Source: a virus. From it: a DNA stretch of 64,000 nucleotides. Position 1 is the first letter of the stretch; the number at the start of each line of letters is the position of its first letter. The notes beneath the pieces are model-generated. The model worked only from the letters and a program-made list of their open reading frames with translations, was not told where the DNA came from and did not search any database. The translations under genes and the position numbers were made by a program. Of the stretch, positions 1 to 64,000 are shown piece after piece. The stretch spans positions 57,715 to 121,714 of the IMG/VR virus record IMGVR_UViG_3300037111_000040; one strand, written 5' to 3'.

Positions 1-31
1 AGCGCTGTTCTCGGGCCATGGGCTTGGAGGA

Positions 32-3000
32 GTGGAGTCGCAGGCTACGGTCGTAGTAAGCGTCCCAAATGCTGGCGTATATCCAATCGAGGTCGATTAC
101 GACTTCTGGTACCACTCAGGACGCATTCTTCTCATCAATGTCTCAGCTACCGCTGGTGGAGCGCCGACACTTGTTCCGCCGCTCCCAGCCAGTGTTCGTC
201 AGGAAACACAGTACCGCTATGTCTATCGCTCCTCGACGACTGGGGCATTGTCTAATCCCTCTCCAGAATCCGCGCCAGAGACGGTACCGGTCACGGCGAA
301 CACTGTCACTTCGTACTGGTCCAACGATCCGCAAGTCGATGTGGTGGATTACTATCGCGTCGACTCTACTACGGCAAATTTTACCTATGTGGCGACCGGG
401 CCAAACGACGACTTAGGTGGTGGTGGAACGAACACCCCGATCACCGACTCGCTTACCGATACAGAATTGGGCACCCAGCTTTTGGAGTACGACAACTTTG
501 AACCATTCCCATCGATTGATCTTCCGCAGAAGGGAACTTGCAGCGTCTCAGGTGGAGTGATCACTTGGGTTTCAGGTGGCGCGATAGGAGGTTCGGCAAC
601 TGGATTCAACATCCGTTGGCTCGGAGGAACGGTGATCCTGATTGGTTCACCGACATCTCTCCCGTACATCTTCATCGCGCGTCCAACGTCCACGACGACG
701 ATAGAAATACCCAATGTCCCGGATGGAACGAATCTCGTGTATGAGATTCCGGAACCTATTCTGGCAGCGCAGCCGATGCCTTACATTGCCGGTCCTACCG
801 ACAACATTCCGTTCGCTTGCGGGGTTGGTGATCCGTTACGCCCAGCAACCTACTACTGGTCGAAAGGCAACAATCTTGATTCGGCTCCTGACACTAACCA
901 GCAGGACATCACCGATCCATCGGAGACTCTCATCAACCTCGTGATGACGACTGGAAAAGTGCTCTTGGGTTCGATCAAGAGGTTCTGGAACATCGTTCCC
1001 AACTTCTTCAATGCACTCGCCACGGCCACTGGCACTTCAGGATCGACTTGGAGCACACGCCTCACGCCGATTGATCGTGGTCTGTTCATGCCGCGTTGTG
1101 TGGCCGTTTCAGGTGGAGGAAACGTGTTCTTCCGCGTCGATGACGGAGTCCACGTGTCGGTTGCTGGCTTGTCATCGAAGTCGATCACAGATGAGACTCT
1201 CTATCCTCTCTTCTCGCATGAAGGTTCTATCCCAACTCCAGTCACAAGAAATGGCGTGATCATCTATCCTCCGGACGACACCCATCCACAATTCCAGCAA
1301 TTCACCTACCAGAATGGGTATCTCTACTACGACTACGGCTACAACTTCAGCGGAACGATAGTTACGAATGTCAGCTTTGTTCCAGAGAATGCCGCGAGCG
1401 CTGGGAGCGGCATAGCGTGGTTGAACCCACCGGGCGCTCTGCTGTCTGGAACGCCAGTATCCGCTACGATCACGAGTTGGTCGGTAAGCGGCGGCGTAAT
1501 GACATTCATATCCGATAACGATTTTGTGGCTGGAGAAGCGGTTAATTTTGCGGACATGGTGGCTGGTTCATTTCTTAACGGAATTCCGCTGGTTGTAATA
1601 TCTTCTGGTTTGAGTTCAACGCAGTTTTCGGCGGTCTTCCCCTATCCAGACACGGGAGCGACGGCTGATTCCGGAAACGCCACTCCAGCCATCCCTAACT
1701 ATGCGTCTCTTTCGATTCCGAATCCTCCGTTTACTCCTGACGCTGGAGAATATGTAGCTTATTCTCTTCCAACCGCTGCACTACCTCCAAACAGCGGATT
1801 CACTACGTTCGCCGGAGCAAAGGCTGGAATCGCGTCGGCAAGCTGGATTGCAGGCGGAGCCTGTGGCACGGCTAATACCGGAACTCCAGACACTCCATTC
1901 CTCACCGACGTGGACTGTGGATGGAGCGGTTTCACGGTTCCCACTCTCCCCGTGGGTGCTGTCATCACCAGAATCTATCCTGTGGCAGTCATGGCGAATT
2001 TTGAAACAGCCAGCGGTTTTTATTTTGTTCTATCGGGTGGTGTTGGTGTCACAGAGGTGTGGAGCGAGTATGTTACAGCGGACGGCCAATATAGTGCTCC
2101 CTCACCAGCAGATTCATTGGGAAGTTTGGCTGCCGATATCACTGGAGCTTACCTCAATCTAAACCTCACGGCTCGAACTGGACCATGGCCGGGTCGAGTT
2201 GATGTCTCTTCCGTCGCACTTGCCGTCTACTACACGGTTTCAAGCGGTGCTCTGCCATCGAATCAATCACAGACCTTAGAACTCACAGGAACCGGGTTGT
2301 CGATTCCTCCGGGGGCTGTGGTAACTGGTATCGAGATCGATTTCGAAAGCGGATTGGTTTTCGGTGGCGCAAGCGACGAGACCATTCAACTGACAGTAAG
2401 TGGAACTCCAGTCGGAAATGTTAAGGCAATCAATCCGGGATCGTGGCCTTTGCCGTACACCCTCGGCGGAAACGGCGATCTATGGGGACAGGGAGGAATG
2501 TCGGGCACACAGGCCAACAACTTGGGAGCGAACTTCGCTTCAGGTCTGAATCTAGGATCACAGTTGAATCTTAATGAAGTGTCTCTGACTGTTTTCTACG
2601 AGGCTTCCGTTGAGGAAACAGGGAACGCTACCTTGGTATTTGACACCGCCGCTGAGGGATGGATTCTGGATAAATACATCGGCCCAATTCCAACTATACA
2701 CGCGGCAGACGAAGGTGAAAGCCAGCAGGGAATCCTTGTCGGTTGCTCGGACGGCACAGTACGCCTCATGTCTTCCTCCGGAACCGAAACCGTAACTGGA
2801 ACGGTTCTCACCCCCGCTTTCGGCGGCGTCGGATGGCAGAATATGTACGAAGCGACGGTCGAGTACACTTCAAATCAGGCGGTGACACTGACGTTCATCG
2901 TTGCCGATGAAGGCAACGGAAGTTATGGACCTCCGCCAATCACACTCCCGGCGACGACGGAGGAACCTACGAAGTACACCTTCAAGGTTGGTGCGAACAA

Positions 3001-3157
3001 GTACAAGCTCCTGCAGATGCAGTTCCAGTCCACGGACCCCGCTTTGGCGGTGTACCTTGACGGCTGTATCTTGAACGTCCATGACTGGGGCTCCTCGGCA
3101 CCATACCGCCCGGTTAATCCGTTCACACCTTCCGGAGGCACAGGGGGTCAAGCATGA
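32..3157 (+). CDS. Large virion structural/tail protein (probably 5'-truncated by the window edge)
   Basis: 1041-aa ORF rich in Thr/Ser/Gly/Pro beta-strand-like sequence; lies upstream of fibre genes. Confidence 0.65.
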   Translation: MESQATVVVSVPNAGVYPIEVDYDFWYHSGRILLINVSATAGGAPTLVPPLPASVRQETQYRYVYRSSTTGALSNPSPESAPETVPVTANTVTSYWSNDPQVDVVDYYRVDSTTANFTYVATGPNDDLGGGGTNTPITDSLTDTELGTQLLEYDNFEPFPSIDLPQKGTCSVSGGVITWVSGGAIGGSATGFNIRWLGGTVILIGSPTSLPYIFIARPTSTTTIEIPNVPDGTNLVYEIPEPILAAQPMPYIAGPTDNIPFACGVGDPLRPATYYWSKGNNLDSAPDTNQQDITDPSETLINLVMTTGKVLLGSIKRFWNIVPNFFNALATATGTSGSTWSTRLTPIDRGLFMPRCVAVSGGGNVFFRVDDGVHVSVAGLSSKSITDETLYPLFSHEGSIPTPVTRNGVIIYPPDDTHPQFQQFTYQNGYLYYDYGYNFSGTIVTNVSFVPENAASAGSGIAWLNPPGALLSGTPVSATITSWSVSGGVMTFISDNDFVAGEAVNFADMVAGSFLNGIPLVVISSGLSSTQFSAVFPYPDTGATADSGNATPAIPNYASLSIPNPPFTPDAGEYVAYSLPTAALPPNSGFTTFAGAKAGIASASWIAGGACGTANTGTPDTPFLTDVDCGWSGFTVPTLPVGAVITRIYPVAVMANFETASGFYFVLSGGVGVTEVWSEYVTADGQYSAPSPADSLGSLAADITGAYLNLNLTARTGPWPGRVDVSSVALAVYYTVSSGALPSNQSQTLELTGTGLSIPPGAVVTGIEIDFESGLVFGGASDETIQLTVSGTPVGNVKAINPGSWPLPYTLGGNGDLWGQGGMSGTQANNLGANFASGLNLGSQLNLNEVSLTVFYEASVEETGNATLVFDTAAEGWILDKYIGPIPTIHAADEGESQQGILVGCSDGTVRLMSSSGTETVTGTVLTPAFGGVGWQNMYEATVEYTSNQAVTLTFIVADEGNGSYGPPPITLPATTEEPTKYTFKVGANKYKLLQMQFQSTDPALAVYLDGCILNVHDWGSSAPYRPVNPFTPSGGTGGQA

Positions 3158-3311
3158 AATTCGGAAGCATAACATCTCGACGCTGTCGTAGGTGCGGAGC
3201 CGTTAGCAATGCACAGTTGCCTGATACTGATACCCATCGCAACCTAAACACGCATCGGCTGTGTGACAAATGCACGAAGTGGCAAAAAGTAAATCAGAAG
3301 AGGGCTGTTAA

Positions 3312-4628
3312 ATGAGCACAAACCCAGTCTCAATGCGATTGCCAATCGGAATCGAGGGAAAAGCCGAGCCCGAAGTTGTGGAGACTATTCAATACCACGA
3401 CGACGCGATTACCGACCTGCAACAGGCGATTCCGAAACTAAAATCTCAGATCGATTCTTTGGTGACTACTGTCGGGGCGGTGACTGCGTCATCTTCTTCG
3501 TCGAGTGGCTCCTCACAGAGCATCACGAACATCATAAACAACATTGGGTTCGTCAACCCGCAACAGGGAGTGACCATCTATGCGACGCAGCCTAGCGATG
3601 AGGGTGCGCTGATCATTCTGAGTGACGCATCGCCTATCGCGGTGACCCTCACATCTGCCGGATCGATTCCCGGAATCACTCTTCCGTGGTACACATTCTT
3701 CCTCAATTTAGGATCGGGAACCGCCACTTTGACTCCAGCTACAGGGACGATCAGCTATCCCGGAAACCTTGGCGCGGCCTCCATGCCGGTGATCGCCGAA
3801 GCTATGGCGCTGGTCTACTTCGACGGGACAAATTTCTGGGCAGCTACCGTAATCGCAGGTGTGAGCGGATCAGGAACGACCGGCTACATCCCTGTCTTTA
3901 CAGGACCGACTGCCTTAGGAGACAGTCATCTTGACGATGGCGTAACGACTACTGGCATCATAACATCAAGTGAACCTTTAACTTGTAGCGATACTTCAAC
4001 TACACCATCTTACTTTGCCGGTGTCTTATCTGGTGGTAGTGGTGCTGTCTTCGGCGCGACAGGTCAATCAGCTACTGACTTGTATAACGACCTTGTTGGT
4101 AACTTTGGCAACATTGTGCCGATTCTTGCTGTTGCGGAAGGTACCTCGTACTTCGGGTCGTTGTCAACAGCACCTGGTGTTTCACCTACTATACTTTGGT
4201 CAGGAGCTTTCCTCGGTGTCAGTTGTGATGGCACTACTGCTGGTTCTAATGGATTCCTTTCATTCTTTGATAACAACTTCGCTGAGACGCCCTTTTACAT
4301 TGGCGGCACGAATCAGATCTACGTTCAACCGGCTAATAATACTGACTACCCATCTGCTCATGGCTATGTTGGTATTAACAACCCCTCTCCGGCTGTCCAG
4401 TTAGATGTAATTGGAGACATAGGCATAAGTGGTAACATAGCTATTCCTGCTAAGGTCACAGGTTATCACGGAACGGGTGCCGGTGATGTTGATGTGCAGA
4501 TGAGCGATGGGACAGGTTCTGCCGGAAACATGGCTATTTTTGACGCAGGCGGTGGTCTCACAGATGGCGGACCACCGGCAGGCGGCGGTGTTGGTTTCGC
4601 TCAGATATTTTTGTTGATGGGTGCATAA
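3312..4628 (+). CDS. Tail fibre-like protein
   Basis: N-terminal coiled coil, Gly/Thr-rich body, 'GYVGINNPSPAVQLDVIG' fibre-type repeat. Confidence 0.6.
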   Translation: MSTNPVSMRLPIGIEGKAEPEVVETIQYHDDAITDLQQAIPKLKSQIDSLVTTVGAVTASSSSSSGSSQSITNIINNIGFVNPQQGVTIYATQPSDEGALIILSDASPIAVTLTSAGSIPGITLPWYTFFLNLGSGTATLTPATGTISYPGNLGAASMPVIAEAMALVYFDGTNFWAATVIAGVSGSGTTGYIPVFTGPTALGDSHLDDGVTTTGIITSSEPLTCSDTSTTPSYFAGVLSGGSGAVFGATGQSATDLYNDLVGNFGNIVPILAVAEGTSYFGSLSTAPGVSPTILWSGAFLGVSCDGTTAGSNGFLSFFDNNFAETPFYIGGTNQIYVQPANNTDYPSAHGYVGINNPSPAVQLDVIGDIGISGNIAIPAKVTGYHGTGAGDVDVQMSDGTGSAGNMAIFDAGGGLTDGGPPAGGGVGFAQIFLLMGA

Positions 4629-4955
4629 ATGCCGACTACGATCAGAGTTCTCGCACAAGCATATCCCACGGCCACGGTCGAGACGACTCTCTATACCTGT
4701 GCGACGACATCAGCGGTCATCTCCACGCTTACCATCTGCAACAACAGTGCCACCGCAGACGCGATCACTATGAGAATATGCGTCGGGGGGGCTGGCGATT
4801 CGAACGAGCAATTGATTCTTAGTGGAACGACTGTTGGAGGAAATGGAGTGCTTGCTCTGACAGTCGGCATCACCATGGAGAACACGGACGTAATAAAAGT
4901 CACTTCCGCAAATGGAACAAGTGCATTCAATTTGTTCGGTCAGGAAAACTCATGA
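4629..4955 (+). CDS. Small virion structural protein
   Basis: 108-aa beta-rich ORF abutting both neighbours in the tail module. Confidence 0.55.
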
Positions 4956-5731
4956 GCATCGAATCTTATCCTCCCGGATTTCAGGGTCCCCAAGGCGCAA
5001 CCGGCAGTCAGGGAAATGCTGGCGTACAGGGAAACACAGGCACTCAAGGTGCTACGGGAACACAGGGTCCGACAGGTTCGCAAGGCACCACCGGCACTAC
5101 TGGTACTCAAGGAACTCAGGGAGTACAGGGAACCCAAGGTGTTCAAGGAACGGTTGGAACTGGCACTCAAGGCACGACTGGCACGCAAGGAGATACTGGA
5201 GGAACTGGTTTACAAGGCACACAAGGAGCACAGGGGAGACAGGGAGCACAAGTACAGGGTGCAACCGGAGGGACTGGGCCTCAAGGAACTCAAGGACTTC
5301 AGGGGCCAGCACAAGGGTTGCAAGGTGCAACTGGTGGTACTGGACCTCAAGGAGCCACTGGTGCTCAGGGAGCACAAGGCAGACAGGGTGCCACTTCGGA
5401 TATACGGTTGAAAAAAGATATTCGACCCTATCCCGGTGGCGTGCAGACAGTATTAGGAATTAAGCCTTGTATCTTCAAATACAATGGCCTGTACGATACC
5501 GCAGACGATGGCATTGACAAGGTTGGTATCATTGCTAACGAGTTGCAGGGCGTCATACCACAAGCAGTCTATGGGGTCAAGGGTAAGCTTCACCCTGAAG
5601 ATGAGGAAACTTCCGACATTCTGCATTACGATTTGACGCCTTTAGTGATGGCAAACACGAACGCCATAAAAGAAGTCGTTGCGACAGTGGATGATCTGCT
5701 TCTCAGAGTCAAAAAGTTAGAAGGCGAATGA
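4952..5731 (+). CDS. Collagen-like fibre protein with C-terminal intramolecular chaperone (peptidase S74-like) domain
   Basis: Long G-x-Q/G-x-T triplet repeat, then 'SDIRLKKDI...GIIANELQ' autocleavage-chaperone signature and a terminal coiled coil. Confidence 0.85.
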
Positions 5732-5770
5732 CCATGCTGTGCTGCTCAGCGGTCAGAAAGTTAGAAGGCG

Positions 5771-7597
5771 ATGTCTAATAGGAACTTCGTCCGCTCGGTG
5801 TTGGCAGAGGGCGGCGAAATCAAGCAACTAATGATTGCTTCCACAGACTCCGGTGGTCTCGGACTGTGTAATCCATCTGTGTTTGTTGACCGCGACGAAC
5901 TCTGGATGATTCTGCGAAACGTCAACTATACACTCTACCATGCGGAGAACGGGCAAACGTTCAACAATCGCTTCGGTCCTCTCGCCTATCTCAATCCCGA
6001 AAACGACCTGCATTTACGGACAACGAATTTCCTTTGCAAACTCGCTCCAAGCCTCGAAATCGAACGCTATTGGAAGATTGACACAAGCATGCTCGATAAA
6101 GAGCCGCTATGGGAGTTTGTCGGGCTTGAGGACGCACGCCTCGTTCGGTGGGATGGACATCTCTATGCCATTGGGTGTCGGCGAGACACCACAACCAACG
6201 GGCAAAGCAGAATGGAATTTTCAGAACTGGAAGTGACAGATAAATCTGTAAAAGAAATTGGTCGCTACCGCATTGAGCACCCCACAAATCCTGAATGGTA
6301 TTGCGAAAAGAACTGGATGCCTGTGCTCGATATGCCGTACCACTTCATCCAGTGGACAAATCCTGCCGTGCTGGTCAAGGCTGACCTAACGACGCTGAAA
6401 TCGTGTCGCGTGCGGGAAGTGGATGAAGCCGATAAAATTGAAGGGATGCCATTTCTTCGTGGTAATTCCCAAGTCATTCATTGGAAGGATTACTACGTCT
6501 GCGTAGTTCACGACTGCGACCTTTTCAAGAACAACATCGGGCAGAAAGACGCCACGTATATGCACCGATTTGTGGTCTATGACCAGAACTGGAAAATCGT
6601 AAGAATCGGTGAACCATTTTCGTTCTTGGATGGGGAGATAGAATTTTGCTGCGGACTGACGGAGTGGCAAAACGACCTGCTGATAACTTTCGGGTTCCAA
6701 GATAACTGCGCTTTCATTCTTCGGGTGCCGGAACGGGCGATTCCCAAGGTGCTGGGTCTGAATGAAACCTCACAGCAGCCAAGAGTTAAAAATAAGTGGC
6801 ACACAACTTCCTACCCGACACTTGAAATAACAACCGCCATTCCAAAGAATGGATGCCCACCGCATTGCGCGTTCTGCCCACAAGATAAACTAGTCGCGGT
6901 ATACAACGGGGAACGCATTCTGTCTTTGCCGGATTATGTAAAGCTTATCGACAAGGTGCCGCCAGAAATACAGATTACCTTCGCTGGTTGCGCAGAGCCT
7001 TTTCTAAACCCCAATTGCGCGGCGATGATATGCCATGCCCACGCTACGGGGCACAAGGTTTCCCTGTTCACAACTGGGATGGGGATGAGCCTCGCCGACT
7101 TCGAGCAGATTAAGGGGATACCGTTCACAGGAGTGCAGGGCGGGTTCGTCCTTCACCTTCCCGACGTAGAGGGTTACTTTTCCCATCATTCAGACAAATA
7201 CACGCAACTGTTAACGGCGATTAAGCGTGAATCACGTCATATCGAGAATTTCCGCTCCATGACGATGGGGACACTATCACCGGCTTTGCGAGGGCTGTTC
7301 CCTGAAACAATCAGACCTGCTATGTACAATCGGGCGGGTAATGTGAAGAAAACTGAGTTCATTCAGATTAGTCTCAACACAACGGAAATGAGAAATAGCG
7401 ATACAACTTGTGGTTGTCCAGAGCGGCTGTATCATAGTGTTCTGTTGCCAAACGGCGATGTCTCACTCTGCTGCATGGATTACGGTTTGGAGCACATACT
7501 AGGCAATTTGTACAAGCATTCCTTTGAAGAAATCGTTCCCAAGGATGGCACGCCATTCGTATTGTGCAAGACCTGTGAAAACGGAGTTCCAGCATGA
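5771..7597 (+). CDS. Fusion of a glycosidase-like beta-propeller and a radical SAM/SPASM-twitch domain
   Basis: N-half has NPS, GLEDARL, EKNWMP and IEFCCG motifs; C-half has CPPHCAFC (CxxxCxxC) and 'NGDVSLCCMD...LGNL...CKTC'. Confidence 0.7.
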   Translation: MSNRNFVRSVLAEGGEIKQLMIASTDSGGLGLCNPSVFVDRDELWMILRNVNYTLYHAENGQTFNNRFGPLAYLNPENDLHLRTTNFLCKLAPSLEIERYWKIDTSMLDKEPLWEFVGLEDARLVRWDGHLYAIGCRRDTTTNGQSRMEFSELEVTDKSVKEIGRYRIEHPTNPEWYCEKNWMPVLDMPYHFIQWTNPAVLVKADLTTLKSCRVREVDEADKIEGMPFLRGNSQVIHWKDYYVCVVHDCDLFKNNIGQKDATYMHRFVVYDQNWKIVRIGEPFSFLDGEIEFCCGLTEWQNDLLITFGFQDNCAFILRVPERAIPKVLGLNETSQQPRVKNKWHTTSYPTLEITTAIPKNGCPPHCAFCPQDKLVAVYNGERILSLPDYVKLIDKVPPEIQITFAGCAEPFLNPNCAAMICHAHATGHKVSLFTTGMGMSLADFEQIKGIPFTGVQGGFVLHLPDVEGYFSHHSDKYTQLLTAIKRESRHIENFRSMTMGTLSPALRGLFPETIRPAMYNRAGNVKKTEFIQISLNTTEMRNSDTTCGCPERLYHSVLLPNGDVSLCCMDYGLEHILGNLYKHSFEEIVPKDGTPFVLCKTCENGVPA

Positions 7598-8802
7598 GCG
7601 AACTGCTGAATTACGTCAGTGACCCCGAGAACGCGGAGTATAACTTTTCGCTGGGGAACTGGTATGAAAACCAAGGTCACACCGCCGCAGCAGCCGGGTT
7701 CTACATCAGGACAACTGAATACTCAACGAACGCCTTGCTCATCTACGAGGCGCTTTTGCGACTTGCCAACTGTTTTACACGGCAGGGCTGTCGGGTCTAC
7801 ACGACCAAAGGCATTTTGCTCAGGGCCATCTCTCTGATGCCCGACCGGCCAGAAGCCTATTTTCTTCTGAGCCGCTTGTACGAGGTCAACAAGGATTGGC
7901 AGGAATCCTACACCTTCTCGATTATGGGTCAGAAGCTGCATGAAGACCACCCAAAGTTACGCACGAACGTGGACTATCCGGGGCGATACGCCTTGGTGTT
8001 TGAACAAGCTGTATCTGCATGGTGGATTGGTCTGTTCGATGAATCCCTTCATCTCCTTAGACAATTGAAGAAGAATCCCACGATGTTGCCAGTACACATT
8101 ATGGCCGTACAGAATAATCTACAGAGGCTCGACGGCACGTTGTGGACTGACCCACTAATCTACTATGGCTCGATGTACGAGCAACTGCGGGTCAAATTCC
8201 CCGGTTCACGATTCATCGAACGCAACTATTCGCAGATGTACCAAGATATGTTCGTGTTGACGATGCTCAACGGGAAGCGCGATGGTACGTTTTTTGAACT
8301 CGGATGCGGAGACCCCACCTTCACGAACAATACGAAACTGCTTGAGGAGTGGGGATGGAGCGGTGTGTCCATCGACATAAAACCGTCAATAACAGCGAAG
8401 TACGCCAAGGAACGAAAAAGCACCGTCATCACTGGTGATGCCGTAAAATTGGACTACGATGCGCTAATCACAAAAGACTACGACTATCTGCAAATCGACA
8501 CCGACCCGAACTCCTTCAACGTATTGTTGCAGCTACCGTTTGAAACTCGAAAATTCGCTGTGATTACATTTGAACACGACGACTACCTCTCTCCTGACCC
8601 CACTGTCAAGGAGCGTAGTAGACGGTATCTTGAATCACATGGCTACCTTCTAGTCGTTGGTGATATTGCACCGAGGAAATACGATAGCATGGAAGACTGG
8701 TGGATTCACCCCGATCTGGTCGATCCAAAGATCGTGGATCGAATGCGCGACAACGGTACCGGCGTTAAAAGAGCGGACGAGTACATGCTCATGCACGCGT
8801 AA
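7594..8802 (+). CDS. TPR-repeat plus FkbM-like SAM methyltransferase fusion
   Basis: N-terminal TPR-like helices ('PDRPEAYFLLSRLY'); 'YSQMYQDMFV...FFELG...NNTKLLE...YLQIDTD...ITFEHD...EDWW'. Confidence 0.7.
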   Translation: MSELLNYVSDPENAEYNFSLGNWYENQGHTAAAAGFYIRTTEYSTNALLIYEALLRLANCFTRQGCRVYTTKGILLRAISLMPDRPEAYFLLSRLYEVNKDWQESYTFSIMGQKLHEDHPKLRTNVDYPGRYALVFEQAVSAWWIGLFDESLHLLRQLKKNPTMLPVHIMAVQNNLQRLDGTLWTDPLIYYGSMYEQLRVKFPGSRFIERNYSQMYQDMFVLTMLNGKRDGTFFELGCGDPTFTNNTKLLEEWGWSGVSIDIKPSITAKYAKERKSTVITGDAVKLDYDALITKDYDYLQIDTDPNSFNVLLQLPFETRKFAVITFEHDDYLSPDPTVKERSRRYLESHGYLLVVGDIAPRKYDSMEDWWIHPDLVDPKIVDRMRDNGTGVKRADEYMLMHA

Positions 8803-8899
8803 GGATTTTTAGGGCGTTTATCTTGTAATCGGTGTAGAATGGCGATGTGTTGAGCGGCGGTCCGGGAGCCGGTGCTCGCCTCGCGTTTGGAGGTGTGCC

Positions 8900-9409
8900 A
8901 TGGGCTTCTGGGAATCGGTTTTCGGCGGTCAAAATCTAGGTCTCAACGCGGCCATCGGCCAAACCAGCCAAGCCGCTGGCGAAGCTACCCAGCGAGGCGA
9001 GAAGAACACAGCCGCTGCATCCGATTGGTGGAACTCCATCGTGAGCGGCGATGCCACGAAGACGGCGCAGGCAATCGCTCCCGAAAGAAGCGCCGCCGAA
9101 AAATCCACACAACAAGACATCAAGAGTGCTACCGAACTGGGCACACGCTCGGGAGGTACAGCCGCGTCCAACGCCGCGACGAAGGACAAGCTCCACGAGT
9201 ATATGACGAACCTCATCGGCAGTCTCACAGGAAGCTCTGTGAGTGGTCTTGCGACAACTGGCGGTGATCTCTTGAAGACTGGCATGACCGGCATCGGGCA
9301 GGAGGCCGAACTGTCCCAGCAACGGTATGAGAACTGGAACAACAGTATCCTTGGCCGCGCTACCACGACTGGTGCAGCGGCTGGGGAAGCATTTGCACTT
9401 GGCGGGTAG
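8900..9409 (+). CDS. Putative DNA pilot/ejection protein
   Basis: GGAGG RBS; Gly/Ala-rich helical protein beginning MGFWESVFGG; follows tail genes. Confidence 0.5.
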   Translation: MGFWESVFGGQNLGLNAAIGQTSQAAGEATQRGEKNTAAASDWWNSIVSGDATKTAQAIAPERSAAEKSTQQDIKSATELGTRSGGTAASNAATKDKLHEYMTNLIGSLTGSSVSGLATTGGDLLKTGMTGIGQEAELSQQRYENWNNSILGRATTTGAAAGEAFALGG

Positions 9410-9437
9410 CGTCACAAATCACAAGGAGACGACAAAA

Positions 9438-9704
9438 ATGGCGAACGACGAAGCGTGGCAAGCTGGAATGGATATTGCCTCAAAGCACAAGGACAAAAAG
9501 AACAATAAAGGCAAATTTCTCGTCCAAGCGAGCGCCGACAAAATGGCGAGCCCGAAGTCCTTCAAGAAGGGCGGAAAAGTGAAGAAATCGGGGTACGCTC
9601 GCGTCCACAAGGACGAGGTGGTTCTCACCGCTGGGCAGGCCAAAGGTCGCCGTAAGGGCGGCAAGAAGAAGGCCGCGCGGAAGAGAGTCGCGAGGAAGGC
9701 ATAG
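9438..9704 (+). CDS. Small basic (Lys-rich) protein
   Basis: AAGGAG RBS before ATG 9438; 'FKKGGKVKKSGYARVHKDEVVL'. Confidence 0.6.
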   Translation: MANDEAWQAGMDIASKHKDKKNNKGKFLVQASADKMASPKSFKKGGKVKKSGYARVHKDEVVLTAGQAKGRRKGGKKKAARKRVARKA

Positions 9705-9708
9705 CCAG

Positions 9709-11304
9709 ATGGCGAACGAGAGTGCATGGCAAGAAGGTTGGCAGCTTGGCGCACAGCGCGGACAAGAACGGCGCGCTCACAAGCAAGCTTTGTCCGACGC
9801 TGAGTTTCAGGAAAAGCACAACGAAATTCAGGGGATGGTGGACAACCTCCAGACCAGACTCTCGACGCTCGATCCCAGCAGCACGGAGTATCTCCAAACA
9901 CGCGACCAACTAGCGCAAGCTCTGCAGACACGCGACGAGCATTGGGGAAGCCAGACCCATCCGAACGCGCTGATGAGATTCGGAAAGATGTTGGGCAAGG
10001 ACCTCCGTTTCCCTAAGAAGCCAGCATCGGCTCCCGCTCCGCCTCCGATCTACGGACAGTCGACGATTGACGCGAACGGAGAGAAAATTCCAGCAGGCCC
10101 AGCCTACGAAATCCGCGAGCAGGGTTCACAAACGCCGGAGCAAGTTAAGGCACAGGCCGAGGCTACTCAGCTTGCCTCCGCAGGACCGCCGTCTCCAACC
10201 GAGCAAGGAGAGGCAACAGCGCAAACGGAGATCACAAGAACAAACGCTGTTAACCAAGCGACGATTGAGTGGCTCAAGAAGAATAATGCCCCACAAGAGG
10301 TAATCGATCAGGCGGTGGCGAGCCTCGCCAAGGTTCCTCTCACGAAGGGCGTGAAGGCGATAGGACAGCCTTACAAAGACTCGAATGATGGAAAATTCTA
10401 CCAGCGTTTCTTGAATCCGGACGGCACCGATTTCCGCGAAGAGGTTCCCGGATACACGCAGCCAGCAGGAAAGGCGAGTCATTCGAAGTTCGCTGAAACG
10501 GAGGCCGCATACAGACACGACTACAACATCCCTGAAGGGGAGCCTCTGACTGTGGCCGATATTCTGTTCATCAACCAGCAAACGGCGCTATCGAGTGCGG
10601 CCCCCTCCGAGAGCATCACCACCACTCTGAAGCAGGACTTAAACGGCTGGTATGTGCCGGTTACGGAAACGAATCGCCGTGTCCCCGGATTTGGGGTAAT
10701 CCTGAAGCCACCCCGTGGGCCGTTACCGGGCGAAGATGAAAATGCTCAACCCGGAGAGGGACAACCGACGCATTTGGGCGGGGTAAAGAAAAAGGCACAG
10801 GCTGCTGGCTCACCGACCGCGTCATCTGGTGCAACTCATGTCGGCAAGGCGGTTCTCCGTGGCCGCACACCGGAGTACACGGCAGCGTACAAGGACTACG
10901 AGACTGCCAAGGGATTGTCTAAAATTGCTGATCTGGTGGCACAGCATCCGGACGATGCGATCAACCAGAAGCGCCTTGCTGTTGCTCTTGAGAAAGTCAG
11001 CGCCGGAAGGTTCACGACACAGGCTCTCGACTACATCATCACATCCGGATGGGGGAACACGATTCAGCAGTGGGTCAATAATCCGACACACGGTGCTTTG
11101 CCAGCCGATATTCTCCGCCAATTGATTGACGGCGCGCATGAAAACGAAACGGCGAAGAAGCAAGTTCTCGACGACATAAACACATCGGAAAGCGAGCCCG
11201 AAGGTTCCACACCGCCGTCGTCCACGAATCCCGACCTAGATGCGATCATGAGAACCCTACAGAACGGACCATCGCAAACCGCACCTGCGCATCCGCCACA
11301 GTAA
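9709..11304 (+). CDS. Putative internal virion/ejection protein
   Basis: 531-aa Gln/Pro/Ala-rich ORF in operon context. Confidence 0.5.
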   Translation: MANESAWQEGWQLGAQRGQERRAHKQALSDAEFQEKHNEIQGMVDNLQTRLSTLDPSSTEYLQTRDQLAQALQTRDEHWGSQTHPNALMRFGKMLGKDLRFPKKPASAPAPPPIYGQSTIDANGEKIPAGPAYEIREQGSQTPEQVKAQAEATQLASAGPPSPTEQGEATAQTEITRTNAVNQATIEWLKKNNAPQEVIDQAVASLAKVPLTKGVKAIGQPYKDSNDGKFYQRFLNPDGTDFREEVPGYTQPAGKASHSKFAETEAAYRHDYNIPEGEPLTVADILFINQQTALSSAAPSESITTTLKQDLNGWYVPVTETNRRVPGFGVILKPPRGPLPGEDENAQPGEGQPTHLGGVKKKAQAAGSPTASSGATHVGKAVLRGRTPEYTAAYKDYETAKGLSKIADLVAQHPDDAINQKRLAVALEKVSAGRFTTQALDYIITSGWGNTIQQWVNNPTHGALPADILRQLIDGAHENETAKKQVLDDINTSESEPEGSTPPSSTNPDLDAIMRTLQNGPSQTAPAHPPQ

Positions 11305-11306
11305 AA

Positions 11307-13853
11307 ATGGCAAACGATCTCACTTACGATCAGGCAATCGAGAAGCTCAGGAAACTCTCAGAGCCCGAGCAGAGGCTTGTCCTTGGAAAGATGTCTCCAG
11401 ATGCGCTGAAGCAAATTCGGCAAAGGCTCGAAGCTCCACAAGCGGACTTCACCGCGAATCCGAAGGGCGAGGGGCTGTACCGGATGCTCCCCTCATCGGA
11501 TCAGGGATTCACAAATATATCGGATGAGGTTCAGATTCCTTTCAGCAACGTGCAAAAGGCCATCGATGCCGGTTTCCATCTTCATCCAGACGAAGCACCG
11601 CGCTACCAAAGGGACTTCGAGCATCAAGGCGAGGGACCGACCATTCTCGAAAGGGCGAACGACAAGATTCAAAATCTCTTGCAGCCATCCACTGGGCGCA
11701 TTGGTCAGATGCCGATTGCTCCGTCTGGATTCGATGTTAACGCTATGAAAGCGGCTGGCAGAAGTCTTTACAGCGCACCGGAGTTTTTGAAGGATTTGTC
11801 AGTGGCTCTTTATGGGGCGGTGCGTCCGAGTGCTGGCGCGCAGGATGTGAACAATCTCCTCAACATGATCGATCCGACGCAAGTTCCGGACCAATTGCGT
11901 ACACAGTTCCGTGAGGACGCGAAGAAGGACCCAAAGTTGGCTGTCGACAATTTGCTGGGGAGCATCGCGGGTATGGGCATACTCGCCGCCGTCACTCACG
12001 GAGCGGCAAAAACCGTGGGGGAGGTTTACGCGAAGACGAGTATAGTTCCAGCCGAGCATTTGCGTACTGGGATCAGGGATACATTGGGCGTATCCGAAAA
12101 CACCGAGCGGACGGTTGAGAAGTTCGGCAAGGAATCCGAGGATGTGCGGAAGAAAAACGTCAATGAGACTGAGCAGAACCGAAAGGACAAGATCAAGGCC
12201 ATCAAGGACCGGCAGGAAGAGGAGGCCAAGCACCAGCAGGCAACCGACGAAGTACGGAAGCGCAACGATGCGGTCATGCGCGACCGCCAGAAGCGCGTCG
12301 ACACGCAACAAAAGTTGGACACCGCATCGAAGGAACTCGACGACAAGATCGCTAAGGCCGAGAAGGACGCGAACGCCGCTAACAATGCCGCGTGGAAGGT
12401 ATGGCGCGCCAAGGTCGCCAATGTCCAAGTGGATATGCAGACCGTGGTCGACGCGATCAAGGCACAAACGGACAAGATGAGTCCGGAGCAAGTTTCAACG
12501 TTCAAGGAAATCCTTCGCGAGACAGCGCCAGCGGAAGAGGATTTGTCCGAGCTTGACCAGACGAGAAACTCTATCGCGAAGAACGCAGGCTACGACAAAC
12601 CATACGCAGAACTTCCGCCCGACAGAAAAGCGGTCATTGACGATCAAATAAAGCGTATCGGTTTGGGCGATCTAGCCGATGAAGCCACTGGTGGTGAAGG
12701 TGGTGGCGCGACGGGCGGCGGACGCGGTCTTAAACAGATTTCCGCCAGCCGTCTCCATGGGTGGAAGACTCAGTTGGAAGATGCAGTGCGCGCCGACCGC
12801 ACTGGCAATGTGAAGTACGCCATCGGACAGGTGCTTCAGGTCGTCCGAAAGCTTGAAGAGGATGTTTCAAAAGAGGCCGGAGCCGACGATGAGTTGAAGA
12901 AAGCGCGCGCCCTCCATGGCCCCTACGTCGACACATTCCGGAACACGCAGACGACACCGGGAACCGCCGCGAACTACGTCAGGTCGAAGGTCACACCGGG
13001 CTTCACGAGGGACGCGAAGCTGGAAGACTACCTTGGAAGGGTCGGGCAATATGATCATTCGATTCCGAAGCTCGCGCAACACGTCGAAAACTTGCAAGCA
13101 GGACTGAAGGCACTTCCCAAGGATCAGCCTCTTCGCGAGCAGATCACACTTCCGCCGCCGCCGCTTGAACCAGCATCGAAGTTTGAGCCAAAACCACTCA
13201 CTCCGCATCCAGAGGTTCCCAACATTCAGGCGGAGAACGTACAGTACATCGACCGTGGATTGCGCAAGTACGGCAAGGTCGGAAGCTGGGTATTGAGAAT
13301 TGTCGTTGGCGGACTAACCACGAGGCTGGCACACGGTAATTTGAGCGAGTTCGGTGGAGAATTGCTCGTTGGACAAGTCGGTGTGACGCTACTGACAAAA
13401 GCCTTGCGCTCGCCGAGCGTCCTCGAATGGCTGGCAAGGCCGAGCGCCGAAGACATGCAGATGATCGAGAGCCTTCCGCCACAGGATGCGGACAAGCTTC
13501 GTCTATCGCTCAATCTTCTCGCCAACGAGGACAAGCTCAGAGACCCGCGCCTAAATAGCTTGCAGATCGCTCCAGCAATGGCGGCGTGGCTTGCCGGGGG
13601 AAAGGCGACACAGCAAACACCTCCAGCGCTACTCGATGTCAAGAAGCAGGGCGAACAGTTGCAAGCTCCACCCGCCCCGCCTCCGGCCCCACCGGCTGCG
13701 CCACCGCCTCCACCCGGACCGCAGGCGTCGGTAGCGGCAGCTAATTTGCAAAAGATCATCGAATCGGCTCAGGCGCTCCAAGGCGGAGGCGGACCGAAGC
13801 CCGTTTGGAGCCACGTCTACAGCGAAGAGCTTGGGAGAATAATACCCGTTTGA
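11307..13853 (+). CDS. Putative internal virion/ejection protein with coiled coil
   Basis: 848-aa ORF with long charged helices and a Pro-rich C-terminus. Confidence 0.5.
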   Translation: MANDLTYDQAIEKLRKLSEPEQRLVLGKMSPDALKQIRQRLEAPQADFTANPKGEGLYRMLPSSDQGFTNISDEVQIPFSNVQKAIDAGFHLHPDEAPRYQRDFEHQGEGPTILERANDKIQNLLQPSTGRIGQMPIAPSGFDVNAMKAAGRSLYSAPEFLKDLSVALYGAVRPSAGAQDVNNLLNMIDPTQVPDQLRTQFREDAKKDPKLAVDNLLGSIAGMGILAAVTHGAAKTVGEVYAKTSIVPAEHLRTGIRDTLGVSENTERTVEKFGKESEDVRKKNVNETEQNRKDKIKAIKDRQEEEAKHQQATDEVRKRNDAVMRDRQKRVDTQQKLDTASKELDDKIAKAEKDANAANNAAWKVWRAKVANVQVDMQTVVDAIKAQTDKMSPEQVSTFKEILRETAPAEEDLSELDQTRNSIAKNAGYDKPYAELPPDRKAVIDDQIKRIGLGDLADEATGGEGGGATGGGRGLKQISASRLHGWKTQLEDAVRADRTGNVKYAIGQVLQVVRKLEEDVSKEAGADDELKKARALHGPYVDTFRNTQTTPGTAANYVRSKVTPGFTRDAKLEDYLGRVGQYDHSIPKLAQHVENLQAGLKALPKDQPLREQITLPPPPLEPASKFEPKPLTPHPEVPNIQAENVQYIDRGLRKYGKVGSWVLRIVVGGLTTRLAHGNLSEFGGELLVGQVGVTLLTKALRSPSVLEWLARPSAEDMQMIESLPPQDADKLRLSLNLLANEDKLRDPRLNSLQIAPAMAAWLAGGKATQQTPPALLDVKKQGEQLQAPPAPPPAPPAAPPPPPGPQASVAAANLQKIIESAQALQGGGGPKPVWSHVYSEELGRIIPV

Positions 13854-14728
13854 TCTTCAAACAGCGGCAAGTCTGCTAGATCATCTTCTCTGCAACGCTT
13901 GTGCCTGTTTAGATATGCAAGCGCGCGTCTCGCGAGCTTCGGGTATTTCTCAAATCTCTCAATCCACGTATTGCAAAGTACACAAAGCAAACCACGGCGG
14001 CATTTGTCGCATGACCGACCGGGTTTACAGCAATTATGATCGTGGTCGATAGAAAATCTTCCGGTTGGATACCTACTGTCAGGCGACCCGCAAATAGCGC
14101 ACACTCCACCTTGAGCGGCGAGGGTCTTTTCGTACCACTCTAAATCTACTCCACGACTTTTCAGTCTGTTTTTTCTGTCCCATGTTGCAACATCTTGATT
14201 ATTCATTCTTTTACTCCTTGCTTTAGAGGCTATCGCCCCCTTATTTCTGAGATAAGAGTTTGAACATATACGCTTTCTGTATTCGGGGTCTTCCTCCAAT
14301 TTTTTCAGCAGCCATAATCGCTTATGTCCCCTATTTTTATTTTCTGATTTCCTTTTTATCTCCTTGACGTGATCGGCGTCTTTCTCATACTGCCTCTGCT
14401 GATAGGATCGCCCGCATTGCTTACATCGCGAGGCACGACCGTAGAGGCCGCTTTTTGATCTTGAATAGTTGCCCAACGGCTGAGGCACCCCATTAAATGA
14501 GCAGGTGCAAGAAGAGCATATTTTTGATTCTGGTCTGACGATCTCGCGTTTCGGATGCTTCTCTCTGTAGCTTGCTTTCTTGTCAGAGTACGTGCATATT
14601 TTGCATTTATACTTTCGCCCATGCGGCTCTCCTCGATCAACATGGAATTCCTCCAGTATTTTCGGGATACGGCATTTGCAGCAAACCCGCTTTATGCTTT
14701 CTGGTATATTTTCTTCGTGGGGTGTCAT
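13817..14728 (-). CDS. Endonuclease VII-like HNH homing endonuclease
   Basis: 'QGGVCAICG...FSIDHDHNCC...CRRGLLCVLCN' plus N-terminal Zn ribbons. Confidence 0.85.
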   Translation of the reverse strand: MTPHEENIPESIKRVCCKCRIPKILEEFHVDRGEPHGRKYKCKICTYSDKKASYREKHPKREIVRPESKICSSCTCSFNGVPQPLGNYSRSKSGLYGRASRCKQCGRSYQQRQYEKDADHVKEIKRKSENKNRGHKRLWLLKKLEEDPEYRKRICSNSYLRNKGAIASKARSKRMNNQDVATWDRKNRLKSRGVDLEWYEKTLAAQGGVCAICGSPDSRYPTGRFSIDHDHNCCKPGRSCDKCRRGLLCVLCNTWIERFEKYPKLARRALAYLNRHKRCREDDLADLPLFEDQTGIILPSSSL

Positions 14729-14825
14729 CGGAAACCTCTTTTCCGGTTGGCGTGAGCCGGGTGCGCAAACACCTGACGCCCCGATTATACTCCGTAAATC
14801 GTTGAATTTCGTCTATAATCGTGCC

Positions 14826-17800
14826 GTGCCTGCACAACACAAACTCGTCAAGGTGGACGATTCGATCATCGCCTTTCCGGCCACTCTGCCCGACGAAGAC
14901 GTTGCTGCGGTCATCAAAAAATTCAAGCAATCGAAGCCGACAAAAGACAAATCTCTGAGCCAGTCTCCGTTGCCATCTTCCGCTGGCGTGATGACGGAAG
15001 AGTCGGAGCACGCGCGCCAGTTGGCCCCGGCGCAACCTGTAGGCTCCGCCATCCCGGATTGGCTTACGCAGCCGATCCCACAAACGGCTGACAGGATCAA
15101 CAAAGCATTCAACCTGATGCTCGGATTTCCGGGTGGCGTCACTCCAGCCGAAGCCGAAATCAACGAGCGCAACAGAAAAGCCAACGAGGCGTTCGACAAA
15201 GCATTCCCGCTGACTGGCGGCGCGATGATGGGCGCGCATAATTTTGCAGAGGGACTGCTGACGCCAGCGAACCTCATGCTGATGCTCACGGCTCCGGAAT
15301 CGAAGCTCCTGAGCGCCTTCTTCGCGACGCAGGCCATGAGGGGATCGTATCGCGACGCGAAGGAAGCGGAAAAGGATTTTAAGGAAGGGAAGAACAAAGA
15401 AGCGGCTCAGTACATTACGCAATCGCTGCTCGGTTTGGGAGTGGCTGGTCTCGCGGGCTCGCACGCCGTGCGTGGAACGGCGGTCGACACAAGCGCGCTT
15501 TTCCCAGAGGGACCGAAGACCATCGAAGGTGAGTTTGAGCGCGCCGGAGAGCATGAAATCGTTCCGCAATCGACCGGAGTCAGATCGGTTGTTGACGCGA
15601 TGGCGAAGATGAAGAGAGCCGAGCCTCCGTCGCTGCCGGAAGTGAAGGCTGAGGCAAACAAGCTTGCGGTTGCACCGAAAACAATCGGCCCGAAGGAAGC
15701 GGAGGTAAAGCGGCCTTCGTTCAAGGAACCAGATTTGTCAACAGCGGAAGTAGTGTTCTCCGCCAACAAATCACCGGACCGTCTCTATCGCGGCACGAAT
15801 GGCGAAGAAGAACTTGGAAATATACTCGCGTCGAAGAGCATAGCCTCCACTTCTGAAACGGCATCGCGCTTAGGAAAGAGCGGACATCAAGGGTTGACAT
15901 TTTTCTCTGATCGTCCGAATGTCGCGACGAGCTACGTTCACGACGGGGGCTATGTGATTGAATTAGATGCATCGAAAGTCCCAGAAACTTCAGGACATGG
16001 CGCTGGGGAAATAGCAACTAACAAGCCAACTTCGCTCGATGCGGTCACTCGCATTTTCAAGATCGGCAAGGACGAGAATGGATACCACGCTATCGACGTT
16101 ACAAAACAAGTTCTTCCGCAATTAGGCGGCGGGAAAATTCGGAGCGCCACACCAGAGGGCATCAGGGAAGAAACGCAACATGTCATTGGCGGTAAGCAGG
16201 ATTCCATTCATCCACTGGAAGTTGTGAACACTGCGATGCTGGCGCTCGGTAAGAACAATAAGGTTTCTAGGATCGTTATTCAGTCGATCCCCGTCGATGT
16301 GGTGGATGTGCTTGCCAAGAACGGCTTCACTACCAAACAACTTTTTAGCCAGTATGATGTGGTCAGCAACGCTCTTCCCGTCGATGACCGAGCGACGGTA
16401 GCCAGAGGGCTTTCGAGTGCTCTTCAATTGGCTGGCACACGCTTTAGAGCAGCACTTGATGGGGTACTTCCTCCGAATCCTACAGGTAGAGACAAGGAAT
16501 TCTTGGCCGCAGTTCGCGCAGTTAAGGCGAACCCTAGCGTCCTTGGGGCTTTTGCGCCCTTTGTTAGCAGCACTGATCTTAGCGGCGATCTTGGCCTTGG
16601 CGGCGGGGTCTTGGGAAATGGCGAGTTGGGCGCAGGAAACGGAGCACCATCGGCCCCAATTCTTGGCGGCGTTGATCTGGCTCGGGTATCTCCAGAACTC
16701 AGCCCCGCACAACTCGCAGAATCTTTGAACAGGCATGGACAGATCATAGCGAAAAATGGTCCAACTGAATCCGTCGAAGATAAAAATAACAGGCCGTTCG
16801 CGTTGTTCAAGCTGCTCTACAAACCGCAGCCCGCAAGCGAAGTCGAGATCGCCAGAGAGGAAATGGCGCTCTACGAAGTGCAACGTATGCTTGATCAGAT
16901 TCCACCGCCAGCGGACCCTGTCTCCACAAGCACGCCGGAGCAGATTGAGAAGTGGGGTGCTGAATATAAGGCGTGGGCACAGAAGGCGGCTCCCTCTCTT
17001 GAGCGGTACAAGGAGATCGCCCAACGCATTGGGGAACTGAAGAACAAAGAAATCGGCGAGATTCGCAAGCTTCCCGATGGAAACAGAGTTCTCTACCTGA
17101 ACCGTGGCGGACTTAAGGCTCTCTACCACGGTTTGATGGGTGGACCGCCGCCGAAGAATTACGGCCTCAGCGGACTCTCGCTCGATGTTTCAGACATCAA
17201 GGCGATCACAAACAATCTCGCGTTGCTGAAGCCACTGCTCCACGGCGAACTGACGCAGATGATGCTCAGGGGCATGGACAAGAATGGCCTGACAATCTCT
17301 ATGATGCCGAGGAAGGGAGAGAGTCTGAGTGAGGCGCTCGCCACATTGCGCGAGGAATTGAACCATGGCTGGCAAAGGCGATTCGCGGACGCAGCAGGAA
17401 ACCATCTTTCTCCGGAACACTTTGCGAATTTGAACGTCGCGATGCCGAAGACGATGAGCGATTATCTCGGCACCAACTATCCAGAGATCAAGAACGACGG
17501 AAGTGAAGTGATGAACCGCAGGCGTGTCCTTGAAGCGTCTTCCAAGATGCTTTCTGAGTCCCCAAGAAGTTTGGGCTTGACGGACGACGAGTGGGCCGCA
17601 TATCTCTTTCAGTATTTCCACGCTGTCGAAGCAGAGCACGGAGACAAGGCGCTCAACGAGCTTCTCCACATCACCGCATTAGCAAAGGAAGTGAAAAATG
17701 TCTACTTCTCGACCACAGACCGATTCCCCGGAGTCCAAGAAAATGCGAGAGGCATGGGAGGCGTACAAAAAGGACGGCCTCAAGGGGCTGAGGGAACTGG

Positions 17801-18716
17801 CCCGCCAGCGCAACGCGGAGGAGCGGAAGGAGTCGGCCTAGAAAAGGTCAAGCGCGAAGCTGAGGCTCTGCAACCTGCCGCTGCGAGGACGGATACTCCC
17901 GAATTCAAGACGTGGTTCAAAGAATCGAAGGTGACCGACGAAAGTGGGAAGCCTAAGCCCGTGTTCCACTCCGGATGGTTCGACGAAAAAGAGGACCCCG
18001 TTCCGGACATCGGAGAAAACGGATTTCATTTTGGAACACGAGATGCGGCTCAGTCGAGGAACGGCGGGAAGCTTGTCGATGACTTTATCCGTGAGGGCAA
18101 GGTCGAACAATACGAAAACGAAGACGGAAAGATGGTATGGGGATGGTCGTCGGGGAGTGAGGAATCTTACGACTTTGACGAAGAGGGGTTTGAAACGGAG
18201 GCTGCAGCGAGACGCGATCTTGAGCAACGCGCAACCGAGCAAGAAGTTGACGAAGATATGCCTCTCACGGAAGCATATCTTTCAATTCAAAATCCAAAAC
18301 GCGTAAAGGATCAGGAAGACGATTGGGCTCCTGCTGTTGCGAAAGCAAAGCGCGAAGGCTATGACGGCATTGTTTATCGGAACGAGTTTGAAGACAAAGG
18401 CACCGACTCGTATATCGCCTTTTACCCCGAGCAGATAAAATCTGTAAAAAATGAGGGCGCACACGATCCTTCGAACCCCAACATCCTCAAGAGCGTGAAG
18501 AGGGCGGCGGAGAAGCTGAAGCCGCCAACAGACCTGTCACAGAAGGCGACGGAGTGGGCAACGAAGCATATGCACGATTCGACGCCTGCGGCTAACAAGG
18601 AATTCGGCAAGTTCTACGCTGAGAAGTTTCCCGATGGCGAAACTCCGATGGGAAGGGCGTGGATGAAGTTCCACGGCTTTGGCTCGGTGAAACCCGGACA
18701 ACAGTTTGGACAATAG
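14826..18716 (+). CDS. Large polyvalent protein with ADP-ribosyltransferase-like domains
   Basis: GTG 14826 follows TATAAT 14814-14819; 'LYRGT...FFSDRPNVATSY...YVIELD' and C-terminal 'FKTWFKESKV...VFH...AYLSIQNP...GYDGIV...YIAFYPEQIKS' resemble ART-PolyVal. Confidence 0.7.
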   Translation: MPAQHKLVKVDDSIIAFPATLPDEDVAAVIKKFKQSKPTKDKSLSQSPLPSSAGVMTEESEHARQLAPAQPVGSAIPDWLTQPIPQTADRINKAFNLMLGFPGGVTPAEAEINERNRKANEAFDKAFPLTGGAMMGAHNFAEGLLTPANLMLMLTAPESKLLSAFFATQAMRGSYRDAKEAEKDFKEGKNKEAAQYITQSLLGLGVAGLAGSHAVRGTAVDTSALFPEGPKTIEGEFERAGEHEIVPQSTGVRSVVDAMAKMKRAEPPSLPEVKAEANKLAVAPKTIGPKEAEVKRPSFKEPDLSTAEVVFSANKSPDRLYRGTNGEEELGNILASKSIASTSETASRLGKSGHQGLTFFSDRPNVATSYVHDGGYVIELDASKVPETSGHGAGEIATNKPTSLDAVTRIFKIGKDENGYHAIDVTKQVLPQLGGGKIRSATPEGIREETQHVIGGKQDSIHPLEVVNTAMLALGKNNKVSRIVIQSIPVDVVDVLAKNGFTTKQLFSQYDVVSNALPVDDRATVARGLSSALQLAGTRFRAALDGVLPPNPTGRDKEFLAAVRAVKANPSVLGAFAPFVSSTDLSGDLGLGGGVLGNGELGAGNGAPSAPILGGVDLARVSPELSPAQLAESLNRHGQIIAKNGPTESVEDKNNRPFALFKLLYKPQPASEVEIAREEMALYEVQRMLDQIPPPADPVSTSTPEQIEKWGAEYKAWAQKAAPSLERYKEIAQRIGELKNKEIGEIRKLPDGNRVLYLNRGGLKALYHGLMGGPPPKNYGLSGLSLDVSDIKAITNNLALLKPLLHGELTQMMLRGMDKNGLTISMMPRKGESLSEALATLREELNHGWQRRFADAAGNHLSPEHFANLNVAMPKTMSDYLGTNYPEIKNDGSEVMNRRRVLEASSKMLSESPRSLGLTDDEWAAYLFQYFHAVEAEHGDKALNELLHITALAKEVKNVYFSTTDRFPGVQENARGMGGVQKGRPQGAEGTGPPAQRGGAEGVGLEKVKREAEALQPAAARTDTPEFKTWFKESKVTDESGKPKPVFHSGWFDEKEDPVPDIGENGFHFGTRDAAQSRNGGKLVDDFIREGKVEQYENEDGKMVWGWSSGSEESYDFDEEGFETEAAARRDLEQRATEQEVDEDMPLTEAYLSIQNPKRVKDQEDDWAPAVAKAKREGYDGIVYRNEFEDKGTDSYIAFYPEQIKSVKNEGAHDPSNPNILKSVKRAAEKLKPPTDLSQKATEWATKHMHDSTPAANKEFGKFYAEKFPDGETPMGRAWMKFHGFGSVKPGQQFGQ
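16122..16736 (-). CDS. HNH endonuclease nested antisense within the polyvalent protein gene
   Basis: 204 aa from ATG 16736; two CxxC...CSxxC Zn ribbons and 'HIHHIDGDRLNNDPRNLIVLTERQHRSVH'. Confidence 0.85.
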   Translation of the reverse strand: MPVQRFCELCGAEFWRYPSQINAAKNWGRWCSVSCAQLAISQDPAAKAKIAAKISAANKGRKSPKDARVRLNCANCGQEFLVSTCRIRRKYPIKCCSKACASQLKSTRKPSGYRRSVIDGKSVADHIILAKKLFGSEAVLGKHIHHIDGDRLNNDPRNLIVLTERQHRSVHNFQWMNGILLTANDMLRFFPDALWCGAPNFPAA

Positions 18717-18732
18717 GTGGTAAATTGAAGCC

Positions 18733-18972
18733 ATGCTGATTCAGATTCTCGACGAACTTTGGCTGGACATCTGGGCGGTAACCGCCATCAAGAAAATCGA
18801 CGAAAAAAGCTGTGCGTTGTGGCTTACCGGTCAATCCGGGGAGGAGGGGCTCGTGTTGGACTATCCAGCAGAGGAAGTTGCTCAAGCGATCAACGACGAA
18901 CGCGAGAAAGATGGCGAAGAGCCGGAAGAAGAGAAGAACGCGGAGCCGGAAGAGGACGACGAGGAAGAGTGA
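18733..18972 (+). CDS. Small acidic hypothetical protein
   Basis: 79-aa ORF filling the gap in a co-oriented operon. Confidence 0.55.
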   Translation: MLIQILDELWLDIWAVTAIKKIDEKSCALWLTGQSGEEGLVLDYPAEEVAQAINDEREKDGEEPEEEKNAEPEEDDEEE

Positions 18973-19036
18973 GCTATAGTAGGGCCAGCGGTGTTTGAGC
19001 ACCGGCCTTGCGGCCCAATCGTCGAAGGAGGACGAT

Positions 19037-19777
19037 ATGCCAGCCCATAGTTTCACATTAGCACCAAATCTTTGTATTTGCCGCGATCCAAACTGCGACG
19101 TTCCGCTAGGCTATTGCCACTGCGGATGCGGAATAAGGACGGCTGTCGCGCGACAATCCAGCACAAAACGTGGGCATGTAAATGGAATGCCCAAAATGTG
19201 GATCAGTGGTCACTCGCAAGCACACAAGCGAATCGATTTCAATGACGCAAAACCCTTCAAAATTGATGGCGTATATTGCAAGTTGATTGGCCTAACCTTC
19301 GGCATGTATGCAGTCGTATGCGAACGTGACCATAAATGGCTAACAAGGTGGAGGTGGCAGGCCGCTTGGAGCAGCGCGGATGAGTGTTTCTACGCGATCA
19401 GAACCCACCGTGAAAAATGGAAAAAGCAGGAAACAATTAGGATGCACAGGTTCATCCTTGGACTCACTCGGAAAGATTTGCGAGTTGTCGATCATGAAAA
19501 TGGGAATACGCTCGATAATCGGCGCAGGATTAGAGGGCGCGGAAATCTTAGAATCGTTACGCATCGTCAGAGCAAGCTCAATTGCGGGGTACGCAAGGAT
19601 TGCGTGAGCGGTTTCAAAGGTGTCGGCGTAGACAAACATACTGGACGATTCAGAGCCCGCATTACAATTCACGGCAAACTTACCTCTTTAGGGCATTTTG
19701 AGACTCCAGAAGCGGCTCATCGGGCCTACTGTAAAGCGTCGAGGGTTTACCACGGCGAGTACGGGAGAACAGAATGA
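19037..19777 (+). CDS. HNH-AP2 homing endonuclease
   Basis: AAGGAGG RBS; 'MHRFILG...VDHENGNTLDNR..NLR' plus AP2 'SGFKGV...RARI...LGHFETPEAAHRAY'. Confidence 0.85.
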   Translation: MPAHSFTLAPNLCICRDPNCDVPLGYCHCGCGIRTAVARQSSTKRGHVNGMPKMWISGHSQAHKRIDFNDAKPFKIDGVYCKLIGLTFGMYAVVCERDHKWLTRWRWQAAWSSADECFYAIRTHREKWKKQETIRMHRFILGLTRKDLRVVDHENGNTLDNRRRIRGRGNLRIVTHRQSKLNCGVRKDCVSGFKGVGVDKHTGRFRARITIHGKLTSLGHFETPEAAHRAYCKASRVYHGEYGRTE

Positions 19778-20715
19778 GCGCCGGGACGGACGAACTCCTT
19801 ACCGCTTTCGAGGAGTGCCGCCGCAAAGCCTTCTGGATGCGAGAGTGGGAATCTACGAAGCTCACCGCGACCCAGATGCTCCAGATCGGCGTCCGTACCG
19901 GTCTGACGGAGCCAACGAAGAAAGATTGGGGTCTGGCGGCTGGTGAGGCGCTCTACTCATTGGGTGCCAACCATGGACTGGTGAGCAAACAATTAAACAT
20001 TCACGACGAAATCGTCCATCTCTCAGCCATAGCCGAAGCCGTGGCCACCGTCCTGCGCAAAGATGCCCCGTGGAAGCCGCCTGAGACGGTCGAGATAGGA
20101 AACGGCCACGCGTGGTCATCGGACGTGCTCCTAGACCCCTCTGGAGCCCGTCTACGCCGTATCGTTTTCGCTTCCTCATGGAACGATGACCGGCATTATA
20201 GCCTTTGCCGGTCTTGGGGCAGTCTCGGAAGCGTCTGCGTCCATAATCTCCCGCTTCAGATAGGCGTGGTTCTTTTAGGGGCGCACAAAGATGGAAAATT
20301 CCATAGCTGCTGGTCCAAAGCCTACAGTCATCCCGTGAACAGGCAGATAAGATTTAGAAGGAGAAACAACGTAAGCGAAGGCTTCAAAAGCACTTGGGGA
20401 CAAATTTGGCGTGAGGATCATGGCGAGTTTAGCACCCAAGATTGGTTGCAAGCCATGCTTGACGACTCAGTTTTACAGGACGCGCTCCTTGTAGTTGATC
20501 TTCCTGTCCCAGAAAAGGTGGCGCGACAAAGAATCCTCGATCTCGCCGCGCGAAGGCTGGATGAAATATGGGCTACGAAGGAACTTCCGGATCAACAGCT
20601 ATCGACCTGTGATTGGCCCCAACCGTGCGGTTTTCGCTCAAATTGCCACTCGGGGAACCAGCCCAGCGGGCGCTACGGCTTTGTGCCCGTGTCCAGTTTA
20701 TCCACCTCTGGATAG
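19774..20715 (+). CDS. Putative PD-(D/E)XK/Cas4-like exonuclease
   Basis: N-terminal 'FEECRRK' and C-terminal 'CDWPQPCGFRSNC', a 1+3 Cys arrangement typical of Fe-S staple nucleases. Confidence 0.45.
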   Translation: MSAGTDELLTAFEECRRKAFWMREWESTKLTATQMLQIGVRTGLTEPTKKDWGLAAGEALYSLGANHGLVSKQLNIHDEIVHLSAIAEAVATVLRKDAPWKPPETVEIGNGHAWSSDVLLDPSGARLRRIVFASSWNDDRHYSLCRSWGSLGSVCVHNLPLQIGVVLLGAHKDGKFHSCWSKAYSHPVNRQIRFRRRNNVSEGFKSTWGQIWREDHGEFSTQDWLQAMLDDSVLQDALLVVDLPVPEKVARQRILDLAARRLDEIWATKELPDQQLSTCDWPQPCGFRSNCHSGNQPSGRYGFVPVSSLSTSG

Positions 20716-20880
20716 CTCCCTTTGGCCTTCTCAAGCGCGGCGAACATCAAGCGCCAATAGGTGACTCCAGCTTCAAGCATTTTACGCGCCTCTTCCTCAC
20801 TAAGTTCGCGCGGCGGCGCTCGCGCAGGTCTCCATTCTGATCCCGGTAGAACGAAATATCGACACGAACCTCGTCTTCGC

Positions 20881-21090
20881 TCATAAAACCCTGTCTTTTA
20901 TGTCGCGCAGCCAGAAAAGTTGCTTGACGGAGCAGTTGCCGAAAGCCTCAACCTTCGCCATCATGTCTTTCTCGTTGGGGCGAATCTCGGATTCAAAGCC
21001 TTCGAGCATCTCGATGATTCGATTGGCCTCATCCAGACGTTCATCTGGCGTCAAGGTGCATTCGCTCAGGTCGTGATAGCTCATCGCCAA
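20881..21090 (-). CDS. Hypothetical protein
   Basis: Short ORF coupled to the upstream minus-strand gene. Confidence 0.5.
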   Translation of the reverse strand: MAMSYHDLSECTLTPDERLDEANRIIEMLEGFESEIRPNEKDMMAKVEAFGNCSVKQLFWLRDIKDRVL

Positions 21091-21710
21091 CCATCCTTTG
21101 TCTGCCTCTGCGGCTCATCGCTCGGAACGTAGTCGAGGTCCATGGCTCCGCCGACCGCCGTGTTCGGGACCAGCGGCACGGGCGGGCCTGAAATTCCCGG
21201 AATGGGCACGGCGTTGGTCCGGTAGAGCGCCTGATCGATTCCGTCTGGCGGCAGCGGCACCGGCTCGGAGATGGGCTGTGGCTGGGCGAATTGCGCGCCA
21301 TCCGGAGGTGGGAAGCCCTGCGTGGGGCCGACGAGAGCTTGGGGATGCACCGTGCCGCCTAGCGCCCGGATTACTTGGACGAGCGAAGGAATCTCGACGT
21401 TGAGCATCGCCACACGCTGCATGGCTTCAGCCCGCTCTTTGAGGGCCATCGCGAGGCGCTTCTCCGCGTAGTTGTGCGCCTTGCCGAACTCTTTTGGCTG
21501 TGTTTTGCGCGGCTTTTTGGGGGTTACTATCGGTGCTGGTTCCTGCTCTGGTGCTGGGGCCGGTGGATCAGCTTGCGCTTGCTCAGCTTTGACCTTAGCC
21601 CATCGCGCTTTTCCGGCTTCTCTGGCTATTTCCTTGCGCCGCTCGGGAGTGAGATTCGCATTGCGTGCCTTGCCGCCTTCGCTGCCCATGTTTTCCCTCG
21701 TGCTTGCCAT
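21081..21710 (-). CDS. Hypothetical protein with basic KGG-like N-terminal motif
   Basis: 'EGGKARNANLTPERRKEIAREAGKARW' followed by a Pro-rich tail. Confidence 0.6.
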   Translation of the reverse strand: MASTRENMGSEGGKARNANLTPERRKEIAREAGKARWAKVKAEQAQADPPAPAPEQEPAPIVTPKKPRKTQPKEFGKAHNYAEKRLAMALKERAEAMQRVAMLNVEIPSLVQVIRALGGTVHPQALVGPTQGFPPPDGAQFAQPQPISEPVPLPPDGIDQALYRTNAVPIPGISGPPVPLVPNTAVGGAMDLDYVPSDEPQRQTKDGWR

Positions 21711-21745
21711 TCTTGCACTATGCTTGCAAAAGTGCAAGCGCCCCG

Positions 21746-22402
21746 TTATCGATCAAGCGCTCCATTAAAAGGTTTGTCGAACCTTTCCTTTCCGGGAGGC
21801 CCTCCGTGCTTCTGCTCGTAATAGAACCCGTAGAGTGGAAAGGTCACGCCGTTGATGAAATTTAACTTTGGATCGCTCTTGATCGTCTGTGATGGTTCGT
21901 GCTTGACTGGGAGGCCCGTGTCGATGCACTCCCAGCCCGCGAGTCTCAGGCGGCGATATGTATCGTTATCGCTGAAGTATTGCGGAAGGTTCGTGTCCCA
22001 TCCGCCGATGTCTTCGAAGGCGTTCACGTTGAACGCGGCGAGAGCATCGTAATTTGTGAAGAGCACTCCCCACTTCGTGCCTTCGGCGGTCAGCTTTCGT
22101 GCCTGAGATATCAGCGCCATCACTGAACCCGGACCGGCCTCTGCGTCCGAGTGCATGAATACGCAGATTTTTGCGTCCGTATCTCGCGTGATCTTGAGGA
22201 TCAGATTCATCGTCTGCGAAAACGTGTATGGAACGACAGGTCTGAAGGTCTGAGACTCGAAGTTATCCCATGGATATTTTTGATCTCCCACCGAGTTGTC
22301 GATGATGGCGAGGTACTGCTTCACGTCTGCCAGCGATTCGACGGCGTTGTGGAGCAAGTCGGGACGGTTTACAAACGGCACAAAAACGCGGTAGTCGCTC
22401 AT
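21746..22402 (-). CDS. Glycosyltransferase (GT-A/GT2-like)
   Basis: 'IIDNS', 'FMHSDAE', 'IGGWD...YFSDND...RLRLAG'. Confidence 0.75.
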   Translation of the reverse strand: MSDYRVFVPFVNRPDLLHNAVESLADVKQYLAIIDNSVGDQKYPWDNFESQTFRPVVPYTFSQTMNLILKITRDTDAKICVFMHSDAEAGPGSVMALISQARKLTAEGTKWGVLFTNYDALAAFNVNAFEDIGGWDTNLPQYFSDNDTYRRLRLAGWECIDTGLPVKHEPSQTIKSDPKLNFINGVTFPLYGFYYEQKHGGPPGKERFDKPFNGALDR

Positions 22403-22923
22403 GCTTCCTCCGTGGTCCAAATGGTTTCAACCAGCCTAAAGTTTGGAATCAGTTCGTCGACGGCTTGCTTCACCCCAGCCCACTCGTTTCCATAATCGTG
22501 GCCGCACAGGATTCCACCATGGCTCAACAGTTGTCGCCACGCAAGAATGTCCGCCTTCACGTCCTGATATTCATGCGAAGCATCGATAAAGATCATATCG
22601 AAGTCAACGACGCACTCCGTAAGGACCGCACACGCTCTCAGTGATGCCATTGGAACTGGAAGGATGTTGTTTAAGCCTTGAGTATTGCGAAGAAAATCAG
22701 GCAATACCTGCACGCTCAGTTCGCTCCTGTGATCCATGCTTCCAGTCCAGCTATCGACAGCGTAGACGACACCTTTCGTGTTCTCAGCCAGAGCTATCGT
22801 GCTGCGTCCTTCCCAGCTTCCAATTTCGAGGATGGTACGGCGTCGACTCGCAGCCTCGGCCAAGTAAGACAGTTCCCCTTCGCTCATCCAACCGGGCGTC
22901 GCCAAAGCTCGCGCGATATTCAT
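22399..22923 (-). CDS. Class I SAM methyltransferase (Methyltransf_24-like)
   Basis: 'ILEIGSWEGRST', 'FIDASHEY..VKAD', 'GGILCGHDY'. Confidence 0.85.
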   Translation of the reverse strand: MNIARALATPGWMSEGELSYLAEAASRRRTILEIGSWEGRSTIALAENTKGVVYAVDSWTGSMDHRSELSVQVLPDFLRNTQGLNNILPVPMASLRACAVLTECVVDFDMIFIDASHEYQDVKADILAWRQLLSHGGILCGHDYGNEWAGVKQAVDELIPNFRLVETIWTTEEA

Positions 22924-23723
22924 TTCAGTCTCTCTTTCAGTGCTGCTAGAAATCGTTGAATCGTTCGGTCGTCTACATCCATCGCCTGCACCCAGAGCCA
23001 GCGATTTTCGTCGCGCCCCCAAGTCTCACCGCTCGTGTCTATGGGATGCCGTTGCTCCCACTCTTTACGCGACTTTGTAAAGTAATGATTGAGCCGGAGG
23101 ATGGAAGAGCGCGGTGGTGCCTCTCTGTCGAGCAGAGGCGTTCCATCTTCGTTGATGGTTCCACCGCTGGTCTGAAAATGGTGTTCACTGCCAAGCGTTG
23201 AGAGGGCAGCATCGTCCAGTCTGACGATGCTTTTGTACATGCGGTTGTACGGAAGACTTTCGTTCGGCCTCCAAGTAAATCGCTCGATCACTGGAGCGTC
23301 TTCCCATTCCTGCTTCCCGCTCGATCCGAACATCATCCAGTGGACCCCAACAGCGCCGCACGTTTGCGGCAAAGTAGCGAGCGCTTCGGTAACAGTCTCG
23401 TAGCGGGGCGAGAAAAGAAATTCATCGCTGTCGATTAAGGCAAGCCATCCCTTTTGCCCTTTGATTCTGTCGATGCAGTCTTGATTCGCATCGATCTGGG
23501 CGTTCCTGCCCCCGCTATGATGACACCTATACGGCCACTCTTTCACATCAACGATGCGTCGCTCGACATACGGATGAAGAACTTCCCTCCAGCCATCTTC
23601 CGGCGTGCTGGTTCCCTGATGGTAGAGATAAAATCTCCCTACACCCATTAGCAGATGAAATTCGATCCACTCGCGAAGATAGAGCGCATCGTTGCGAAAC
23701 ATGCTAGATACGGTAAGATTCAT
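22920..23723 (-). CDS. Glycosyltransferase (GT92/GT2-like)
   Basis: 'YLREWIEFH...GV..FYLY', 'IDSDEF', 'RLNHYFTKS'. Confidence 0.8.
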   Translation of the reverse strand: MNLTVSSMFRNDALYLREWIEFHLLMGVGRFYLYHQGTSTPEDGWREVLHPYVERRIVDVKEWPYRCHHSGGRNAQIDANQDCIDRIKGQKGWLALIDSDEFLFSPRYETVTEALATLPQTCGAVGVHWMMFGSSGKQEWEDAPVIERFTWRPNESLPYNRMYKSIVRLDDAALSTLGSEHHFQTSGGTINEDGTPLLDREAPPRSSILRLNHYFTKSRKEWEQRHPIDTSGETWGRDENRWLWVQAMDVDDRTIQRFLAALKERLK

Positions 23724-24232
23724 TATCTTCCCCAAACTAACGCCGTGTGCGGCAACTGTCTGTCGTCGAGGATGCCAAACCTGAATCCTGTAACCGCAGC
23801 GTGATAGCGCTCCCAGTCGTGTACGAGAACGCTTGCTCTTCTTGGTTGCCGGGACGAGATGTACTTCAGCGTTTCAATACGCCGTTCGGCTTTGTCGGAA
23901 TTGTCGACGAAAATCAAATCAAAATTCTCTAAATCAAAGTCGTCGAGAAATGGTTCGATGGGCTCTGGATGGATATGAATTTTGTGCCGCGCGTCCTCTG
24001 ACTGCTGAATCCATCCACGGTCGCTTTCGACTGAGACTAAGGTATCAAGAAAGGGAAACAGGGCTGAGTTGAGGAATGTTGGCGTAGAGTATCTCCCCAT
24101 ACCAAGTTCCAAAACCCTCGTCGCCCAGCCGCAGGTTCTCAGCAGCGGGAGGTGAGAAGCCCAATTGTTACAGGCCGTCTGCTTCCACGCTTCCGAAGCT
24201 TCCGTCATGCTCACGATTACCAATTTGTCCAC
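23723..24232 (-). CDS. Methyltransferase-like protein
   Basis: 'SHLPLL...VLELGMGRYST', 'DLIFVD', 'VLVHD'. Confidence 0.65.
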   Translation of the reverse strand: MDKLVIVSMTEASEAWKQTACNNWASHLPLLRTCGWATRVLELGMGRYSTPTFLNSALFPFLDTLVSVESDRGWIQQSEDARHKIHIHPEPIEPFLDDFDLENFDLIFVDNSDKAERRIETLKYISSRQPRRASVLVHDWERYHAAVTGFRFGILDDRQLPHTALVWGR

Positions 24233-24840
24233 TCCTTTCGCCTCGTGGCGTTATAGAAATCCCGCTCTGGATTAGGTCCCGGACCTTCGTACCAAGGAAG
24301 GTGCTCGAACTGATATGGCGGAGCCAATCTGCAACCTTGGAGCCCATTATCCCAAGCGCGCGGCATCGTTCCCTCCTCATACATCGAGAAAGTTGTATCG
24401 AGATTGGCCTCAAACCCTCCATCTACAGGACGCTGCCACCATTGCTGCTCCCAAGCGATAACCCTATTTTTAGCATCGTAACAGTCGGGAAGGTTGTCGA
24501 TACGAAGTGACGGCCCGACCGTACTGTATCCCCTGTCCATCATTAGGCTCATACGCTCAAGGAGGTCTCTGGGACAGTTCGCGCAGGGAACAACATCTGG
24601 GTCCGTGACGATGAACCTTCTTGCTGCTTGATGAAAGCCAAGTTCCCAAAACGCATAAGGCCCAAGATTCTTCTCGCAACGGACTATGGGAAAATGCGCG
24701 GCCTCGTAATACCTAAGCAGCGGCTCCCATGTCGATGCATTGTCGATGACAGTGAAGGGAACATCAGCCTCGATGAGCCAATCAACAAGACGGCTAAACC
24801 CTCGATTTAGGTTATTGAAATTGGTGATCCACACACTCAT
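24217..24840 (-). CDS. Glycosyltransferase (GT2-like)
   Basis: 'VIDNASTWEPLL', 'FIVTDPDV', 'ANLDTTFSMY', 'HLPWY'. Confidence 0.75.
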   Translation of the reverse strand: MSVWITNFNNLNRGFSRLVDWLIEADVPFTVIDNASTWEPLLRYYEAAHFPIVRCEKNLGPYAFWELGFHQAARRFIVTDPDVVPCANCPRDLLERMSLMMDRGYSTVGPSLRIDNLPDCYDAKNRVIAWEQQWWQRPVDGGFEANLDTTFSMYEEGTMPRAWDNGLQGCRLAPPYQFEHLPWYEGPGPNPERDFYNATRRKEWTNW

Positions 24841-26075
24841 TTCACCGCGTCCCGAAACCACTTCTCCCACGCAACCCAATTGTTCTTCCACTCGTAGCGC
24901 GGATCGAGATGCGTTCGCTTTCCGATCCATTCGTTCGCCTTCGCCGCCCAATTTTCTGCGTTGTAAACAGGGCGCTTGGTGCCAAATGATCCCGCATGGT
25001 AAAACGCTGCACTTCCCGAACCGTCAACCATCGGATCGACTTGCATTTCCTTTGGGACAAAATCCGCTGCGCCAGCGTAAGAGCCAGTGATCACGGGAGT
25101 GCCGCAGGCGAGACTTTCGGCTAACGGGAGTCCAAAACCCTCGGGTCCGATTCCGAGCATGAGGTCGCAGGCGGATAGTGCTTCTGCCATTTTTTGATCG
25201 GTAATTTGGCCCAAGCTGATTATCGTTTTGTCGATCATCCCGTAGTCGCACAATAGCGCTGGTATACTCCAAAATCGCTCGAATGCATCTGTGTGCGCCC
25301 AAAGGCGGACCTTGCGATTTCTGGCAAGTATCGCCGCCGTTTCGATACCCAACGCCCAATTTTTGCGATCCTGATTTGTGGCGACTATGGAAATCAGGCA
25401 TTCATCTTCCGTGATGGGGCCGTGATCCTCCATAATCTGCTGCCCGCCCGTGATCTGGAAGAACATGTGACGGCAAAGAGCGCGGTTTCTCTCGTAAAAG
25501 ACATCGCCATCAAAGCCGTGTGGCAAATTTGTCAGATGACGCTCAGCCGCTTGCTTATCGCCGATGGTTCTGCATAGGACGCCTTCACCAAACGGACCGT
25601 AGGCCAGCAGACGGTCGAAGCCCAGCGCCGTCCGCATAAGGGGAAACGAGAGCCTGTCGTTCGGGCCTGAGCCGTCTATTGGCACGTACCCAAAGAGCTT
25701 GAACGGACGTTTGACGAGCCACTGGCGCAATTCCGGATTCTTGAGCACGGCGGCTTCAGAGTATTTTGGCTGCGCAATCCAATCTAAGCGCGATAGGTCC
25801 CAAATAGTGCAGATGATACCCGGTTCGTTCCCAGCAAAATCCTCCCAGACTTCAGGAAGTGTTGGGATGGCCCACTCCTGCATTCCCTCGATCACATAAT
25901 TTACGAAACCGAATCTGCGGGAGCCCGGTCCGCCGTGGCCTAAGACTCCGACTCTGTAGACATCCGTCAAATGCTCGTGCGCCCTTGTCGTGAGGTCTCG
26001 GCATATCCTGCCGAGGCCACTCGACGATGACGGACTATCGGAAATAAAGAGGAGCGGCGTGGGTTGCTCAGCCAT
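24837..26075 (-). CDS. Glycosyltransferase family 4 (GT-B)
   Basis: 'SDSPSSSSGLGR', 'NQDRK', 'EGFGLPLAESLACGTPVI'. Confidence 0.85.
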   Translation of the reverse strand: MAEQPTPLLFISDSPSSSSGLGRICRDLTTRAHEHLTDVYRVGVLGHGGPGSRRFGFVNYVIEGMQEWAIPTLPEVWEDFAGNEPGIICTIWDLSRLDWIAQPKYSEAAVLKNPELRQWLVKRPFKLFGYVPIDGSGPNDRLSFPLMRTALGFDRLLAYGPFGEGVLCRTIGDKQAAERHLTNLPHGFDGDVFYERNRALCRHMFFQITGGQQIMEDHGPITEDECLISIVATNQDRKNWALGIETAAILARNRKVRLWAHTDAFERFWSIPALLCDYGMIDKTIISLGQITDQKMAEALSACDLMLGIGPEGFGLPLAESLACGTPVITGSYAGAADFVPKEMQVDPMVDGSGSAAFYHAGSFGTKRPVYNAENWAAKANEWIGKRTHLDPRYEWKNNWVAWEKWFRDAVK

Positions 26076-26165
26076 GCGCTTGAAGATAGTTTGGATGCTG
26101 TTCACTGTCAAGTGAATAAAAGATCGCAATTGACACAAAAACTGCTTTGTGAAACAGTATCGTCC

Positions 26166-26345
26166 ATGAGACTAGGAACTGTTCTTCGCAAGTGGCGAGC
26201 GATGGAAGAGAAAAGTGTACGCGAGGTAGCCAAGGAAATCGGCACCTCCTCAGCCACTCTCAACCGCATCGAGCACGACAAACCGTGCGAGTCTGGCACG
26301 CTGGCGAAGGTACTTCTATGGCTGATAGGCAAAGAGAAAAAGTGA
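26166..26345 (+). CDS. XRE-family helix-turn-helix regulator
   Basis: 'LRKWR...SVREVAKEIGTSSATLNRIE'; divergent from the GT cluster. Confidence 0.8.
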   Translation: MRLGTVLRKWRAMEEKSVREVAKEIGTSSATLNRIEHDKPCESGTLAKVLLWLIGKEKK

Positions 26346-26357
26346 CGGGAGGGACAA

Positions 26358-26705
26358 ATGGACTGGAAAGCGTGGGCAAAGAAGCAGGAAGAGGACGGAA
26401 CGGCTGAGGTTCACACGCCGACAGAACTTCAGTTCGCCGAGACAGGCGATGGTCCTTGGGCGCTGTACATCTACGGGCGCGCCGGATTCCATACCGGGAA
26501 AGTCTGGTTCCGCAAAGGACCAATGAAGTACCCTGACGAGGAAATCACCGCCACCGAAGCCAAGGAGCGCGTGGAGAAGGCCATTGGTGACGGGCGCGAA
26601 GTTCGCATCTGCAACGGCGGCGACATGCTCGTCTTCCACTCCGAGCGCGGTGTGGTGCTCTATCCAGACAGCGCCGAGGAGTTCTGGAAGGCGGTAGGCG
26701 TGTGA
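26358..26705 (+). CDS. Hypothetical protein
   Basis: GGAGGG RBS; 115-aa ORF. Confidence 0.6.
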   Translation: MDWKAWAKKQEEDGTAEVHTPTELQFAETGDGPWALYIYGRAGFHTGKVWFRKGPMKYPDEEITATEAKERVEKAIGDGREVRICNGGDMLVFHSERGVVLYPDSAEEFWKAVGV

Positions 26706-27475
26706 TGAGGCTGTTCGATCCGTTTCAGTACGTCCCTACTGACCGTCGAGGCACTCCTCCAGAGCAAGCCTTCGACAATATGGTCGAATCGTATGCGTAC
26801 AGCGTGCAGGGAAAGAGGGGTGATGGGCGTCCTCCGCTCCGAATGGGGGTTTCGGCTATTCCAGTCGAAGACGCTAGGCGTCTGTTCGTCCATTACGTTT
26901 CGTACTGGGAGGGATTCTATCGCAACGTGAGCCAAGCTCTGAACGATCACATGTCGATCTGCACGAGCCCGCCTCCGATCTTCGCGGAAATGAGAAAGGG
27001 CGATATGCGTAGCCTGTTCTCTCAAGGATACGTGGTGAACGCGGATCGCCGGAGCGGGAAGACACAAGCACTCTTCGACGAGGCCGACGAGGTTTCACGG
27101 GCAACATCCAGCAGGATTGCCATCGTAGCACCGCGCAAAGATTACATCATGGCCGAAGCAGTGAAGAGACGCTTGGAGCACGCGACGCCGGGACAATTCA
27201 ACAGGCTGGAGTTCATTGGTGAGGATGAACTACATAAGCTGGATGGGCTGAGTCGAGATGTGATGGTGGACGAATGGTGGCATCTTTCCGAACGGACGCG
27301 TGAAACACTCGCGGACAGATTCAACATCATGGCGGCGGTTGGGACATTGCCGCATGGCGCGCGGATACCAATCACATCTCGCGCACTGCGGGACGAAGAC
27401 GGCTACTACGGCAGGAAGCCGGACACCTACAACCCGTTAGCGATGGCACGGGTCGAAAGAGAGGATAGGTACTAA
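26702..27475 (+). CDS. Hypothetical protein with P-loop-like motif
   Basis: 'RRSGKT' Walker A-like and 'VMVDE' Walker B-like. Confidence 0.5.
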   Translation: MMRLFDPFQYVPTDRRGTPPEQAFDNMVESYAYSVQGKRGDGRPPLRMGVSAIPVEDARRLFVHYVSYWEGFYRNVSQALNDHMSICTSPPPIFAEMRKGDMRSLFSQGYVVNADRRSGKTQALFDEADEVSRATSSRIAIVAPRKDYIMAEAVKRRLEHATPGQFNRLEFIGEDELHKLDGLSRDVMVDEWWHLSERTRETLADRFNIMAAVGTLPHGARIPITSRALRDEDGYYGRKPDTYNPLAMARVEREDRY

Positions 27476-27624
27476 ATGACATGCAGCAAGTAGAGGATCA
27501 AGAGCAGGACCAAGATGGTGCCGATTCCAATGCCAGCGCCGCCGCCCGGACCCCACTGTGTATTACCCCAGTAGCCGCCGCCGAAACCGAAAATCAACAC
27601 CAACACGATAACGAGGATAAGCAT
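27472..27624 (-). CDS. Small Gly-rich membrane protein (DUF3309-like)
   Basis: Read by hand: MLILVIVLVLIFGFGGGYWGNTQWGPGGGAGIGIGTILVLLLILYLLHVI; GGAGG RBS. Confidence 0.7.
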   Translation of the reverse strand: MLILVIVLVLIFGFGGGYWGNTQWGPGGGAGIGIGTILVLLLILYLLHVI

Positions 27625-27634
27625 TTCGAACCTC

Positions 27635-27808
27635 CTAGCTGAAGTTTTCTTTTATCCACGCTGTGACGCGTTCGAGAATAGTCGGATCGTGAACAATGAC
27701 TTCGACGACCGGCGCGGGGTTTTGAACAATGATTTTTGTGACCGCTGTGTTTTTCTTTGTGGCTACAGGTTTCTTGACAACGATCTTGGGCTTCTTCGTC
27801 TTTGGCAC
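27635..27808 (-). CDS. Small basic hypothetical protein
   Basis: Read by hand: GTG start after GGAGG; MPKTKKPKIVVKKPVATKK...WIKENFS. Confidence 0.5.
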   Translation of the reverse strand: MPKTKKPKIVVKKPVATKKNTAVTKIIVQNPAPVVEVIVHDPTILERVTAWIKENFS

Positions 27809-27825
27809 ATCATCCTCCTATGAGG

Positions 27826-27987
27826 TTAGTGACCGATGTGAAGCGGCAGGATTCCGTTGAACAGGATGGAGGCCACGAAGAACGCAAATGCAGCCCAACC
27901 GAGGCTCCAGCGCTGCGGAGGGTTCGGAACACCGAGCGCCGCAAGGATCGCTAAAACTAAAGCGAAAACGAGCAGGATCGTTGACAT
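27826..27987 (-). CDS. Small two-helix membrane protein
   Basis: Read by hand: MSTILLVFALVLAILAALGVPNPPQRWSLGWAAFAFFVASILF...; GAGG RBS. Confidence 0.6.
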   Translation of the reverse strand: MSTILLVFALVLAILAALGVPNPPQRWSLGWAAFAFFVASILFNGILPLHIGH

Positions 27988-28057
27988 AGTTCACCTCAAG
28001 CCGATTATATGCTAAGATTGCGATGGATGGCTGTTCACTACTGAACATTTTGAGCAC

Positions 28058-28216
28058 ATGGCGGCGCAGTGTTTCCAGAAGCCCGATTCGAATCCCCCCA
28101 TCTGCGGGGTTCACAACGTTCGGCTTGTTCCAAGTGATGTGCCTTTCGATGGGAAGAAGATCGCCTGTCTGCGTTGTCCAGTGAGCCGATTCGTGGTGGA
28201 CGAAGAAAAACGTTGA
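28058..28216 (+). CDS. Small Cys-containing hypothetical protein
   Basis: Read by hand: MAAQCFQKPDSNPPICGVH...CLRCPVS... Confidence 0.4.
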   Translation: MAAQCFQKPDSNPPICGVHNVRLVPSDVPFDGKKIACLRCPVSRFVVDEEKR

Positions 28217-28241
28217 CAACCCACCAATTCCATGGAATGAT
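28213..28241 (+). promoter_or_regulatory. Sigma70-like promoter of tRNA array 1
   Basis: TTGACA 28213-28218, 17-nt spacer, AATGAT (weak -10). Confidence 0.6.
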
Positions 28242-28250
28242 GGTTTCGCT

Positions 28251-28319
28251 ATGAAGACAGTGTGCCTCAGTTCGCTCTCCTCGTATAGCTCATTACTGAG
28301 CGGTGGCGGGGGTTCGTGA
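28251..28319 (+). CDS. Attenuator leader peptide 1 (MKTVCLSSLSSYSSLLSGGGGS)
   Basis: Codons 5-17 are all Cys/Leu/Ser/Tyr, the amino acids of the downstream tRNAs. Confidence 0.8.
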   Translation: MKTVCLSSLSSYSSLLSGGGGS

Positions 28320-28347
28320 ACTGAGTCCAAAGTGGAATTCAGTCAGC

Positions 28348-28373
28348 GGCCTCCGAGAAATCGGGGGCTTTTT
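28348..28373 (+). terminator. Attenuator terminator upstream of tRNA array 1
   Basis: GGCCTCCGA-GAAA-TCGGGGGCT-TTTT; 5' arm can alternatively pair with CGGGGG at 28307-28312. Confidence 0.8.
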
Positions 28374-28380
28374 AGTTTGT

Positions 28381-28457
28381 GCCCGTGTACGCCAAATGGC
28401 AGAGCGCGACTTCTTAAAAAGGTCGGGATGGGGTTTCGAGTACCCCTGCGGGCACCA
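28381..28457 (+). tRNA. tRNA-Leu(TAA)
   Basis: GACTT-CT TAA AA-AGGTC arm, CCA end, short variable loop. Confidence 0.8.
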
Positions 28458-28458
28458 T

Positions 28459-28534
28459 GGATCGGTGGCGAAGTGTTAAACGCGGCAAGCTGCAACCTTG
28501 CTAATCGCTGGTTAAAATCCGGCCCGGTCCTCCA
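28459..28534 (+). tRNA. tRNA-Cys(GCA)
   Basis: GCAAG-CT GCA AC-CTTGC, U73, CCA. Confidence 0.85.
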
Positions 28535-28542
28535 AGTTTCAC

Positions 28543-28619
28543 GCGCGAGTAGGCAAACAGGCAAAGCCGCCAGATCGAGGGTCTGGTGTTTGGGGATTCG
28601 ATTTCCCCCTCGCGCACCA
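28543..28619 (+). tRNA. tRNA-Leu(GAG)
   Basis: CCAGA-TC GAG GG-TCTGG, CCA, short variable loop. Confidence 0.8.
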
Positions 28620-28620
28620 C

Positions 28621-28700
28621 GGGCAGGTACGCAAATTTGGCAAAGCGGCAGTCTTCAGACGGCTGTGATTTTGTGGATTCGAATTCCACTCTGCCCACCA
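28621..28700 (+). tRNA. tRNA-Leu(CAG)
   Basis: CAGTC-TT CAG AC-GGCTG, CCA. Confidence 0.8.
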
Positions 28701-28734
28701 AAGATTTGAACCATGATGGTATAATTGAACCATC

Positions 28735-29475
28735 ATGAAGTACACAAAGGAAATTCTCGAACAGGCCGTGAAAGAAAGTTTTTCAATGGCAGACGTATTG
28801 AGAAAATGCGGAGCACCAAATCTGGCTGGTGGAACATCTCACCATGTTTCGAAGAGGATTAAGGAATATGGGATCAGCACAAGCCACTTCATCGGAAAGC
28901 GTTGGCATTTAGGAAAGCCCAGTTTGAATCGAAGGGAAGCCGATTCATATTTGGTTTACCATGCAGACCTGAAAAGGCAGAGAGCAAAGGTGCTTGTGCG
29001 TTCGCTGCTCGACATTGGACGGCCATATAAGTGTTATGTTTGTGGGCTTCGCGAGTGGCGTGGAAAGAAACTGATTCTTGAGATAGAACACAAGGATGGA
29101 AACTTCCAAAACGATGTAGAGGAAAACCTAGAGTTTATTTGCCCCAATTGTCATTCCCAAACTCTTACATTTTCTCGCAGAAAGGATTCGAAGCAATTCC
29201 TCCCACCTAAGCTCAGGCCAAAGAGGCAAGGGAGAGAGGTCAGGCACCCGTCTTCGGACGGTTACTGGAGAACAAGGGACAAGCCGCGTTTGAGAAAAGT
29301 GGACCGACCGAGCCCTGTAGAATTGCAATCCTTATTGCAAACGTTGCCGATGATAAAGATTGGTGAAAAATTCGGAGTCTCTGACAACGCTGTTAGGAAG
29401 TGGATTCGGCGATATGGCATGGAGATGCCCAAGGTTTTCGGCAGGAGTCGTGGCAATAAGGATGTGCGCGTGTAG
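28735..29475 (+). CDS. HNH endonuclease inserted in tRNA array 1
   Basis: 'CYVCG...LEIEHKDGNFQND..ENLEFICPNCH' plus C-terminal HTH. Confidence 0.85.
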   Translation: MKYTKEILEQAVKESFSMADVLRKCGAPNLAGGTSHHVSKRIKEYGISTSHFIGKRWHLGKPSLNRREADSYLVYHADLKRQRAKVLVRSLLDIGRPYKCYVCGLREWRGKKLILEIEHKDGNFQNDVEENLEFICPNCHSQTLTFSRRKDSKQFLPPKLRPKRQGREVRHPSSDGYWRTRDKPRLRKVDRPSPVELQSLLQTLPMIKIGEKFGVSDNAVRKWIRRYGMEMPKVFGRSRGNKDVRV

Positions 29476-29551
29476 CAAAACGGAAAAGCGCCGGTTTTAG
29501 GCACCGGAGGGGTAACACCCATTGCGAGTTCGAGTCTCGCCACGCGCACCA
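29466..29551 (+). tRNA. tRNA-Leu(TAG)
   Basis: CCGGT-TT TAG GC-ACCGG, long variable arm, CCA. Confidence 0.85.
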
Positions 29552-29556
29552 AGTTT

Positions 29557-29634
29557 GCGGATGTGAAGGGAAACGGAATACCTCTGAAGCTCAAACCTTC
29601 AGGCTTATCGGTTCGAGGCCGATCATCCGCACCA
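29557..29634 (+). tRNA. tRNA-Leu(CAA)
   Basis: TGAAG-CT CAA AC-CTTCA, CCA. Confidence 0.8.
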
Positions 29635-29642
29635 AGTTTTAC

Positions 29643-29728
29643 GGAGCGCGGGCAGGATGGTAATGCAACGGCTTGCTAAGCCGCACAACCGCGAGGTTGA
29701 CAGTGTTCGATTCACTGGCGCTCCGCCA
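29643..29728 (+). tRNA. tRNA-Ser(GCT)
   Basis: CGGC-TT GCT AA-GCCG, long variable arm, G73-CCA. Confidence 0.9.
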
Positions 29729-29737
29729 TATTTTTAC

Positions 29738-29824
29738 GGAAGGGTGAGCGGAACGGTATCGCCCCCGGCTGGAAACCGGGTCACGTGAAAGCGTGTGCAG
29801 GTTCGACTCCTGTCCCTTCCGCCA
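29738..29824 (+). tRNA. tRNA-Ser(GGA)
   Basis: CCCGG-CT GGA AA-CCGGG, long variable arm, G73-CCA. Confidence 0.9.
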
Positions 29825-29829
29825 GTTTT

Positions 29830-29917
29830 GGAAGCGTTGGGCATTTGGCAGGCCCACCCCGTTCGAAGCGGGACACACCTTCGGGTGTTGAGCGTTCGAC
29901 TCGCTCCGCTTCCGCCA
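29830..29917 (+). tRNA. tRNA-Ser(CGA)
   Basis: CCCG-TT CGA AG-CGGG, long variable arm, G73-CCA. Confidence 0.9.
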
Positions 29918-29923
29918 AGTTTT

Positions 29924-30013
29924 GGATGGTTGGCAGAGTCTGGTTGATCGCGCTGGCCTTGAGTACCAGTAGACCGAAGGGTCTCGGGGGTTCGAATCCC
30001 TCACCATCCGCCA
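29924..30013 (+). tRNA. tRNA-Ser(TGA)
   Basis: CTGG..CT TGA GT..CCAG, long variable arm, G73-CCA. Confidence 0.85.
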
Positions 30014-30117
30014 GTTTGTAAGGGGGAGATTGACAGGTCGTGCAACAACGGTGAAGCAGTACCAGACTCCCCCTTTGGCGGCATCATGAGGCCGTCCTGA
30101 ACGGAAGTTTACCACGT

Positions 30118-30208
30118 GCGTTGGCTGGAGAGACGGTGGACTCTACCAGACTGTAAATCTGGATCATCTTCGATGACGCTGCAGGTTCAAATCCTGCCCA
30201 ACGCACCA
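30118..30208 (+). tRNA. tRNA-Tyr(GTA)
   Basis: CCAGA-CT GTA AA-TCTGG, long variable arm, CCA. Confidence 0.9.
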
Positions 30209-30233
30209 GAATTTCTGCGCTATACTCTGGCAC

Positions 30234-30617
30234 ATGCGAACGTATCGGTTTCAGACGACGTGGTCCCCGATGGACGATGACGATCTCCAGAATAACTTCG
30301 TGAGAATGAGGAAGAAATACTGGATAAAGCGTGGCCTTTGGATTCCAGAGAACGTGAAAACAGTTTTCCGGCACATACGTGACACAACTGTGTGGCAGAA
30401 CCATCCGTGTGGCCAACTTGATACTCTTCGAAGAGGCTACAAGATAGTTGTCTCTCCACCATTGGCGTTCATCTACTGTGTTGCGCATATTACCCTCCTG
30501 CATGAAATGGCGCACCTTTATCGAATTGCGAACTTCAACGATCACAGTCACGGAGATGGGTTCAAGAAGGAGATCGACCGCCTCTATGCCGCAGATGCAT
30601 TTAGAAAGCTAATTTGA
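30234..30617 (+). CDS. SprT-like zincin metallopeptidase
   Basis: 'TLLHEMAH...HSHGDGFKKE'; TATACT just upstream. Confidence 0.7.
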   Translation: MRTYRFQTTWSPMDDDDLQNNFVRMRKKYWIKRGLWIPENVKTVFRHIRDTTVWQNHPCGQLDTLRRGYKIVVSPPLAFIYCVAHITLLHEMAHLYRIANFNDHSHGDGFKKEIDRLYAADAFRKLI

Positions 30618-30677
30618 TTTATGCTACACTCCTGTCATTCCGTGGCAACACGGAAATACTTACGCAGGAGAAAATCA

Positions 30678-31163
30678 ATGAACCCCATCAGCTTCCGTAA
30701 CTCGAAGATCGTTTACTATGGCCCCCACACATGCGAAAATTGCGGCGTTTTCATCGTCAAGATGGGAACAGAGTGGGGCGGAAACGCGTTCACCAACCCA
30801 GAAGGTCCGATCTACCCAAACACAGAGTGGTTCCCACACGTTTGCGATCAGCAGTTAGTTCGCCAGCGCAAGGGCATGTCTGCGGCCAGCCGGGTCAGAG
30901 ATGATTTCCCACTTGCACATGCGATCATGCTCAACAACGTCGGTCATGTGATTCTCGGGGAACCATGCAACCCACAACATAAGCACGCCCTTGTTGTGAG
31001 TGAAAATAAGCACTACTATGACACGGAAGATGCGGCATGGGTTGGTGCTTTGAATCGGATTCTCAATGACTGGCCGACGTCGCACATCGATCTGAGTATG
31101 TACGGGGTCCACACTCGATTGACAGATGATCTGGCTACCCTGCCACAGTGCCCGTCAGAGTAA
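30678..31163 (+). CDS. Hypothetical protein
   Basis: AGGAG RBS before MNPISF; CxxC motif. Confidence 0.55.
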   Translation: MNPISFRNSKIVYYGPHTCENCGVFIVKMGTEWGGNAFTNPEGPIYPNTEWFPHVCDQQLVRQRKGMSAASRVRDDFPLAHAIMLNNVGHVILGEPCNPQHKHALVVSENKHYYDTEDAAWVGALNRILNDWPTSHIDLSMYGVHTRLTDDLATLPQCPSE

Positions 31164-31166
31164 TTC

Positions 31167-31195
31167 TTGCACGCGCGCAGGTTCCGTGGTACTGT
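31167..31195 (+). promoter_or_regulatory. Sigma70-like promoter of the Met/Asp/Glu tRNA cluster
   Basis: TTGCAC-17 nt-TACTGT, 6 nt before the first tRNA. Confidence 0.6.
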
Positions 31196-31201
31196 AAATA
31201 G

Positions 31202-31278
31202 CGCGTGGTGGAGAAGCGGTCTATCTCGCCAGCCTCATAAGCTGGAGATCGAGGGTTCGAATCCCTCCCTCGCAACCA
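31202..31278 (+). tRNA. tRNA-Met(CAT), initiator-like
   Basis: CCAGC-CT CAT AA-GCTGG, C1:A72 mismatch, CCA. Confidence 0.85.
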
Positions 31279-31284
31279 TTTTTT

Positions 31285-31359
31285 GCGGGCGTATCCTAAC
31301 GGTCAGGTACTGCACTGTCTATGCAGTTCAAGCGGGTTCAACTCCCGTCGCTCGCGCCA
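31285..31359 (+). tRNA. tRNA-Asp(GTC)
   Basis: CTGCA-CT GTC TA-TGCAG, G73-CCA. Confidence 0.85.
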
Positions 31360-31363
31360 TCTT

Positions 31364-31441
31364 GTCCTGTTCGTCTAGTCTGGCCAAGGACGTGACCCTC
31401 TCAAGGTCAAAACGGCGGTTCAAATCCGCTACGGGACGCCA
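31364..31441 (+). tRNA. tRNA-Glu(CTC)
   Basis: TGACC-CT CTC AA-GGTCA, CCA. Confidence 0.9.
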
Positions 31442-31447
31442 AGCTGT

Positions 31448-31527
31448 GGGGTAGTAGAAGGTGTCTGGAATCTTTCACCTGACTTTCACTCAGGAGTTCG
31501 CGGGTTCGAATCCCGTCTGCCCCACCA
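31448..31527 (+). tRNA. tRNA-Glu(TTC)
   Basis: CCTGA-CT TTC AC-TCAGG, CCA. Confidence 0.85.
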
Positions 31528-31530
31528 TAT

Positions 31531-32088
31531 ATGAACGGTGACTCCTCAATTTGCAACAAATGTGGTAAGTCTGAGCCAGAGGTCACATTTGCGCTGCGCC
31601 TCGTAGGCGGGAGACAGTATCCGAAATATATTTGTCGAAGCTGTGATACTAAACGTAAACAAATTTGGCGGCGGTCGCGTGGAAGAACAGAAACGATAAG
31701 GTTGTCAGCGATGATTCGCCAAAGGCGCGAAAGAACAGATCGAGAGCAGATACCGCGTGTGATAGTCGTTGACTGTCGGCGATCAGATAAGAAAAAAGGA
31801 TTTGTTTGTGACCTCACGATTGAGTTCGTGAAAGAATCCATAAAAGATGGTTGCTCTTATTGTGGGGAGATAAGAATACGCGTCGGCTTAGATCGCATCG
31901 ACAATGCGTTGGGCCACTCTCAGAATAACGTCGTAGCGTGCTGTGGGCGCTGTAATTATCTCCGGAGAGATATGCCCTATGCGGCATGGATGATGCTGGT
32001 TCCACAGGTGAGAAAAATCCGAGAATCTGGGGCTTTTGGAGACTGGGATGGGTTCGGCAGATATCGAAAGGGAAAAAATAATCTGTAA
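31531..32088 (+). CDS. HNH-like endonuclease
   Basis: 'CSYCG...GLDRIDNALGHSQNNVVACCGRCN'. Confidence 0.8.
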   Translation: MNGDSSICNKCGKSEPEVTFALRLVGGRQYPKYICRSCDTKRKQIWRRSRGRTETIRLSAMIRQRRERTDREQIPRVIVVDCRRSDKKKGFVCDLTIEFVKESIKDGCSYCGEIRIRVGLDRIDNALGHSQNNVVACCGRCNYLRRDMPYAAWMMLVPQVRKIRESGAFGDWDGFGRYRKGKNNL

Positions 32089-32130
32089 AACCTCTTGACA
32101 AATTCTGCGCTTTCCTTCACTATGCTGAAT

Positions 32131-32583
32131 ATGACGTAGATCGATTCCAAGACGTACTTTTACCTCTTCGTTCGGCAAGACCTCCCCATCGCTGCACAGA
32201 TCGTGCAGACGAACCACGCGACATTTGATATGGCTTACACGCTCACCCAGAGCGCCGATCCTTCTACGCCTTCCATCGTGCTCATAGGCGTTCCCGACAA
32301 AAAAGCGCTTCACAAGGTAATCCAGAAGCTCAAGCTGAATCGCATCGAGTTCTCGGAGTTCCACGAGAGCGATGACGATCTGGGACTCACTGCGGTCGCG
32401 ACGATTCCTCTCGACGAGGATCAGCGCGCGGTGCTCCAGAACTACAAGCTTTGGAACGAAAACAATTTGACATACGCGCCTAGCTCAGTGGTCAGAGCGC
32501 CGTTGCAGTCTGACGGAGGTCCGAGGTTCGAATCCTTGGGCGCGTACCAACGGGCGGATAGCTCGACTATGCAGGAGGTGTGA
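32131..32583 (+). CDS. PTH2-like peptidyl-tRNA hydrolase with in-frame TAG at codon 3
   Basis: ATG ACG TAG ATC GAT...; frame continues 'YFYLFVRQDLPIAAQIVQTNHA...IVLIGV...FHESD...LTAVA...YKLW'; TTGACA at 32095. Confidence 0.7.
32474..32549 (+). tRNA. tRNA-like element, anticodon AGT (Thr), inside the PTH2-like ORF
   Basis: 76 nt; ACGCGCC/GGCGCGT acceptor, TAGCTCAGTGG D arm, GGTTCGAATCC T arm, CCA; atypical loop GC AGT CT. Confidence 0.7.
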
Positions 32584-32878
32584 ATCCTCCGCCGCCCGGA
32601 ACGTAGTTCTTTGTGTTGAGGTCGGGAACGTCTTTAAGGTCAACCGAGACGAACCGTTCTTCGAACCGCGTGTCGAACAACGTCAGGCTGAACTTGTAGG
32701 TGGACTTTTTGTCTTCCCGGAGCTTCTTGATGTAGGTGTTGAAGCCGCCGATGGTGTCGTCGACACAACTTCCCATTGAGCCAGATTTGTCGAGAACAAA
32801 GTTAATCAGAACGCTTCCGCGATTTTCTTTGCCCTTTGGCTTTGATTCTTTTTTGGTTTTCTTTGTGGACTTGGCCAT
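32567..32878 (-). pseudogene. Truncated vWA-domain protein
   Basis: 'FVLDKSGSM...DTIGGFN...SLTLFD...YVPGGG' stops where the conserved T and second half of the vWA fold should follow. Confidence 0.6.
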
Positions 32879-33122
32879 GGATTTCTCCTCGCGAGATCGT
32901 CGCGGCTGTGGTTGAAATGTTTTCTGGGACCGTGTACGTCATAGTCGCGCTGACCCCGAGAGATTCAGTGATACTCCTGCCCGGTTCACGGCGGCGATTG
33001 TAAACGTCATTGAGGTAGGACGGCGACACGCCCAATGTCTGGGCAAAGTCCTTCTGGCTTTTCTCGCCCTGAAGCGTCTTCATGATTTCGAGGAGGCCAT
33101 CGATGTTCGTCACCGTGTGCAT
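32802..33122 (-). CDS. Helix-turn-helix regulator
   Basis: 'SQKDFAQTLGVSPSYLNDVYNRRREPG'. Confidence 0.65.
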   Translation of the reverse strand: MHTVTNIDGLLEIMKTLQGEKSQKDFAQTLGVSPSYLNDVYNRRREPGRSITESLGVSATMTYTVPENISTTAATISRGEIHGQVHKENQKRIKAKGQRKSRKRSD

Positions 33123-33468
33123 AAATTCGAGAATACGCGGATTTGCGTATTTGTCAAGAAGGACACCGCAGATGAAGAATTTATTGACTACCGGCCCGCG
33201 AGGCGCTACCGTTCTGGTATGGCAAGTACCGCCTTTCAGCCGATCATCGACCTTGTCAAGGGCTGGTCTGACAAGTTGCAGGGCGCTGAGGATTTCATCA
33301 ATAAGCTTCCGGTTCCCGGAAAATCCTCCACCATGAAAACCAGCAGGGGCAAGCCCCCCCTCGCGACCTCGTGGTACTACTACGGCAAGCAACAGCCGCC
33401 GCGCCCCGGCGAGCAGAAGGCCGTGGCCCGCAAGCGCATCCCAAAAAAGTGATAAACCGATGAAGTGA

Positions 33469-34182
33469 TTAAAGGTACTTTAGATTACATTCATCGCAAT
33501 GCCATGTGGTTGATGGGCTTTTGCAGGCGACACACAGCCCTTTCATCCGAATGGCGCGAGTTCGCTCGCTTGTTCGTTTGGCGTTAGCTTCGCGACAGAG
33601 ATCGCATCTACATCTGTGATAGGTATAGGTCGTGGTGACACCATGTATTGGCTTTGGTTTTACTCGTGGAGGCAAGGATGCCCGCGAGAGAGCATCACAA
33701 GAGAAGCCAAGCAATCCGGCTATTTGCCTCACCGTTTTCCCGTCATTTCGCAGCGATTCTATTTCAAGGATGTTGGCTCGAATCTTCTCTGAATTAGATT
33801 GACGAGCGGAAGATGAACCGACAATCTGGCGCACATATTCTCTTGTAAAACCGTATTTATTCCCAATTTTTTGCAGTGTCCAACCATCCCTACGGAGGAC
33901 TTTCATTTCCTCTCTGCGCGGATCGGCAGGTTTGGGTGGTATGGAGGCCCCAAGATCGTAGAATCCTGCCAACTCTCTGTTTAATCCCGGCCCATTATCA
34001 ACGTGCCACTTGCTGTGACAAAATAAGCAAAGCCAACGCACATCTAGTGGTCTTGCATAATCGTCGTGGTGGGCGACAAGCCGTCGCTGTGCCCCACATT
34101 CTTCGCATAAGAGCGCGATTGTAATGCTTCCACGCTCAACCGCTGCTTTGACGAGTAGGTGAACGCGGGCCATTTTTTTCAA
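33469..34182 (-). CDS. Zn-finger/HNH-like plus HTH DNA-binding protein
   Basis: 'CEECG...AHHDDYARPLDVRWLCLFCH', 'TLQKIGNKYGFTREYVRQI'. Confidence 0.65.
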   Translation of the reverse strand: MKKMARVHLLVKAAVERGSITIALLCEECGAQRRLVAHHDDYARPLDVRWLCLFCHSKWHVDNGPGLNRELAGFYDLGASIPPKPADPRREEMKVLRRDGWTLQKIGNKYGFTREYVRQIVGSSSARQSNSEKIRANILEIESLRNDGKTVRQIAGLLGFSCDALSRASLPPRVKPKPIHGVTTTYTYHRCRCDLCREANAKRTSERTRAIRMKGLCVACKSPSTTWHCDECNLKYL

Positions 34183-34189
34183 AAACCTC

Positions 34190-34218
34190 TTGACAGTTTT
34201 CCTGATTGATTATATCGT
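34190..34218 (+). promoter_or_regulatory. Sigma70-like promoter of tRNA array 2
   Basis: TTGACA-17 nt-TATCGT. Confidence 0.7.
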
Positions 34219-34225
34219 GGAAAAC

Positions 34226-34297
34226 GTGAGAACCCGATTCCATAACGCAGCGACACAGCCGACGCAACCAGCCGGTAATAGCGGCGGTGCGGACTAG
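34226..34297 (+). CDS. Attenuator leader peptide 2 (MRTRFHNAATQPTQPAGNSGGAD)
   Basis: GTG 7 nt after -10; codons match the 12 downstream anticodons. Confidence 0.8.
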   Translation: MRTRFHNAATQPTQPAGNSGGAD

Positions 34298-34339
34298 GGG
34301 TCTCAGACAGATTTTTTCCTAACACAGATGGAAAAACTT

Positions 34340-34380
34340 GAGACCCCCAGAACCGAAAGGAACTGGGGGTTCTCGTTTGT
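34340..34380 (+). terminator. Attenuator terminator upstream of tRNA array 2
   Basis: GAGACCCCCAG...CTGGGGGTTCTC-GTTTGT; competing 9-bp helix GGGGTCTCA(34297-34305)/TGAGACCCC(34339-34347). Confidence 0.8.
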
Positions 34381-34388
34381 GGGGATGT

Positions 34389-34463
34389 TCAAGGGTAGCT
34401 CAATGGTAGAGCCCACGGCTGTTAACCGTGTCGTTGTGGGTCCGACTCCCACCCCTTGAGCCA
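34389..34463 (+). tRNA. tRNA-Asn(GTT)
   Basis: CACGG-CT GTT AA-CCGTG, CCA. Confidence 0.9.
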
Positions 34464-34473
34464 GTTTAGAAGT

Positions 34474-34549
34474 TGGCTCTTCGTTCAATGGTTGAGGACC
34501 TTCGCCTCTGGAGCGAATGATCTGGGTTCGAGTCCCGGAGAGCCAGCCA
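34474..34549 (+). tRNA. tRNA-Gln(CTG)
   Basis: TTCGC-CT CTG GA-GCGAA, CCA. Confidence 0.9.
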
Positions 34550-34561
34550 AGTTTGAGTTGT

Positions 34562-34635
34562 TCCCGGTTCGTTCAGTGGCAGGACGTGGGCCTTTGGAAC
34601 CCAACACGGGAGTTCGATTCTCCCACCGGGTGCCA
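34562..34635 (+). tRNA. tRNA-Gln(TTG)
   Basis: TGGG..CT TTG GA..CCCA, CCA. Confidence 0.85.
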
Positions 34636-34636
34636 C

Positions 34637-34710
34637 GCGGGGTTGATGTAGCGGTAGCATCGAAGTGTGCCACACTTTGCGCATCGGTTCGAACCCGATA
34701 CCCCGCTCCA
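34637..34710 (+). tRNA. tRNA-Gly(GCC)
   Basis: GAAGT-GT GCC AC-ACTTT, U73-CCA. Confidence 0.85.
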
Positions 34711-34789
34711 CTTTGGAGGAAGAAGAATGAAGATCGATTTGAACGCCGACATGCAGCATGTTTTCGCACGGTTGGCGAAAGGATTTCGA

Positions 34790-34864
34790 GCACCGTTAGT
34801 TGAGTCGGCACAACACGACCCTCGTAACGTCGAAGCCCCGGTTCGATTCCGGGACGGTGCTCCA
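34790..34864 (+). tRNA. tRNA-Thr(CGT)
   Basis: CGAC..CT CGT AA..GTCG, CCA. Confidence 0.85.
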
Positions 34865-34897
34865 CAGATTGACGAGAGGTAGAAGAAAGGGGATTCC

Positions 34898-35443
34898 ATG
34901 GCACTCATACGGAGAGCGGTACTACAACTTAACGCGTCGTATGAGCCGCTGAGAATCGTCAGCGCGCGAAAGGCGCTCACGCTCATAACCAAGGGCGTTG
35001 CCGTGGTGGAGGTGCCAACCAGCATCCAAGTCCACAAGGGAATCTACCTTCCTTCCGTCATCCGTTTGCGGCACTACAGGAACGTCCCGCACCGGATGCA
35101 GCAGGTTTCGAGGAAGAACATTTTCATTCGCGACGGTTTCAGGTGCATGTACTGCGGCGCGAAGAAGAACAACGGGGCAGAGCTTGAACTGGAGCACGTG
35201 ATCCCGAGAAGCAGAGGTGGTAAGCAGTCATGGGACAACCTTGTTGCTGCCTGTTCCCCGTGCAATAGACGTAAGAACAACCGGACGCCGGAAGAGGCTG
35301 GAATGAAGTTGATCCATAGGCCGCTGCCCGCGAATATCTTTACAAGCCGCTTCATTTTGAAACAGCTTGGCAGAGAAGTTGAGGAATGGGGAAAGTTCCT
35401 TTTTTCTGATTCCGAAGGCGAAACGAGGTTACAATTTAGGTAA
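34898..35443 (+). CDS. HNH endonuclease (McrA/HNH_5-like)
   Basis: 'VLQLNASYEPL...RDGFRCMYCG...EHVIPRSRGG..SWDNLVAACSPCN..KNNRTPEEAGM'. Confidence 0.9.
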   Translation: MALIRRAVLQLNASYEPLRIVSARKALTLITKGVAVVEVPTSIQVHKGIYLPSVIRLRHYRNVPHRMQQVSRKNIFIRDGFRCMYCGAKKNNGAELELEHVIPRSRGGKQSWDNLVAACSPCNRRKNNRTPEEAGMKLIHRPLPANIFTSRFILKQLGREVEEWGKFLFSDSEGETRLQFR

Positions 35444-35446
35444 AAG

Positions 35447-36169
35447 ATGCGCAAACTCGTCGGCAAAATTTACTTAATTCGTAATCTCGCGAACGGCAAG
35501 GGGTACGTCGGCCAGACCACGAAACAAACTGTGTGGATAAGGTTCAACCAGCACAAATACGAGGTCAAGCGCGGAAGCAATCTGCCCATACATAGGGCGA
35601 TGAGAAAGTGGGGAGTTGAAAACTTCACAGTTATCGAAGTCGCCTCGTGTGATCCACTTTTGCTCGACGATCTCGAAAAGCACTTCATCAAATTCTACAA
35701 AACCTACATCACAAGCGGTCGCGGCTATAACAGGACGGCAGGAGGGTACAGCGGATTCAACAGAGACGGAATCAGGATTCTTACAGAAAAGGGAAGCTCG
35801 ACACTTTCAGATGTCCATAAGGGAAACTCTTATGCCAAGGGGCACAAAGTATCGGAAGAAGGAAGAGCGAGAATGGCCGAGGCTGCTAGAAATAGAGGAC
35901 CGGTAACGCGCTCGCCAGAGTTGAGGGCCAGAATCTCGGCCACCTTGAAAGGACACCCTGTTGCAGAGGAATCGAGAGCGAAGATGTCAGCGTCGCACAA
36001 GGGGGTAAAAGTCGGCTACCGGAAACGCAGGCCGATGTCGGATGAGCACAAGGCGAAGATTTCCGCGAGTATGCGTGGAAAGAGGAAAACTCCGGAGTCC
36101 ATAGCCAAGAGACTTGCGACTTGTGCTTTGCTTAACACGGGTGACACAAGATACCAGTTTGTTAACTAA
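35447..36169 (+). CDS. GIY-YIG homing endonuclease with NUMOD3-like repeats
   Basis: 'GKIYLIRNLANGKGYVGQT...GYNRTAGG'; 'SEEGRARMA', 'EESRAKMS', 'SDEHKAKIS'. Confidence 0.9.
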   Translation: MRKLVGKIYLIRNLANGKGYVGQTTKQTVWIRFNQHKYEVKRGSNLPIHRAMRKWGVENFTVIEVASCDPLLLDDLEKHFIKFYKTYITSGRGYNRTAGGYSGFNRDGIRILTEKGSSTLSDVHKGNSYAKGHKVSEEGRARMAEAARNRGPVTRSPELRARISATLKGHPVAEESRAKMSASHKGVKVGYRKRRPMSDEHKAKISASMRGKRKTPESIAKRLATCALLNTGDTRYQFVN

Positions 36170-36213
36170 CATAAATGTTCGTTATCGTCTCCAAATTTTG
36201 CTATACTCGGGAG

Positions 36214-36939
36214 ATGAAAAACGAAGAAAGGCGAAAAGCTGCTCGGAGGCGGTGGTACTACAGGAACAGGAAATCCAAGAAGGTGTTGAAGTCGCGAATT
36301 CCTGACGTACCGCTGCTTTCTGTTGAGGAACGTAAGACTATTAGCAGGGCGAATGCTGTGGTTGCGCTGGCGAAAGCTCATGCTAAAGCAAAAATCAAAT
36401 CGGATCAGATACAACGTAAGAGAGAAGAGCGTCGATGCGTAATTTGCGGCGGTCCTGTTCTCGTTAAGAATCTGAAAGCAAAATCGTGCTCGGTGAGATG
36501 CGCGAAGATCGCCAGACGAAAAAGAAGAGAGAATTGGGAAAAGGCTTGCGCGTACTGCGGTTCCACATGTTCTGGTCAGAACAAGTATTGCGACGACTGC
36601 AACAAAAGCCAAATCTACAAGATGGCTCAGTCTACTGAAGATGTAAGCGATTCAAAGGCTGTCAAGCGTCTGGTGCTTCGGAGAAGAGGACACAGATGCG
36701 AAGGATGCGGTTTAGATCAGTGGATGGGAAAAGCCATCCCGCTTGAACTTCACCATGTGGACGGGGATTCAGAGAATAACAAAGATGAGAACCTGCAACT
36801 TCTCTGTCCTAATTGCCACGCTTTGACTCCAACGTTTCGTAATCGAAACAAAAGGAAGGCGAGCGAAAGAAGAAGAAAGATAAGAAAGACGAGAGAGTTT
36901 GCCGAAGTAGCTCAAGAGGAAGTAGCGGCGGTTTTGTGA
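36214..36939 (+). CDS. HNH endonuclease inserted in tRNA array 2
   Basis: 'CEGCG...LELHHVDGDSENNKDENLQLLCPNCH'. Confidence 0.85.
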   Translation: MKNEERRKAARRRWYYRNRKSKKVLKSRIPDVPLLSVEERKTISRANAVVALAKAHAKAKIKSDQIQRKREERRCVICGGPVLVKNLKAKSCSVRCAKIARRKRRENWEKACAYCGSTCSGQNKYCDDCNKSQIYKMAQSTEDVSDSKAVKRLVLRRRGHRCEGCGLDQWMGKAIPLELHHVDGDSENNKDENLQLLCPNCHALTPTFRNRNKRKASERRRKIRKTREFAEVAQEEVAAVL

Positions 36940-36976
36940 ACCGCTGATGGGATTTCGAGTATCCCCTTCGGCCCCA
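36901..36976 (+). tRNA. tRNA-Thr(TGT)
   Basis: GCGGT-TT TGT GA-ACCGC, CCA. Confidence 0.8.
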
Positions 36977-37059
36977 AGCTCACTGGGACACGCGGAATCT
37001 CCCGCTTACGGGCGGGAGGGTGCTACCAAGCTATAACGTGTCCCGGTAGCGCGATTCAT

Positions 37060-37138
37060 GGCGGTGTTGGCAGAGCGGTCTATTGCGCGTGTCTGTGGCA
37101 CACGTATTACATCGGTTCGAATCCGATACGCCGCCCCA
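37060..37138 (+). tRNA. tRNA-His(GTG)
   Basis: CGTGT-CT GTG GC-ACACG, G-1:C73, CCA. Confidence 0.9.
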
Positions 37139-37147
37139 AAGTTTTAC

Positions 37148-37223
37148 GGGCCTATAGCTCATTTAGGAGAGCGCCGCACTTGCAATGCGGAGGCGGTCGG
37201 GGCGGAGCCGACTAGGTCCACCA
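37148..37223 (+). tRNA. tRNA-Ala(TGC)
   Basis: CCGCA-CT TGC AA-TGCGG, G3:U70, CCA. Confidence 0.9.
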
Positions 37224-37553
37224 AGTTTGACTGGTGCCTCACCTGTAACGACGTAAGGGTGAAGGCGTCACGGGTCGCACGTCGCAAGGTAGAGGCCCGC
37301 TAAGTTTTTAGGAGAAATATGCGTCAATTCATAAAGCGATCCGAGCGCGGTTTTTCTCAGCGAAGACATGAGGGAGATTTGCGTAGGAGAAAGCAGTTCG
37401 CAAGCAAGATCGCGGATTGTTTCTTTGCTGAGAGTCCTTTCCAGCGGATGCTCATGAGGTGTGGACGCGCTCGGAAGCTGATGCAGGCATATCGCGCGAA
37501 GAAGATGATTCGCAGGCCGAGCAACTTTCGGCAGGATGTTTGGCAAGAGTTTT

Positions 37554-37629
37554 GTCGATTGAGCTAGTGCAGTCATAGCGTCCGCCTGAAGAGCGGAAGA
37601 ACTCGGGGCAGCACCGGGAGTCGACACCA
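37554..37629 (+). tRNA. tRNA-Phe(GAA)
   Basis: TCCGC-CT GAA GA-GCGGA, CCA; atypical T loop. Confidence 0.8.
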
Positions 37630-37630
37630 T

Positions 37631-37707
37631 CGGGGAGGGGCGCGGTCAGGTAGCGCTTCGGTCTCGGGTACCGAAGGTCATGGGTTCGAATCCCATCTCC
37701 CCGACCA
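37631..37707 (+). tRNA. tRNA-Pro(CGG)
   Basis: TCGGT-CT CGG GT-ACCGA, CCA. Confidence 0.9.
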
Positions 37708-37720
37708 TTTTGGAAGTCAC

Positions 37721-37797
37721 ACGGGTGTAGCGAAGTCTGGAAACGCACCTGCTTTGGGAGCAGGGGATCGGGGGTTCAAATCCCTCCACCCGTACCA
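37721..37797 (+). tRNA. tRNA-Pro(TGG)
   Basis: CCTGC-TT TGG GA-GCAGG, CCA. Confidence 0.9.
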
Positions 37798-37807
37798 TTT
37801 TGAATGA

Positions 37808-37884
37808 GGGCCTATAGCGTAGTTGGATGACGCGGCAGACTACGAATCTGTTATACGGGGGTTCGAATCCCTCTAGGCCCTCCA
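37808..37884 (+). tRNA. tRNA-Arg(ACG)
   Basis: GCAGA-CT ACG AA-TCTGT, CCA. Confidence 0.9.
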
Positions 37885-37903
37885 TAAAAAGCGCAGAATT
37901 TGC

Positions 37904-37932
37904 TTGACGCGTTTTTGGAACCGTTGTAAGGT
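37904..37932 (+). promoter_or_regulatory. Sigma70-like promoter of the ncRNA array/Ro60-like operon
   Basis: TTGACG-17 nt-TAAGGT. Confidence 0.6.
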
Positions 37933-37963
37933 TAGAGACGTTGCGTTTTTGAGATTGAGTTTT

Positions 37964-38826
37964 CGCTGACTGTTTGGCTTACATGCGCCTCAAAGCGAGG
38001 CATTTCAATTGAGATGAAACGAACCGGGTGCGATTCCCGGATGTCCCGAAAGGGTTGCCTGACGACTACAGCGGAGAAAAAAATTGGCTTGACTGATTTG
38101 CATACATGCTTTGAGAGCAGGAACACCATGCAGATCGACTACAAGCCATAAAGTTTGTGCTGACTGACTTGCTTACATGTCCTTTGGAGACCGAGGTCGG
38201 AGGTTCGAATCCTTCATCCTCCACCATCAAAGAATTGACGGGGGATTAGCTCAGCGGTAGAGCGCGTAAAATAGCAGATCGACTACAGCACAATGATTTT
38301 GAATTTGGCCTGACAGAAGTGCTTACATGAAGCTCAATTGGTCGAGCATCTGACTCTTAATCAGACGGTAGTTGGTTCAAATCCAACCTGTACCACCCCG
38401 CAAGGGGTAGCACTTCGACTACAGGCCAATAAGTTGTGGCGGGTTAGTCAAAAGCTAACTTCCGGGTCGACTACAGCGGCGACGCTGACTGAGTCGGATA
38501 CATGGAAAAGACGGTTGTATTTGGTTACAACAGTATGGAGGTTCGAATCCTTCACCCGCCACCATCAAGTTTTACTGGGGGACCTAAGAGGTTCCGGAAC
38601 GACTACAGCGATACTGCTGACTGATTCGGATACATGTCTTTTTGGCGCAAGCCAATCTCGGCTCGTAACCGAGTCCCCCAGCCAAGTTTGGGTTGACTGA
38701 AGTGGATACATGACTTTGTTCCGGGGGAAACTCCGGCCCCCTCCACCACCTTATTCGGCTTCATCAATATGGGGGGCGCGAGCCGCAAGGCTCCGCAAAA
38801 TCTAAACCATATCGACTACAACCCAA
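37964..38826 (+). ncRNA. Tandem array of seven Y-RNA-like structured RNAs
   Basis: Seven copies each of TGACWG-N7-TACATG and CGACTACA with covarying closing stems; units approx. 37964-38073, 38085-38148, 38156-38293, 38305-38429, 38438-38563, 38575-38684, 38688-38826; several carry tRNA-like arms. Confidence 0.75.
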
Positions 38827-38849
38827 AAGTTCCTTCCGGGAGGGGAACC

Positions 38850-39410
38850 ATGGCAAGTGGCGACCGTTTCTATCAGCTTGAGTTGCGTCATCGCCCTGCT
38901 CTCATGGGCGACGTAGGCTCCCTCCTCAAAATCGAAGGTATCGTGGTCGGCGGCGAAGGTGCGCAGGCGATCTTCATGCTCCCCGGCTATGTGCTGTGGG
39001 GAGATGGAGAATGGCCGGATGGCGCTGACGTTAAAACCCTGACCGCCGAGCAGTGGTCTGACTGGCTCCAGAGATCGGACAACCCCGAGATACTGGTGAA
39101 CGGATCGCTTGAGAAGGCGTTCCACCGCAAGCTCCGCTACGACATCTCTGGCACCGTCCAGCAGAAGGTGTGGGTCGCTGACGGCTGCAAGTGTCTTTAT
39201 TGTAAGCAGCCTATGGGCCGGGTGCAACTCACAGTGGACCACTTCTGGCCTTTAGAGCAGGGTGGTGTCAATGATCCGTCTGGATACCTTTCAGCGTGCC
39301 GCCGCTGCAATAAGGATAAAGGTGCCATGGACCCGCGTGACTGGTGCGCTCTCAAGGGTCTTGACTATGATTTCTATGTCGAGTATTTGAAAGAGAGAAA
39401 ACTTCCATGA
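38850..39410 (+). CDS. Protein with C-terminal HNH domain
   Basis: 'CLYCK...LTVDHFWPLEQGG...LSACRRCNKDKG'; first gene after the ncRNA array. Confidence 0.75.
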   Translation: MASGDRFYQLELRHRPALMGDVGSLLKIEGIVVGGEGAQAIFMLPGYVLWGDGEWPDGADVKTLTAEQWSDWLQRSDNPEILVNGSLEKAFHRKLRYDISGTVQQKVWVADGCKCLYCKQPMGRVQLTVDHFWPLEQGGVNDPSGYLSACRRCNKDKGAMDPRDWCALKGLDYDFYVEYLKERKLP

Positions 39411-39958
39411 GTCGCATGAACGATGCGGTGACAAAGCTGAGCATGGCCGACTATGTAAGTTATCTTGGAAGAACTTCTGGGCAATCTCTTTATGGCCGCA
39501 TTGAGAAAAATATCAGCCACGAGCCAATGAGTGGTTGTTGGCTTTGGATCGGCTCATCGGACGATAAGGGCTATGCACATATCGGAGCGACGTTACAGGA
39601 TGGCGGAAGAATAGTAATTCGTGTCCACCGTTTCATGTACGTCAAAAAGCATGGGCCACTCGAATTTGGTCAGGTTGTGAGGCATAAGTGCGATGTACGA
39701 TGCTGTGTTAACCCAGACCATCTAATTGTTGGGACTCAACTTGATAATATCCGCGATATGATTCAACGCGGACGCCAGAGGGCCGGAAAAGGTGAGCGAC
39801 ATGCACTATCGGTTTTAACTGAGGAGCGTGTACAAGCAATTCGTAGCCTCGCCGAACAGTGCAATTTTTCGTTCATGAAGTTAGCTCGGATATTTGAGGT
39901 TGACCCGGCAACAATACGTCGCGTGGTTGATCGTGAATCATGGCAGCATGTGGAATAG
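39407..39958 (+). CDS. HNH homing endonuclease
   Basis: 'GCWLWIG...VHRF...VRHKCDVRCCVNPDHL..GTQLDNIRDM' plus HTH. Confidence 0.9.
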   Translation: MSRMNDAVTKLSMADYVSYLGRTSGQSLYGRIEKNISHEPMSGCWLWIGSSDDKGYAHIGATLQDGGRIVIRVHRFMYVKKHGPLEFGQVVRHKCDVRCCVNPDHLIVGTQLDNIRDMIQRGRQRAGKGERHALSVLTEERVQAIRSLAEQCNFSFMKLARIFEVDPATIRRVVDRESWQHVE

Positions 39959-39971
39959 GAGAAATAGGAAA

Positions 39972-41480
39972 ATGACAGAATCTGGTTTAACGAAGCAAAG
40001 AATTTATGCCGAATTGGCACGCAGCCCTCACGGGAAGCTGAGCGACTACATCCCCATCGGCAAGCAAGCCATCGAGCAGGAAGGCGAGTTCTATCAGCAT
40101 CTCGTGGCATGGACGTTTAAGAATTCACAGGTTCGCGATGCGAAGATCGCGCTGCCGGTTCTTGGTCTGGCATACGAAAGCGATTTTGAGCTTCTCGACA
40201 ACAGCATCGCGCACCTCGCGCTGCTCGGCCCGCGTGAGATGCGCAAGGCGTTCGACTTCGTGCGCGAGATGCGCCCGAAGGGAAAGATGTCGCGGATGGA
40301 TCGGATGATCCGCGCCTACCTCCGCCAGAAGGAAGGGGAGAAGGGCTGGGATCACCTTGCCATCCAGCACCGCAAGGTGCTCAAGGCGCTCTACGCTCTT
40401 TCTCGCACCGGTCCGGGCAACCGCCACGTCGCGGCTGTGATCTCCGGCCAGTGGAAGGAGAGCATCAACGGCTCGATGGTCGTGACCAAGCTGGCGTTGC
40501 CAAAGGGATCGATCTTTGAGGCCGTGGCCAACCTGAAGAGCATGTCTCCTGTTGAGGCGGCTGGCGCGATCTTGAGGTTCAGGATTCCGTTCCTTATCGC
40601 CATGGGCGCGCTCGGGGAGAAGGCCAAGGACACTGATCTTGTTCTTGCTCTGATCGAACGCATGTCGCCGACCGAGTTGACGACGAACGTGAAGATGCTG
40701 GAGAAGCTGGGCATGAAGAACAACCCAGCGCTTCGCGGTGCGTTCGAGAAGGCGATGGAGAAGGCTGCGAAGTCGAAGAAGAACACGCTGAAGACGACTC
40801 AGGCCGTCGACGCCGTCGAGGACGAGGGGCTGAAGGAGAAGCTCCGTGGGCTCCAGAAGCAGCAGATCGCTGCGGCTGGCGGACCGGAGGGCAACTGGCT
40901 TGTGCTTGCCGACAAGAGCGGAAGCATGAGGGTGGCCATCGAGGTCGCACGGCAGGTTTCGGCACAGCTTGCTCAGTTCGTCAAGGGCAAGGTGTGGCTG
41001 GTGTTCTTCGACGTTGTCCCGATGACGGTGGACGTGACCGGGCTTTCGCTCGATCAAATCCAGAAGGCAACGCGGCACATTCGCGCAGACGGAGGCACTT
41101 CCATCGGATGCGGTTTGAACCGGATGCTGGAGGAGAAGATCGAGGTCGACGGCATCGCCGTTGTTTCAGACGGCGGCGAGAACACGGCTCCGTTCTTCCA
41201 CAACGTCTACAAGAAGTATTCGGAGTTCGTGGGCAAGGAAGTGCCGGTCTACTTCTACAGCACGAGCGGCGACAACAACACGTTCAGCGGCTACCTGAAC
41301 AACGCAGGGATCGAGTCGCAGATGTTTGACCTTCGTGGAAGCCAGATCGATTACTATTCCCTGCCGAACCTCGTTCAGTCAATGCGTTCGAATCGCTATA
41401 GTTTGGTGGACGAGATTCTGACAACTCCGCTCTTGTCGCTCAGCGACGTGCTCAAGATCGGTGAACTGGTTGGTGCGTAA
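39972..41480 (+). CDS. Ro60/TROVE-like protein (helical N-domain plus C-terminal vWA)
   Basis: About 502 aa; ~310-aa all-helical N-part, then MIDAS 'DKSGSM', 'GGTS', 'VSDGGEN'; adjacent to Y-like RNAs. Confidence 0.65.
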   Translation: MTESGLTKQRIYAELARSPHGKLSDYIPIGKQAIEQEGEFYQHLVAWTFKNSQVRDAKIALPVLGLAYESDFELLDNSIAHLALLGPREMRKAFDFVREMRPKGKMSRMDRMIRAYLRQKEGEKGWDHLAIQHRKVLKALYALSRTGPGNRHVAAVISGQWKESINGSMVVTKLALPKGSIFEAVANLKSMSPVEAAGAILRFRIPFLIAMGALGEKAKDTDLVLALIERMSPTELTTNVKMLEKLGMKNNPALRGAFEKAMEKAAKSKKNTLKTTQAVDAVEDEGLKEKLRGLQKQQIAAAGGPEGNWLVLADKSGSMRVAIEVARQVSAQLAQFVKGKVWLVFFDVVPMTVDVTGLSLDQIQKATRHIRADGGTSIGCGLNRMLEEKIEVDGIAVVSDGGENTAPFFHNVYKKYSEFVGKEVPVYFYSTSGDNNTFSGYLNNAGIESQMFDLRGSQIDYYSLPNLVQSMRSNRYSLVDEILTTPLLSLSDVLKIGELVGA

Positions 41481-41557
41481 TGCCGAAGAAGATTCCAATG
41501 AAGAGGAAGAACATCTTTGTCAACCCCGGTATGGAGAAGACGGAAAGGAGGAAGCCT

Positions 41558-41857
41558 ATGCTTCAGGAATTCAAGAACTTCAATGTGGACGCTGCATCCA
41601 TCGACGAGCTTGTTGCGTTGTCGGCGTTTGGCAAGCAGCTTCGCGGTGAGTTCGAGGCCCAGAAGGTTGCGGTACCCGAGTACGTTTCGGACAACCTGAA
41701 CACCCTCGCTCGCGAGATCGACTCGCGCATGGCCGACCGCCGTGCAACGCGTATCCGTGAGTTGAAGTCGCAGCGCGACAGTCTCAAGACTGCGCAGGAG
41801 AAGCGCGATTCCATCGACAAGGAACTGGCCGCACTTGGCGAGCCTGTCGGCGCGTAA
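41558..41857 (+). CDS. Small coiled-coil protein
   Basis: AGGAGG RBS before MLQEFK; last gene of the operon. Confidence 0.65.
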   Translation: MLQEFKNFNVDAASIDELVALSAFGKQLRGEFEAQKVAVPEYVSDNLNTLAREIDSRMADRRATRIRELKSQRDSLKTAQEKRDSIDKELAALGEPVGA

Positions 41858-41886
41858 CATTTTCTTGGTTGCCACACTTGGCAGTG

Positions 41887-41914
41887 GGCACGGTGCGAGC
41901 CGTGCCCTTTTTTT
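41887..41914 (+). terminator. Rho-independent terminator
   Basis: GGCACGG-TGCGAG-CCGTGCC followed by a T run, between convergent genes. Confidence 0.8.
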
Positions 41915-41916
41915 GT

Positions 41917-42357
41917 CTACCTTTTTTTCTGCCAGTAGCCGTACACGCACCGCGTCCCATCGCGGGACGGATCGTAGGTGTCGCGGTTGACGCCGTCGAT
42001 CACTGCGGTCCAGTGCTTGCTGACCGAGACGACCAGCCGCCCCATTGGTAGCTCGCCGTCCCTGAGATGCACCTTGCATCCTTGGCCGATGAGCATCGTG
42101 GCCGTCCACTCGAAGCCGAGGTCATGCATGTAGTCGAGGAACCATAGCCGCTTCACGCTGACCCCGTTGCGTGCGCTGGCGCTCCGCTTCTTCGAGCGCT
42201 TGGTTATCCTCTGGCTCCCCATCCCCTCAGCCAAGGCCGCGTAGACCTTGGCGTATGGCTTGCCGCTCGCGATGGCAACGGCTCGGGCAACGCAGTCGCC
42301 TGCGTCACCCTTGAAGCCTGCCGCCGCACGCCCACCATCATCGTAGACGTACTTCAC
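41917..42357 (-). CDS. Hypothetical phage protein, possibly papain-like fold
   Basis: 'GDCVARAVAIA...HWTAVIDGV..DTYD' Cys/His/Asp arrangement. Confidence 0.6.
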   Translation of the reverse strand: MKYVYDDGGRAAAGFKGDAGDCVARAVAIASGKPYAKVYAALAEGMGSQRITKRSKKRSASARNGVSVKRLWFLDYMHDLGFEWTATMLIGQGCKVHLRDGELPMGRLVVSVSKHWTAVIDGVNRDTYDPSRDGTRCVYGYWQKKR

Positions 42358-42710
42358 TTGCGCCCTCCCTTCTTCGCGCGCATGAATCCGGGAAGCTCGC
42401 CGCGATCCTTGCGCTCCTGAGCTACGCGCTTCGACGCCTTGGAGCGTCTCCGGGCTGTGAGCGCATCACGCTGTGAGGCGATCAGCGATGCAACCTTCGG
42501 AGGGAGGCATACGCGAACGAGCCCATTCTCGTCCGCGACCTCGATGAAGATGTGATCGCCCTGATCTTCGTGGCGGCACGTCTCGACAATGTAGGTTTCT
42601 GACTTGCCGGTGATCGATTGCACATTTTTGATGGTGGATGGTTTGGTGAACATCGCCACGTCGTGTAGACCGCCGCGAATCCTGTCGTACTTGCTGATTT
42701 GGTCATCCAT
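42354..42710 (-). CDS. Hypothetical protein
   Basis: AGGAGG RBS; 4-nt overlap with the next gene. Confidence 0.6.
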   Translation of the reverse strand: MDDQISKYDRIRGGLHDVAMFTKPSTIKNVQSITGKSETYIVETCRHEDQGDHIFIEVADENGLVRVCLPPKVASLIASQRDALTARRRSKASKRVAQERKDRGELPGFMRAKKGGRK

Positions 42711-42904
42711 GTTTTTCTTTCCTCCTATATCTATTTTCTCATTGACCATTCTCAAACATGCATGAATACAGGCGATTCACCACTTCTAGCGTTCGTAAGT
42801 AACTGACAGTACGATGTGAAAATAAAATACTTGACAAGAATTTCCAATTTTTGCACTTGCGCTCTAACTCTGCACCGTGCGACCCTGATTCGGGAGGAGC
42901 CACC

Positions 42905-43414
42905 ATGAGCGACAATTTCCAGTGTCCGCGCCGATCTGAGAGTCACATCGGAACGTCTCCAGTGTTCGCCCGCGACAATGACTACGACCCCTCGGATGAC
43001 ACTTGCCAGTACTGCGGCTCGCTCAATCCTGATACCCTGATCGCGCGGCTTGAGGCTGGGGATGTGCTGTTGGGATCGACGGACAAAAACTACAAAGTCT
43101 ACGTCGAGAACAACGGTGGCGCTCCGTTCAAGCAGAGCTTCCGGGATTGCCCGAAAGACAAGAAGATGACTGGATTCGGAGGCAACGAATACTTCGTGAG
43201 CAGTTGCGATGGCGGTCCCGATGCGTGTACTCACTGGGTGACGCGTGAAACGTCAGAGACGAAATTTTATTTCCCGCATTTGAGCGACGAGCAGAGGACG
43301 CGATTCATCGAGTTGTTCAACGAGAAGCGGATCAAGTTCTCTGGAGGTTACGGCTTCTACGTCATGCCGTTCTTCTGCCGCGCCGCCCCCGCAACCCAAA
43401 AGTCAGACTCTTGA
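42905..43414 (+). CDS. Hypothetical protein
   Basis: GGAGGAG RBS; 'DTCQYCGSLNPD...STDKNYKVYV...KFYFPHL'. Confidence 0.65.
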   Translation: MSDNFQCPRRSESHIGTSPVFARDNDYDPSDDTCQYCGSLNPDTLIARLEAGDVLLGSTDKNYKVYVENNGGAPFKQSFRDCPKDKKMTGFGGNEYFVSSCDGGPDACTHWVTRETSETKFYFPHLSDEQRTRFIELFNEKRIKFSGGYGFYVMPFFCRAAPATQKSDS

Positions 43415-43481
43415 CGACTCTCCGACCTAAAGGACGGAGATTCTAGAGCCCTCGCGGGCTCCATTGGCTAAAACAGCCTGC

Positions 43482-44606
43482 TCAGACTACGCATAGCGTT
43501 ACTCCGCTTACGTTAGCGTCTGATAGCTCTGCCCGAGCTAATATGTTTACTGCCCCGTTCCTGTCCGCGTGGTCCGTGTGTCCACAGGAGACGCAGAGGA
43601 ATAGCTCCTGAGTCTTCCTGTTGTCTTTGGATACATGATCGCACTTGGCACAGGTCTGGGATGTGTACTTTGGGTCTACGGCAACGAACATCCTACCGGC
43701 CCATTCTGCCTTGTAGGATAGTTGCCTAAACCATTCTGCCCAACTCACGTCTAGAACATGTTTGGCAAGGTTGCCCTTGGACATGCCAGAGACGTTTAAA
43801 TCTTCTACCGCGATAGCATCGTACTTCTGAATCACTGCTGTCGATAGTTTATGGAGGAAGTTCGCGCGCTTGTTGGCAACACGTTGGTGGACTTTCTTTA
43901 GCAGGATAACTGCCTTGCGCCTACGATTAGATCCCTTCTTGCGCCGAGCAACTTTCCGCTGTGCTCTGCGGAGTTCTGCTTGAGCGTTCTGGTAGATTCG
44001 AGGGTTTGGAATCGCCGTACCATCAGAGAATGTGGCGAACGACGCGATGCCTACGTCTATGCCTACCGGCAATCCAGTGGACGGCAACGGCACGGGCTCG
44101 AACTCAAATGTGATCGTCGCGTACCATCCATCTGCTTCGCGTTTGATTGTACACAGCTTGAGCACAGCATCATTCGGGAGCGGACGAGACAACCGCACCT
44201 TGACGTTCCCGATCTTGGAGAGCGATAGTTGATTTCCCTGGAGAGACCAGCCCGTATTATTGAACGCGAAGGAGTTGAAACGATCCCTGCCTTTGAACCG
44301 AGGGAATCCAGGAGCACCGCCAAGTTTGCAGCGACGAAAGAAGTTCTGATAGGCAACGTCGAGCTTCTTTAGAACGTTCTGTAGCACCTGGGAATGGACT
44401 GTTTTGTACTCGGGGACGGCTTCCTTGATTGCAGGCAACTGCTTATCCTGATCGAATCTGCCAACACGTTGGTGGAGTTTATAGGCCCCGATGCGCTCTT
44501 GCAGGGCATCGTTGTATAAAGATCGGCACAGAAACAAGGTCTGGTCCAGCGCCACACGCTGTGCCTTGTTGGGAACTAGCCGATATTTGTGAGTCTTGAC
44601 TGACAT
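43482..44606 (-). CDS. tnpB: RNA-guided nuclease TnpB
   Basis: RuvC 'GIDVG', 'VEDL', 'HADRNGAVNI'; Zn ribbon 'TSQTCAKC...CVSCG'. Confidence 0.95.
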   Translation of the reverse strand: MSVKTHKYRLVPNKAQRVALDQTLFLCRSLYNDALQERIGAYKLHQRVGRFDQDKQLPAIKEAVPEYKTVHSQVLQNVLKKLDVAYQNFFRRCKLGGAPGFPRFKGRDRFNSFAFNNTGWSLQGNQLSLSKIGNVKVRLSRPLPNDAVLKLCTIKREADGWYATITFEFEPVPLPSTGLPVGIDVGIASFATFSDGTAIPNPRIYQNAQAELRRAQRKVARRKKGSNRRRKAVILLKKVHQRVANKRANFLHKLSTAVIQKYDAIAVEDLNVSGMSKGNLAKHVLDVSWAEWFRQLSYKAEWAGRMFVAVDPKYTSQTCAKCDHVSKDNRKTQELFLCVSCGHTDHADRNGAVNILARAELSDANVSGVTLCVV

Positions 44607-44631
44607 GATGTCTCCACTATACACTTGGTCT

Positions 44632-45051
44632 ATGAGTGATGCAAGCGAAATCCGACACGGCAGACACTGTGTTTTCCAGATTCATGTTCATTTGGTCTTT
44701 GTGACCAAGTACAGGCGCAAAGTCTTTGACAAAAGTGCCATTGACAGTTTGCGAACTATATTCAAGAACGTTGCCACAGACTTTGAAGCCGATCTAGTCG
44801 AGATGGACGGGGAGCAAGATCACGTTCATCTTTTGGTCAACTACCCACCAAAGCACTCTGTATCTGCTATGGTCAACAGTCTCAAAGGCGTCTCCAGTCG
44901 CCTGCTCAGACTCGAACGTCCCGATATCCAGAAGCGCTATTGGAAAGGCGTCCTCTGGTCTCCAAGCTACTTTGCTGCATCATGCGGAGGAGCACCGTTA
45001 GGTATCATCAAGCAATACATAGAGCAACAGAACACTCCAGAATCCGCGTAG
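44632..45051 (+). CDS. tnpA: IS200-type Y1 transposase
   Basis: 'HLVFVTKYRR', HUH 'DHVHLL', 'LWSPSYF', 'IKQYIEQQ'. Confidence 0.95.
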   Translation: MSDASEIRHGRHCVFQIHVHLVFVTKYRRKVFDKSAIDSLRTIFKNVATDFEADLVEMDGEQDHVHLLVNYPPKHSVSAMVNSLKGVSSRLLRLERPDIQKRYWKGVLWSPSYFAASCGGAPLGIIKQYIEQQNTPESA

Positions 45052-45155
45052 CCGCCTTTCGTATCAACCCCTAAAGGGGCTGAACTCTTGACGACCAGCT
45101 ATCCATCCCCGAGCTGAAGCACGGGGCTTTTCGCTGAACTCAGGTAATTTTTTAC

Positions 45156-45184
45156 TTGCAAAGAATCCGAAACAGGTGTAGGCT
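45156..45184 (+). promoter_or_regulatory. Sigma70-like promoter of tRNA array 3
   Basis: TTGCAA-17 nt-TAGGCT. Confidence 0.65.
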
Positions 45185-45191
45185 GAATTTC

Positions 45192-45281
45192 GTGCAGATA
45201 AGGTCCAAATCCGTGAGAACCTCCATGACCGGGACCAAGCGGGTCATTTGGGGAGTTGTGCGCGAGGGTTGGGACGACTAA
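45192..45281 (+). CDS. Attenuator leader peptide 3 (MQIRSKSVRTSMTGTKRVIWGVVREGWDD)
   Basis: GTG 7 nt after -10; codons match the 12 downstream anticodons. Confidence 0.8.
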   Translation: MQIRSKSVRTSMTGTKRVIWGVVREGWDD

Positions 45282-45306
45282 TCTGCAATCAGATTCGAGT
45301 CCACAG

Positions 45307-45339
45307 ACCCTCGGCTCAGGCCGGGGGTTTTTGTTGTTT
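45307..45339 (+). terminator. Attenuator terminator upstream of tRNA array 3
   Basis: ACCCTCGGC-TCAG-GCCGGGGGT-TTTTGTTGTTT; competing helix CGAGGGT(45263-45269)/ACCCTCG(45307-45313). Confidence 0.8.
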
Positions 45340-45347
45340 GACAATAC

Positions 45348-45423
45348 GGGGGCGTAAGCTTAGCGGCTAAACTGTCGGATTCCAAACCCGAACTCGCAGG
45401 TTCGAGTCCTGCCGCCCCCGCCA
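45348..45423 (+). tRNA. tRNA-Trp(CCA)
   Basis: TCGG..TT CCA AA..CCGA, G73-CCA. Confidence 0.9.
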
Positions 45424-45428
45424 TATTT

Positions 45429-45502
45429 GCCGCGTACCCGAGATGGGACGACGCTCTCATAAGGCGTTCGGAGTAAGGGTTCGCTTCCCTCGCGCGGCAC
45501 CA
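45429..45502 (+). tRNA. tRNA-Met/Ile2(CAT)
   Basis: ACGCT-CT CAT AA-GGCGT, CCA; short D arm. Confidence 0.75.
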
Positions 45503-45511
45503 AGTGTTGTT

Positions 45512-45605
45512 GGGGGATAGCATCGGCTGTGCGGCGGAGCCTTATAAACTCTGGAGAGCGCCAGATTAGCGCAACGGCACGGTTCAACTCCGTGATCCCC
45601 TACCA
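45512..45605 (+). tRNA. tRNA-Ile(TAT) with long variable arm
   Basis: GGAG..CT TAT AA..CTCT; extra GCGC/GCGC arm; CACGG/CCGTG T stem; CCA. Confidence 0.75.
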
Positions 45606-45606
45606 T

Positions 45607-45683
45607 CCCGACGTAGCTCAAATGGGCAGAGCAACCGGCTCTTAACCGGAAGGTTGGAGGATCGTGGCCTCTCGTCGGGACCA
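45607..45683 (+). tRNA. tRNA-Lys(CTT)
   Basis: CCGG-CT CTT AA-CCGG, CCA. Confidence 0.85.
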
Positions 45684-45689
45684 AGTTAC

Positions 45690-45764
45690 GGGATGCAAGC
45701 TTTAATGCTGAAGCAACCGGCTTTTAACCGGAAGAACGGGGATGGTTACCCCGGCATCCCACCA
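45690..45764 (+). tRNA. tRNA-Lys(TTT)
   Basis: CCGG-CT TTT AA-CCGG, CCA; atypical T loop. Confidence 0.8.
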
Positions 45765-45765
45765 T

Positions 45766-45840
45766 GAGCCTATCGTCTAACGCATAAGACGCCGGTCTTC
45801 TAAACCGAGAATCTGAGTTGAACTCTCAGTGGGCTCTCCA
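45766..45840 (+). tRNA. tRNA-Arg(TCT)
   Basis: CGGT-CT TCT AA-ACCG, CCA. Confidence 0.85.
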
Positions 45841-45841
45841 T

Positions 45842-45917
45842 CAACTCGTGGTGAAAATGGAGATCACGGAAACCTCCTAAGTTTCAGTTCTGGATTCGAG
45901 TTCCAGCGGGTTGACCA
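45842..45917 (+). tRNA. tRNA-Arg(CCT)
   Basis: GAAAC-CT CCT AA-GTTTC, CCA. Confidence 0.85.
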
Positions 45918-45924
45918 AAGTTTT

Positions 45925-45999
45925 GCAGGCGTGGTGAAACGGAAATCACAGAGGTCTCCGGAACCTCAATTCGCAGTTCAAATCTGCGCGCTTGCACCA
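45925..45999 (+). tRNA. tRNA-Arg(CCG)
   Basis: GAGGT-CT CCG GA-ACCTC, CCA. Confidence 0.85.
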
Positions 46000-46000
46000 T

Positions 46001-46074
46001 GGGGGATTAGTTCAACGGAAGAACACCTGTCTTACAAGCAGGCTACGAGGGCTCGACTCCTTCATCCCCCACCA
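46001..46074 (+). tRNA. tRNA-Val(TAC)
   Basis: CCTGT-CT TAC AA-GCAGG, CCA. Confidence 0.9.
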
Positions 46075-46081
46075 AATTTTG

Positions 46082-46156
46082 GGCCGGATAGGTTAACGAG
46101 AAAACCTCTTGCTCGGTAAGCAAGAATTGTCGGGGCAGTTCCGACTCTGGCCTCCA
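46082..46156 (+). tRNA. tRNA-Thr(GGT)
   Basis: CTTGC-TC GGT AA-GCAAG, CCA. Confidence 0.8.
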
Positions 46157-46160
46157 TTTT

Positions 46161-46234
46161 GTACCTGTCGTCCAACGGTAGGACGCACGCCCGATTAGCG
46201 TGTCATCGCGGTTCAAATCCGTGCAGGTACACCA
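46161..46234 (+). tRNA. tRNA-Ile(GAT)
   Basis: CACGC-CC GAT TA-GCGTG, A73-CCA. Confidence 0.8.
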
Positions 46235-46237
46235 AAT

Positions 46238-46699
46238 TTAGCGGCGCTTTTTGCGTTGGTGTGGACACCCACCGTAAAACTGTTTGGCTGCGTTGCAATT
46301 GTGACATAGAACTTGGAATATCGGAGGAAAGTTGTTTGCGATCAGCCAATAATACAATTGGGTGCCGTGTCCTACTTCGCGTCGATGTTTTCTACCATTT
46401 CCGTTGATGTGGTCGAGGGCTAAAAACTCGATAGTATCTTCGCCGCAGCACGCACACTTCGGGTGATTACCTCCGTAAGCTACAAGGCACTGGAGCCGTT
46501 TGCCTTGATTTCGCGCCTTGTGGAGAGTTGAAAGGCGAGCCTTGTTGCGCTCTCTGTATTCTTTTGAGTAGCCACTCATATATTCTGAGTGACACAACTT
46601 ACATCTCCCATCTGGAACGCGCATTCCATGCGACGTGCGCGTTGGGAAAGAAGTAATACGTTTACGGGATTTGCACTGGTTGCAAACTTTTGTTTTCAT
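46238..46699 (-). CDS. HNH-like endonuclease
   Basis: 'CACCGE...LALDHINGNG...FQVLCHNCN'. Confidence 0.8.
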   Translation of the reverse strand: MKTKVCNQCKSRKRITSFPTRTSHGMRVPDGRCKLCHSEYMSGYSKEYRERNKARLSTLHKARNQGKRLQCLVAYGGNHPKCACCGEDTIEFLALDHINGNGRKHRREVGHGTQLYYWLIANNFPPIFQVLCHNCNAAKQFYGGCPHQRKKRR

Positions 46700-46723
46700 G
46701 CTAAGATTCCCAATGGGGGAGAG

Positions 46724-47182
46724 ATGATTAGCAGCAAGGATTGGAGGTACCTGAAATATATTTTAGCCCATAAGCGATTTGTTTTCCAAGCTGGTCTAAA
46801 ATTTAGGGTACCAATTTGGAGACTGATAATCCACGACTACTCCAAATTTTTCCCCGTCGAGTGGATCGCGTATCGGGAATTCTTTTACGGCGAGCGGACA
46901 CAGGTGGTCAAGGATGCGTTCAGGATAGCGTGGCTGCACCACATCCACCTGAACAAGCACCACTGGAACCACTGGGTGTATTCGGACGAGAGCAGCACAC
47001 CGGTTCTGGAAATGCCAGAGATTTATCTTCGGGAGATGCTGGCCGATTGGTGGGGAGCCGGACGCGCGATCTTCGGAGTCTGGCGCGCGGATCAGTGGTA
47101 CGAAGAAAAGCGAGATGTGATCGTGCTTCACCCAAAGACGCAGGCCGAGGTGGAGAGGCGATTGACGAGTGTAAAGTTTTAG
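46724..47182 (+). CDS. HD-like phosphohydrolase-family protein (DUF5662-like)
   Basis: 'HK..V...HDYSKF...AWLHHIHLNKHHW...EMP...EMLADW'. Confidence 0.65.
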   Translation: MISSKDWRYLKYILAHKRFVFQAGLKFRVPIWRLIIHDYSKFFPVEWIAYREFFYGERTQVVKDAFRIAWLHHIHLNKHHWNHWVYSDESSTPVLEMPEIYLREMLADWWGAGRAIFGVWRADQWYEEKRDVIVLHPKTQAEVERRLTSVKF

Positions 47183-47224
47183 TGGGGCTGGTATCGGGTA
47201 GAATGGGCTCACGGGAGGTGACCG

Positions 47225-47482
47225 ATGGGCATGTTTTACGTGAATGCAGAAACCACGCTGCTGGATGATGAGTTCTTGATCGAGGCCGACGATTTTGTAA
47301 GCGCGACGATGAAGGCACTCGATTTCTTACGCGAGTTAGACAACAGAGTGGCGAAGCACCTCGGTGAGCCGGTCGCTGATTCGAAGATCATCACGCTCAA
47401 CGAAATCAAGGCGATCTGGGCAAACGAAGAAGGCATCCAGAAATGCCTTGAGAGGCTAGAAGCACATCAAGAAGACGAATAA
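47225..47482 (+). CDS. Hypothetical protein
   Basis: GGAGG RBS; 85 aa. Confidence 0.55.
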   Translation: MGMFYVNAETTLLDDEFLIEADDFVSATMKALDFLRELDNRVAKHLGEPVADSKIITLNEIKAIWANEEGIQKCLERLEAHQEDE

Positions 47483-47557
47483 GCGGGGCTGGTATATGGG
47501 TTGCTGCCTCAGCCTTCCAAGCTGAAGAAACGGGTTCGAGTCCCGTGCCCCGCTCCA
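47483..47557 (+). tRNA. tRNA-Gly(TCC)
   Basis: TCAGC-CT TCC AA-GCTGA, U73-CCA. Confidence 0.9.
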
Positions 47558-48219
47558 TCCTTTTCCGTGATAAACTGCGCCTTATGGCGTCCAGTTCCCT
47601 TCAACTCGTTCCTCCGCAAACCGTCTGGCACGCGACGCGAAACCGCACGCGCGAAGAGTTGTGGCACGCCGAGGGATGCAAATGCCACTGGTGTGGAAAG
47701 CCTACGCGCCTGTGCGCCAATCCAGAACCAGATCAAGCGACAATCGAGCACATCGTTTCTCGCGCAAAAGGTGGAACAGACGCGAGAGACAATCTGGTAT
47801 CCGCATGTCACTTATGCAACGCTCGCCGCGCATACGAGCAAGCTATGGGCGTTCCAGATGGTTCCATGCTTGCGACGTTTCCCGTCACAGATAGGCAAAA
47901 GAGAGCGTTCGGACTCGCAGTCCCTGTCGGGCCACAGGGAAAGCCAAACTACTATCGCCATATTGCGCTCACGGGAGACGAGAAAAAGGCGATCATGGCT
48001 GGGCAGGTTGCGCCTGCGCCCGTTCTCCACCACGCCGTGAGGCACAATGCTGAAGATGTTCTCCGCGAGCAACGCGATCAGGCGCTTCGCGAATTGACGC
48101 TCGCCCGCAACGAACTCAAGCTGTTCAGAAAAATCGTCGAGGATCAGGAAAAGGATTTGAAGACGATGACGGTCTGGAAGCTCATCCGGAAACGCATCTC
48201 AGAGTGGATCAGGCCGTGA
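47545..48219 (+). CDS. HNH endonuclease (start uncertain)
   Basis: 'CHWCG...ATIEHIVSRAKGG...NLVSACHLCN'. Confidence 0.75.
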   Translation: MPRSILFRDKLRLMASSSLQLVPPQTVWHATRNRTREELWHAEGCKCHWCGKPTRLCANPEPDQATIEHIVSRAKGGTDARDNLVSACHLCNARRAYEQAMGVPDGSMLATFPVTDRQKRAFGLAVPVGPQGKPNYYRHIALTGDEKKAIMAGQVAPAPVLHHAVRHNAEDVLREQRDQALRELTLARNELKLFRKIVEDQEKDLKTMTVWKLIRKRISEWIRP

Positions 48220-48992
48220 AACCCACAGATGCTTCTTGACACTCGACGGGAAATGCCCTACAAACAATCAAGCGCTCAGGTTGCCATGCGCTAGGGAACA
48301 GTGCCTCCCATTTGCGCTGCGATCCCTGCCCCTCGCGACGGGCGGTTTTCTTTCCTCCTCGGTTGTGCCGCCCGCCGCTTCCTCTCAAGCCACTTTGTCG
48401 AGCAGTTCAGCGTTGCGCTTGCGCGCGGCGCGCATGGCGCGCTCCCGGCTGTTCCGGCATTTCCGGCACTCTTTGATGATCTTGTCCCCACGCCTATGCG
48501 TGATCACGTTCTTTCCAGTCTTCAGGTGGCCTTTGCGGCAATGGTCCGATGCTTTGCGTGACATGGACCGACTTTAGCGCAGAACGCGGTCGTGGCGCAA
48601 GCACGGCGATCTCCTCGCCGGGTCTTCTTGCCAGCGTGCTTTCGCGGGAGGTGTTGCAGAGGATTTTTTGGAAACACTTAGAGAAGAGTTCGTGCGTTGA
48701 GTCCATCGGCGGGACTGGCGTTAGCGGAAATTTTACGCCGCAGCCGTTTCGAAATCAAGATTCGACCGAGCGATGAATCCCTCGTCGACAACGAGCGTGT
48801 CGAGCTTATGCTTCGTGGGCTCGGTGATCTCTGGCATATCCGGCCACGTGACGTATCCGGTGAGCCCGGTGATCCGGACGACAACTCCGGGCTCTCCGGC
48901 AATAGCGTTCGCCAAGTAGACCCTGTCACCAATTGTGATGCACTTGGTCATGCTTGCAGTATGCAAGCATAGGCGCAGATTGTCAAGGGATG

Positions 48993-49502
48993 CTACTCAA
49001 AGCAGGCGAATTCACCGAAGTGGAGCTTTGCGGCTTCACAGTAGGCTAGGTGACCAGCTAACGCGGTGGAGAAGTAGCCGAGATGCTTCACTTTCCCTTC
49101 GACATAAATGCGCGCCTGCCACTTTCCAATTCTTTTATGGAACGATGATCCCTTGTAGCCACTGGTGTTATGGGCTGTCATTCCTTTATTTTGATCCTGC
49201 TGCCCCCTTGTGGCGAAACGAATATTGTCGTCGGTATTGTCCAAAGTATCGTGGTTCCAATGATCGACAGTGCGTTTATCCCCCTTCTCTAAGCCCATGA
49301 TCTCCCGGTGCATGTATATCGTATAGCTCTTCTTCCCTCCTGCCATCGAGCTATTTCTAACGGCCCTGAAGGTTAGGGTAGTGGCGTCCCAAAGGGCAAA
49401 CCATTTGAAAGCATTGAGCGCTTTGTAGCGGTGGCTGCTAACGATGGTGAACTGGTCTTGGGTGAGGTAGATGATGCTGTATGCTTCAGGTGGGGATGTC
49501 AC
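48993..49502 (-). CDS. HNH-AP2 homing endonuclease
   Basis: 'YMHREIMG...VDHWNHDTLDN..NIR' plus AP2 'NTSGYKG...WQARI...LGYF'. Confidence 0.85.
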   Translation of the reverse strand: MTSPPEAYSIIYLTQDQFTIVSSHRYKALNAFKWFALWDATTLTFRAVRNSSMAGGKKSYTIYMHREIMGLEKGDKRTVDHWNHDTLDNTDDNIRFATRGQQDQNKGMTAHNTSGYKGSSFHKRIGKWQARIYVEGKVKHLGYFSTALAGHLAYCEAAKLHFGEFACFE

Positions 49503-49755
49503 CGATGGGCCTCCAGCGGCCTTGAGGATTGGGCGTTACAAGCGCCCGATGTCCCCATTATAGCGCCCCTAAATCAACAAATCCATCGTCTCCTCAACCG
49601 GTGTCCCGGTGGGAATCGCACAGTTCTTGTGGCGCAACCTTCCGTCGACCCCTATGAACCACTTGTGCGCCTTCTTGATCGGGTGGCCGCACTGGGCACA
49701 GATTCTCCGGCCCGCTGGTTGTAGGGACGGAGGGTTGATTTGCTGGCCGCACTTG

Positions 49756-50133
49756 TCACAGATCGTCATTGGAGCCTCGCGGGTCCTTCGGCTTGAGGCC
49801 CAGAACGTGCATCCCGATCAAGTGACATGGCGGGCAGCCGCCCAAGAGCGTGTTCCCCTGCGCCTCGGTCCAGCCAAAGCGCCGCTTGCTGTGGAGGTGG
49901 ACAAGGTGCCAGTGATCCCATGGGGTCTGGCCGTCCGAGGGGAGAAGGCCATGGACGTGATCGATGTGCAGCGGCTTGCCGTCTTCGCCGCGTAGCTCAC
50001 AGCGGCCCGCACAACGCGCGTAGACGCGTCGGCGCTCGGTGTCCTTCTCTTCCCTTGTCGGCTCGCCCCGGCGCGGCGTGGCGCGCCGCTTGCGCACGGG
50101 AGTGTGCCTTTTAATAGGACCTGACCTCTTCAC
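49756..50133 (-). CDS. HNH-like Zn-binding protein
   Basis: 'RCAGRCE...HLVH...N..GGCPPCH'. Confidence 0.55.
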   Translation of the reverse strand: MKRSGPIKRHTPVRKRRATPRRGEPTREEKDTERRRVYARCAGRCELRGEDGKPLHIDHVHGLLPSDGQTPWDHWHLVHLHSKRRFGWTEAQGNTLLGGCPPCHLIGMHVLGLKPKDPRGSNDDL

Positions 50134-50353
50134 AGGAGAACCTCACGCACTCCGACCGCCTCAAGAACCCTTTCCGGCACGAACCGCGTCCTGTAGTTCG
50201 CAAAGACCCACAGCCGCACAGCGTCATTCTTGGCGGCTTCCTTTTCTGTGATCCCGAGGCCGTGGAGAAGCAAATCGAATCCCGATGGGCAAATAGGCTC
50301 TTCATCCGTAGGCTTTCGCTGGCTTCGTAGTTGCCACCCCGAGGGACGTTTGC

Positions 50354-50785
50354 TCATGCGGGCACCGCCAACCGTTCACGAGGATACTTGAATCCCTTGC
50401 GCGGCCCGCGCTTGCGTATGGTCATTGAGTGGATAAGCCCCAGCAACTTTTCGGTCGAGCAATCTTCTTTCGATACGAGCGCATCGGCCATGTTCATCCC
50501 TGCGTCTGAAGTGTAGGCTTCCCCGAGCAACACCATGGGCACATGTTCGTTAACCGCTTTCATCTTAACGAGCAATTGCTTTCCAGTCATCCATCCACGG
50601 AGATGCTTCGCGTAATCCGCGATCAGCACCATTCGGATATCATACGTGGTCGAGAATGTGGCAATCGCCTTATCGGCAGTCGGAGCCGTGATGACTCTGT
50701 AGCCGTTAGTTTCGAGAGTGAACTTCATGATCGATAGTTCCTGCTCGTTCTCGTCTACGCAAAGAATAATAGTTTTGGGCCTCAT
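50354..50785 (-). CDS. Single-domain response-regulator receiver protein
   Basis: 'IILCVDENEQELSIMKFTLETNGYRVITA'; C-terminal 'RKRGPRKG'. Confidence 0.75.
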   Translation of the reverse strand: MRPKTIILCVDENEQELSIMKFTLETNGYRVITAPTADKAIATFSTTYDIRMVLIADYAKHLRGWMTGKQLLVKMKAVNEHVPMVLLGEAYTSDAGMNMADALVSKEDCSTEKLLGLIHSMTIRKRGPRKGFKYPRERLAVPA

Positions 50786-51258
50786 GGTTCTATACCCAGC
50801 GCTTTCATTTCGCGGTGACGCTCTCTGTGGTGGGGCGGGCAAAGCCATACCACTTCGAGTGGTTTATCGTAATTTTCGTGATGCGCGTGCGAATTTACTG
50901 CCCCGCACCGCTGACACGGCTTTGTCGCTAAGGTTAGATCATATCTTTTGCGGTTGTTGAACAAAAGTTGTGCGGCCCTTTTGCGCGGATTTTTGTCCCA
51001 CCATTTACGTGAGGCTCTCGCAGACGCAGCCCTTCCTTTTGGTGACTGGTTATAGAAGAACTTAGCAACCACGCGATGCGGCTCGGCATTCCTTTGATGG
51101 TCATACTCCCTCAACGTCTCCCGGTTCCCGCGCCGGTGTTTTTTAGCTTCGAACTTGCAACATTCTTTGCATTTGTTGAGGTGCCCGTCTGCCATCTCAG
51201 GATGGGTATAAAACTCATCCGAAGATTTTGGCTTTTTGCAGCGGATGCATATTTTCAT
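50782..51258 (-). CDS. HNH-like Zn-finger protein
   Basis: 'CIRCK...CKEC'; 'CQRCG...HHENYDKPLEVVWLCPPHH'. Confidence 0.7.
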   Translation of the reverse strand: MKICIRCKKPKSSDEFYTHPEMADGHLNKCKECCKFEAKKHRRGNRETLREYDHQRNAEPHRVVAKFFYNQSPKGRAASARASRKWWDKNPRKRAAQLLFNNRKRYDLTLATKPCQRCGAVNSHAHHENYDKPLEVVWLCPPHHRERHREMKALGIEP

Positions 51259-51291
51259 TCGCCAACTATACTACAACGGAACCTAAAACGG

Positions 51292-52803
51292 TCAAAAAGG
51301 AGCGGAGTATTCGTCTTTGTCTTTGTACATCGACGTTTGCTCCGCGCCCTTCTTCTTTTTCTTCGGTGTGTGTATGTACCCTTCTTGAACCGGAGCCTCG
51401 GCCTGCGTCAAGTGCAGTTCCTCTTCTCCGCCCTCGATCCGATAGTAGATCGGCGGTGCGGCGCAGTCAGCCTTCGTGTGAAACTGAATTTTGCGGATCA
51501 GGTTCCTCGGCTCAGCATCCGGATTCTCCACCGTGACGCCGATTCCCCATTCTTTCCAGCCATTGATTCCGCCGCCGCGCGCCCGGTCAAAGATCGTTCC
51601 CCTGTCACTTTTCGAGAGGTGATGGATGATGCAAACTTGGCACTTACCTTCGCGGCTGATTCTTTTTGCCGAGGCCAGCACTCGCGCTGTCTCCTGATTG
51701 TCGTTTTCGTTTCCCTCCCAGAGGTCACGGAACACGTCGAAGAAGACGAACTGGATTTGTCTTTCCTTGATCGACTCGATGATGTCGACGAGATCGGGAT
51801 TGCTCTGGAGCGTCCAGCTTTCGCGTTGTGACCGTGTGTTGATGTAAAGCCAATCTTCGAGGTCGAGCCCGGAGAGAAACATCTTCACCGACTCAGGCGC
51901 TCCTTTGAGCAGCCTCTTCAAACGGTTCTGGGAGAGGCCCGGAGCGTCCTCGCGCGCCACGAGGCCGACCTTGACCCTTTCCTTGATCTTATGTTGGAAC
52001 CACGAAACCCCGGCCACCATGTGCATCGCAAGATGAAACACGAGCAGCGATTTCGAGCTACCAGAGTCGCCGAGCACGAGGCCGTTGCCCTCTTTTTGGA
52101 TCAATCCCTCAACGGTCCAATCGACCACATCGGGAGCGCTTGTGATGAACGTCCGCGCGCCAACGAAGAACGGGATCGGATTCCGGGTGCGGAGAAGCAA
52201 CCGGCTGTCTTCTCTGAGGGTGAGGATTTCGCGTTCCACGAATTCGAGCGTGCTGACCGCTTCTTCGCTCTGATCGGCGGCGCGCGCAATCGCGGAGGAG
52301 CTAATGCCCATCAACCGGCGCGCGATGCTCTTGTCTTTGATGATGCGGATGTATTCGCTGATGACCGGGCGGCGCGGAAGCCCTTCAGTGAGTGACGCAA
52401 GATAGGCAACGCCGCCAATCGATTCGGTTTCCTTGTGCTTACCGAGTTCGTTTGACAACGTGACGATGTCGACCGGCATCGCCGCGTCTGATAGCTCGAC
52501 CATGCGGAGGAATATGCGACGGTGGGAGTCGAGCGAAAAATCGTCGGCGCGTATGACCTCTTTGGCTTCTTTGATCGCACTGTCGTCCAGCAGGATCGCT
52601 CCGAGGATCGTCCTCTCGGCGTCAAGGTTGGCGGGGAGCCCAGCCTCAAGCGTGAGGTCTGGGACCGTGGATGTTCCCGATCCACGGTATTCGTGCTTCC
52701 TGTCTGGCGGCGGCTCCGCTATTGGGCTCTCGACGAGAACTTCCTCGGGAGGCGGCTCAGGTGTTTGCTCGGCCATGAAGAAGTCGCCCGGATCGTCTTT
52801 CAT
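51292..52803 (-). CDS. Replicative helicase (DnaB N-terminal domain plus RecA-like AAA_25 domain)
   Basis: 'LPANLDAERTILGAILLD...DF..DSHRRIF'; 'GDSGSSKS', 'FFDVF', 'IIHHLSK'. Confidence 0.8.
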   Translation of the reverse strand: MKDDPGDFFMAEQTPEPPPEEVLVESPIAEPPPDRKHEYRGSGTSTVPDLTLEAGLPANLDAERTILGAILLDDSAIKEAKEVIRADDFSLDSHRRIFLRMVELSDAAMPVDIVTLSNELGKHKETESIGGVAYLASLTEGLPRRPVISEYIRIIKDKSIARRLMGISSSAIARAADQSEEAVSTLEFVEREILTLREDSRLLLRTRNPIPFFVGARTFITSAPDVVDWTVEGLIQKEGNGLVLGDSGSSKSLLVFHLAMHMVAGVSWFQHKIKERVKVGLVAREDAPGLSQNRLKRLLKGAPESVKMFLSGLDLEDWLYINTRSQRESWTLQSNPDLVDIIESIKERQIQFVFFDVFRDLWEGNENDNQETARVLASAKRISREGKCQVCIIHHLSKSDRGTIFDRARGGGINGWKEWGIGVTVENPDAEPRNLIRKIQFHTKADCAAPPIYYRIEGGEEELHLTQAEAPVQEGYIHTPKKKKKGAEQTSMYKDKDEYSAPF

Positions 52804-53180
52804 GCTTTCAACCTCTTCACTTCACGTCCCACGTATACCGGTAGCGTGAGGACTTCCTTTCGGCCCTCAGCAAAGTTCGGCCATTTTTCATGTGCGTCAC
52901 TCATCACTGAAAGGATGTCCCCGAGGGACGGGAGCGCCGTTTCTCCTTCGTCTCTCGGCGTCTCGGATAGAATCGCCATCGCCACCTGAAACGCCCGGAG
53001 ATCGGTGTTCTTCAGGTGGTTCGTGTAGGTCTCCAAAGCTAACTTCCAGTCCTGTGGGCTCAGCTTCACTTGCCTGCAAATCGCCATGTGTGTAAGCGCC
53101 GCCTTGATGTTCCCCTCTGGCGATAGATTCGGCAGAAACGCCCACAAGCGTTCCCATTCCTTGCTTAGATAAATTGGCAC
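52800..53180 (-). CDS. Hypothetical replication-module protein
   Basis: GGAGG RBS, GTG start; coupled to the helicase. Confidence 0.5.
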   Translation of the reverse strand: MPIYLSKEWERLWAFLPNLSPEGNIKAALTHMAICRQVKLSPQDWKLALETYTNHLKNTDLRAFQVAMAILSETPRDEGETALPSLGDILSVMSDAHEKWPNFAEGRKEVLTLPVYVGREVKRLKA

Positions 53181-53496
53181 CTGATCCTCCGGGTTGAAGT
53201 GGTTGTCCGTACCGGTTCAAAGGGGTTGTGTAAAGGGTCACATTCGCGAGCCAGAAGTAAACCCGGCTGCTGTGAACGACCGCCTCTGACTTCAGCCGGT
53301 TCCGAAGTAGCTGGGCGAACTGTTTGGCGCTGATGGTCGGGCAGGCGGTGAGGAAGTCGATGAGGGTGCAAATCTCTTTTTTCCCCCACGGGAGTTCGAA
53401 TTCTGGGTTGGCCTGCTTCCAGTACGCACTCAGCAAATCTACGAAGTCGTGGTAGCGGGGATCGAGTTCTTCGGGGACTATTTCGCGGCGTCTCAA
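52897..53496 (-). CDS. Hypothetical replication-module protein
   Basis: Coupled to the upstream initiator; 3' half overlaps the next ORF. Confidence 0.45.
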   Translation of the reverse strand: MRRREIVPEELDPRYHDFVDLLSAYWKQANPEFELPWGKKEICTLIDFLTACPTISAKQFAQLLRNRLKSEAVVHSSRVYFWLANVTLYTTPLNRYGQPLQPGGSGANLSKQGMGTLVGVSAESIARGEHQGGAYTHGDLQASEAEPTGLEVSFGDLHEPPEEHRSPGVSGGDGDSIRDAERRRRNGAPVPRGHPFSDE

Positions 53497-54029
53497 TGCT
53501 TCTCTCCCTGCAAAATCTCCATGGCTTCCGTCAACCCCCCTTTGGGGGGTGAAGGGGGGTGTATTTGCTTTTCTGTCTCTGTCCCTGTCCCTGTCCCTGT
53601 ACGTGTGTCGGCGGAGCGTGACGGTCCGGCAGGCACAGCGACACGGTGACCGTTCGGTGACTGCACGTATATGACGCCCGGTGACCGTGCGCTATTCGTT
53701 CGGTTAGCGGCCCCGCGTCGAGCATCGAAGATTCTCTTGGCTTCCAACCACTCTTCGTAACAGGTTTCGTTGCGCAGGCGATTGCCATCAACCACATCAA
53801 ATTTCCGGATAATTCTGGGTCCGTGGATGGCCCAAAGCTCGTCCCCCAAGCCACTATTTTCGGCAAGGTCGAGCGAGTCTGCTGAGACGGTGCAATCGTC
53901 GGTTTGCCATGCGCAGGAGAGGAGGTATAGGTAGCCGATCCGGGCGGACGGATGCATGGCTTGCACGGCTGGGGAGCCCTTAAAGGCGTCGATTCGGAAC
54001 GGCATCCACTGTTGCCACTTAGCAGGCAA
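53493..54029 (-). CDS. Putative replication initiator (DUF1376/YdaU-like)
   Basis: 'WMPFRIDAF...M.PSARIGYLYLL..AW'; 'TGTGTGTETE' linker. Confidence 0.65.
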   Translation of the reverse strand: MPAKWQQWMPFRIDAFKGSPAVQAMHPSARIGYLYLLSCAWQTDDCTVSADSLDLAENSGLGDELWAIHGPRIIRKFDVVDGNRLRNETCYEEWLEAKRIFDARRGAANRTNSARSPGVIYVQSPNGHRVAVPAGPSRSADTRTGTGTGTETEKQIHPPSPPKGGLTEAMEILQGEKH

Positions 54030-54446
54030 AACTCCCCCTCTTCCCCTTTCGGACAGGGGAATATCCTCGGCAAAATCAACGCCTGCGCCATCGAAAAGGA
54101 AATCCGAACGGCCTACTCTCCTGAAAGGTGGTTGGGGCCAGTTGAGGGAACCGGCCCCCAGACCTGTTCGGACAAGGAGGCATCTGGGAGCTACCCAGAC
54201 TCGGCAACCATAGGTCACAAAAGGTTGCCTGTCAAGCGAGAAAAAGAGGATTTCCACAGGCAAAAGTGGAAATGTGGACCAAGATAGTCAACCCATCAAA
54301 CGGCACGATCTGTATCGCTTACAGAAATACACAGACAGAGATGGGGTTTAGTAATCAACAAAATTCCACACTTTTCTATTGACAAGCTGCGCTTTCGGGT
54401 CTACGTTGATTTCAATAAAGCTGAATCCATCAGCGGGAGCGAGCAA

Positions 54447-54998
54447 GTGAAAGAGCGTGATCTGCAAGACGTGAAGGTTGGCGACATGATCGCCGCCATG
54501 AGCCACAACATCGGGCGTGTGGACCGGTGGACCGGGGCTATCCACGAAGTCAAGAAGGTGACAGCCAAGCAATTCATGGTCATCGGACGATGGTTTGAGA
54601 AGGCGACCGGCAGGGAACGTCGCCGCTCCATGAGCCAGTACCACTACGAACTGGCAACGCCTGACCAGATCGAGGCCAACCGGAAACGCGCCGCCGCGCG
54701 CACCGTTGAAGATGCGAAACGCGGCAGTTTTTACGCGCGGCCCGAGCAGAAAGACGTTTCCGCGATCTTCCGACTTCTCTCCGACATGACTCCTGATAAT
54801 CATCCTCTCGACCGGCTGACGCCAGCGGAGTGGGCCGCGCTGCGGCGCAGGCTGGGGGCACTGGACTCTGGCGACTGGTCGTGGCAGTGCAACGAGTGCG
54901 GATCAAACGAATTTTCGTCATCGGTGAGCGAGCACGATCTGGAGAGTCTTTCGTGTACAAACTGCGGCGGCAACGAGTTCCATAAGGTGAAGGCGTGA
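54447..54998 (+). CDS. Hypothetical protein with C-terminal Zn ribbon
   Basis: 'CNECG...CTNCGG'; TTGACA at 54379 upstream. Confidence 0.55.
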   Translation: MKERDLQDVKVGDMIAAMSHNIGRVDRWTGAIHEVKKVTAKQFMVIGRWFEKATGRERRRSMSQYHYELATPDQIEANRKRAAARTVEDAKRGSFYARPEQKDVSAIFRLLSDMTPDNHPLDRLTPAEWAALRRRLGALDSGDWSWQCNECGSNEFSSSVSEHDLESLSCTNCGGNEFHKVKA

Positions 54999-55341
54999 CG
55001 GCGCTCTGGAGTTCAGTGGGGAAGATCGAGGTGACTGCACCTCGCGCATTGGCAATCATCACAGAGAAGATGATCGCCTCGCTGGCACGCGGCACAGACG
55101 CGAAGGATCGGAACCATGGTGTAGTAGGGCTTTTTCTTCTTCTGGTTTTTCGGTGCGCCGTTCTGCGATCCGGGGCATACTCTGTACTCGTCGGTGAAGA
55201 TGCCGCGCGTGAGGTGAAAAGTCACCCTGCCCTTGTCGCTTGGCACGGTCTGGCCGCACACGGGGCACTCCAGCATCGCGCGGAAAGATTTGATGGTCGG
55301 CACAACAGACATGATACTCTGCGCCGGGAAAGGTTTGACGG

Positions 55342-55776
55342 ATGAAATTCGATGACTCACTGGCGGAAAGCTTGCATGTGGCGTTGAGGAAGGGCTGCGA
55401 TTCCAGCGCAAGTTCGGCGGCGTGGAACCTAATCTACCTTCTCAAGCCGAAACAGTGGAATGGATTTCTCAAGCACGTCGAAGACGGCTTCGCGACCTAT
55501 TCGCTGACGGCGACTGGCGAGACAAAAAAGCTGACTGAGCGCATGACGACGGCAGCTTTATCGAAGCAACTCAAAGCGGTCGTCTCGAAGTGGAAGCCCT
55601 ACGGCGAGGGGCACGAGGCCGTCGCGCTCCATTGCGTCTTCGATCTTTTCTCTGAAAACGATTGGTACGGATTCGCGAGCTTCCTTCACTACAGCATCGA
55701 GAAAGAGAAGGCGTCAAGGCATGAGCCAGAAATCAAAAAAGCCGCAGGAAAAGAAAAAGCCCGAGCCCGATCCTGA
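55342..55776 (+). CDS. Hypothetical protein
   Basis: 144-aa ORF in a co-oriented block. Confidence 0.5.
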   Translation: MKFDDSLAESLHVALRKGCDSSASSAAWNLIYLLKPKQWNGFLKHVEDGFATYSLTATGETKKLTERMTTAALSKQLKAVVSKWKPYGEGHEAVALHCVFDLFSENDWYGFASFLHYSIEKEKASRHEPEIKKAAGKEKARARS

Positions 55777-55893
55777 AACGGAGCCGGACTGGGAGGGGAA
55801 GTGCGAAGTTTGCGGCGCATCTCCAGTCGTCCCATGCACTGGAATGTGCGGACCTTGTACTTTTGGTGAAGCTGACACTGCTGGGGGAAACTG

Positions 55894-56160
55894 GTGACCG
55901 AAACCGAGAAGATAGCGGAGCGCGTGTGCGCGAAATATGGAATCAGTGAACCCGAAAAGCGCGAAGCAGCACAAACGGAGTCTTACCATTTTCTGTGCTG
56001 CGATGACGGTGATTCACTGGGCTGGCTATGGACTATTGTCTTTGGCTTTGCCTTCGGGATCATCGTGGCGGCTCTTGCTTTCATTGCCTTCATTGTGGTT
56101 GTCATCTATGTGTTTTCGTTGGTGCCTCGCGTTATAGTTGAGTTGCTCGGGGGAAAGTGA
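55894..56160 (+). CDS. Small membrane protein
   Basis: Long hydrophobic C-terminal segment. Confidence 0.5.
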   Translation: MTETEKIAERVCAKYGISEPEKREAAQTESYHFLCCDDGDSLGWLWTIVFGFAFGIIVAALAFIAFIVVVIYVFSLVPRVIVELLGGK

Positions 56161-56172
56161 TGGAGGAACTGT

Positions 56173-56532
56173 ATGACGTATCTGAAAATGCTGGATGAGG
56201 AGATCACGGCCAGCGACAAATTCACGAGGGAGAAATTCGGCCTTCAGGTTGGCGACGGATTCCCTGAGATGGTCCGCGAGGTTCTGAAGAGTGAGAAGTT
56301 GTCGATGCGGCTACTTCTCGGACTGTTGACGACTGGCCTTTCCGGCAAGGAAATCGCAGAATCGATGAGAGAGATGCCCAGCGGCCAGAAACCGGATTTT
56401 GGGAACGTCATACTGAATAACCTCACAGCGTTTGAGGCTCCGTTGGCGCTCTTGTATTGGGGAATCCAGATTGGTCGCAAGATGGAGAGCGAATCTGCGG
56501 CGGCGCTAAAGTCGCTCGACGAGAAGGCTTAA
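56173..56532 (+). CDS. Hypothetical protein
   Basis: GGAGG RBS; 119 aa. Confidence 0.6.
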   Translation: MTYLKMLDEEITASDKFTREKFGLQVGDGFPEMVREVLKSEKLSMRLLLGLLTTGLSGKEIAESMREMPSGQKPDFGNVILNNLTAFEAPLALLYWGIQIGRKMESESAAALKSLDEKA

Positions 56533-56671
56533 CCAGCTTCCCCGCGCCCATCGTTCGTTCCGGGCAAGGGATGCCTTGGGGGTTGGACGCCCCCTCATTG
56601 TCGACTAGGTAAGGTCTGACAGGGCGAGAAAGCGGGGGCCGTGAAAGCGGCCTCCGCAGAAAGACAATGGA

Positions 56672-56923
56672 ATGGATTACGGTTTGTATGTCGGGCACTC
56701 ACTTGAGCCGGTGTTCAAGGGTACAGCAGGAGAGTGCCGCGCGCATGTGGACGAGTTGACCGACGAGCAGCAGCAAAGCGGGTGGAAAATTGTTCCGCTG
56801 CCGTTGGAGCCATCTCCGCTGCCGGTCGATCCTGATCTCTGGAAGAGAGTCCTCGTACTTGTAAGTGCGGTTGGCGGAATCATGCTGATTCTAGTGTTTG
56901 CGCTATGGGAGGCTACGCGATGA
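56672..56923 (+). CDS. Hypothetical membrane-anchored protein
   Basis: C-terminal hydrophobic helix. Confidence 0.5.
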   Translation: MDYGLYVGHSLEPVFKGTAGECRAHVDELTDEQQQSGWKIVPLPLEPSPLPVDPDLWKRVLVLVSAVGGIMLILVFALWEATR

Positions 56924-57258
56924 GTCTCGGCCCTGACGAATGTAACTGGGTGGGATGCGGAGCACTGAGAAGAGGCGTTAACCACTGGTACATCGTGGCC
57001 GAGACCAAGGGAGGAGTTCGGATTTATAAATGGGCAGAATGCCCACCGGAGGCCATGAAAAACGGCAAGCATTTTTGTGGATTAGCGCACGCTTTCCAGC
57101 ACGCGAGCAAGGTACTAACGCCAGATGAAACAAAACCGGATCGCGAGTCAACACTCGAATTGAGACCCCCGCTGACACGCGAAGGAACGAAGCCGGAAGA
57201 AGTGACAACGCAAGAATCACCGGAAGCTGAGGAGACAGAGAAACCAAATGGCGAATGA
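56920..57258 (+). CDS. Hypothetical Cys-containing protein
   Basis: GGAGG RBS; 'CNWVGCG...NHW...HFCG'. Confidence 0.55.
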   Translation: MSLGPDECNWVGCGALRRGVNHWYIVAETKGGVRIYKWAECPPEAMKNGKHFCGLAHAFQHASKVLTPDETKPDRESTLELRPPLTREGTKPEEVTTQESPEAEETEKPNGE

Positions 57259-58387
57259 AGCCGAATACCTCCAACCCGAAAGCGAAGACGATCCAATCGA
57301 GCAGATAGAAGCCGCTCCATCCACGCTCGCGATCATCACGCAGAGCGAGTACGCGGCGATGGTCGCGACCGCAAACATCAAGGGCAACAGGCGTAGCGTC
57401 GATGAGTTCTCGAAGAAGCTGATGCTCTACGCTACTCACTCTCAGCCCGTCGCTCTTGGGATGTTCTACAGCCTGCCGCGCGCAGGGAAACAGATTGTCG
57501 GCCCCTCGGTGCGCTTCGCCGAAGTCGTCGCGCCGTGCTGGAAGAACAACTCGACAGGCTCAAGGATCATCGGCGAAACGGAACAGACGGTCACGGCGCA
57601 AGGCGTCTTTCTCGATTACGAAGCCAACATGCGCAACGTGAAGGAAATCCCGCGTCGCATCACATCGTCCGATGGGCGGAAGTTCAATTCCGACATGATT
57701 CTCACCACGTCGAAAGCCGCGCTTAGCATTGCCTACCGCGAAGCGATCTTGAAAGGCGGCGTGCCGCAGGCTCTTTGGACTCCAGCCTACGAGGAAGCCA
57801 AACTGACGGCTGTCGGCAAGGCTATGAGTCACAGCGCAAGAATCGACGCGGCGATGGAGTATCTCACGAAGCTCGGTGTGACTGAGTGGCAAATAATGAA
57901 CGCTGTCGGATGCGCGTCGCCGAAGGAGATGGAGACTGAGCACTTGGTAACGCTCAAAGTCATGTGCGAGGAAATCAAGCGTGGCGACAGAACCATCGAG
58001 GCCGTCTTCGGCTCTCCATACGACAAGGAGATCGACGCTCTCTTCACGCAACTCAAGAAGAACGAGGCCGAGAAGCGCCTCCTCAAGGGCTCCTACATGG
58101 GTCGCGCCAAGGAACTGGTCGAGTATCTGCGTGAGCGCGTGACCCCAGCGGCGCGCGGCACTGAAGTGAAGCAGGAAACGAATACGGAGCCGGAGAAGAA
58201 GACAGACGAAGCCTCCGGAACCACGTCGCCAGCGACGGGAAAGAAGGGCGGCGCGAAGAAGGGTAAGGAGCAACCGCCTGCTACTGATACTCAAGCTGAA
58301 GGAACGAAGGAAACCGCAGAAACCAAGCCGGAGGAGAAGCCAGCGGCAGATGGGAAAGAAGCCGACTCTGGGTCTTTCAACTTTTAA
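57248..58387 (+). CDS. Phage protein, possible ssDNA-annealing/recombination protein
   Basis: 'FYSLPRAGKQIVGPSVRFAE'; disordered acidic tail ending in F. Confidence 0.55.
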   Translation: MANEAEYLQPESEDDPIEQIEAAPSTLAIITQSEYAAMVATANIKGNRRSVDEFSKKLMLYATHSQPVALGMFYSLPRAGKQIVGPSVRFAEVVAPCWKNNSTGSRIIGETEQTVTAQGVFLDYEANMRNVKEIPRRITSSDGRKFNSDMILTTSKAALSIAYREAILKGGVPQALWTPAYEEAKLTAVGKAMSHSARIDAAMEYLTKLGVTEWQIMNAVGCASPKEMETEHLVTLKVMCEEIKRGDRTIEAVFGSPYDKEIDALFTQLKKNEAEKRLLKGSYMGRAKELVEYLRERVTPAARGTEVKQETNTEPEKKTDEASGTTSPATGKKGGAKKGKEQPPATDTQAEGTKETAETKPEEKPAADGKEADSGSFNF

Positions 58388-58407
58388 GCAAGCAACCGGG
58401 AGGAAAC

Positions 58408-59046
58408 ATGGCGATTCACATCAAGGATATGCTCTTTGAGAGCGGCAGTAAGCCCGCGCCTCATCCAGCCACTCAAACCACGCCGCCACAGGCGCATTCG
58501 TATATTCACACCGACACGACAGCCGGTTACCCGAACGGGGCTCCATCTGTCGCGGTGGCTGACGACGGTGGAGCGAATCACGCGGACGATGCGTACCAGC
58601 GGGTACTCGCTCACAGCGATTTCACACAGACAACCGTCTACCAGACGCTCCAGAAATACGTCGCTCCGCTCATGGACGTGTTGCCGGATGAAAAGACGAG
58701 ATTCCGGGCGGCGGTTAAACAGGCGGCGGCACAGTCCGGATTTGATCCGGCGTCGATTGCGACAGCCTTCGATCAATTGAAGACTGATCTTTCGAAGACC
58801 GCTGACAATTTCAGTGCGTCCGTCGATCACGCCATCGCTGAGGGAGTGGACGCCAAGAACAAACAGGCGGAGTCACTCACGACACAGGTGCAGAGCCTGC
58901 AAGCTCAGATCGCACAACTCAAGGAAGACGCCTTCGCCACGCAACAGAAGATCGAGGCTGGAAAGCATCGCTTCGATACCGCTCTCCAAACACGTCAACA
59001 GGAACTCGCAACCGAAGCGGCGAAATACGCCGGTCTTCTGGCATAG
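58408..59046 (+). CDS. Coiled-coil hypothetical protein
   Basis: GGAGG RBS; Gln/Ala-rich heptads. Confidence 0.6.
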   Translation: MAIHIKDMLFESGSKPAPHPATQTTPPQAHSYIHTDTTAGYPNGAPSVAVADDGGANHADDAYQRVLAHSDFTQTTVYQTLQKYVAPLMDVLPDEKTRFRAAVKQAAAQSGFDPASIATAFDQLKTDLSKTADNFSASVDHAIAEGVDAKNKQAESLTTQVQSLQAQIAQLKEDAFATQQKIEAGKHRFDTALQTRQQELATEAAKYAGLLA

Positions 59047-59614
59047 GAGGAACACCTTGTCAACCAATCTCTCACTACCTACCTCGACAGACATTAAATC
59101 CTTTTGGTCGCGGCCCGAAGGGAAGATGGCCATTGGAATTTACGCCGCAATCATTGGAGCCCACGATACATGGCCCACATACCCGCCCGCGAATAAAAGG
59201 ATGTGAATGATCTACTGGTTGGAGGACAGGTGGGACGACCTGACATGGTGGGTCTGGCGAAAGTGGCGCTGGAGGTGGAAGCACCGCAACGACACGCTCC
59301 AAGAGATGCGACAGGAACTTTACCGGAACTGGGATGTTTACTTGAATCAAGTGAAAGACATTCCTGCATCGCGAGATTTGCACGATGCGATTGAGGGGAT
59401 GAAGGAACTTAAAAATATGCTCGGAGACGAAGATGAAGGGCCGAATTAAGAAGAGGCGGAAGACAGGACAAAGGGACATTATCTCCCGGATGGAGGATCA
59501 TGTCCTCGACGAAAAAATCCAGCAGTCTGATAACCGGCGCAAGTTCATCGAGAAGCTCGACAAAAAGACGGGAGAGTTTGCCCGTCGCGAATTCGCCAAA
59601 CTGGGGCTATTTTA

Positions 59615-60661
59615 ATGAGCGAACTCGAACTCATCTACGAGAAGCTGGACAACGCCTGCTGTCCCGAGGAGGTCTTCGGGACGGGCGATGACCCCAGCGT
59701 GGTATTCCGTAAGCTGGCGCGGGCCTGTCATCCAGATTTGCACCCTACTGAGCCCATCGCGAAGAAGGCTTTTCAGAAGCTCAGCGCGCTCAAGGATGAG
59801 GCCGACAGGCGAGTCAAAGACGGCAAGTGGGGAAAGAGAGTCCCATTACCGCATTGCGTGCCTCTAAAGATCGGAAAGTACAAGGCGAAGCCCCATCCTC
59901 GGGTCGGAGACATTGCAGACTTGTACACGGTCGAGGGCGGAAAAGCCATAATCAAGGTCACTCGGCACCATGACGACAACGATCTTCTGAGAGCCGAGGT
60001 CACTGCCTTGGGCCTGTTGAGCGGAATCACAACCTCCGTGCTCGATGGTGTCCCAAAGCTGATCGACAACTTCTGGGTTGAGGGGATGTGGAAGCGCGAG
60101 GCCAATGTCATCACGGCGTTTCCGGGCTTCGTGACCGCGCAGCAAGTTCATGCGCGCTACGGAGACGACTCAGTCCACAAGCGTACCGGGGTGTGGATGT
60201 TCAAGAGGATACTGTCCCTCTTAACTTGGGTGCATCACTTCGATTTAATTCACGGAGCCATCCTTCCGCCGCACGTGTTGTTCTATCCGGATAATGACGG
60301 CCACAAGGACGTGGATAAGCGGAAGCACTCAATCCGGCTGATTGATTGGTGTTACTCAGTCGACTTCACGCAAAGGACGCGGCTCTCCTCGTGGGTGCCA
60401 GCTTGGCAGGATCACTACGCGCCAGAGTTGCTCTCCAAAAAGTCAATCGGACCGCCAGCGGACATTTACATGGCGGCGAAGCTGATCGTTTACCTGTGCG
60501 GCACATTGTGGCCACCAGCGCTTGGAACAGTTCTCCTAAAGTGTCTTGAATCCGATCCAAAGAAGCGTTACCAAAAAGCCGGTGACATATTCGATGCATG
60601 GACCAAGGCTGCTACGACGGAGTTCGGCACTCCGAAGTGGTTCGAATTCAACTTGCCGTAG
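59615..60661 (+). CDS. J-domain plus Ser/Thr kinase-like fusion
   Basis: 'FRKLARACHPD' (HPD); kinase-like 'IIKV', 'IHGAILPPHVL', 'LIDW', 'YAPE', 'DIYM'. Confidence 0.8.
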   Translation: MSELELIYEKLDNACCPEEVFGTGDDPSVVFRKLARACHPDLHPTEPIAKKAFQKLSALKDEADRRVKDGKWGKRVPLPHCVPLKIGKYKAKPHPRVGDIADLYTVEGGKAIIKVTRHHDDNDLLRAEVTALGLLSGITTSVLDGVPKLIDNFWVEGMWKREANVITAFPGFVTAQQVHARYGDDSVHKRTGVWMFKRILSLLTWVHHFDLIHGAILPPHVLFYPDNDGHKDVDKRKHSIRLIDWCYSVDFTQRTRLSSWVPAWQDHYAPELLSKKSIGPPADIYMAAKLIVYLCGTLWPPALGTVLLKCLESDPKKRYQKAGDIFDAWTKAATTEFGTPKWFEFNLP

Positions 60662-60677
60662 CAACTGGAGGGTTTTT

Positions 60678-61616
60678 ATGGGTGGAGGAAGCTGGGATTC
60701 AGGAACTTACCACAGCACCAAGTCAACACGTGCGGCAAACAATGTACCTGACTTTGCCTACACGCAGAGCGCGACGAACGTCCACGCAAATCTGGACCCG
60801 AAGCGCATCAACAAGAAACCATTCGGAAAGCTCGAATCGCGTGATTCAGCAGACCATCCGGAATCACACGCCGTTCTGGTGTGCTTCGACGTGACCGGCT
60901 CGAACATTGATCGGGCGGTGGACGTGCAAAAGAAGCTGCCGACCCTGATGGAGCTTCTGGCCAAGTACATTGCTGATCCACAGGTTGCCGTCGCCGCGAA
61001 CGACGATTACAAGGTCGTTGGCACGAACTCGATCCAGATTTCGGACTTCGAGAGCGACATCCGCGTCGACGAACATATCCGCAACATCTGGCTCGTGGGC
61101 AACGGCGGCGGAAATAACGGAGAGTCTTACGATCTGTTGCTGTACGCGGCGGCGCGCAAGATGGTGCTCGACTCCGTCGAAAAGCGCTCGAAGAAGGGCT
61201 ACATGTTCCTCTACGCCGATGAGCTTGTCTTCCCCGAGGTCTTGAGGGACGAAGTCTCCGACGTATTCGGGGACAAGTTGGAGTCCGATATCCCGACCGT
61301 CGAAATCATCGAAGAGGCGCAACGCAACTTCCACATCTTCGTGATCTGGCCGCGCGGCGGAGAGGATCGCGCGCACGAGCAATACAAGAAGCTGTTCGGC
61401 GAGGAGAATGTGCTCGTCTCTCAGCATCCGAACCTGCTCTGCGAGTTGATCGCTTCGACTGTGGCGCTCTACGAGAACAAGCCAGCAGACGTTGTTGTCA
61501 ACGACCTGATCGCAATCGGAGTCGGGGATGCTGATGCGAAGGCGCTGGTGAAGCGCGCGGCGCACTCCGCGTCAACACTGGCAACGTCGGGCGGAGACAA
61601 AGCCGCACGGCTGTAA
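60678..61616 (+). CDS. vWA-like domain protein
   Basis: 'MGGGSW', 'FDVTGS', 'GNGGGNNGESY', 'KGYMFLYADE'. Confidence 0.7.
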   Translation: MGGGSWDSGTYHSTKSTRAANNVPDFAYTQSATNVHANLDPKRINKKPFGKLESRDSADHPESHAVLVCFDVTGSNIDRAVDVQKKLPTLMELLAKYIADPQVAVAANDDYKVVGTNSIQISDFESDIRVDEHIRNIWLVGNGGGNNGESYDLLLYAAARKMVLDSVEKRSKKGYMFLYADELVFPEVLRDEVSDVFGDKLESDIPTVEIIEEAQRNFHIFVIWPRGGEDRAHEQYKKLFGEENVLVSQHPNLLCELIASTVALYENKPADVVVNDLIAIGVGDADAKALVKRAAHSASTLATSGGDKAARL

Positions 61617-61658
61617 CAACCGGGTGGGGGTCGCGAGGCCCCCATCGCAAGGTGCGCT

Positions 61659-61865
61659 ATGGAATACGACTTAGAAAAGATCGCCGCCGCAGTCCACGAA
61701 TCGTGGATTGAAAGCAAACTCAGCAAGGGAATCACTTCTCGTCTCAGCGAGACAGGTGAAGAGTTGATAGTTCCCTACGAGAATCTTTCAGAAGCCGCGA
61801 AAGACCTCGATAGAGGCAGCGTAAAGGCTGTCGTTGCGGCGATTGAAAGTCTTCAAGTGGAGTAA
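61659..61865 (+). CDS. Stand-alone RyR-like domain protein
   Basis: 'IAAAVHESW...LIVPYENLSEAAKDLDR'. Confidence 0.7.
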   Translation: MEYDLEKIAAAVHESWIESKLSKGITSRLSETGEELIVPYENLSEAAKDLDRGSVKAVVAAIESLQVE

Positions 61866-61888
61866 CGATGAAAGCGCTAGCGATACGG

Positions 61889-62551
61889 TTAGAACAGTTT
61901 TACGGGCTTTTTCTCAAGCCATCGTATCGCTGCGCGCAAAATCTCAGGACTATCTTTAAAACAACCAAGGGCTTGGTTGCACTGGTGGCACAAAAGACCG
62001 CGAATGCATTTCGAGCATCCCTTTCGAGTTCCGTATGGACAACAATTATGATCGTGATCTATACACCAACCTTTCCCGGTGCCGGGGTCTGTAGTTTTGC
62101 AGATTCCACAAATCTTAGGTTGCTTGTCATACCAATCGGACGGAAGACCAGCCCTCTCACAAAACACTTTTATTCGAGCCATTTTTATTTCTTCTGGTTT
62201 TTCCCAATAGAGGCGTTGTGCGCCTGCTACTTGTTTCTTTCTCTTTTCTTCAAACCGAAGAGGAAGACATTCTTTACAAACGTGCCGACCATTCGACTTG
62301 CCATGAGCCACAAACGGTTGCTGGCAGTAGTAGCAGATTCTTTCAATAGGTGCAAAGCGGTCTGGATAACGTTGCCCAGACGCGCTTTTATGAGTATCAA
62401 TCAGGCCAGCCTGCACTCTGGCATTACGTCTGTCATATCGCCCCCTGATGCTCTTAGAGAGGCAATCAGCGCAGCATGGAAGCGGCCCATATTTACCGAT
62501 TTTGGTCACGGGTGTAATTTTGCATCGTGGGCACAAGCTAGTCTTTTCCAT
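61889..62551 (-). CDS. Endonuclease VII-like HNH homing endonuclease
   Basis: 'CGICK...CIDHDHNCC...IRGLLCHQCNQALG..KDSPEILRAAIRWL'. Confidence 0.9.
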   Translation of the reverse strand: MEKTSLCPRCKITPVTKIGKYGPLPCCADCLSKSIRGRYDRRNARVQAGLIDTHKSASGQRYPDRFAPIERICYYCQQPFVAHGKSNGRHVCKECLPLRFEEKRKKQVAGAQRLYWEKPEEIKMARIKVFCERAGLPSDWYDKQPKICGICKTTDPGTGKGWCIDHDHNCCPYGTRKGCSKCIRGLLCHQCNQALGCFKDSPEILRAAIRWLEKKPVKLF

Positions 62552-62585
62552 AACAGTATTGTAATTGGAGATGAGGGTGTCGTCA

Positions 62586-63728
62586 ATGTCTAAATCGTTT
62601 CTGCTATGTGGGTTAGCGTTTGGAGATGAAGGAAAGGGAAGTTGTGTAGACGCCCTTACGAGGCATCTCTCCGCCGATCTGATCGTTCGCTATGGCGGAG
62701 CGTGCCAATGCGCTCATAACGTAGTCACCCCGGAAGGAGTTCATCATACCTTCTCCCAGTTTGGCTCCGGTATGCTCGCGAACAATAAGGTTCGCACGCA
62801 TCTTTCGCGCTTCATGCTCATTGAGCCGTTTGGAATGATGCGGGAAGCGGAGGCTTTGGGAAAGCTTACTGACAATGTGTGGGATAGAACAACGGTAGAT
62901 GGCAACGCGGTAATCATCACCGCTTTTCATAGACACTTGAATCGACTCAGGGAAAAAGAACGCGGGGCTAGCGCTCACGGCAGTTGCGGTCGCGGGGTGG
63001 GCGTAGCGAGGGAAATGCAACTCAAATTCGGCGATCAGGTTTTACTTGCGAAGGATACAAGAAACGCTATATCGGCATTCAAGAAACTGCAGTTTTGTGT
63101 GTCTGAAATGCTTCCAGAAATCCATGAGCTTGAGGCGATGCTCGGAATAAAAGACAGCGGATACACATTTGACTTTGCAGCTTCTATAGCTGCCGCGTAT
63201 CCGGAGTGGCCTGTGCGCATAATTGACGGGCTGGAGCCTGCGGAGACGATGGTTTTCGAAGGAGCGCAGGGCGTGATGCTCGATGAAAAACACGGCACGG
63301 CCCCGCATAACACATGGACGAATACGACTTTTGAGAACGCTGACACGCTGCTGGATGAGGTAGGTGTAGCGCGTAAAGATAGGACGAGAATCGGATGTTT
63401 CCGCACTTACTACACTCGTCACGGCGCAGGGCCATTCCCGACCGAGGAAACGGGACTCGATCTGCCCGAGCCACACAATGGCGATGAAGGATTTCAAGGC
63501 AAATTCCGCGTTGGACGCTTTGACTACCGCATGGCCGAGGAGGCGTTGGATATTGTGAGAGGCGTTACCTTCCTCGCAGTCAGTCACCTCGACTACCTAC
63601 CGCGCCTCGGGGTTGAGGAAGATGAATTCCTCGAACATTTGGTGAATGAATTGGACACGCCAGTCGGAATATACGGCAGCGGTCCAACGGCGGCACAGAG
63701 AACGATCAATCTCGGGGTCACAGCATGA
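62586..63728 (+). CDS. purA: Adenylosuccinate synthetase-like protein
   Basis: 'GLAFGDEGKG', 'HGSCGRGVG', 'FEGAQGVMLD', 'TRHGAGPFPTE', 'FRVG.FD'. Confidence 0.8.
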   Translation: MSKSFLLCGLAFGDEGKGSCVDALTRHLSADLIVRYGGACQCAHNVVTPEGVHHTFSQFGSGMLANNKVRTHLSRFMLIEPFGMMREAEALGKLTDNVWDRTTVDGNAVIITAFHRHLNRLREKERGASAHGSCGRGVGVAREMQLKFGDQVLLAKDTRNAISAFKKLQFCVSEMLPEIHELEAMLGIKDSGYTFDFAASIAAAYPEWPVRIIDGLEPAETMVFEGAQGVMLDEKHGTAPHNTWTNTTFENADTLLDEVGVARKDRTRIGCFRTYYTRHGAGPFPTEETGLDLPEPHNGDEGFQGKFRVGRFDYRMAEEALDIVRGVTFLAVSHLDYLPRLGVEEDEFLEHLVNELDTPVGIYGSGPTAAQRTINLGVTA

Positions 63729-64000
63729 AGCGCCAGAGAGACATTCTCGCTTTTTCCCTGCACACACTCAAGATCGGCGAAGAGGTGTTCTGCACGTTGC
63801 GCGCCTACGCCGACCTCGCCCCTCGTCTCGAAACATTCCAACACGCCAATCCGTCGTGCCGTTTCAAAGTGCGCCAGTGGGATGGGCTCGCGCATATCAG
63901 GAGAACTCGGTGACGAAAGCAGTTGTGAAGATTGAACCAGCCCCAATTCCATCGCTCCACCAGTCAACAGAACAACAAACAGCTTGCCCAACTTTTTACG

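What the first reader, a model, noticed from the sequence alone, without database searches (positions are those of the whole stretch)
28213..47557. Codon-matched leader-peptide attenuators gate three phage tRNA operons: a candidate tRNA-depletion sensor
Seen: the three large tRNA arrays (from 28381, 34389 and 45348) each follow the same layout. It is promoter, 22-29 codon ORF, G-rich arm at or near the stop codon, then terminator hairpin whose 5' arm is complementary to that G-rich arm. The three leaders are unrelated in sequence, yet each is built from the codons read by its own array. The tRNAs are split between arrays with no repeated anticodon, and 34 of 35 have a cognate or wobble codon in their own leader (exception: Leu-CAA). 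Established: in trp/his/thr-type attenuation a ribosome reaching the leader stop masks the antiterminator, while stalling permits read-through; phage tRNAs can offset host anticodon nucleases. Inference: the phage monitors 11-12 tRNA species per leader and transcribes the replacement set only when one is cleaved or uncharged. I know of no described attenuator that controls tRNA genes through a multi-codon panel, but did not search.
Basis: partly seen in the sequence, partly recalled or inferred. Interest (0 to 1): 0.97.

Follow-up and report, generated by a model that had tools for sequence, protein, structure and literature searches.

The report
Leader-peptide attenuators gating phage tRNA arrays
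A 122-kb phage places each main block of its tRNA genes behind a tiny test gene, spelled in the codons those tRNAs read and wired to a switchable transcription stop, so it probably throttles tRNA production according to how fast ribosomes read those codons.

Summary
Three short ORFs (28251-28319, 34226-34297, 45192-45281) each lie between a promoter-like site and a terminator hairpin, just upstream of a tRNA array. Their codons match their own array far better than the other arrays, the other frames or random ORFs. Three unexplained leader-3 codons (ATA, AAA, ACC) led to three low-scoring tRNAs in array 3. In folds of the nascent RNA the terminator's 5' arm pairs with a G-rich stretch at the stop codon unless a ribosome sits there.

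The layout recurs with other amino-acid panels in a 105-kb relative, three 230-460-kb phages and four cultured Brevundimonas phages. In 24 arrays of five phages the own-array score exceeded all 200,000 shuffled pairings.

Corrections:
- 34 of 39 tRNAs, not 34 of 35, have a codon in their own leader. Met, Asp, Glu x2 and Leu-CAA do not.
- Anticodon CAT is repeated.
- The arrays are broken up by homing-endonuclease genes.
- The untranslated state predicts read-through.

Best reading (0.7): ribosome-mediated attenuation acting as feedback on tRNA supply. Nothing here shows translation or 3' ends. Seven literature searches found no description. This scan noted the same thing earlier on other phage DNA.

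The parts
28213..28241 (+). Promoter-like site of leader 1 (TTGACA, 17 nt, AATGAT with TG before it). The -10 hexamer ends 9 nt before the ATG.
   Evidence: 10 of 12 matches; sequence read
28251..28319 (+). Leader ORF 1, 22 codons plus TGA. Codons 5-17 (28263-28301) are 13 consecutive Cys/Leu/Ser/Tyr codons.
   Evidence: 14 of 21 codons are read by the first 11 tRNAs downstream, P 3e-5 against in-frame windows of long ORFs. The other two frames give 4 of 21 each.
28307..28315 (+). G-rich 5' strand of antiterminator 1, in the Gly codons just before the stop
   Evidence: partners of 8 of the 9 nt of the terminator's 5' arm. The pairing is lost when the ribosome A-site is at codon 19 or later. 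Dinucleotide shuffles reach this in 2.5% of 200.
28348..28380 (+). Terminator 1: 9-bp hairpin 28348-28369 (-15.6 kcal/mol) with U-tract
28381..30208 (+). Array 1a: Leu-TAA, Cys-GCA, Leu-GAG, Leu-CAG, then an ORF at 28735-29475 (no Pfam family), then Leu-TAG, Leu-CAA, Ser-GCT, Ser-GGA, Ser-CGA, Ser-TGA, Tyr-GTA
   Evidence: 10 of 11 tRNAs have a codon in leader 1.
31202..32549 (+). Met-CAT, Asp-GTC, Glu-CTC, Glu-TTC (31202-31527) and Thr-AGT (32474-32549). These are not represented in leader 1, apart from ACA for Thr-AGT, and have promoter-like sites of their own. They probably lie outside the attenuator's panel.
34190..34218 (+). Promoter-like site of leader 2 (TTGACA, 17 nt, TATCGT). The -10 hexamer ends 7 nt before the GTG.
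   Evidence: 10 of 12 matches
34226..34297 (+). Leader ORF 2, 23 codons plus TAG. It has one or two codons for each tRNA of array 2.
   Evidence: 16 of 22 codons are read by array 2 (P 1.6e-4). 11 of 11 tRNAs are covered (P 5e-4). 9 of 11 are covered by exact Watson-Crick codons, reached by 0 of 200,000 random windows.
34294..34304 (+). 5' strand of antiterminator 2; it overlaps the stop codon
   Evidence: partners of 10 of the 11 nt of the terminator's 5' arm. All are lost with the A-site at codon 22 or at the stop.
34340..34384 (+). Terminator 2: hairpin 34340-34374 (-21.2 kcal/mol) with a poor U-tract
   Evidence: not listed or found
34389..37884 (+). Array 2: Asn-GTT, Gln-CTG, Gln-TTG, Gly-GCC, Thr-CGT, then HNH, GIY-YIG and HNH genes, then Thr-TGT, His-GTG, Ala-TGC, Pro-CGG, Pro-TGG, Arg-ACG
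45156..45184 (+). Putative promoter of leader 3 (TTGCAA, 17 nt, TAGGCT). It is a weak match. Its position is conserved in the relative G001, and the -10 hexamer ends 7 nt before the GTG.
   Evidence: read by eye; below the threshold
45192..45281 (+). Leader ORF 3, 29 codons plus TAA, with codons ATA, AGG, AAA, GTG, AGA, ACC x3, ATG, GGG, AAG, CGG, ATT, TGG x2 and GGA
   Evidence: 17 of 28 codons are read by the 12-tRNA array (P 8e-4) and 12 of 12 tRNAs are covered (P 1e-4).
45260..45270 (+). 5' strand of antiterminator 3 (CGAGGGT region)
   Evidence: shuffles reach it in 8.5% of 200. GAGGGT and ACCCTC are invariant in G001 while the lower terminator stem changes on both sides.
45305..45340 (+). 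Terminator 3: 11-pair hairpin 45305-45330 with U-tract, the highest-ranked hairpin of the 20-kb scan
45348..47557 (+). Array 3: Trp-CCA, Met-CAT, Ile-TAT (45512-45605), Lys-CTT, Lys-TTT (45690-45764), Arg-TCT, Arg-CCT, Arg-CCG, Val-TAC, Thr-GGT (46082-46156), Ile-GAT and, further downstream, Gly-TCC (47483-47557)
   Evidence: The three low-scoring tRNAs are called at default settings in the relative G001.

Best explanation
The three elements are ribosome-mediated transcription attenuators of the trp/his/thr type, but they control tRNA genes.

Proposed sequence of events: transcription starts a few bases before the start codon, so the leader mRNA is leaderless or nearly so. A ribosome then translates a 22-29-codon ORF that holds one or two codons for each of the 10-12 tRNA species encoded just downstream.
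- Fast decoding. The ribosome reaches the last codons or the stop while RNA polymerase is making the terminator. It covers the G-rich stretch there, the terminator's 5' arm stays free, the hairpin forms and transcription stops before the array.
- Slow decoding. If any panel codon is read slowly because its charged tRNA is scarce, the ribosome lags. The G-rich stretch pairs with the terminator's 5' arm and polymerase reads into the array.

The tRNAs made are the ones that relieve the stall, so each module is a negative-feedback loop that sets the supply of its own tRNA set. A drop in a host tRNA, including cleavage by an anticodon nuclease, would also induce it.

Shown from sequence: the layout, the codon match, the alternative helices, and their recurrence and conservation. 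Inferred: translation of the leaders, termination at the hairpins, the direction of the switch in vivo, and the physiological trigger.
For: 1. Codon match.
- Own pairings give 14 of 21, 16 of 22 and 17 of 28 codons. Cross pairings give 1-10.
- Against in-frame windows of long ORFs, P is 3e-5, 1.6e-4 and 8e-4.
- The other two frames of the same DNA give 4, 4, 11, 6, 7 and 6.

2. A prediction that came true. Leader-3 codons ATA, AAA and ACC x3 had no tRNA among the default calls. Relaxed ARAGORN and Rfam then found Ile-TAT, Lys-TTT and Thr-GGT inside array 3. All three are called at default settings in the relative G001.

3. Helix switch. In folds of the nascent RNA up to the terminator's 5' arm, 8 of 9, 10 of 11 and 7-9 of 11 nt of that arm (varying with ribosome position) pair with the stretch at the stop codon. 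The pairing is lost when a 30-nt footprint sits on the last codons or the stop.

4. Signals. Two of the three best + strand promoter matches, and the first- and third-ranked hairpins of the 20-kb scan, are the ones next to leaders.

5. Conservation of design.
- G001's leader 1 has a re-ordered peptide of the same Cys/Leu/Ser/Tyr make-up, now including TTG for Leu-CAA, and a different but still complementary antiterminator pair.
- G001's leader 3 keeps GAGGGT and ACCCTC, while the lower terminator stem changes on both sides.

6. Recurrence.
- In 24 arrays of 5 phages, the best short ORF in the 650 nt upstream scores highest against its own array in 17.
- The summed own score is 62.6 against 33.1 +/- 4.9 for shuffled pairings; 0 of 200,000 shuffles reach it.
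- Without the window's phage it is 52.5 against 27.9 +/- 4.3, again 0 of 200,000.
- Panels seen are Ile/Thr/Gln, Val/Ala/Gly/Cys/Asp/Glu, Tyr/Leu, Pro/Met/Phe, Ser and Trp/His/Arg/Asn/Gln/Lys.

7. Cultured phages. Four Brevundimonas phages have a leader of about 43 codons built of Thr/Leu/Ser/His/Lys/Pro/Ala. It covers 13 of 13, 13 of 13, 14 of 14 and 12 of 13 tRNAs of the array behind it.
Against: - No direct data. The only RNA evidence is contigs from 4 metatranscriptome runs, which cannot show ends or strand and may contain DNA.
- The predicted transcription starts leave 0-3 nt before the start codon, and two of the three starts are GTG. That is a poor initiation context in E. coli. The host is unknown and the starts are only predicted.
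- At equilibrium the full-length RNA folds into the terminator in nearly every ribosome state, so the switch must be kinetic.
- The untranslated nascent RNA also forms the antiterminator. There is no clear trp-style 1:2 protector helix.
- L2's terminator has a poor U-tract.
- The shuffle control for the antiterminator is only modest: 2.5% for L1, 8.5% for L3, 6.5% for G001 L1.
- In 10 leaders from the large (230-460-kb) phages and the L028 contig, the arm that pairs with the terminator lies 20-45 nt before the stop. A ribosome parked at the stop would not cover it, so timing rather than parking must decide there.
- 5 of 39 tRNAs have no codon in their leader. Some leader codons (TCC x3 in L3, TTC and GCC in L2) have no tRNA in their own array.
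- G001's leader 3 lacks AGG although Arg-CCT is present. The Bajun phage's leader keeps Lys and Ala codons although ARAGORN found no Lys or Ala tRNA in its array.
Confidence: 0.7

Rival explanations
1. Same parts, opposite logic. Translation of the leader is needed for read-through, because a ribosome following the polymerase closely suppresses the terminator or opens a protector helix. The arrays would then be transcribed only while translation of these codons works. That is feed-forward, not feedback.
For: - In 10 leaders from the large phages and the L028 contig, a hairpin spans the stop codon and abuts the terminator. A ribosome at the stop does not cover the arm that pairs with the terminator.
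- A published abstract reports that a terminator placed a few base pairs after a gene is almost completely repressed (PMC4824070; I saw the search listing and abstract only).
Against: - In the window the stop codon lies 29, 43 and 24 nt before the terminator stem. That is too far for a ribosome at the stop to reach the hairpin.
- Nascent folds put the antiterminator in the untranslated and the stalled states, and free the terminator arm only when the ribosome is at the end of the ORF.
- A panel of exactly the array's own codons makes functional sense for feedback. It makes little sense for feed-forward.
Confidence: 0.1
2. The hairpins are ordinary terminators or insulators, or processing signals, in front of the tRNA arrays. 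The short ORFs are untranslated, and their codon make-up is a by-product of composition or chance.
For: - Short ORFs are plentiful: 838 of 18-35 codons in the genome. tRNA coverage alone discriminates poorly; 21 of 838 short ORFs cover at least 10 of the 11 array-1a tRNAs.
- The start contexts are poor.
- The shuffle controls for the antiterminator are modest.
Against: - The match is specific to the frame and to the array.
- It recurs with different amino-acid panels in other phages. No shuffled pairing out of 200,000 reaches the observed score, even without the window's phage.
- The make-up of the leader is kept while the peptide order changes.
- Unexplained codons predicted tRNAs that were then found.
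Confidence: 0.07
3. The leader RNA or its peptide works in another way. The RNA could bind tRNA anticodons directly, T-box style, or act as a sponge. The ORF could act as a minigene that loads chosen tRNAs as peptidyl-tRNA. Or the small peptide could act in trans.
For:
- The liberated trp attenuator RNA and its leader peptide act in trans in Sinorhizobium (PMC6614838, PMC7298713; abstracts seen).
Against: - No T-box or other known leader family matched at E up to 1.
- Thirteen adjacent in-frame codons suit a ribosome, not single tRNA contacts.
- The peptide sequence is not conserved, only its make-up.
- The terminator and antiterminator pair is conserved, which points to control in cis.
- Pfam did not confirm the PTH2 assignment.
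Confidence: 0.05

Closest known systems
Multivalent leader-peptide attenuators of enterobacterial amino-acid operons: thr leader (Thr, Ile), ilvGMEDA leader (Ile, Leu, Val), also trpL, hisL, leuL, pheL. The details of these systems are recalled, not from a call. The abstracts of PMC3082878 and PMC6614838 were seen.
   Same: A short ORF between promoter and first gene. Control codons chosen for what the operon supplies. An intrinsic terminator with a mutually exclusive antiterminator, where the ribosome's position decides. The terminator is more stable than the antiterminator.
   Different: - The controlled genes are tRNA genes, not biosynthetic enzymes.
- The panel holds 7-8 amino acids and 10-12 isoacceptors, mostly one or two codons each, instead of runs of one to three amino acids.
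- There is no clear 1:2 protector helix, so the untranslated state predicts read-through.
- The mRNA appears near-leaderless.
- No Rfam leader family matches.
pheST (pheM leader) attenuation of phenylalanyl-tRNA synthetase in E. coli (recalled, from no call)
   Same: Leader-peptide attenuation applied to a gene of the translation apparatus, sensing charged tRNA of the matching kind.
   Different: It senses one amino acid and controls a protein-coding synthetase gene of the cell. It does not control tRNA genes and is not viral.
T-box riboswitches (mechanism recalled)
   Same: They sense tRNA status by codon-anticodon pairing and switch between terminator and antiterminator.
   Different: T-boxes read one uncharged tRNA directly, without a ribosome, through a specifier loop and the T-box sequence. 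No T-box match was found. Here there is an ORF with a multi-codon panel.
Inducible long tRNA array (trn operon) of Anabaena sp. PCC 7120 under the repressor TrcR (PMC8421152, PMC10272220; passages read)
   Same: A supernumerary, horizontally spread tRNA array that is normally low and is induced when translation is impaired.
   Different: Control there acts at the promoter, through direct repeats bound by a protein repressor. The words 'leader peptide', 'attenuat' and 'terminator' occur 0 times in either text. The array is cellular, not phage, and has no codon-matched sensor.
Phage tRNAs as a counter to anticodon nucleases (PMC10264068, passages read; PARIS preprint 10.1101/2024.01.02.573894, abstract seen)
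   Same: Gives a reason why a phage would want replacement tRNAs when host tRNAs are cleaved.
   Different: Those papers concern the tRNAs themselves (anticodon-loop changes, rescue of infection). In PMC10264068, 'promoter' and 'terminator' occur 0 times. No regulatory leader is described.

Membership tests
Ribosome-mediated leader-peptide transcription attenuators | Short ORF in the transcribed leader between promoter and first controlled gene | tested here: met
   ORFs 28251-28319, 34226-34297 and 45192-45281 lie between promoter-like sites and the arrays.
Ribosome-mediated leader-peptide transcription attenuators | Control codons enriched for what the operon supplies | tested here: met
   14 of 21, 16 of 22 and 17 of 28 codons are read by the own array, with P 3e-5, 1.6e-4 and 8e-4. 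The match is frame-specific. Across phages, 0 of 200,000 shuffled pairings reach the observed score.
Ribosome-mediated leader-peptide transcription attenuators | Intrinsic terminator before the first controlled gene | tested here: met
   Hairpins at 28348-28369 and 45305-45330 with U-tracts. The hairpin at 34340-34374 (-21.2 kcal/mol) has a poor U-tract and was seen only by folding.
Ribosome-mediated leader-peptide transcription attenuators | Antiterminator that excludes the terminator and is masked by a ribosome at the end of the ORF | tested here: met
   Nascent folds with 30-nt footprints for all three leaders. The shuffle control is modest: 2.5% and 8.5%. In 10 leaders from the large phages and L028 the arm lies outside a stop-codon footprint.
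Ribosome-mediated leader-peptide transcription attenuators | Protector or pause helix (1:2) that gives termination without translation | tested here: inconclusive
   The full-length fold of L1 pairs the G-rich stretch with CUCUCCUCG inside the ORF. The nascent folds of all three prefer the antiterminator when no ribosome is present.
Ribosome-mediated leader-peptide transcription attenuators | Leader is translated, and read-through rises when the cognate charged tRNA is scarce | not testable with these tools
   Only contigs from RNA libraries were available. They show no ends, no strand and no ribosomes.
Ribosome-mediated leader-peptide transcription attenuators | Sequence and structure match to a curated leader family (Rfam His, Leu, Thr, Trp, Leu/Phe leaders) | tested here: not met
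   cmscan of 27000-48500 at E up to 1 gave tRNA hits and a few weak unrelated hits, and no leader family.
T-box riboswitch | Stem I with specifier loop and the conserved T-box sequence in the antiterminator | tested here: not met
   No T-box match at E up to 1.
Repressor-controlled inducible tRNA L-array (Anabaena TrcR type) | [quoted passage not shown] | not tested
   I made no search for such repeats. Passages of PMC8421152 and PMC10272220 were read.

The most novel reading that the evidence does not exclude
tRNA-rich phages of several unrelated lineages run each block of tRNA genes as a self-contained homeostat. These include this 122-kb peat phage, 230-460-kb phages and cultured phiCbK-like Brevundimonas phages. 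A multi-codon leader measures decoding speed for exactly the isoacceptors encoded behind it, and sets their transcription by attenuation. The same chassis of Gly-codon G-run, stop codon and terminator (in several leaders the ORF ends in ...EGWDD) has been re-spelled for different panels. The module also acts as a tripwire that replaces tRNAs cut by host anticodon nucleases. This would be the first attenuator known to control tRNA genes, and the most multivalent one.
Probability: 0.5. Interest if true: 0.92.

Novelty: new variant of a known kind. Interest (0 to 1): 0.88.

Why it matters
How phages regulate their own tRNA genes, and why they carry them, is an old open question. Codon compensation and escape from anticodon nucleases are the two current ideas; both are named in the abstract and passages of PMC10264068 seen.

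A codon-matched attenuator would show that the phage measures decoding speed codon by codon and makes tRNAs on demand. It would extend a textbook mechanism to a new class of genes. It would also be the most multivalent attenuator known, with 10-12 isoacceptors per leader.

The leaders give a sequence-only read-out of which tRNAs a phage treats as one regulatory unit. They even predict unannotated, non-canonical tRNAs, as happened here.

The design also occurs in cultured Brevundimonas phages, so the idea can be tested directly at the bench.

Tried and rejected
- Close cultured relatives of the window's phage: none. The best blastn hit in 'phages' covers 3% of 28000-32600, and the hits are tRNA genes only.
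- Exact or degenerate DNA patterns from L1 and L3 found only the one relative, G001, in viral contigs.
- I found no relative of leader 2. G001 lacks array 2 in the 60 kb fetched. The flanking protein 33469-34182 gave one irrelevant locus. A degenerate L2 pattern found 0 metagenome contigs. A tRNA-Asn pattern found one 1.4-kb tRNA-dense contig with no leader before the Asn gene.
- A fourth leader for Met/Asp/Glu/Glu: the ORF 31126-31197 has no Asp or Glu codons. Rejected.
- Equilibrium folds of the full leaders favour the terminator in nearly all ribosome states. I therefore used nascent-RNA folds.
- My terminator finder missed L2 and two leaders of the large phages, and picked doubtful hairpins for G001 L3 and G002 PMF. 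Those rows are not used.
- tRNA coverage alone is a weak statistic: 21 of 838 short ORFs cover at least 10 of the 11 array-1a tRNAs. I relied on the fraction of codons read and on cross-array permutation.
- Metatranscriptome contigs (runs X16, X20, X21, X22) cover parts of 27800-47700. Pieces at 34268-34496 and 34272-34511 span the 3' part of L2, its terminator and the first tRNAs. They show neither ends nor strand and may be DNA. The bins without cover prove nothing.
- Pfam found no family for 28735-29475, 30621-31163, 31531-32088, 32140-32470 or 39894-41480. The HNH, PTH2-like and Ro60-like labels for these are therefore unverified.
- Literature: seven searches found no paper on leader-peptide control of tRNA genes.

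Full report
WHAT THE WINDOW IS. The window is the right-hand 64 kb of a single 121,714-bp virus record. All of the record's tRNA genes lie in the window, on the + strand, between 28381 and 47557. No cultured phage in the phage collection is a close relative: the best hit covers 3% of a 4.6-kb query, and the hits are tRNA genes. Near-identical DNA occurs in peat and permafrost metagenome runs.

THE OBSERVATION. Reading the three upstream regions confirms three short ORFs:
- L1, 28251-28319: MKTVCLSSLSSYSSLLSGGGGS
- L2, 34226-34297: MRTRFHNAATQPTQPAGNSGGAD
- L3, 45192-45281: MQIRSKSVRTSMTGTKRVIWGVVREGWDD

The consensus scan of 27800-47700 puts 10-of-12 promoter matches at 28213-28241 and 34190-34218. 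These are two of the three best + strand promoter matches. It ranks the hairpins at 45305-45330 and 28348-28369 first and third. L3's promoter (TTGCAA 45156, TAGGCT 45179) is weak and was read by eye. L2's hairpin (34340-34374, -21.2 kcal/mol) has a poor U-tract and was not listed.

In all three leaders, and in both homologues in the relative G001, the -10 hexamer ends 7-9 nt before the start codon. The leader mRNAs would therefore be leaderless or nearly so.

tRNA CONTENT. ARAGORN at default settings tRNAs, not 35. At 95% thresholds it adds Lys-TTT (45690-45764), Thr-GGT (46082-46156) and a tRNA-like Lys-CTT (38323-38394). At 90% it adds Ile-TAT (45512-45605). Rfam scores 46082-46153 at 42.8 bits, above the cut-off, and 45691-45760 at 23.4 bits, below it. 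These three anticodons read exactly the leader-3 codons that had no tRNA before: AAA, ACC x3 and ATA. In the relative G001 all three tRNAs are called at default settings. I found no Phe tRNA. Anticodon CAT occurs twice.

CODON MATCH. I used standard wobble rules: G34 reads C/U, C34 reads G, U34 reads A/G, A34 reads U/C/A.
- Leader codons read by the own array are 14 of 21 (L1 against its first 11 tRNAs), 16 of 22 (L2) and 17 of 28 (L3 against the 12-tRNA array). Cross pairings give 1-10.
- tRNAs with a codon in their own leader are 11 of 16, 11 of 11 and 12 of 12, so 34 of 39. Leu-CAA, Met-CAT, Asp and both Glu tRNAs have none. The Met/Asp/Glu/Glu block and Thr-AGT have promoter-like sites of their own.
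- Against 200,000 in-frame windows from 154 long ORFs, the probability of as many own-array codons is 3.0e-5, 1.6e-4 and 8.1e-4. L2 covers 9 of 11 tRNAs with exact Watson-Crick codons, which 0 windows reached.
- Coverage alone discriminates poorly. 21 of 838 short ORFs cover at least 10 of the 11 array-1a tRNAs.
- The other two frames of the same DNA give 4 and 4 (L1), 11 and 6 (L2), and 7 and 6 (L3) own-array codons.
- With the peptides kept and synonymous codons redrawn from phage usage, the observed coverage is reached with pooled P 0.008 (exact) and 0.025 (wobble). No single leader is significant alone. Matching at the isoacceptor level therefore has moderate support.

STRUCTURE. Full-length equilibrium folds mostly keep the terminator, as expected when the choice is kinetic. 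I then folded the nascent RNA up to the end of the terminator's 5' arm. That arm pairs with 28307-28315 (8 of 9 nt), with 34294-34304 (10 of 11 nt, overlapping the TAG) and with 45260-45270 (7-9 of 11 nt, varying with ribosome position). The pairing persists with a 30-nt footprint on early or middle codons. It is lost when the A-site is at codon 19 or later (L1), codon 22 or later (L2), or codon 22 or later (L3). With no ribosome the antiterminator also forms, so the default is read-through and fast translation is the brake.

Dinucleotide shuffles of the upstream part reach the observed pairing in 2.5% (L1) and 8.5% (L3) of 200. That is modest on its own. No Rfam leader or T-box family matches.

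RELATIVES. G001 is a 105-kb contig, estimated 89% complete. It has the same array-1a content behind a leader MKTLSLSSCLYLSSSEGWVD. The make-up is the same, the order differs, and TTG for Leu-CAA is now present. Its antiterminator pair is different but still complementary, GAGGGTTGG with CCAGCCCTC.

G001's leader 3 is 85% identical to ours in the aligned region. GAGGGT and ACCCTC are invariant, while the lower terminator stem changes on both sides, CGGC/GCCG to TCTC/GAGA. An HNH gene has been inserted between that terminator and the Trp tRNA. Its array 3 has the same 12 anticodons, yet its leader lacks AGG. I found no relative of L2.

RECURRENCE IN OTHER PHAGES. Searching with a conserved ORF from the tRNA region brought in tRNA-rich phages of 230-460 kb. 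A scan that used no prior choice of ORF found short ORFs, each followed by a terminator and then an array of the matching amino acids:
- MKQTQTTRTTTTQRI... before Ile/Thr/Gln arrays
- VCAGEAGTVAAGAAVED... before Val/Ala/Gly/Cys/Asp/Glu arrays
- ...SLSLSLLYSLLSG... before Tyr/Leu arrays
- MMRPFTMFRPCMPTM... before Pro/Met/Phe arrays
- MNRISSLSSSSSSF... before a Ser array
- MKHNTVARKQWRNRRH... before a Trp/His/Arg/Asn/Gln/Lys array

For 24 arrays in 5 phages I took the best-scoring short ORF in the 650 nt upstream against every array of the same phage, so own and cross pairings were treated alike. The own array wins in 17 of 24. The summed own score is 62.6 against 33.1 +/- 4.9 for shuffled pairings (maximum 55.3; 0 of 200,000 reach it). 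Without the window's phage it is 52.5 against 27.9 +/- 4.3, again 0 of 200,000. The 7 misses are mostly continuation blocks, suppressor-tRNA blocks, or arrays with an inserted gene.

In the large-phage leaders a run of Gly codons after the panel pairs with the terminator's 5' arm, but it lies 20-45 nt before the stop. A ribosome parked at the stop would not cover it. Several leaders of different panels end alike, in ...EGWDD or ...EGWVD. This suggests one chassis re-spelled for different panels.

CULTURED PHAGES. Brevundimonas phage vB_BpoS-Papperlapapp has a TTGACA promoter-like site. It is followed by an ORF from GTG 18520 whose first 33 residues after the start are all Thr, Leu, Ser, His, Lys, Pro or Ala. 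Then come GGT GGC, a strong terminator, and an array of Pro, Thr, Lys, Leu, His, Ala and Ser tRNAs. Blastn found 8 Brevundimonas phage records matching the leader region, 7 of them over at least 80% of the query, at 70-100% identity. In the four I fetched, the leader covers 13 of 13, 13 of 13, 14 of 14 and 12 of 13 array tRNAs. The Bajun phage keeps Lys and Ala codons although ARAGORN found no Lys or Ala tRNA in its array.

EXPRESSION. Contigs of four metatranscriptome runs cover parts of the region. Two pieces (34268-34496, 34272-34511) span the end of L2, its terminator and the first tRNAs. Contigs show no ends or strand, and DNA may be present. This is a weak hint that read-through molecules exist, no more.

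MECHANISM. The best reading is classical ribosome-mediated attenuation turned onto tRNA genes. Slow decoding of any panel codon leaves the G-rich arm free to pair with the terminator's 5' arm, and polymerase enters the array. Quick decoding brings the ribosome over that arm and the terminator forms. Because the array supplies the tRNAs its leader tests, each module is a feedback loop. Induction by tRNA cleavage would follow from the same logic but is not shown. The rivals are opposite logic, incidental ORFs, and direct RNA or peptide action. They are weighed in their own sections.

LITERATURE. Seven full-text searches returned no paper on a leader peptide or attenuator in front of tRNA genes. 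The nearest case is the inducible tRNA array of Anabaena, which is controlled at its promoter by the repressor TrcR. In both papers 'leader peptide', 'attenuat' and 'terminator' occur 0 times (passages read). PMC10264068 on phage tRNAs and anticodon nucleases has 0 occurrences of 'promoter' and 'terminator'. Supplements were closed. Earlier notes of this scan describe the same kind of element on other phage genomes, and they too report no publication. I count them as leads, not as evidence.

VERDICT. This is a real, non-random, conserved regulatory layout. It is a new variant of a known mechanism. Its function is inferred, and it can be tested in cultured phages.

Noticed in passing
window 37760-39087 and 39894-41480: A stretch with a weak YrlA (Y RNA-like) Rfam hit (38190-38271, 27.9 bits, cut-off 69) and a tRNA-like Lys-CTT (38323-38394). 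It has the highest contig depth of the whole 20 kb in all four RNA libraries (10.7-27.3 in the first of its two bins).
   Followed up: partly
window 43482-45051: An IS605-type TnpB gene (43482-44624, minus strand; OrfB_IS605 1e-28, Cas12f1-like TNB 4e-22) and an adjoining 151-aa ORF (44596-45051) that looks by eye like a Y1 transposase. They sit directly upstream of leader 3.
   Followed up: partly
window 34898-36939; also 28735-29475 and 31531-32088: HNH (34898-35443, 36175-36939) and GIY-YIG/NUMOD3 (35447-36169) homing-endonuclease genes split array 2. The ORFs inside array 1 have HNH-like motifs by eye but no Pfam hit.
   Followed up: partly
window 45512-45605, 45690-45764, 46082-46156: Three non-canonical tRNAs missed at default settings: Ile-TAT with a long variable arm, Lys-TTT with an odd T-arm, and Thr-GGT with C instead of U at position 33.
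   Followed up: yes
window 32131-32583: An ORF conserved in tRNA-rich phages (50-58% identity in 14 viral contigs) runs on into the tRNA-Thr-AGT gene. Its relatives sit next to phage tmRNA genes and amber-suppressor (CTA) tRNAs.
   Followed up: partly
L006 18755-19222 (relative G001): After the leader-3 terminator comes the 5' half of a tRNA-Trp, up to the anticodon loop, then an HNH ORF, then a complete tRNA-Trp. This looks like the scar of a homing-endonuclease insertion or an intron-like arrangement.
   Followed up: no
window 34716-34882: A strong Shine-Dalgarno-like GGAGG, then an ATG at 34727, opens a 51-codon ORF that overlaps tRNA-Thr-CGT (34790-34864).
   Followed up: no
window 34297: One RNA-library contig (run X21, depth 15.9) lacks one base at the G-run that forms the leader-2 antiterminator arm. 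It is either a strain variant or an assembly error.
   Followed up: no
L040 18468-18651 (Brevundimonas phage vB_BpoS-Papperlapapp): The record annotates a minus-strand hypothetical CDS (18468-18620) where the + strand carries the codon-matched leader. In phage Bajun the leader itself is annotated as a hypothetical protein (BAJUN_02440).
   Followed up: partly
window 27981-28184: A second 10-of-12 promoter match (27981-28008) lies 230 nt upstream of leader 1's promoter, followed by a 53-codon ORF. The stretch around 28085-28110 resembles a tRNA T-arm.
   Followed up: no

What the first reader, a model, noticed from the sequence alone, without database searches (positions are those of the whole stretch)
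28251..28373. Leader 1: thirteen consecutive Cys/Leu/Ser/Tyr codons ahead of a Leu5-Ser4-Cys-Tyr array
Codons 5-17 are TGC CTC AGT TCG CTC TCC TCG TAT AGC TCA TTA CTG AGC. Downstream anticodons are Leu TAA/GAG/CAG/TAG/CAA, Ser GCT/GGA/CGA/TGA, Cys GCA and Tyr GTA. All four Ser isoacceptors are sampled by separate synonymous codons, which points to isoacceptor-level rather than amino-acid-level sensing. CGGGGG (28307-28312), just before the TGA, can sequester the terminator 5' arm CCTCCG.
Basis: partly seen in the sequence, partly recalled or inferred. Interest (0 to 1): 0.88.

Follow-up and report, generated by a model that had tools for sequence, protein, structure and literature searches.

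The report
Leader-peptide attenuator gating phage tRNA genes
A peat-soil phage places a tiny test gene, written in leucine, serine, cysteine and tyrosine codons and wired to a switchable transcription stop, in front of the tRNA genes that read those codons, so it probably makes these tRNAs only when ribosomes run short of them.

Summary
At 28213-28380 there is a sigma-70-type promoter, then a 22-codon ORF starting 9 nt after the -10 box. Codons 5-17 of that ORF are all Cys/Leu/Ser/Tyr. A strong intrinsic terminator follows, 11 nt before an array of exactly those tRNAs (Leu x5, Cys, Ser x4, Tyr).

The 13-codon run is the longest in all six frames of the window. It was reached in 0 of 200 window shuffles and 0 of 20000 ORF shuffles.

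Folding gives the classical attenuator layout:
- Region 1 lies inside the codon run.
- Region 2 holds CGGGGG at the end of the ORF.
- Region 3 is the terminator 5' arm.
- Region 4 is the terminator 3' arm.

Three homologous leaders in uncultured relatives keep the promoter, frame, Cys/Leu/Ser/Tyr composition and switch, although codon order and stem sequences differ. Two further cassettes in the window match their own arrays (16 of 22 and 17 of 28 codons).

Translation and regulation are not shown experimentally. The "isoacceptor-level" argument is weak for this leader alone (P about 0.5). An HNH gene with its own promoter may uncouple the distal half of the array.

My searches found no published account of this control for tRNA genes. 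This scan has noted the same kind of cassette before in other phages.

The parts
28213..28241 (+). Promoter: -35 TTGACA (28213-28218), 17-nt spacer, extended -10 TGgAATGAT (28233-28241)
   Evidence: Consensus scan, 10 of 12 matches with TG before the second hexamer. GTTGACA and a TGn-extended -10 are also present in homologues L006 and L008.
28251..28319 (+). Leader ORF, 22 codons plus TGA: MKTVCLSSLSSYSSLLSGGGGS. It starts 9 nt after the -10 box with no Shine-Dalgarno motif, so it is probably leaderless or nearly so.
   Evidence: Frame 0 holds 14 of 21 Cys/Leu/Ser/Tyr codons against 4 of 22 in each other frame. Homologous ORFs are present in L006, L008 and L009.
28263..28301 (+). Sensor run: 13 consecutive Cys/Leu/Ser/Tyr codons (codons 5-17)
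   Evidence: Longest such run in six frames of the window; 0 of 200 shuffles reach it; 0 of 20000 ORF shuffles.
28266..28284 (+). Region 1: pairs with region 2 in untranslated RNA (protector or pause helix)
   Evidence: Minimum-energy fold of the free leader: 28266-28275 pairs with 28316-28325 and 28278-28284 with 28306-28312. The fold has z = -3.61 against 200 shuffles. Duplex energy is -28.8 kcal/mol.
28306..28325 (+). Region 2: last ORF codons (GGC GGG GGT TCG), the TGA stop and 6 nt beyond. It contains CGGGGG (28307-28312), the 5' strand of the antiterminator.
   Evidence: It is covered by a ribosome whose A site is at codon 16 or later.
28307..28355 (+). Antiterminator hairpin. The basal helix 28307-28313 with 28349-28355 sits on an inner hairpin (28320-28343). 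It consumes 7 of the 9 bases of the terminator 5' arm.
   Evidence: Minimum-energy fold of the transcript up to the terminator loop, both free and with a ribosome on codons 2-14. Region 2 with region 3 gives -23.4 kcal/mol.
28348..28373 (+). Intrinsic terminator: stem 28348-28356 with 28361-28369, loop GAAA, T tract 28369-28373, then AGTTTG
   Evidence: hairpin -16.2 kcal/mol. A terminator is present at the same place, with different stem sequences, in all three homologues.
28381..30208 (+). Regulated tRNA array: Leu(taa), Cys(gca), Leu(gag), Leu(cag), [HNH ORF 28735-29475], Leu(tag), Leu(caa), Ser(gct), Ser(gga), Ser(cga), Ser(tga), Tyr(gta)
   Evidence: ARAGORN. Rfam tRNA model hits for 8 of the 11. 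The HNH ORF matches phrog_10822 at E = 3e-45.

Best explanation
This is a ribosome-mediated (leader-peptide) transcription attenuator that gates a block of phage tRNA genes. The proposed sequence of events is as follows.

1. Transcription starts at the promoter at 28213-28241, at or within a few bases of the ATG.
2. A ribosome translates the 22-codon leader while RNA polymerase moves towards the terminator.
3. If Cys, Leu, Ser and Tyr codons are decoded quickly, the ribosome reaches the end of the ORF and covers region 2 (CGGGGG...). The terminator 5' arm stays free, the 9-bp terminator forms, and transcription stops 11 nt before the first tRNA.
4. If the ribosome stalls in codons 5-15 for lack of usable (intact, charged) tRNA, it masks region 1 and leaves region 2 free. 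Region 2 then pairs with the terminator 5' arm and polymerase reads through into the Leu/Cys/Ser/Tyr tRNA genes.
5. The new tRNAs relieve the stall and shut the gate again, giving negative feedback on tRNA supply.
6. Without any ribosome, region 1 pairs with region 2 and the terminator forms.

Shown here: the sequence elements, the codon-to-tRNA match, the alternative folds, and their conservation in relatives. Inferred: the transcription start, translation of the ORF, termination efficiency, and the response to the tRNA pool. The natural trigger is also inferred; it could be host tRNA cleavage by defence nucleases, loss of host tRNA during infection, or a mismatch between phage codon use and host tRNAs.
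For: 1. Anatomy. Promoter, ORF, terminator and tRNA array lie in the right order and at the right spacing.

2. Codon match. 14 of 21 leader codons are read by the array behind it (background 0.20, P = 5e-6). The three leaders of the window match their own arrays at 14/21, 16/22 and 17/28, against 1-7 codons for any other array.

3. Switch. The free RNA folds as region 1 with 2 plus the terminator (z = -3.61). The nascent RNA forms the antiterminator while a ribosome is on codons 2-14 and loses it from codon 16 onward.

4. Conservation. Homologous leaders occur before tRNA-Leu(taa) in L006, L008 and L009, and the tRNAs seen behind two of them are Leu(taa)-Cys-Leu... (L009's contig ends after Leu(taa)). 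They have 12/19, 16/27 and 16/27 Cys/Leu/Ser/Tyr codons in frame 0, against 6-8 in the other frames, although the codon order is rearranged. Shuffles of each ORF reaching the observed count were 88, 9 and 1 of 20000.

5. Covariation. Terminator stems differ between homologues (CCTCCGA/TCGGGGG; CCCACTC/GAGTGGG; CCCGCC/GGCGGG). In each, the ORF-end arm is complementary to that sequence's own terminator 5' arm or its flank (CGGGGGT; GAGGGTTGG; GAGTG...GTCGGTA; GCG.GTCGGTG).

6. Start signals. Where the promoter is missing (in L009 a tRNA lies directly upstream), a GAGG motif sits 6 nt before the GTG start.

7. Leader 3 also has a homologue in the 105-kb relative, with a terminator whose stem has changed in a compensating way.

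8. It is not a known RNA family. Rfam gives no match in 28000-28380 at E up to 1.
Against: - No experimental data bear on the transcription start, translation, termination or regulation.
- The ORF has no Shine-Dalgarno motif, so translation depends on leaderless or near-leaderless initiation in an unknown host.
- With the whole leader transcribed, the terminator is in the minimum-energy fold at every modelled ribosome position. Read-through therefore needs kinetic trapping.
- In L008 and L009 the ORF runs 6-7 sense codons past the antiterminator arm. In the model, the arm is exposed again when the ribosome sits at the stop.
- An HNH gene with a perfect extended -10 (TGgTATAAT 28717-28725) lies inside the array. 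It could drive the distal seven tRNAs independently of the attenuator.
- An upstream + strand ORF ends inside the -35 box, so read-in transcription is possible.
- Only three homologues were found, two of them on contigs of 1.3 and 2.1 kb.
Confidence: 0.7

Rival explanations
1. It is a general translation-stress gate. The ORF is translated and the switch works, but it reports any slowing of translation (ribosome shortage, host shut-off, antibiotics). The codon identity is secondary.
For: The fold logic responds to any stall in the first 15 codons. The Anabaena accessory tRNA array is induced by general translational stress, though through a repressor (passages of PMC8421152; abstract of PMC10272220).
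Against: A general gate would not need three leaders with three different codon sets, each matching its own array. Nor would it need to keep the Cys/Leu/Ser/Tyr composition through rearranged codon order in four homologues.
Confidence: 0.1
2. It is an untranslated structured leader. The RNA between promoter and array would be a constitutive partial terminator or a processing or pause element. The ORF-like composition would be a by-product of the pyrimidine-rich strand needed to pair with the G-rich arms.
For: The leader is strongly structured (z = -3.61). Region 1 is the complement of G-rich region 2, which favours CUC/UCC/UCG words. There is no Shine-Dalgarno motif. The terminator is always the minimum-energy fold of the full transcript.
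Against: - The enrichment is frame-specific in all four homologues: 12-16 against 4-8 codons.
- It includes AGT/AGC Ser, TTA/TTG Leu, TAT and TGC/TGT codons, which are not pyrimidine words.
- Phe and Pro codons, which the same composition would favour, are absent from the run.
- All four homologous leaders have an open frame with a start and a stop next to or ahead of the arm.
- L009 has a GAGG motif before its start.
Confidence: 0.12
3. It is a functional micropeptide. The 22-residue Ser/Leu-rich product would itself act in trans, and the terminator would simply end its small transcript.
For: An open frame with a conserved N-terminal MKT in 2 of the 4 sequences (window and L006).
Against: Residue order, length (19-27 residues after the start) and C-terminus are not conserved; only composition is. 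The transcript's terminator lies 11 nt from a co-oriented tRNA array in the window and in all three homologues.
Confidence: 0.03
4. It is a chance ORF next to an ordinary promoter and terminator.
For: Short ORFs are abundant: 385 ORFs of at least 20 aa in 21.5 kb.
Against: Run statistics, the leader-by-array matrix and conservation in relatives.
Confidence: 0.03

Closest known systems
Multivalent leader-peptide transcription attenuators of enterobacterial amino-acid operons (ilvGMEDA leader with Ile/Leu/Val codons; thr leader with Thr/Ile; also trpL, hisL, leuL, pheL). Described from established knowledge; not re-read here.
   Same: A promoter-proximal short ORF with a run of regulatory codons for several amino acids. 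Four-region RNA with 1:2, 2:3 (antiterminator) and 3:4 (intrinsic terminator) alternatives. Ribosome position decides the outcome.
   Different: The regulated genes are tRNAs, not biosynthetic enzymes, so the signal and the product are the same class of molecule. The start appears leaderless. The element is phage-borne. There is no sequence relationship: no Rfam leader family matches.
pheST attenuator (pheM leader) of E. coli, controlling phenylalanyl-tRNA synthetase (recalled)
   Same: Leader-peptide attenuation applied to a gene of the translation apparatus, read out through tRNA charging.
   Different: It controls a synthetase for one amino acid, not tRNA genes. E. coli's own tRNA-Phe genes pheU and pheV have a promoter directly before the tRNA, with no leader ORF or terminator (read by eye).
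T-box riboswitches
   Same: A terminator/antiterminator decision that reports tRNA status upstream of translation-related genes.
   Different: A T-box binds an uncharged tRNA directly, with one specifier codon and a conserved T-box sequence, and needs no translation. Here there is a translated run of many codons and no T-box match in Rfam.
Accessory long tRNA array (trn operon) of Anabaena sp. PCC 7120
   Same: An extra tRNA array kept silent and induced when translation is impaired (PMC8421152 passages).
   Different: Control is at the promoter, through direct repeats bound by the repressor TrcR (PMC10272220 abstract). The words 'attenuat', 'leader peptide' and 'terminator' occur 0 times in PMC8421152.
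Codon-matched leader cassettes before tRNA blocks noted earlier by this scan in other phages (notes e1-4045671, e1-3450868 and others; unpublished AI notes)
   Same: The same layout: promoter, mini-ORF spelling the downstream tRNA set, terminator. I partly checked one case, Caulobacter phage phiCbK. Three annotated terminators sit directly before tRNA blocks. The ORF before Phe-Val-Ile-Ile-Val-Gln-Gln reads ...QFVRQIQVVRNI....
   Different: The sequences, hosts and tRNA sets are unrelated. In phiCbK the match is uneven: the cassette before Glu-Asp has only 3 of 19 matching residues (my count).

Membership tests
Leader-peptide (ribosome-mediated) transcription attenuator | Short ORF between promoter and regulated genes, with signals for translation | tested here: inconclusive
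   A 22-codon ORF is present and its frame is conserved in three homologues. There is no Shine-Dalgarno motif; the start lies 9 nt after the -10 box, which would give a leaderless mRNA. Translation was not measured.
Leader-peptide (ribosome-mediated) transcription attenuator | Cluster of regulatory codons whose decoding reports the regulated pathway | tested here: met
   13 consecutive Cys/Leu/Ser/Tyr codons; 14 of 21 codons are read by the 11 tRNAs downstream.
Leader-peptide (ribosome-mediated) transcription attenuator | Intrinsic terminator between the ORF and the regulated genes | tested here: met
   9-bp stem, GAAA loop, T5 tract at 28348-28373, 11 nt before the first tRNA. Present in all three homologues.
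Leader-peptide (ribosome-mediated) transcription attenuator | Mutually exclusive antiterminator whose 5' strand is covered by a ribosome finishing the ORF and is free when the ribosome stalls in the codon run | tested here: met
   Constrained folds of the nascent transcript in the window and three homologues. This is a prediction only. In L008 and L009 the arm is re-exposed when the ribosome is at the stop.
Leader-peptide (ribosome-mediated) transcription attenuator | Region 1:2 pairing that gives termination when the leader is not translated | tested here: met
   Minimum-energy and centroid folds of the free leader. L006 shows the same pairing.
Leader-peptide (ribosome-mediated) transcription attenuator | Read-through responds to supply of the cognate charged tRNA | not testable with these tools
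   This needs reporter, Term-seq or in vitro assays.
Classical amino-acid operon attenuators (trpL, hisL, ilvL and similar sequence families in Rfam) | Regulated genes are amino-acid biosynthesis genes, and the leader matches a curated family | tested here: not met
   The genes downstream are tRNAs. No Rfam family matches 28000-28380 at the gathering threshold or at E up to 1.
T-box riboswitch | Conserved T-box sequence and specifier loop (Rfam model) | tested here: not met
   No T-box match among the 42 matches listed for 28000-47700 at E up to 1.

The most novel reading that the evidence does not exclude
Phages of unrelated lineages carry a modular, codon-addressed tRNA-pool sensor. Each block of phage tRNA genes sits behind its own leader peptide written in the codons that block reads, so each block is transcribed on demand when exactly those tRNAs become limiting. 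That could happen after host anticodon-nuclease defence or host tRNA decay. The result would be self-limiting, per-block tRNA homeostasis, and a class of attenuator whose input and output are the same molecules.
Probability: 0.55. Interest if true: 0.88.

Novelty: new variant of a known kind. Interest (0 to 1): 0.8.

Why it matters
How phages control their tRNA genes is largely unknown, and so is why they carry large tRNA sets. A leader-peptide attenuator in front of tRNA genes would show three things:
- tRNA supply can be regulated by demand at the level of individual codon sets.
- The trp/his attenuation principle extends to a new class of target.
- Phage tRNA arrays could be linked directly to tRNA depletion, including tRNA-cleaving host defences.

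The cassettes are short (about 170 nt) and self-contained. They are therefore directly testable, and they could serve as natural reporters of the availability of defined tRNAs in living cells.

Tried and rejected
Relatives in cultured phages. A blastn search of 27000-34500 against 50,697 phage records found only isolated tRNA matches covering at most 2% of the query.

Protein anchors.
- The 257-aa upstream protein gave no relative in viral contigs.
- The 180-aa protein inside the array gave 6 loci. Only 1 of them (L006) carries the arrays; L001-L005 have 0 or 1 tRNA.

DNA patterns.
- The terminator/tRNA junction pattern found only L006's record.
- The tRNA-Leu 5' pattern found 3 metagenome loci. 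Two have a leader; in L010 another tRNA lies directly upstream.
- The same pattern found 2 viral loci. One is L006's record. The other, L011, is unrelated, with a suppressor-type tRNA.
- It found 0 in genome contigs.
- A pattern shared by L008 and L009 found 0 in viral contigs.
- No homologue of Leader 2 was found in the relative by blastn-short.

RNA evidence.
- Four metatranscriptome runs, kept as contigs, were laid on 27600-47590. Contigs cannot show starts, ends or levels, and DNA may be present in such libraries.
- None of the 32 listed pieces covers 28251-28380; 182 further pieces were not shown. This says nothing either way.
- One piece (X22 record 18, 34268-34496) runs from Leader 2 across its terminator into the tRNAs.

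Full-length thermodynamic switching for Leader 1. The terminator is present at every modelled ribosome position. I therefore rely on nascent-transcript folds.

My recollection that E. coli pheU or pheV might have a Phe-rich leader was checked and rejected.

The 170-aa ORF on the minus strand (27818-28330) that overlaps the leader has no PHROG match. It has no counterpart in L006, and indels of 2 and 3 nt break it. I treat it as spurious.

Literature. Seven full-text searches were run. I saw their listings and abstract openings, passages of PMC3082878 and PMC8421152, and the abstract and outline of PMC10272220. None describes a leader-peptide attenuator upstream of tRNA genes. Subscription-journal papers and supplementary files were not searchable.

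Full report
**What is there.** The window is the right-hand 64 kb of a 121,714-bp single-contig virus record with 54.5% G+C. ARAGORN finds 36 tRNA genes, all on the + strand, in blocks separated by small ORFs. A relaxed ARAGORN run adds Ile(tat), Lys(ttt) and Thr(ggt). One of the intervening ORFs (28735-29475) matches an HNH endonuclease family at E = 3e-45.

The finding lies directly before the first block. The elements, in order, are:
- a promoter, TTGACA at 28213, a 17-nt spacer, and TGgAATGAT ending at 28241;
- an ATG at 28251, 9 nt after the -10 box, with no Shine-Dalgarno motif;
- a 22-codon ORF, MKTVCLSSLSSYSSLLSGGGGS, with its stop at 28317-28319;
- an intrinsic terminator at 28348-28373 (9 pairs, GAAA loop, T5);
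- tRNA-Leu(taa) starting at 28381.

The block then runs Cys, Leu(gag), Leu(cag), the HNH gene, Leu(tag), Leu(caa), Ser(gct), Ser(gga), Ser(cga), Ser(tga) and Tyr.

**Is it more than chance?** Codons 5-17 all encode Cys, Leu, Ser or Tyr.
- Among 7 runs of at least 8 such codons in all six frames of the window, this is the longest (13; the next is 10). It is reached in 0 of 200 shuffles of the window.
- It is reached in 0 of 20000 shuffles of the ORF body.
- With standard wobble rules, 14 of the 21 sense codons are read by the 11 tRNAs behind the terminator. The genome background is 0.20, giving P = 5e-6.

- Leader 2 lies at 34226-34297, before Asn, Gln x2, Gly, Thr x2, His, Ala, Pro x2 and Arg.
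- Leader 3 lies at 45192-45281, before Trp, Met, Ile(tat), Lys x2, Arg x3, Val, Thr, Ile and Gly.

Each leader matches its own array (14/21, 16/22, 17/28 codons). Matches to any other array are only 1-7 codons. This three-by-three pattern is the strongest internal evidence that the codon content is addressed to the genes downstream.

**Structure.** The free 130-nt leader is unusually stable: -52.8 kcal/mol, z = -3.61, and 0 of 200 shuffles fold as well. It folds as two parts:
- a long helix between the codon run (region 1, 28266-28284) and the end of the ORF (region 2, 28306-28325);
- the terminator (regions 3 and 4).

I then folded the transcript only as far as the terminator loop, which is the state at the moment of decision. 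Region 2 pairs with the terminator 5' arm: CGGGGGT at 28307-28313 with GCCTCCG at 28349-28355. This helix is stacked on an inner hairpin.

This antiterminator is the predicted fold while a 29-nt ribosome footprint is centred on codons 2-14. It is weakened at codon 15 and gone from codon 16 to the stop. That is the layout of the classical four-region attenuator.

One caveat applies. With the full leader present, the terminator is the minimum-energy fold at every ribosome position. The antiterminator must therefore act kinetically, as I recall is the case for trp. For Leaders 2 and 3, even the full-length minimum-energy fold switches between antiterminator and terminator with ribosome position.

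**Relatives.** No cultured phage resembles this genome. Three uncultured homologues of Leader 1 were found.
- A 105-kb viral contig (locus L006, record G001) was reached through a 180-aa protein that lies inside the array, at 60% identity.
- Two short metagenome contigs (L008, L009) were reached through a pattern from the first tRNA.

All three homologues place a short ORF and a terminator directly before tRNA-Leu(taa). The tRNAs seen behind L006 and L008 continue Cys-Leu...; L009's contig ends after Leu(taa).

| Source | Leader peptide |
|---|---|
| window | MKTVCLSSLSSYSSLLSGGGGS |
| L006 | MKTLSLSSCLYLSSSEGWVD |
| L008 | MNFVCLSSLSYLSSLSLSASRYARWRGI |
| L009 | MKSTLSSSRLYLSSLDCLSACRCVPDQP |

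- Residue order, length and C-termini differ, but the composition is kept. The three homologues have 12/19, 16/27 and 16/27 Cys/Leu/Ser/Tyr codons in frame, against 6-8 in the other two frames.
- Shuffles of each ORF reached the observed counts in 88, 9 and 1 of 20000 trials.
- The terminator stems have different sequences. In each homologue the arm at the ORF end is complementary to that homologue's own terminator 5' arm or its flank, and the ribosome-dependent folds behave alike.
- L006 and L008 keep GTTGACA and a TGn-extended -10, placed 6-7 nt before the start.
- L009 has a tRNA directly upstream instead of a promoter, and a GAGG motif 6 nt before its GTG. This is what one expects if the ORF must be translated.
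- Leader 3 also has a homologue in G001 (MLTITKSARTMTGTKRVIWGIVREGCGS). Its terminator stem has changed in a compensating way, and an ORF with an HNH-type motif (read by eye) has been inserted between that terminator and tRNA-Trp.

**What weakens the case.**
- Nothing here shows transcription start, translation or conditional termination.
Eight Ser codons drawn at the genome's usage cover all four classes half of the time (P = 0.50), and only 3 of 5 Leu classes are used.
- Support for isoacceptor addressing comes from elsewhere. L008 and L009 use five different Leu codons for five Leu residues (P = 0.005 each, but the two are related). Leaders 2 and 3 hold CAG and CAA, CCG and CCA, ACA and ACG, AGA, AGG and CGG, AAA and AAG, and ATA and ATT, each facing a separate tRNA.
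- In L008 and L009 the ORF continues 6-7 sense codons beyond the arm, so the arm is free again when the ribosome is at the stop.
- In the window, the HNH gene inside the array has a perfect extended -10 (TGgTATAAT, 28717-28725) 9 nt before its ATG. It could express the distal seven tRNAs independently. In G001 the array is uninterrupted there, so this looks like a later insertion.

**Comparison with what is known.** The mechanism is that of leader-peptide attenuators, most like the multivalent ilv and thr leaders (established knowledge, recalled).
- It is not a member of any curated leader or T-box family. No Rfam match falls in 28000-28380 at E up to 1.
- It differs in its target, which is tRNA genes. 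E. coli's tRNA-Phe genes, which I suspected might have such a leader, do not.
- The nearest published biology I found is the silent accessory tRNA array of Anabaena, induced under translational stress. It is controlled by a repressor at the promoter (PMC8421152 passages; PMC10272220 abstract).
- Seven full-text searches gave no account of attenuation of tRNA genes.

This scan's own notebook lists the same kind of cassette in several other phages. I partly checked one, the cultured Caulobacter phage phiCbK.
- Its record annotates three terminators directly before tRNA blocks.
- The ORF before Phe-Val-Ile-Ile-Val-Gln-Gln reads MSKTYRQFVRQIQVVRNI...; by my count 9 of codons 6-17 match that block.
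- gp083, before Pro x2, Lys x2, Leu x3 and Ser x2, has 23 of 44 residues that are Ser, Leu, Pro or Lys.
- The cassette before Glu-Asp matches poorly (3 of 19).

**Occurrence.** Besides 6 runs flagged as possible sources, 9 runs under 9 study codes hold at least half of the sampled words of 28000-31200. All are labelled peat or permafrost metagenome. The host is unknown.

**Verdict.** Experimental proof is lacking. Relative to the literature I could search, it is a new variant of a known kind of control.

Noticed in passing
window 34190-34386 and 45150-45345: Two further cassettes have the same build. Leader 2 (34226-34297) has the antiterminator GGGGTCTCA/TGAGACCCC and the terminator CCCCCAG/CTGGGGG. 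Leader 3 (45192-45281) has CGAGGGT/ACCCTCG and a terminator followed by T5. In both, the full-length minimum-energy fold switches with ribosome position.
   Followed up: partly
window 28717-29475: An HNH endonuclease gene (phrog_10822, E = 3e-45) lies inside tRNA array 1. It has a perfect extended -10 (TGgTATAAT) 9 nt before its ATG, and its stop overlaps the start of tRNA-Leu(tag). It is absent at this place in the relative G001.
   Followed up: partly
window 45512-45605, 45690-45764, 46082-46156: Three tRNAs are missed by default ARAGORN and found at a relaxed threshold: Ile(tat), Lys(ttt) and Thr(ggt). Rfam supports 46082-46153 at 42.8 bits and 45691-45760 at only 23.4 bits.
   Followed up: partly
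window 28381-28700, 29557-29634: Four of the five tRNA-Leu genes are only 77-80 nt long, too short for the usual long variable arm. The same holds in the relative, at 77-79 nt.
   Followed up: no
window 37950-41480: There is a weak YrlA (Y RNA-like) match at 38190-38271 (27.9 bits, below the gathering score of 69) and a partial tRNA match at 38329-38388. These lie upstream of a 528-aa protein with a vWA-like region that matches a PHROG annotated as RNA-binding protein (E = 1e-8). Contigs from RNA libraries cover 37954-38745 and 41066-41827.
   Followed up: no
window 43482-45051: An IS200/IS605 pair lies directly upstream of Leader 3's promoter: TnpB-type OrfB_IS605 on the - strand and a Y1 transposase on the + strand.
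   Followed up: partly
L006 11361-11773: The 105-kb relative carries a tmRNA gene (tag peptide AEDNALPMAA) between its tRNA-Asp and tRNA-Glu genes. The window has none there.
   Followed up: no
window 32088-32101, 34183-34195, 46105-46115: The word AAAACCTCTTGAC(A) recurs at promoter-like sites, and AAAACCTCTTGC occurs at 46105. It may be a phage-specific promoter context.
   Followed up: no
window 31166-31201: The Met-Asp-Glu-Glu block has a promoter-like site (TTGCAC, 17 nt, TGgTACTGT) ending a few bases before tRNA-Met. It has no leader ORF or terminator, so not every block is gated (read by eye).
   Followed up: no
window 34297: Contigs of two RNA-library runs (X21, X23) lack one base at the last letter of Leader 2's stop codon, which is also the first G of its antiterminator arm. 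This is probably a strain variant.
   Followed up: no
L016 (Caulobacter phage phiCbK 47000-53000): Three annotated rho-independent terminators lie directly before tRNA blocks. Each is preceded by a TTGACA-type promoter or a small ORF. The ORF before Phe-Val-Ile-Ile-Val-Gln-Gln spells QFVRQIQVVRNI.
   Followed up: partly

What the first reader, a model, noticed from the sequence alone, without database searches (positions are those of the whole stretch)
34226..34380. Leader 2: almost one codon per downstream tRNA, with a perfect 9-bp antiterminator starting in the stop codon
Codons 4-15 are CGA TTC CAT AAC GCA GCG ACA CAG CCG ACG CAA CCA, followed by GGT/AAT/GGC. Array 2 encodes Arg-ACG, Phe, His, Asn, Ala-TGC, Thr-TGT/CGT, Gln-CTG/TTG, Pro-CGG/TGG and Gly-GCC, so all 12 are represented. 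GGGGTCTCA begins at the last base of TAG and pairs with TGAGACCCC, excluding the terminator. The match extends to tRNAs 2.5-3.5 kb away, beyond three nuclease genes, suggesting those genes invaded a once-contiguous operon.
Basis: partly seen in the sequence, partly recalled or inferred. Interest (0 to 1): 0.88.

Follow-up and report, generated by a model that had tools for sequence, protein, structure and literature searches.

The report
Codon-matched attenuator gating phage tRNA genes
A phage puts a block of twelve tRNA genes behind a tiny test gene that uses one codon for each of those tRNAs and is wired to a switchable transcription stop, so it probably makes the tRNAs only when ribosomes read those codons slowly.

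Summary
The window is part of a 121.7-kb uncultured phage. At 34190-34379 lie a TTGACA-17-TATCGT promoter, a 23-codon ORF and two mutually exclusive hairpins of about -21 kcal/mol each.

- **Codon match:** the ORF samples all 12 tRNAs of the array behind it. It is the only place in the genome that does so: 7 of 136,471 open windows, all overlapping the leader.
- **tRNA-Phe:** ARAGORN and Rfam miss it, but a cloverleaf with a degenerate T loop lies at 37554-37629.
- **Relatives:** eleven diverged relatives keep the codon set in 131 of 132 cells while the codon order is shuffled.
- **Switch geometry:** in 10 of 11, the strand that competes with the terminator sits at the stop codon, and it co-varies with the terminator arm.

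Best reading (confidence 0.7): trp-type ribosome-mediated attenuation applied to tRNA genes, acting as a sensor of the tRNA pool. Translation and regulation are inferred, not shown.

Only two of the three nuclease genes are recent insertions. This scan noted the same kind of system before in other phages. Six literature searches found no published account.

The parts
34190..34218 (+). Sigma-70-type promoter: TTGACA (34190-34195), 17-nt spacer, TATCGT (34213-34218)
   Evidence: 10 of 12 matches. A perfect TTGACA, a 17-18 nt spacer and a TAnnnT -10 occur in 11 of 11 relatives.
34226..34297 (+). Leader ORF: 23 codons plus TAG, peptide VRTRFHNAATQPTQPAGNSGGAD. It starts 7 nt after the -10 hexamer, so it is probably leaderless or nearly so, and it has no Shine-Dalgarno
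   Evidence: Homologous ORFs of 21-27 codons occur in 11 distinct relatives.
34235..34270 (+). Sensing codons 4-15: one codon for each of 11 tRNAs. GGT, AAT and GGC follow at 34274-34285
34225..34236 (+). Region 1: candidate anti-antiterminator strand that pairs with region 2
   Evidence: -11.4 kcal/mol; the best partner of region 2 is at the ORF start in 7 of 11. Not significant in the permutation test (1494 of 20,000).
34297..34305 (+). Region 2: GGGGTCTCA, the 5' strand of the antiterminator, beginning in the stop codon
34313..34336 (+). Upper stem-loop of the antiterminator (TTTTTCC / GGAAAAA)
   Evidence: Read: L027 has TTTTACC / GGTAAAA, a change on both sides.
34339..34347 (+). Region 3: TGAGACCCC, the 3' strand of the antiterminator, overlapping the terminator 5' arm
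   Evidence: antiterminator hairpin -21.6 kcal/mol.
34340..34379 (+). Terminator: hairpin 34340-34374 (-21.2 kcal/mol), whose 3' arm and tail read CTGGGGGTTCTCGTTTG
   Evidence: It is not listed by the simple terminator scan, whose loop limit is 8.
34389..34864 (+). Proximal tRNAs: Asn-GTT, Gln-CTG, Gln-TTG, Gly-GCC, Thr-CGT
34898..35443 (+). HNH endonuclease gene, conserved at this position in the family
35447..36939 (+). GIY-YIG/NUMOD3 gene (35447-36169) and second HNH gene (36175-36939): window-specific insertions
   Evidence: the gap is 2036 nt here against 575-779 nt in 10 relatives.
36901..37884 (+). Distal tRNAs: Thr-TGT, His-GTG, Ala-TGC, non-canonical Phe-GAA (37554-37629), Pro-CGG, Pro-TGG, Arg-ACG. 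An 82-codon ORF lies at 37319-37567

Best explanation
Leader 2 is a ribosome-mediated (trp/his-type) transcription attenuator placed in front of a phage tRNA operon.

Transcription starts at or within a few bases of the GTG at 34226. A ribosome translates the 23-codon leader while RNA polymerase moves on.

- If every codon is decoded promptly, the ribosome reaches TAG and covers GGGGTCTCA (34297-34305). TGAGACCCC is then left free, the terminator (34340-34374) forms, and transcription stops before tRNA-Asn.
- If the ribosome stalls at any of the panel codons (4-15, and up to about codon 21), region 2 stays free. It pairs with region 3 as soon as that region emerges, the terminator cannot form, and polymerase reads into the array.

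The panel holds one codon for each tRNA of the array, including separate codons for the isoacceptor pairs CAA/CAG, CCA/CCG and ACA/ACG. The switch would therefore act as an OR gate on shortage of any of these twelve charged tRNAs. Such a shortage could come from host tRNA cleavage or depletion. The switch would close again once the phage tRNAs have restored decoding.

Shown: the sequence elements, the codon match, its conservation, and the co-variation of the alternative helices.
Inferred: translation of the leader, the direction of the switch, the signal sensed, and co-transcription of the distal tRNAs.
For: 1. Codon specificity. The counts of leader codons read by arrays 1/2/3 are 15/4/3 of 21 for leader 1, 4/17/2 of 22 for leader 2 and 10/3/17 of 28 for leader 3. 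Leader 2 is the unique genome-wide maximum for coverage of array-2 tRNAs: 7 of 136,471 windows, all at the leader.

2. Family conservation. There are 11 distinct leader-2 homologues, from 15 instances of which 4 are duplicates. The 12 codon classes are present in 131 of 132 cells. CAA and CCA occur exactly once in 11 of 11. Codons of other arrays are rare, for example Ile in 0 of 11 and Tyr in 1 of 11. The order of the codons differs. L027 and L043 differ by a His/Asn swap at two positions that keeps the set (read).

3. Structure.
- Hairpins of -14.8 to -27.2 kcal/mol lie before the array in 11 of 11.
- The best partner of the terminator 5' arm starts within -9 to +5 nt of the stop codon in 10 of 11, although the arm sequences differ.
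- Cognate pairs of stop region and arm beat shuffled pairings in all but 3 of 20,000 permutations.
- In the window, 0 of 1000 shuffles match the helix.

4. Switch energetics. The antiterminator is -21.6 and the terminator -21.2 kcal/mol. With a ribosome footprint whose A site is at codons 22-24, only the terminator forms: 10 terminator pairs and 0 antiterminator pairs.

5. Promoter. It is conserved in 11 of 11, with the start codon 6-10 nt after the -10 hexamer in 10 of 11.

6. The gene upstream is divergent (33469-34182, minus strand). The hairpin therefore terminates nothing else.

7. Weak support. RNA-library contigs of two studies bridge the terminator: X20 at 34268-34496 and X22 at 34272-34511.

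8. Leaders 1 and 3 of the same genome have the same layout.
Against: - There is no experimental or read-level evidence that the ORF is translated, or that transcripts end at about 34379. The RNA data are contigs, which show no ends and may contain DNA.
- No Shine-Dalgarno precedes the GTG. Translation must be leaderless or SD-independent, and the host is unknown.
- The U tract is interrupted here (TTCTCGTTTG). It is poor in relatives such as L019, L027 and L004.
- The simple terminator scan does not list this hairpin.
- With region 2 free, the equilibrium MFE flips between terminator and antiterminator depending on the mask. The terminator is favoured at A-site codons 5-8 and 14-15. The direction of the switch therefore rests on a kinetic, co-transcriptional argument.
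- The region 1:2 pairing is not significant across the family (1494 of 20,000).
- A single codon per tRNA should give much lower sensitivity than the tandem codons of classical attenuators (established knowledge of the his and leu leaders).
- Five of 22 codons (AGA, ACC, GCC, AGC, GAC) are not read by array 2. GCC is conserved once in 11 of 11 leaders without a cognate phage tRNA.
- The tRNA-Phe has a degenerate T loop and may not be functional.
- L033 has tRNA-His but no His codon in its leader.
Confidence: 0.7

Rival explanations
1. The architecture is the same, but the signal is different. The leader reports general ribosome speed or transcription-translation coupling, for example during host shut-off, under antibiotics or in starvation. 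Alternatively it serves only as negative feedback on the phage's own tRNA output, and not as a sensor of depletion of specific host tRNAs.
For: One codon per tRNA gives weak specific sensitivity. The near-leaderless start would couple the ribosome tightly to the polymerase. The Anabaena tRNA array is induced by general translational stress (PMC8421152, abstract).
Against: A general speed sensor would not need three leaders with three different array-matched codon sets. It would also not need isoacceptor-level conservation in 131 of 132 cells.
Confidence: 0.15
2. This is a plain promoter followed by a leaky terminator or an RNA-processing hairpin that sets the 5' end of the pre-tRNA. The ORF is not translated, and its codon content is incidental.
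For: There is no Shine-Dalgarno. The U tracts are weak in several relatives. A conserved T(A/G)GGGA(T/C) motif lies between the hairpin and the first tRNA and could be a processing signal. There is no direct evidence of translation.
Against: The leader is the genome-wide unique maximum of tRNA coverage. The codon set is conserved with shuffled order across 11 relatives. The stop codon lies within -9 to +5 nt of the competing strand in 10 of 11, with co-variation.
Confidence: 0.07
3. This is a translation-independent RNA switch. Uncharged tRNAs or another factor bind the codon-like triplets directly, as at a T-box specifier, and stabilise the antiterminator.
For: The triplets are complementary to the anticodons of the array by construction.
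Against: There is no Rfam T-box or other cis-regulatory match at 34190-34380 at E up to 1. The triplets are kept in one open frame, with a start 6-10 nt after the -10 hexamer and a stop placed at region 2 in the relatives. Twelve consecutive specifiers have no precedent.
Confidence: 0.04
4. The ORF is a minigene or functional micropeptide. For example, it could load or drop peptidyl-tRNAs that are handled by the PTH2-like gene nearby, and the hairpins would be an ordinary terminator of that minigene.
For: A PTH2-like gene lies 1.6 kb upstream at 32203-32583 and is 77% identical in L003.
Against: The peptide sequence is not conserved; only its composition is. A terminator for a minigene would not need a competing helix that co-varies with it.
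Confidence: 0.04

Closest known systems
Multivalent leader-peptide attenuators of enterobacterial amino-acid operons (thr leader: Thr + Ile; ilvGMEDA leader: Ile/Leu/Val; also trp, his, leu, pheA and pheST). Recalled from established knowledge. General principle as in PMC1183508 (abstract seen in listing).
   Same: A promoter-proximal short ORF carries regulatory codons. An antiterminator and a terminator are mutually exclusive. The ribosome's position decides which one forms. More than one amino acid is sensed.
   Different: The regulated genes are tRNAs, not biosynthetic enzymes or synthetases. Twelve different tRNAs are sampled, mostly once each and at isoacceptor level, instead of through tandem repeats of one to three amino acids. 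The start codon lies 7 nt after the -10 hexamer with no Shine-Dalgarno. The 5' strand of the antiterminator begins inside the stop codon. The element belongs to a phage.
Polycysteine leaderless short ORFs acting as cysteine-responsive attenuators in mycobacteria (bioRxiv 10.1101/834739; title and start of abstract seen in listing)
   Same: A leaderless short ORF is the first gene of an operon, and its translation speed at specific codons tunes downstream expression.
   Different: Those ORFs sense one amino acid through codon runs and control protein-coding operons. I have not read how they act. The paper was not opened.
Inducible long tRNA array (trn operon) of Anabaena sp. PCC 7120 (PMC8421152; abstract read and text searched)
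   Same: A supernumerary, horizontally mobile tRNA array with homing-endonuclease genes beside it. It is silent by default and induced when translation is impaired.
   Different: The words 'attenuation', 'leader' and 'terminator' do not occur in that paper's main text. No codon-matched leader ORF is described there. That array is cellular, not phage-borne.
T-box riboswitches (Rfam RF00230; recalled)
   Same: They sense the tRNA charging state through a codon-like element and switch between a terminator and an antiterminator.
   Different: No T-box match was found. Here the sensing would go through a translating ribosome and twelve codons, not through direct tRNA binding to one specifier.

Membership tests
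Ribosome-mediated leader-peptide transcription attenuators | A short ORF lies directly behind the promoter and upstream of the regulated genes | tested here: met
   Promoter at 34190-34218 and ORF at 34226-34297. Conserved in 11 of 11 relatives.
Ribosome-mediated leader-peptide transcription attenuators | The ORF is enriched in codons cognate to what the operon supplies | tested here: met
   17 of 22 codons are read by array 2 and 12 of 12 tRNAs are sampled. The leader is the unique genome-wide maximum. 131 of 132 cells are filled in the family.
Ribosome-mediated leader-peptide transcription attenuators | An intrinsic terminator lies between the leader ORF and the first regulated gene | tested here: inconclusive
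   A stable hairpin (-21.2 kcal/mol) ends 14 nt before tRNA-Asn. Its U tract is interrupted, it is not listed by the simple scan, and the U tract is poor in L019, L027 and L004.
Ribosome-mediated leader-peptide transcription attenuators | An antiterminator helix is mutually exclusive with the terminator | tested here: met
   A 9-bp perfect helix joins 34297-34305 and 34339-34347 and shares 8 nt with the terminator arm. 0 of 1000 shuffles match it. Co-variation: 3 of 20,000 permutations.
Ribosome-mediated leader-peptide transcription attenuators | The geometry lets a ribosome at the end of the ORF block the antiterminator | tested here: met
   The competing strand starts within -9 to +5 nt of the stop codon in 10 of 11. 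A footprint mask at codons 22-24 leaves only the terminator.
Ribosome-mediated leader-peptide transcription attenuators | A region 1:2 (pause / anti-antiterminator) helix gives termination when the leader is not translated | tested here: inconclusive
   The best upstream partner of region 2 is at the ORF start in 7 of 11. The permutation test is not significant, at 1494 of 20,000.
Ribosome-mediated leader-peptide transcription attenuators | A ribosome-binding site precedes the leader ORF | tested here: not met
   There is no Shine-Dalgarno. The start codon lies 6-10 nt after the -10 hexamer in 10 of 11, which implies leaderless initiation. This is known for mycobacterial attenuator ORFs (10.1101/834739, listing only).
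Ribosome-mediated leader-peptide transcription attenuators | The leader is translated and read-through responds to charged-tRNA supply | not testable with these tools
   Only RNA-library contigs bridging the terminator are available. Contigs show no ends and no translation.
T-box riboswitch | Match to the T-box covariance model (specifier loop, T-box sequence) | tested here: not met
   The Rfam scan of 27500-48500 at E up to 1 lists no T-box and no other cis-regulatory family at 34190-34380.

The most novel reading that the evidence does not exclude
The three leaders of this phage family are isoacceptor-resolved sensors of the cell's charged-tRNA pool. Each leaderless mini-ORF holds about one codon per tRNA of its array, for example CAA and CAG, CCA and CCG, and ACA and ACG, each about once. 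Loss of any single tRNA species, such as by a host anticodon nuclease, would then open transcription of exactly the array that replaces it, and the array would shut itself off once decoding recovers. That would be a self-regulating counter-defence circuit, and the first case of leader-peptide attenuation controlling tRNA genes.
Probability: 0.5. Interest if true: 0.92.

Novelty: new variant of a known kind. Interest (0 to 1): 0.84.

Why it matters
Why phages carry tRNA genes is an old question. The recent proposal is that they replace host tRNAs destroyed by defence nucleases (PMC10264068 and PMC12409363, abstracts seen in listing).

A codon-matched attenuator would show that the phage measures decoding of exactly those codons and makes the tRNAs on demand. 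This gives the depletion hypothesis a built-in, directly testable read-out: read-through at each leader.

It would also extend classical attenuation from amino-acid operons to RNA genes. It would show that a leader with single, heterogeneous codons can work as a multi-input OR gate. And it would offer a compact natural part for sensing individual tRNA species.

The family-wide conservation of the codon set, with its order shuffled, is an unusually clean signature of selection on composition rather than on sequence.

Tried and rejected
- Megablast of 33000-38000 against the phage collection gave no match.
- The search for related loci with the divergent 237-aa gene (33469-34182) gave only one 23-residue hit, L002. 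It holds no tRNAs and was not used further.
- PHROGs named few of the large proteins, so the phage could not be placed in a known group.
- MAFFT alignments of the attenuator region were made for 11 sequences (A2) and 7 sequences (A3). Both put region 3 out of register between sequences. I therefore did not run the count of structure pairs, fold_alignment or a covariance model on them. I used alignment-free duplex tests instead.
- The region 1:2 helix is suggestive only: 7 of 11 and 1494 of 20,000 permutations.
- Equilibrium MFE under ribosome masks does not discriminate for upstream stall positions. It flips between the two hairpins, which differ by less than about 2 kcal/mol.
- For leader 1, the partner of the terminator arm is not better than shuffles on its own (196 of 1000). 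For leader 3 it is marginal (42 of 1000).
- The crude scan for a promoter plus a short ORF gave 621 hits. It served only to spot leader-like peptides by eye.
- Read laying returned contigs only. They carry no information on RNA starts, ends, strand or level. Stretches without cover mean nothing. One RNA-library contig (X21) lacks one G at 34297, which is a strain variant that keeps TAG and an 8-bp helix.
- I did not test co-variation between tRNA gain or loss and leader codons rigorously, because the tRNA calls in relatives are incomplete. For example, Ala and Pro are not called in L045.
- The host was not determined.
- Supplementary files of papers were not consulted. They could hold annotations of phage tRNA-array leaders that I did not see.
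- Six literature searches found no account of leader-peptide attenuation of tRNA genes. My recollection of attenuator-like leaders at the E. coli tRNA-Phe genes pheU and pheV could not be confirmed in the library: one search listed 6 papers, none with 'pheV'.

Full report
**What the window is.** The 64-kb window is bases 57715-121714 of a 121,714-bp virus record that CheckV rates as complete. Its G+C content is 51-57%. It has no near match in the phage collection, and few of its large proteins match PHROGs.

ARAGORN finds 36 tRNA genes, all on the plus strand, in three groups. At its lowered threshold it finds 39. The Rfam tRNA model supports the extra Thr-GGT with 42.8 bits and, weakly, the extra Lys-TTT with 23.4 bits.

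**The observation.** Behind a TTGACA-17-TATCGT promoter (34190-34218) an ORF runs from GTG 34226 to TAG 34295-34297. Its codons 4-15 are CGA TTC CAT AAC GCA GCG ACA CAG CCG ACG CAA CCA.

The array that follows encodes Asn-GTT, Gln-CTG, Gln-TTG, Gly-GCC and Thr-CGT. Three nuclease genes come next. Then follow Thr-TGT, His-GTG, Ala-TGC, Pro-CGG, Pro-TGG and Arg-ACG.

However:
- 37554-37629 folds on its own into a cloverleaf of -24.8 kcal/mol.
- It has the anticodon loop CTGAAGA, a T loop GGCAGCA and a 3' ACCA.
- It aligns with tRNA-Phe(GAA) genes that ARAGORN does call at the same position, between Ala and Pro, in relatives.

GGGGTCTCA (34297-34305) starts at the last base of TAG. It is perfectly complementary to TGAGACCCC (34339-34347), which shares 8 nt with the 5' arm of the hairpin at 34340-34374.

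**Is it more than chance?** I counted the codons of each leader that are read by each array:

| Leader | Sense codons | Array 1 | Array 2 | Array 3 |
|---|---|---|---|---|
| 1 | 21 | 15 | 4 | 3 |
| 2 | 22 | 4 | 17 | 2 |
| 3 | 28 | 10 | 3 | 17 |

- Among 136,471 stop-free 22-codon windows in all six frames of the whole genome, only 7 sample all 12 array-2 tRNAs. All 7 overlap this leader (first codon at 34211-34229). Eight further windows reach 11, two of them again at the leader.
- The same holds for leader 3, where all 10 windows lie at the leader.
- None of 1000 dinucleotide shuffles of the leader gives as good a partner for the terminator arm: -17.6 kcal/mol, against -6.4 for the next-best non-overlapping window.

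These counts include the hand-found Phe and, for array 3, an Ile-TAT-like element and low-scoring Lys-TTT and Thr-GGT. Relatives carry ARAGORN-called genes for all of these.

**Relatives.** A Ro60-like protein downstream of the array (39894-41480) served as an anchor. Its alignment A1 fetched 35 metagenome loci and 12 viral loci. A PTH2-like gene fetched one more. These are phages of about 80-136 kb with the same three arrays in the same order.

Fifteen loci hold a leader-2 homologue. Four are duplicates, which leaves 11 distinct sequences.
- All 11 have a perfect TTGACA, a 17-18 nt spacer and a TAnnnT -10 hexamer.
- In 10 of 11 the start codon begins 6-10 nt after the -10 hexamer; in L049 it begins 15 nt after. 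There is no Shine-Dalgarno, so the mRNA is probably leaderless or nearly so.
- The ORFs have 21-27 codons. Nine of the 11 end in TAG.

The peptide sequences are not conserved in order, but the codon set is. The 12 classes are Arg CGH, Phe TTY, His CAY, Asn AAY, Ala GCR, ACA, ACG, CAA, CAG, CCA, CCG and Gly GGY. They are present in 131 of 132 cells; only His in L033 is missing. CAA and CCA each occur exactly once in 11 of 11. By contrast, Ile codons occur in 0, Tyr in 1, Trp in 1 and Cys in 2 of 11.

L027 and L043 differ by His-to-Asn at one position and Asn-to-His at another, which keeps the set (read). In every relative the leader samples all, or all but one, of the tRNAs called in its array 2. 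L049 is set aside here, because my 3-kb gap rule merged its arrays 2 and 3.

One relative record (L003/L041) lacks both leader 2 and the first ten tRNAs of array 2. It keeps Pro-TGG and Arg-ACG directly behind array 1.

**Structure across the family.**
- A stable hairpin of -14.8 to -27.2 kcal/mol precedes the array in 11 of 11.
- The 12-nt window upstream that pairs best with the terminator 5' arm begins within -9 to +5 nt of the first base of the stop codon in 10 of 11. In L019 that window is second best.
- The arms differ in sequence, for example GAGACCCC, GGTCCGAGCC, GCGGCCC, CCCTCTAC and GAGGCCC.
- Cognate pairs of stop region and arm are better than shuffled pairings in all but 3 of 20,000 permutations.
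- An upper stem between the two strands also changes on both sides: TTTTTCC/GGAAAAA here, TTTTACC/GGTAAAA in L027.
- A further helix between the first codons and region 2 is the best upstream partner in 7 of 11. It is not significant in the permutation test, at 1494 of 20,000.

**How it most likely works.** The antiterminator (-21.6 kcal/mol) and the terminator (-21.2 kcal/mol) are nearly isoenergetic and mutually exclusive.

I modelled a ribosome footprint of A-site -15 to +12 nt. With the A site at codons 22-24, which includes the stop, the terminator alone forms: 10 terminator pairs and 0 antiterminator pairs. With the A site at codons 2-21, region 2 is free.

At equilibrium the two hairpins then alternate with small energy differences. 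The direction of the switch therefore rests on the usual kinetic argument: region 2 pairs with region 3 as soon as region 3 emerges, before region 4 is made. This is an inference.

All panel codons lie in the zone where a stall leaves region 2 free. This is the logic of the trp and his attenuators (established knowledge). Here it is applied to a tRNA operon, with one codon per tRNA.

The natural signal is shortage of any one of the charged tRNAs that the array supplies. The natural consequence is a self-limiting burst of tRNA synthesis.

I put 0.7 on ribosome-mediated attenuation as such. I put about 0.5 on the more specific reading of an isoacceptor-resolved sensor of tRNA depletion.

**The nuclease genes.** Pfam identifies HNH (34898-35443), GIY-YIG/NUMOD3 (35447-36169) and HNH (36175-36939).
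- The first HNH has a 50-74% identical homologue between Thr-CGT and the next tRNA in all 11 relatives that hold this part, plus a truncated hit at the end of L012.
- The GIY-YIG gene has no homologue in the 13 loci searched.
- The second HNH has only weak hits elsewhere.
- The gap is 2036 nt here, against 575-779 nt in 10 relatives.

So two genes are recent insertions into an operon that already carried one conserved HNH gene.

The crude scan lists no plus-strand promoter-like site between 34219 and 37884 and no plus-strand terminator-like site between 34380 and 37884. That is compatible with one transcription unit but does not prove it.

**Expression.** Six RNA-library runs hold parts of the region. 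Four were laid, all as contigs. Contigs of two studies bridge the terminator: X20 at 34268-34496 and X22 at 34272-34511. Depth varies from 0 to 55 along the 19.8 kb. Contigs show no ends and may include DNA, so this is only a weak hint of read-through.

**Comparison with what is known.** The mechanism is that of the multivalent leader-peptide attenuators (thr, ilvGMEDA; recalled). The leaderless start recalls the mycobacterial polycysteine ORFs (10.1101/834739, listing only). The biology recalls the stress-induced tRNA array of Anabaena (PMC8421152), whose text contains neither 'attenuation' nor 'leader'. There is no T-box or other Rfam cis-regulatory match.

Six full-text searches found no description of leader-peptide attenuation of tRNA genes.

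Earlier notes of this scan describe the same kind of system in other, unrelated phages. None concerns a relative of this stretch. Those notes are not independent evidence.

**Verdict.** It is a new variant of a known kind of regulation, with high interest. Translation and regulation remain to be shown.

Noticed in passing
window 37554-37629: A non-canonical tRNA-Phe(GAA) with T loop GGCAGCA is missed by ARAGORN and Rfam. Its first 14 nt overlap the end of an 82-codon ORF (37319-37567), which is 76% identical in L005.
   Followed up: partly
window 34271-34273, and the same codon in 10 relatives: A GCC (Ala) codon occurs exactly once in 11 of 11 leader-2 homologues. No tRNA-Ala(GGC) is called in any of the arrays. 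It may be read by Ala-TGC, by a host tRNA, or by an undetected gene.
   Followed up: no
window 34898-35443: An HNH protein is conserved (50-74% identity) at the same place inside array 2 in all relatives. That is unlike a freshly invading homing endonuclease, and it may have a role in the tRNA cassette.
   Followed up: partly
window 37940-38400 and 39894-41480: CTGAC-N-TACATG motifs repeat around tRNA-like modules. One module is in permuted order, with a T arm and CCA before the acceptor 5' strand and D arm, and gives a weak YrlA match of 27.9 bits. They lie upstream of a Ro60-like gene (phrog_850). RNA-library contig depth is highest here (12-30) and at 41120-41780 (up to 55).
   Followed up: partly
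window 45503-45606: A tRNA-like element with a CTTATAA loop (Ile-TAT?), a long extra arm and a 3' ACCA. ARAGORN calls tRNA-Ile(TAT) at this position in relatives. Leader 3 holds an ATA codon.
   Followed up: partly
L033 3854 and 15032; L017/L019 9100 and 12875; L043 and L045 (SeC-tca): Relatives carry tRNAs with stop-codon anticodons (CTA, TTA, TCA). None is called in the window. Nine of 11 leader-2 ORFs end in TAG.
   Followed up: no
L003 8425-8837: A tmRNA gene (tag AEDNALPMAA) lies inside array 1 of a relative.
   Followed up: no
L003 15640-16290: In this relative, leader 3 and its terminator are followed by a tRNA-Trp-like 5' part. A 127-codon ORF comes next, and the ARAGORN-called tRNA-Trp follows it. 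This may be a tRNA gene split or duplicated by an inserted gene.
   Followed up: no
window 34375-34388 and relatives: A conserved T(A/G)GGGA(T/C) motif lies between the attenuator hairpin and the first tRNA, or an inserted gene, in W, L005, L004, L043 and L045, with variants TAGGAGAC in L019 and L027. It may be a processing signal.
   Followed up: no
window 43482-44624 (minus strand): A transposase gene (phrog_506, E 2e-113) lies between the Ro60 region and array 3.
   Followed up: no
window 34727-34882: A GGAGG-like ribosome-binding site and an ATG open a 51-codon frame that runs through tRNA-Thr(CGT) (34790-34864). Its status is unknown.
   Followed up: no
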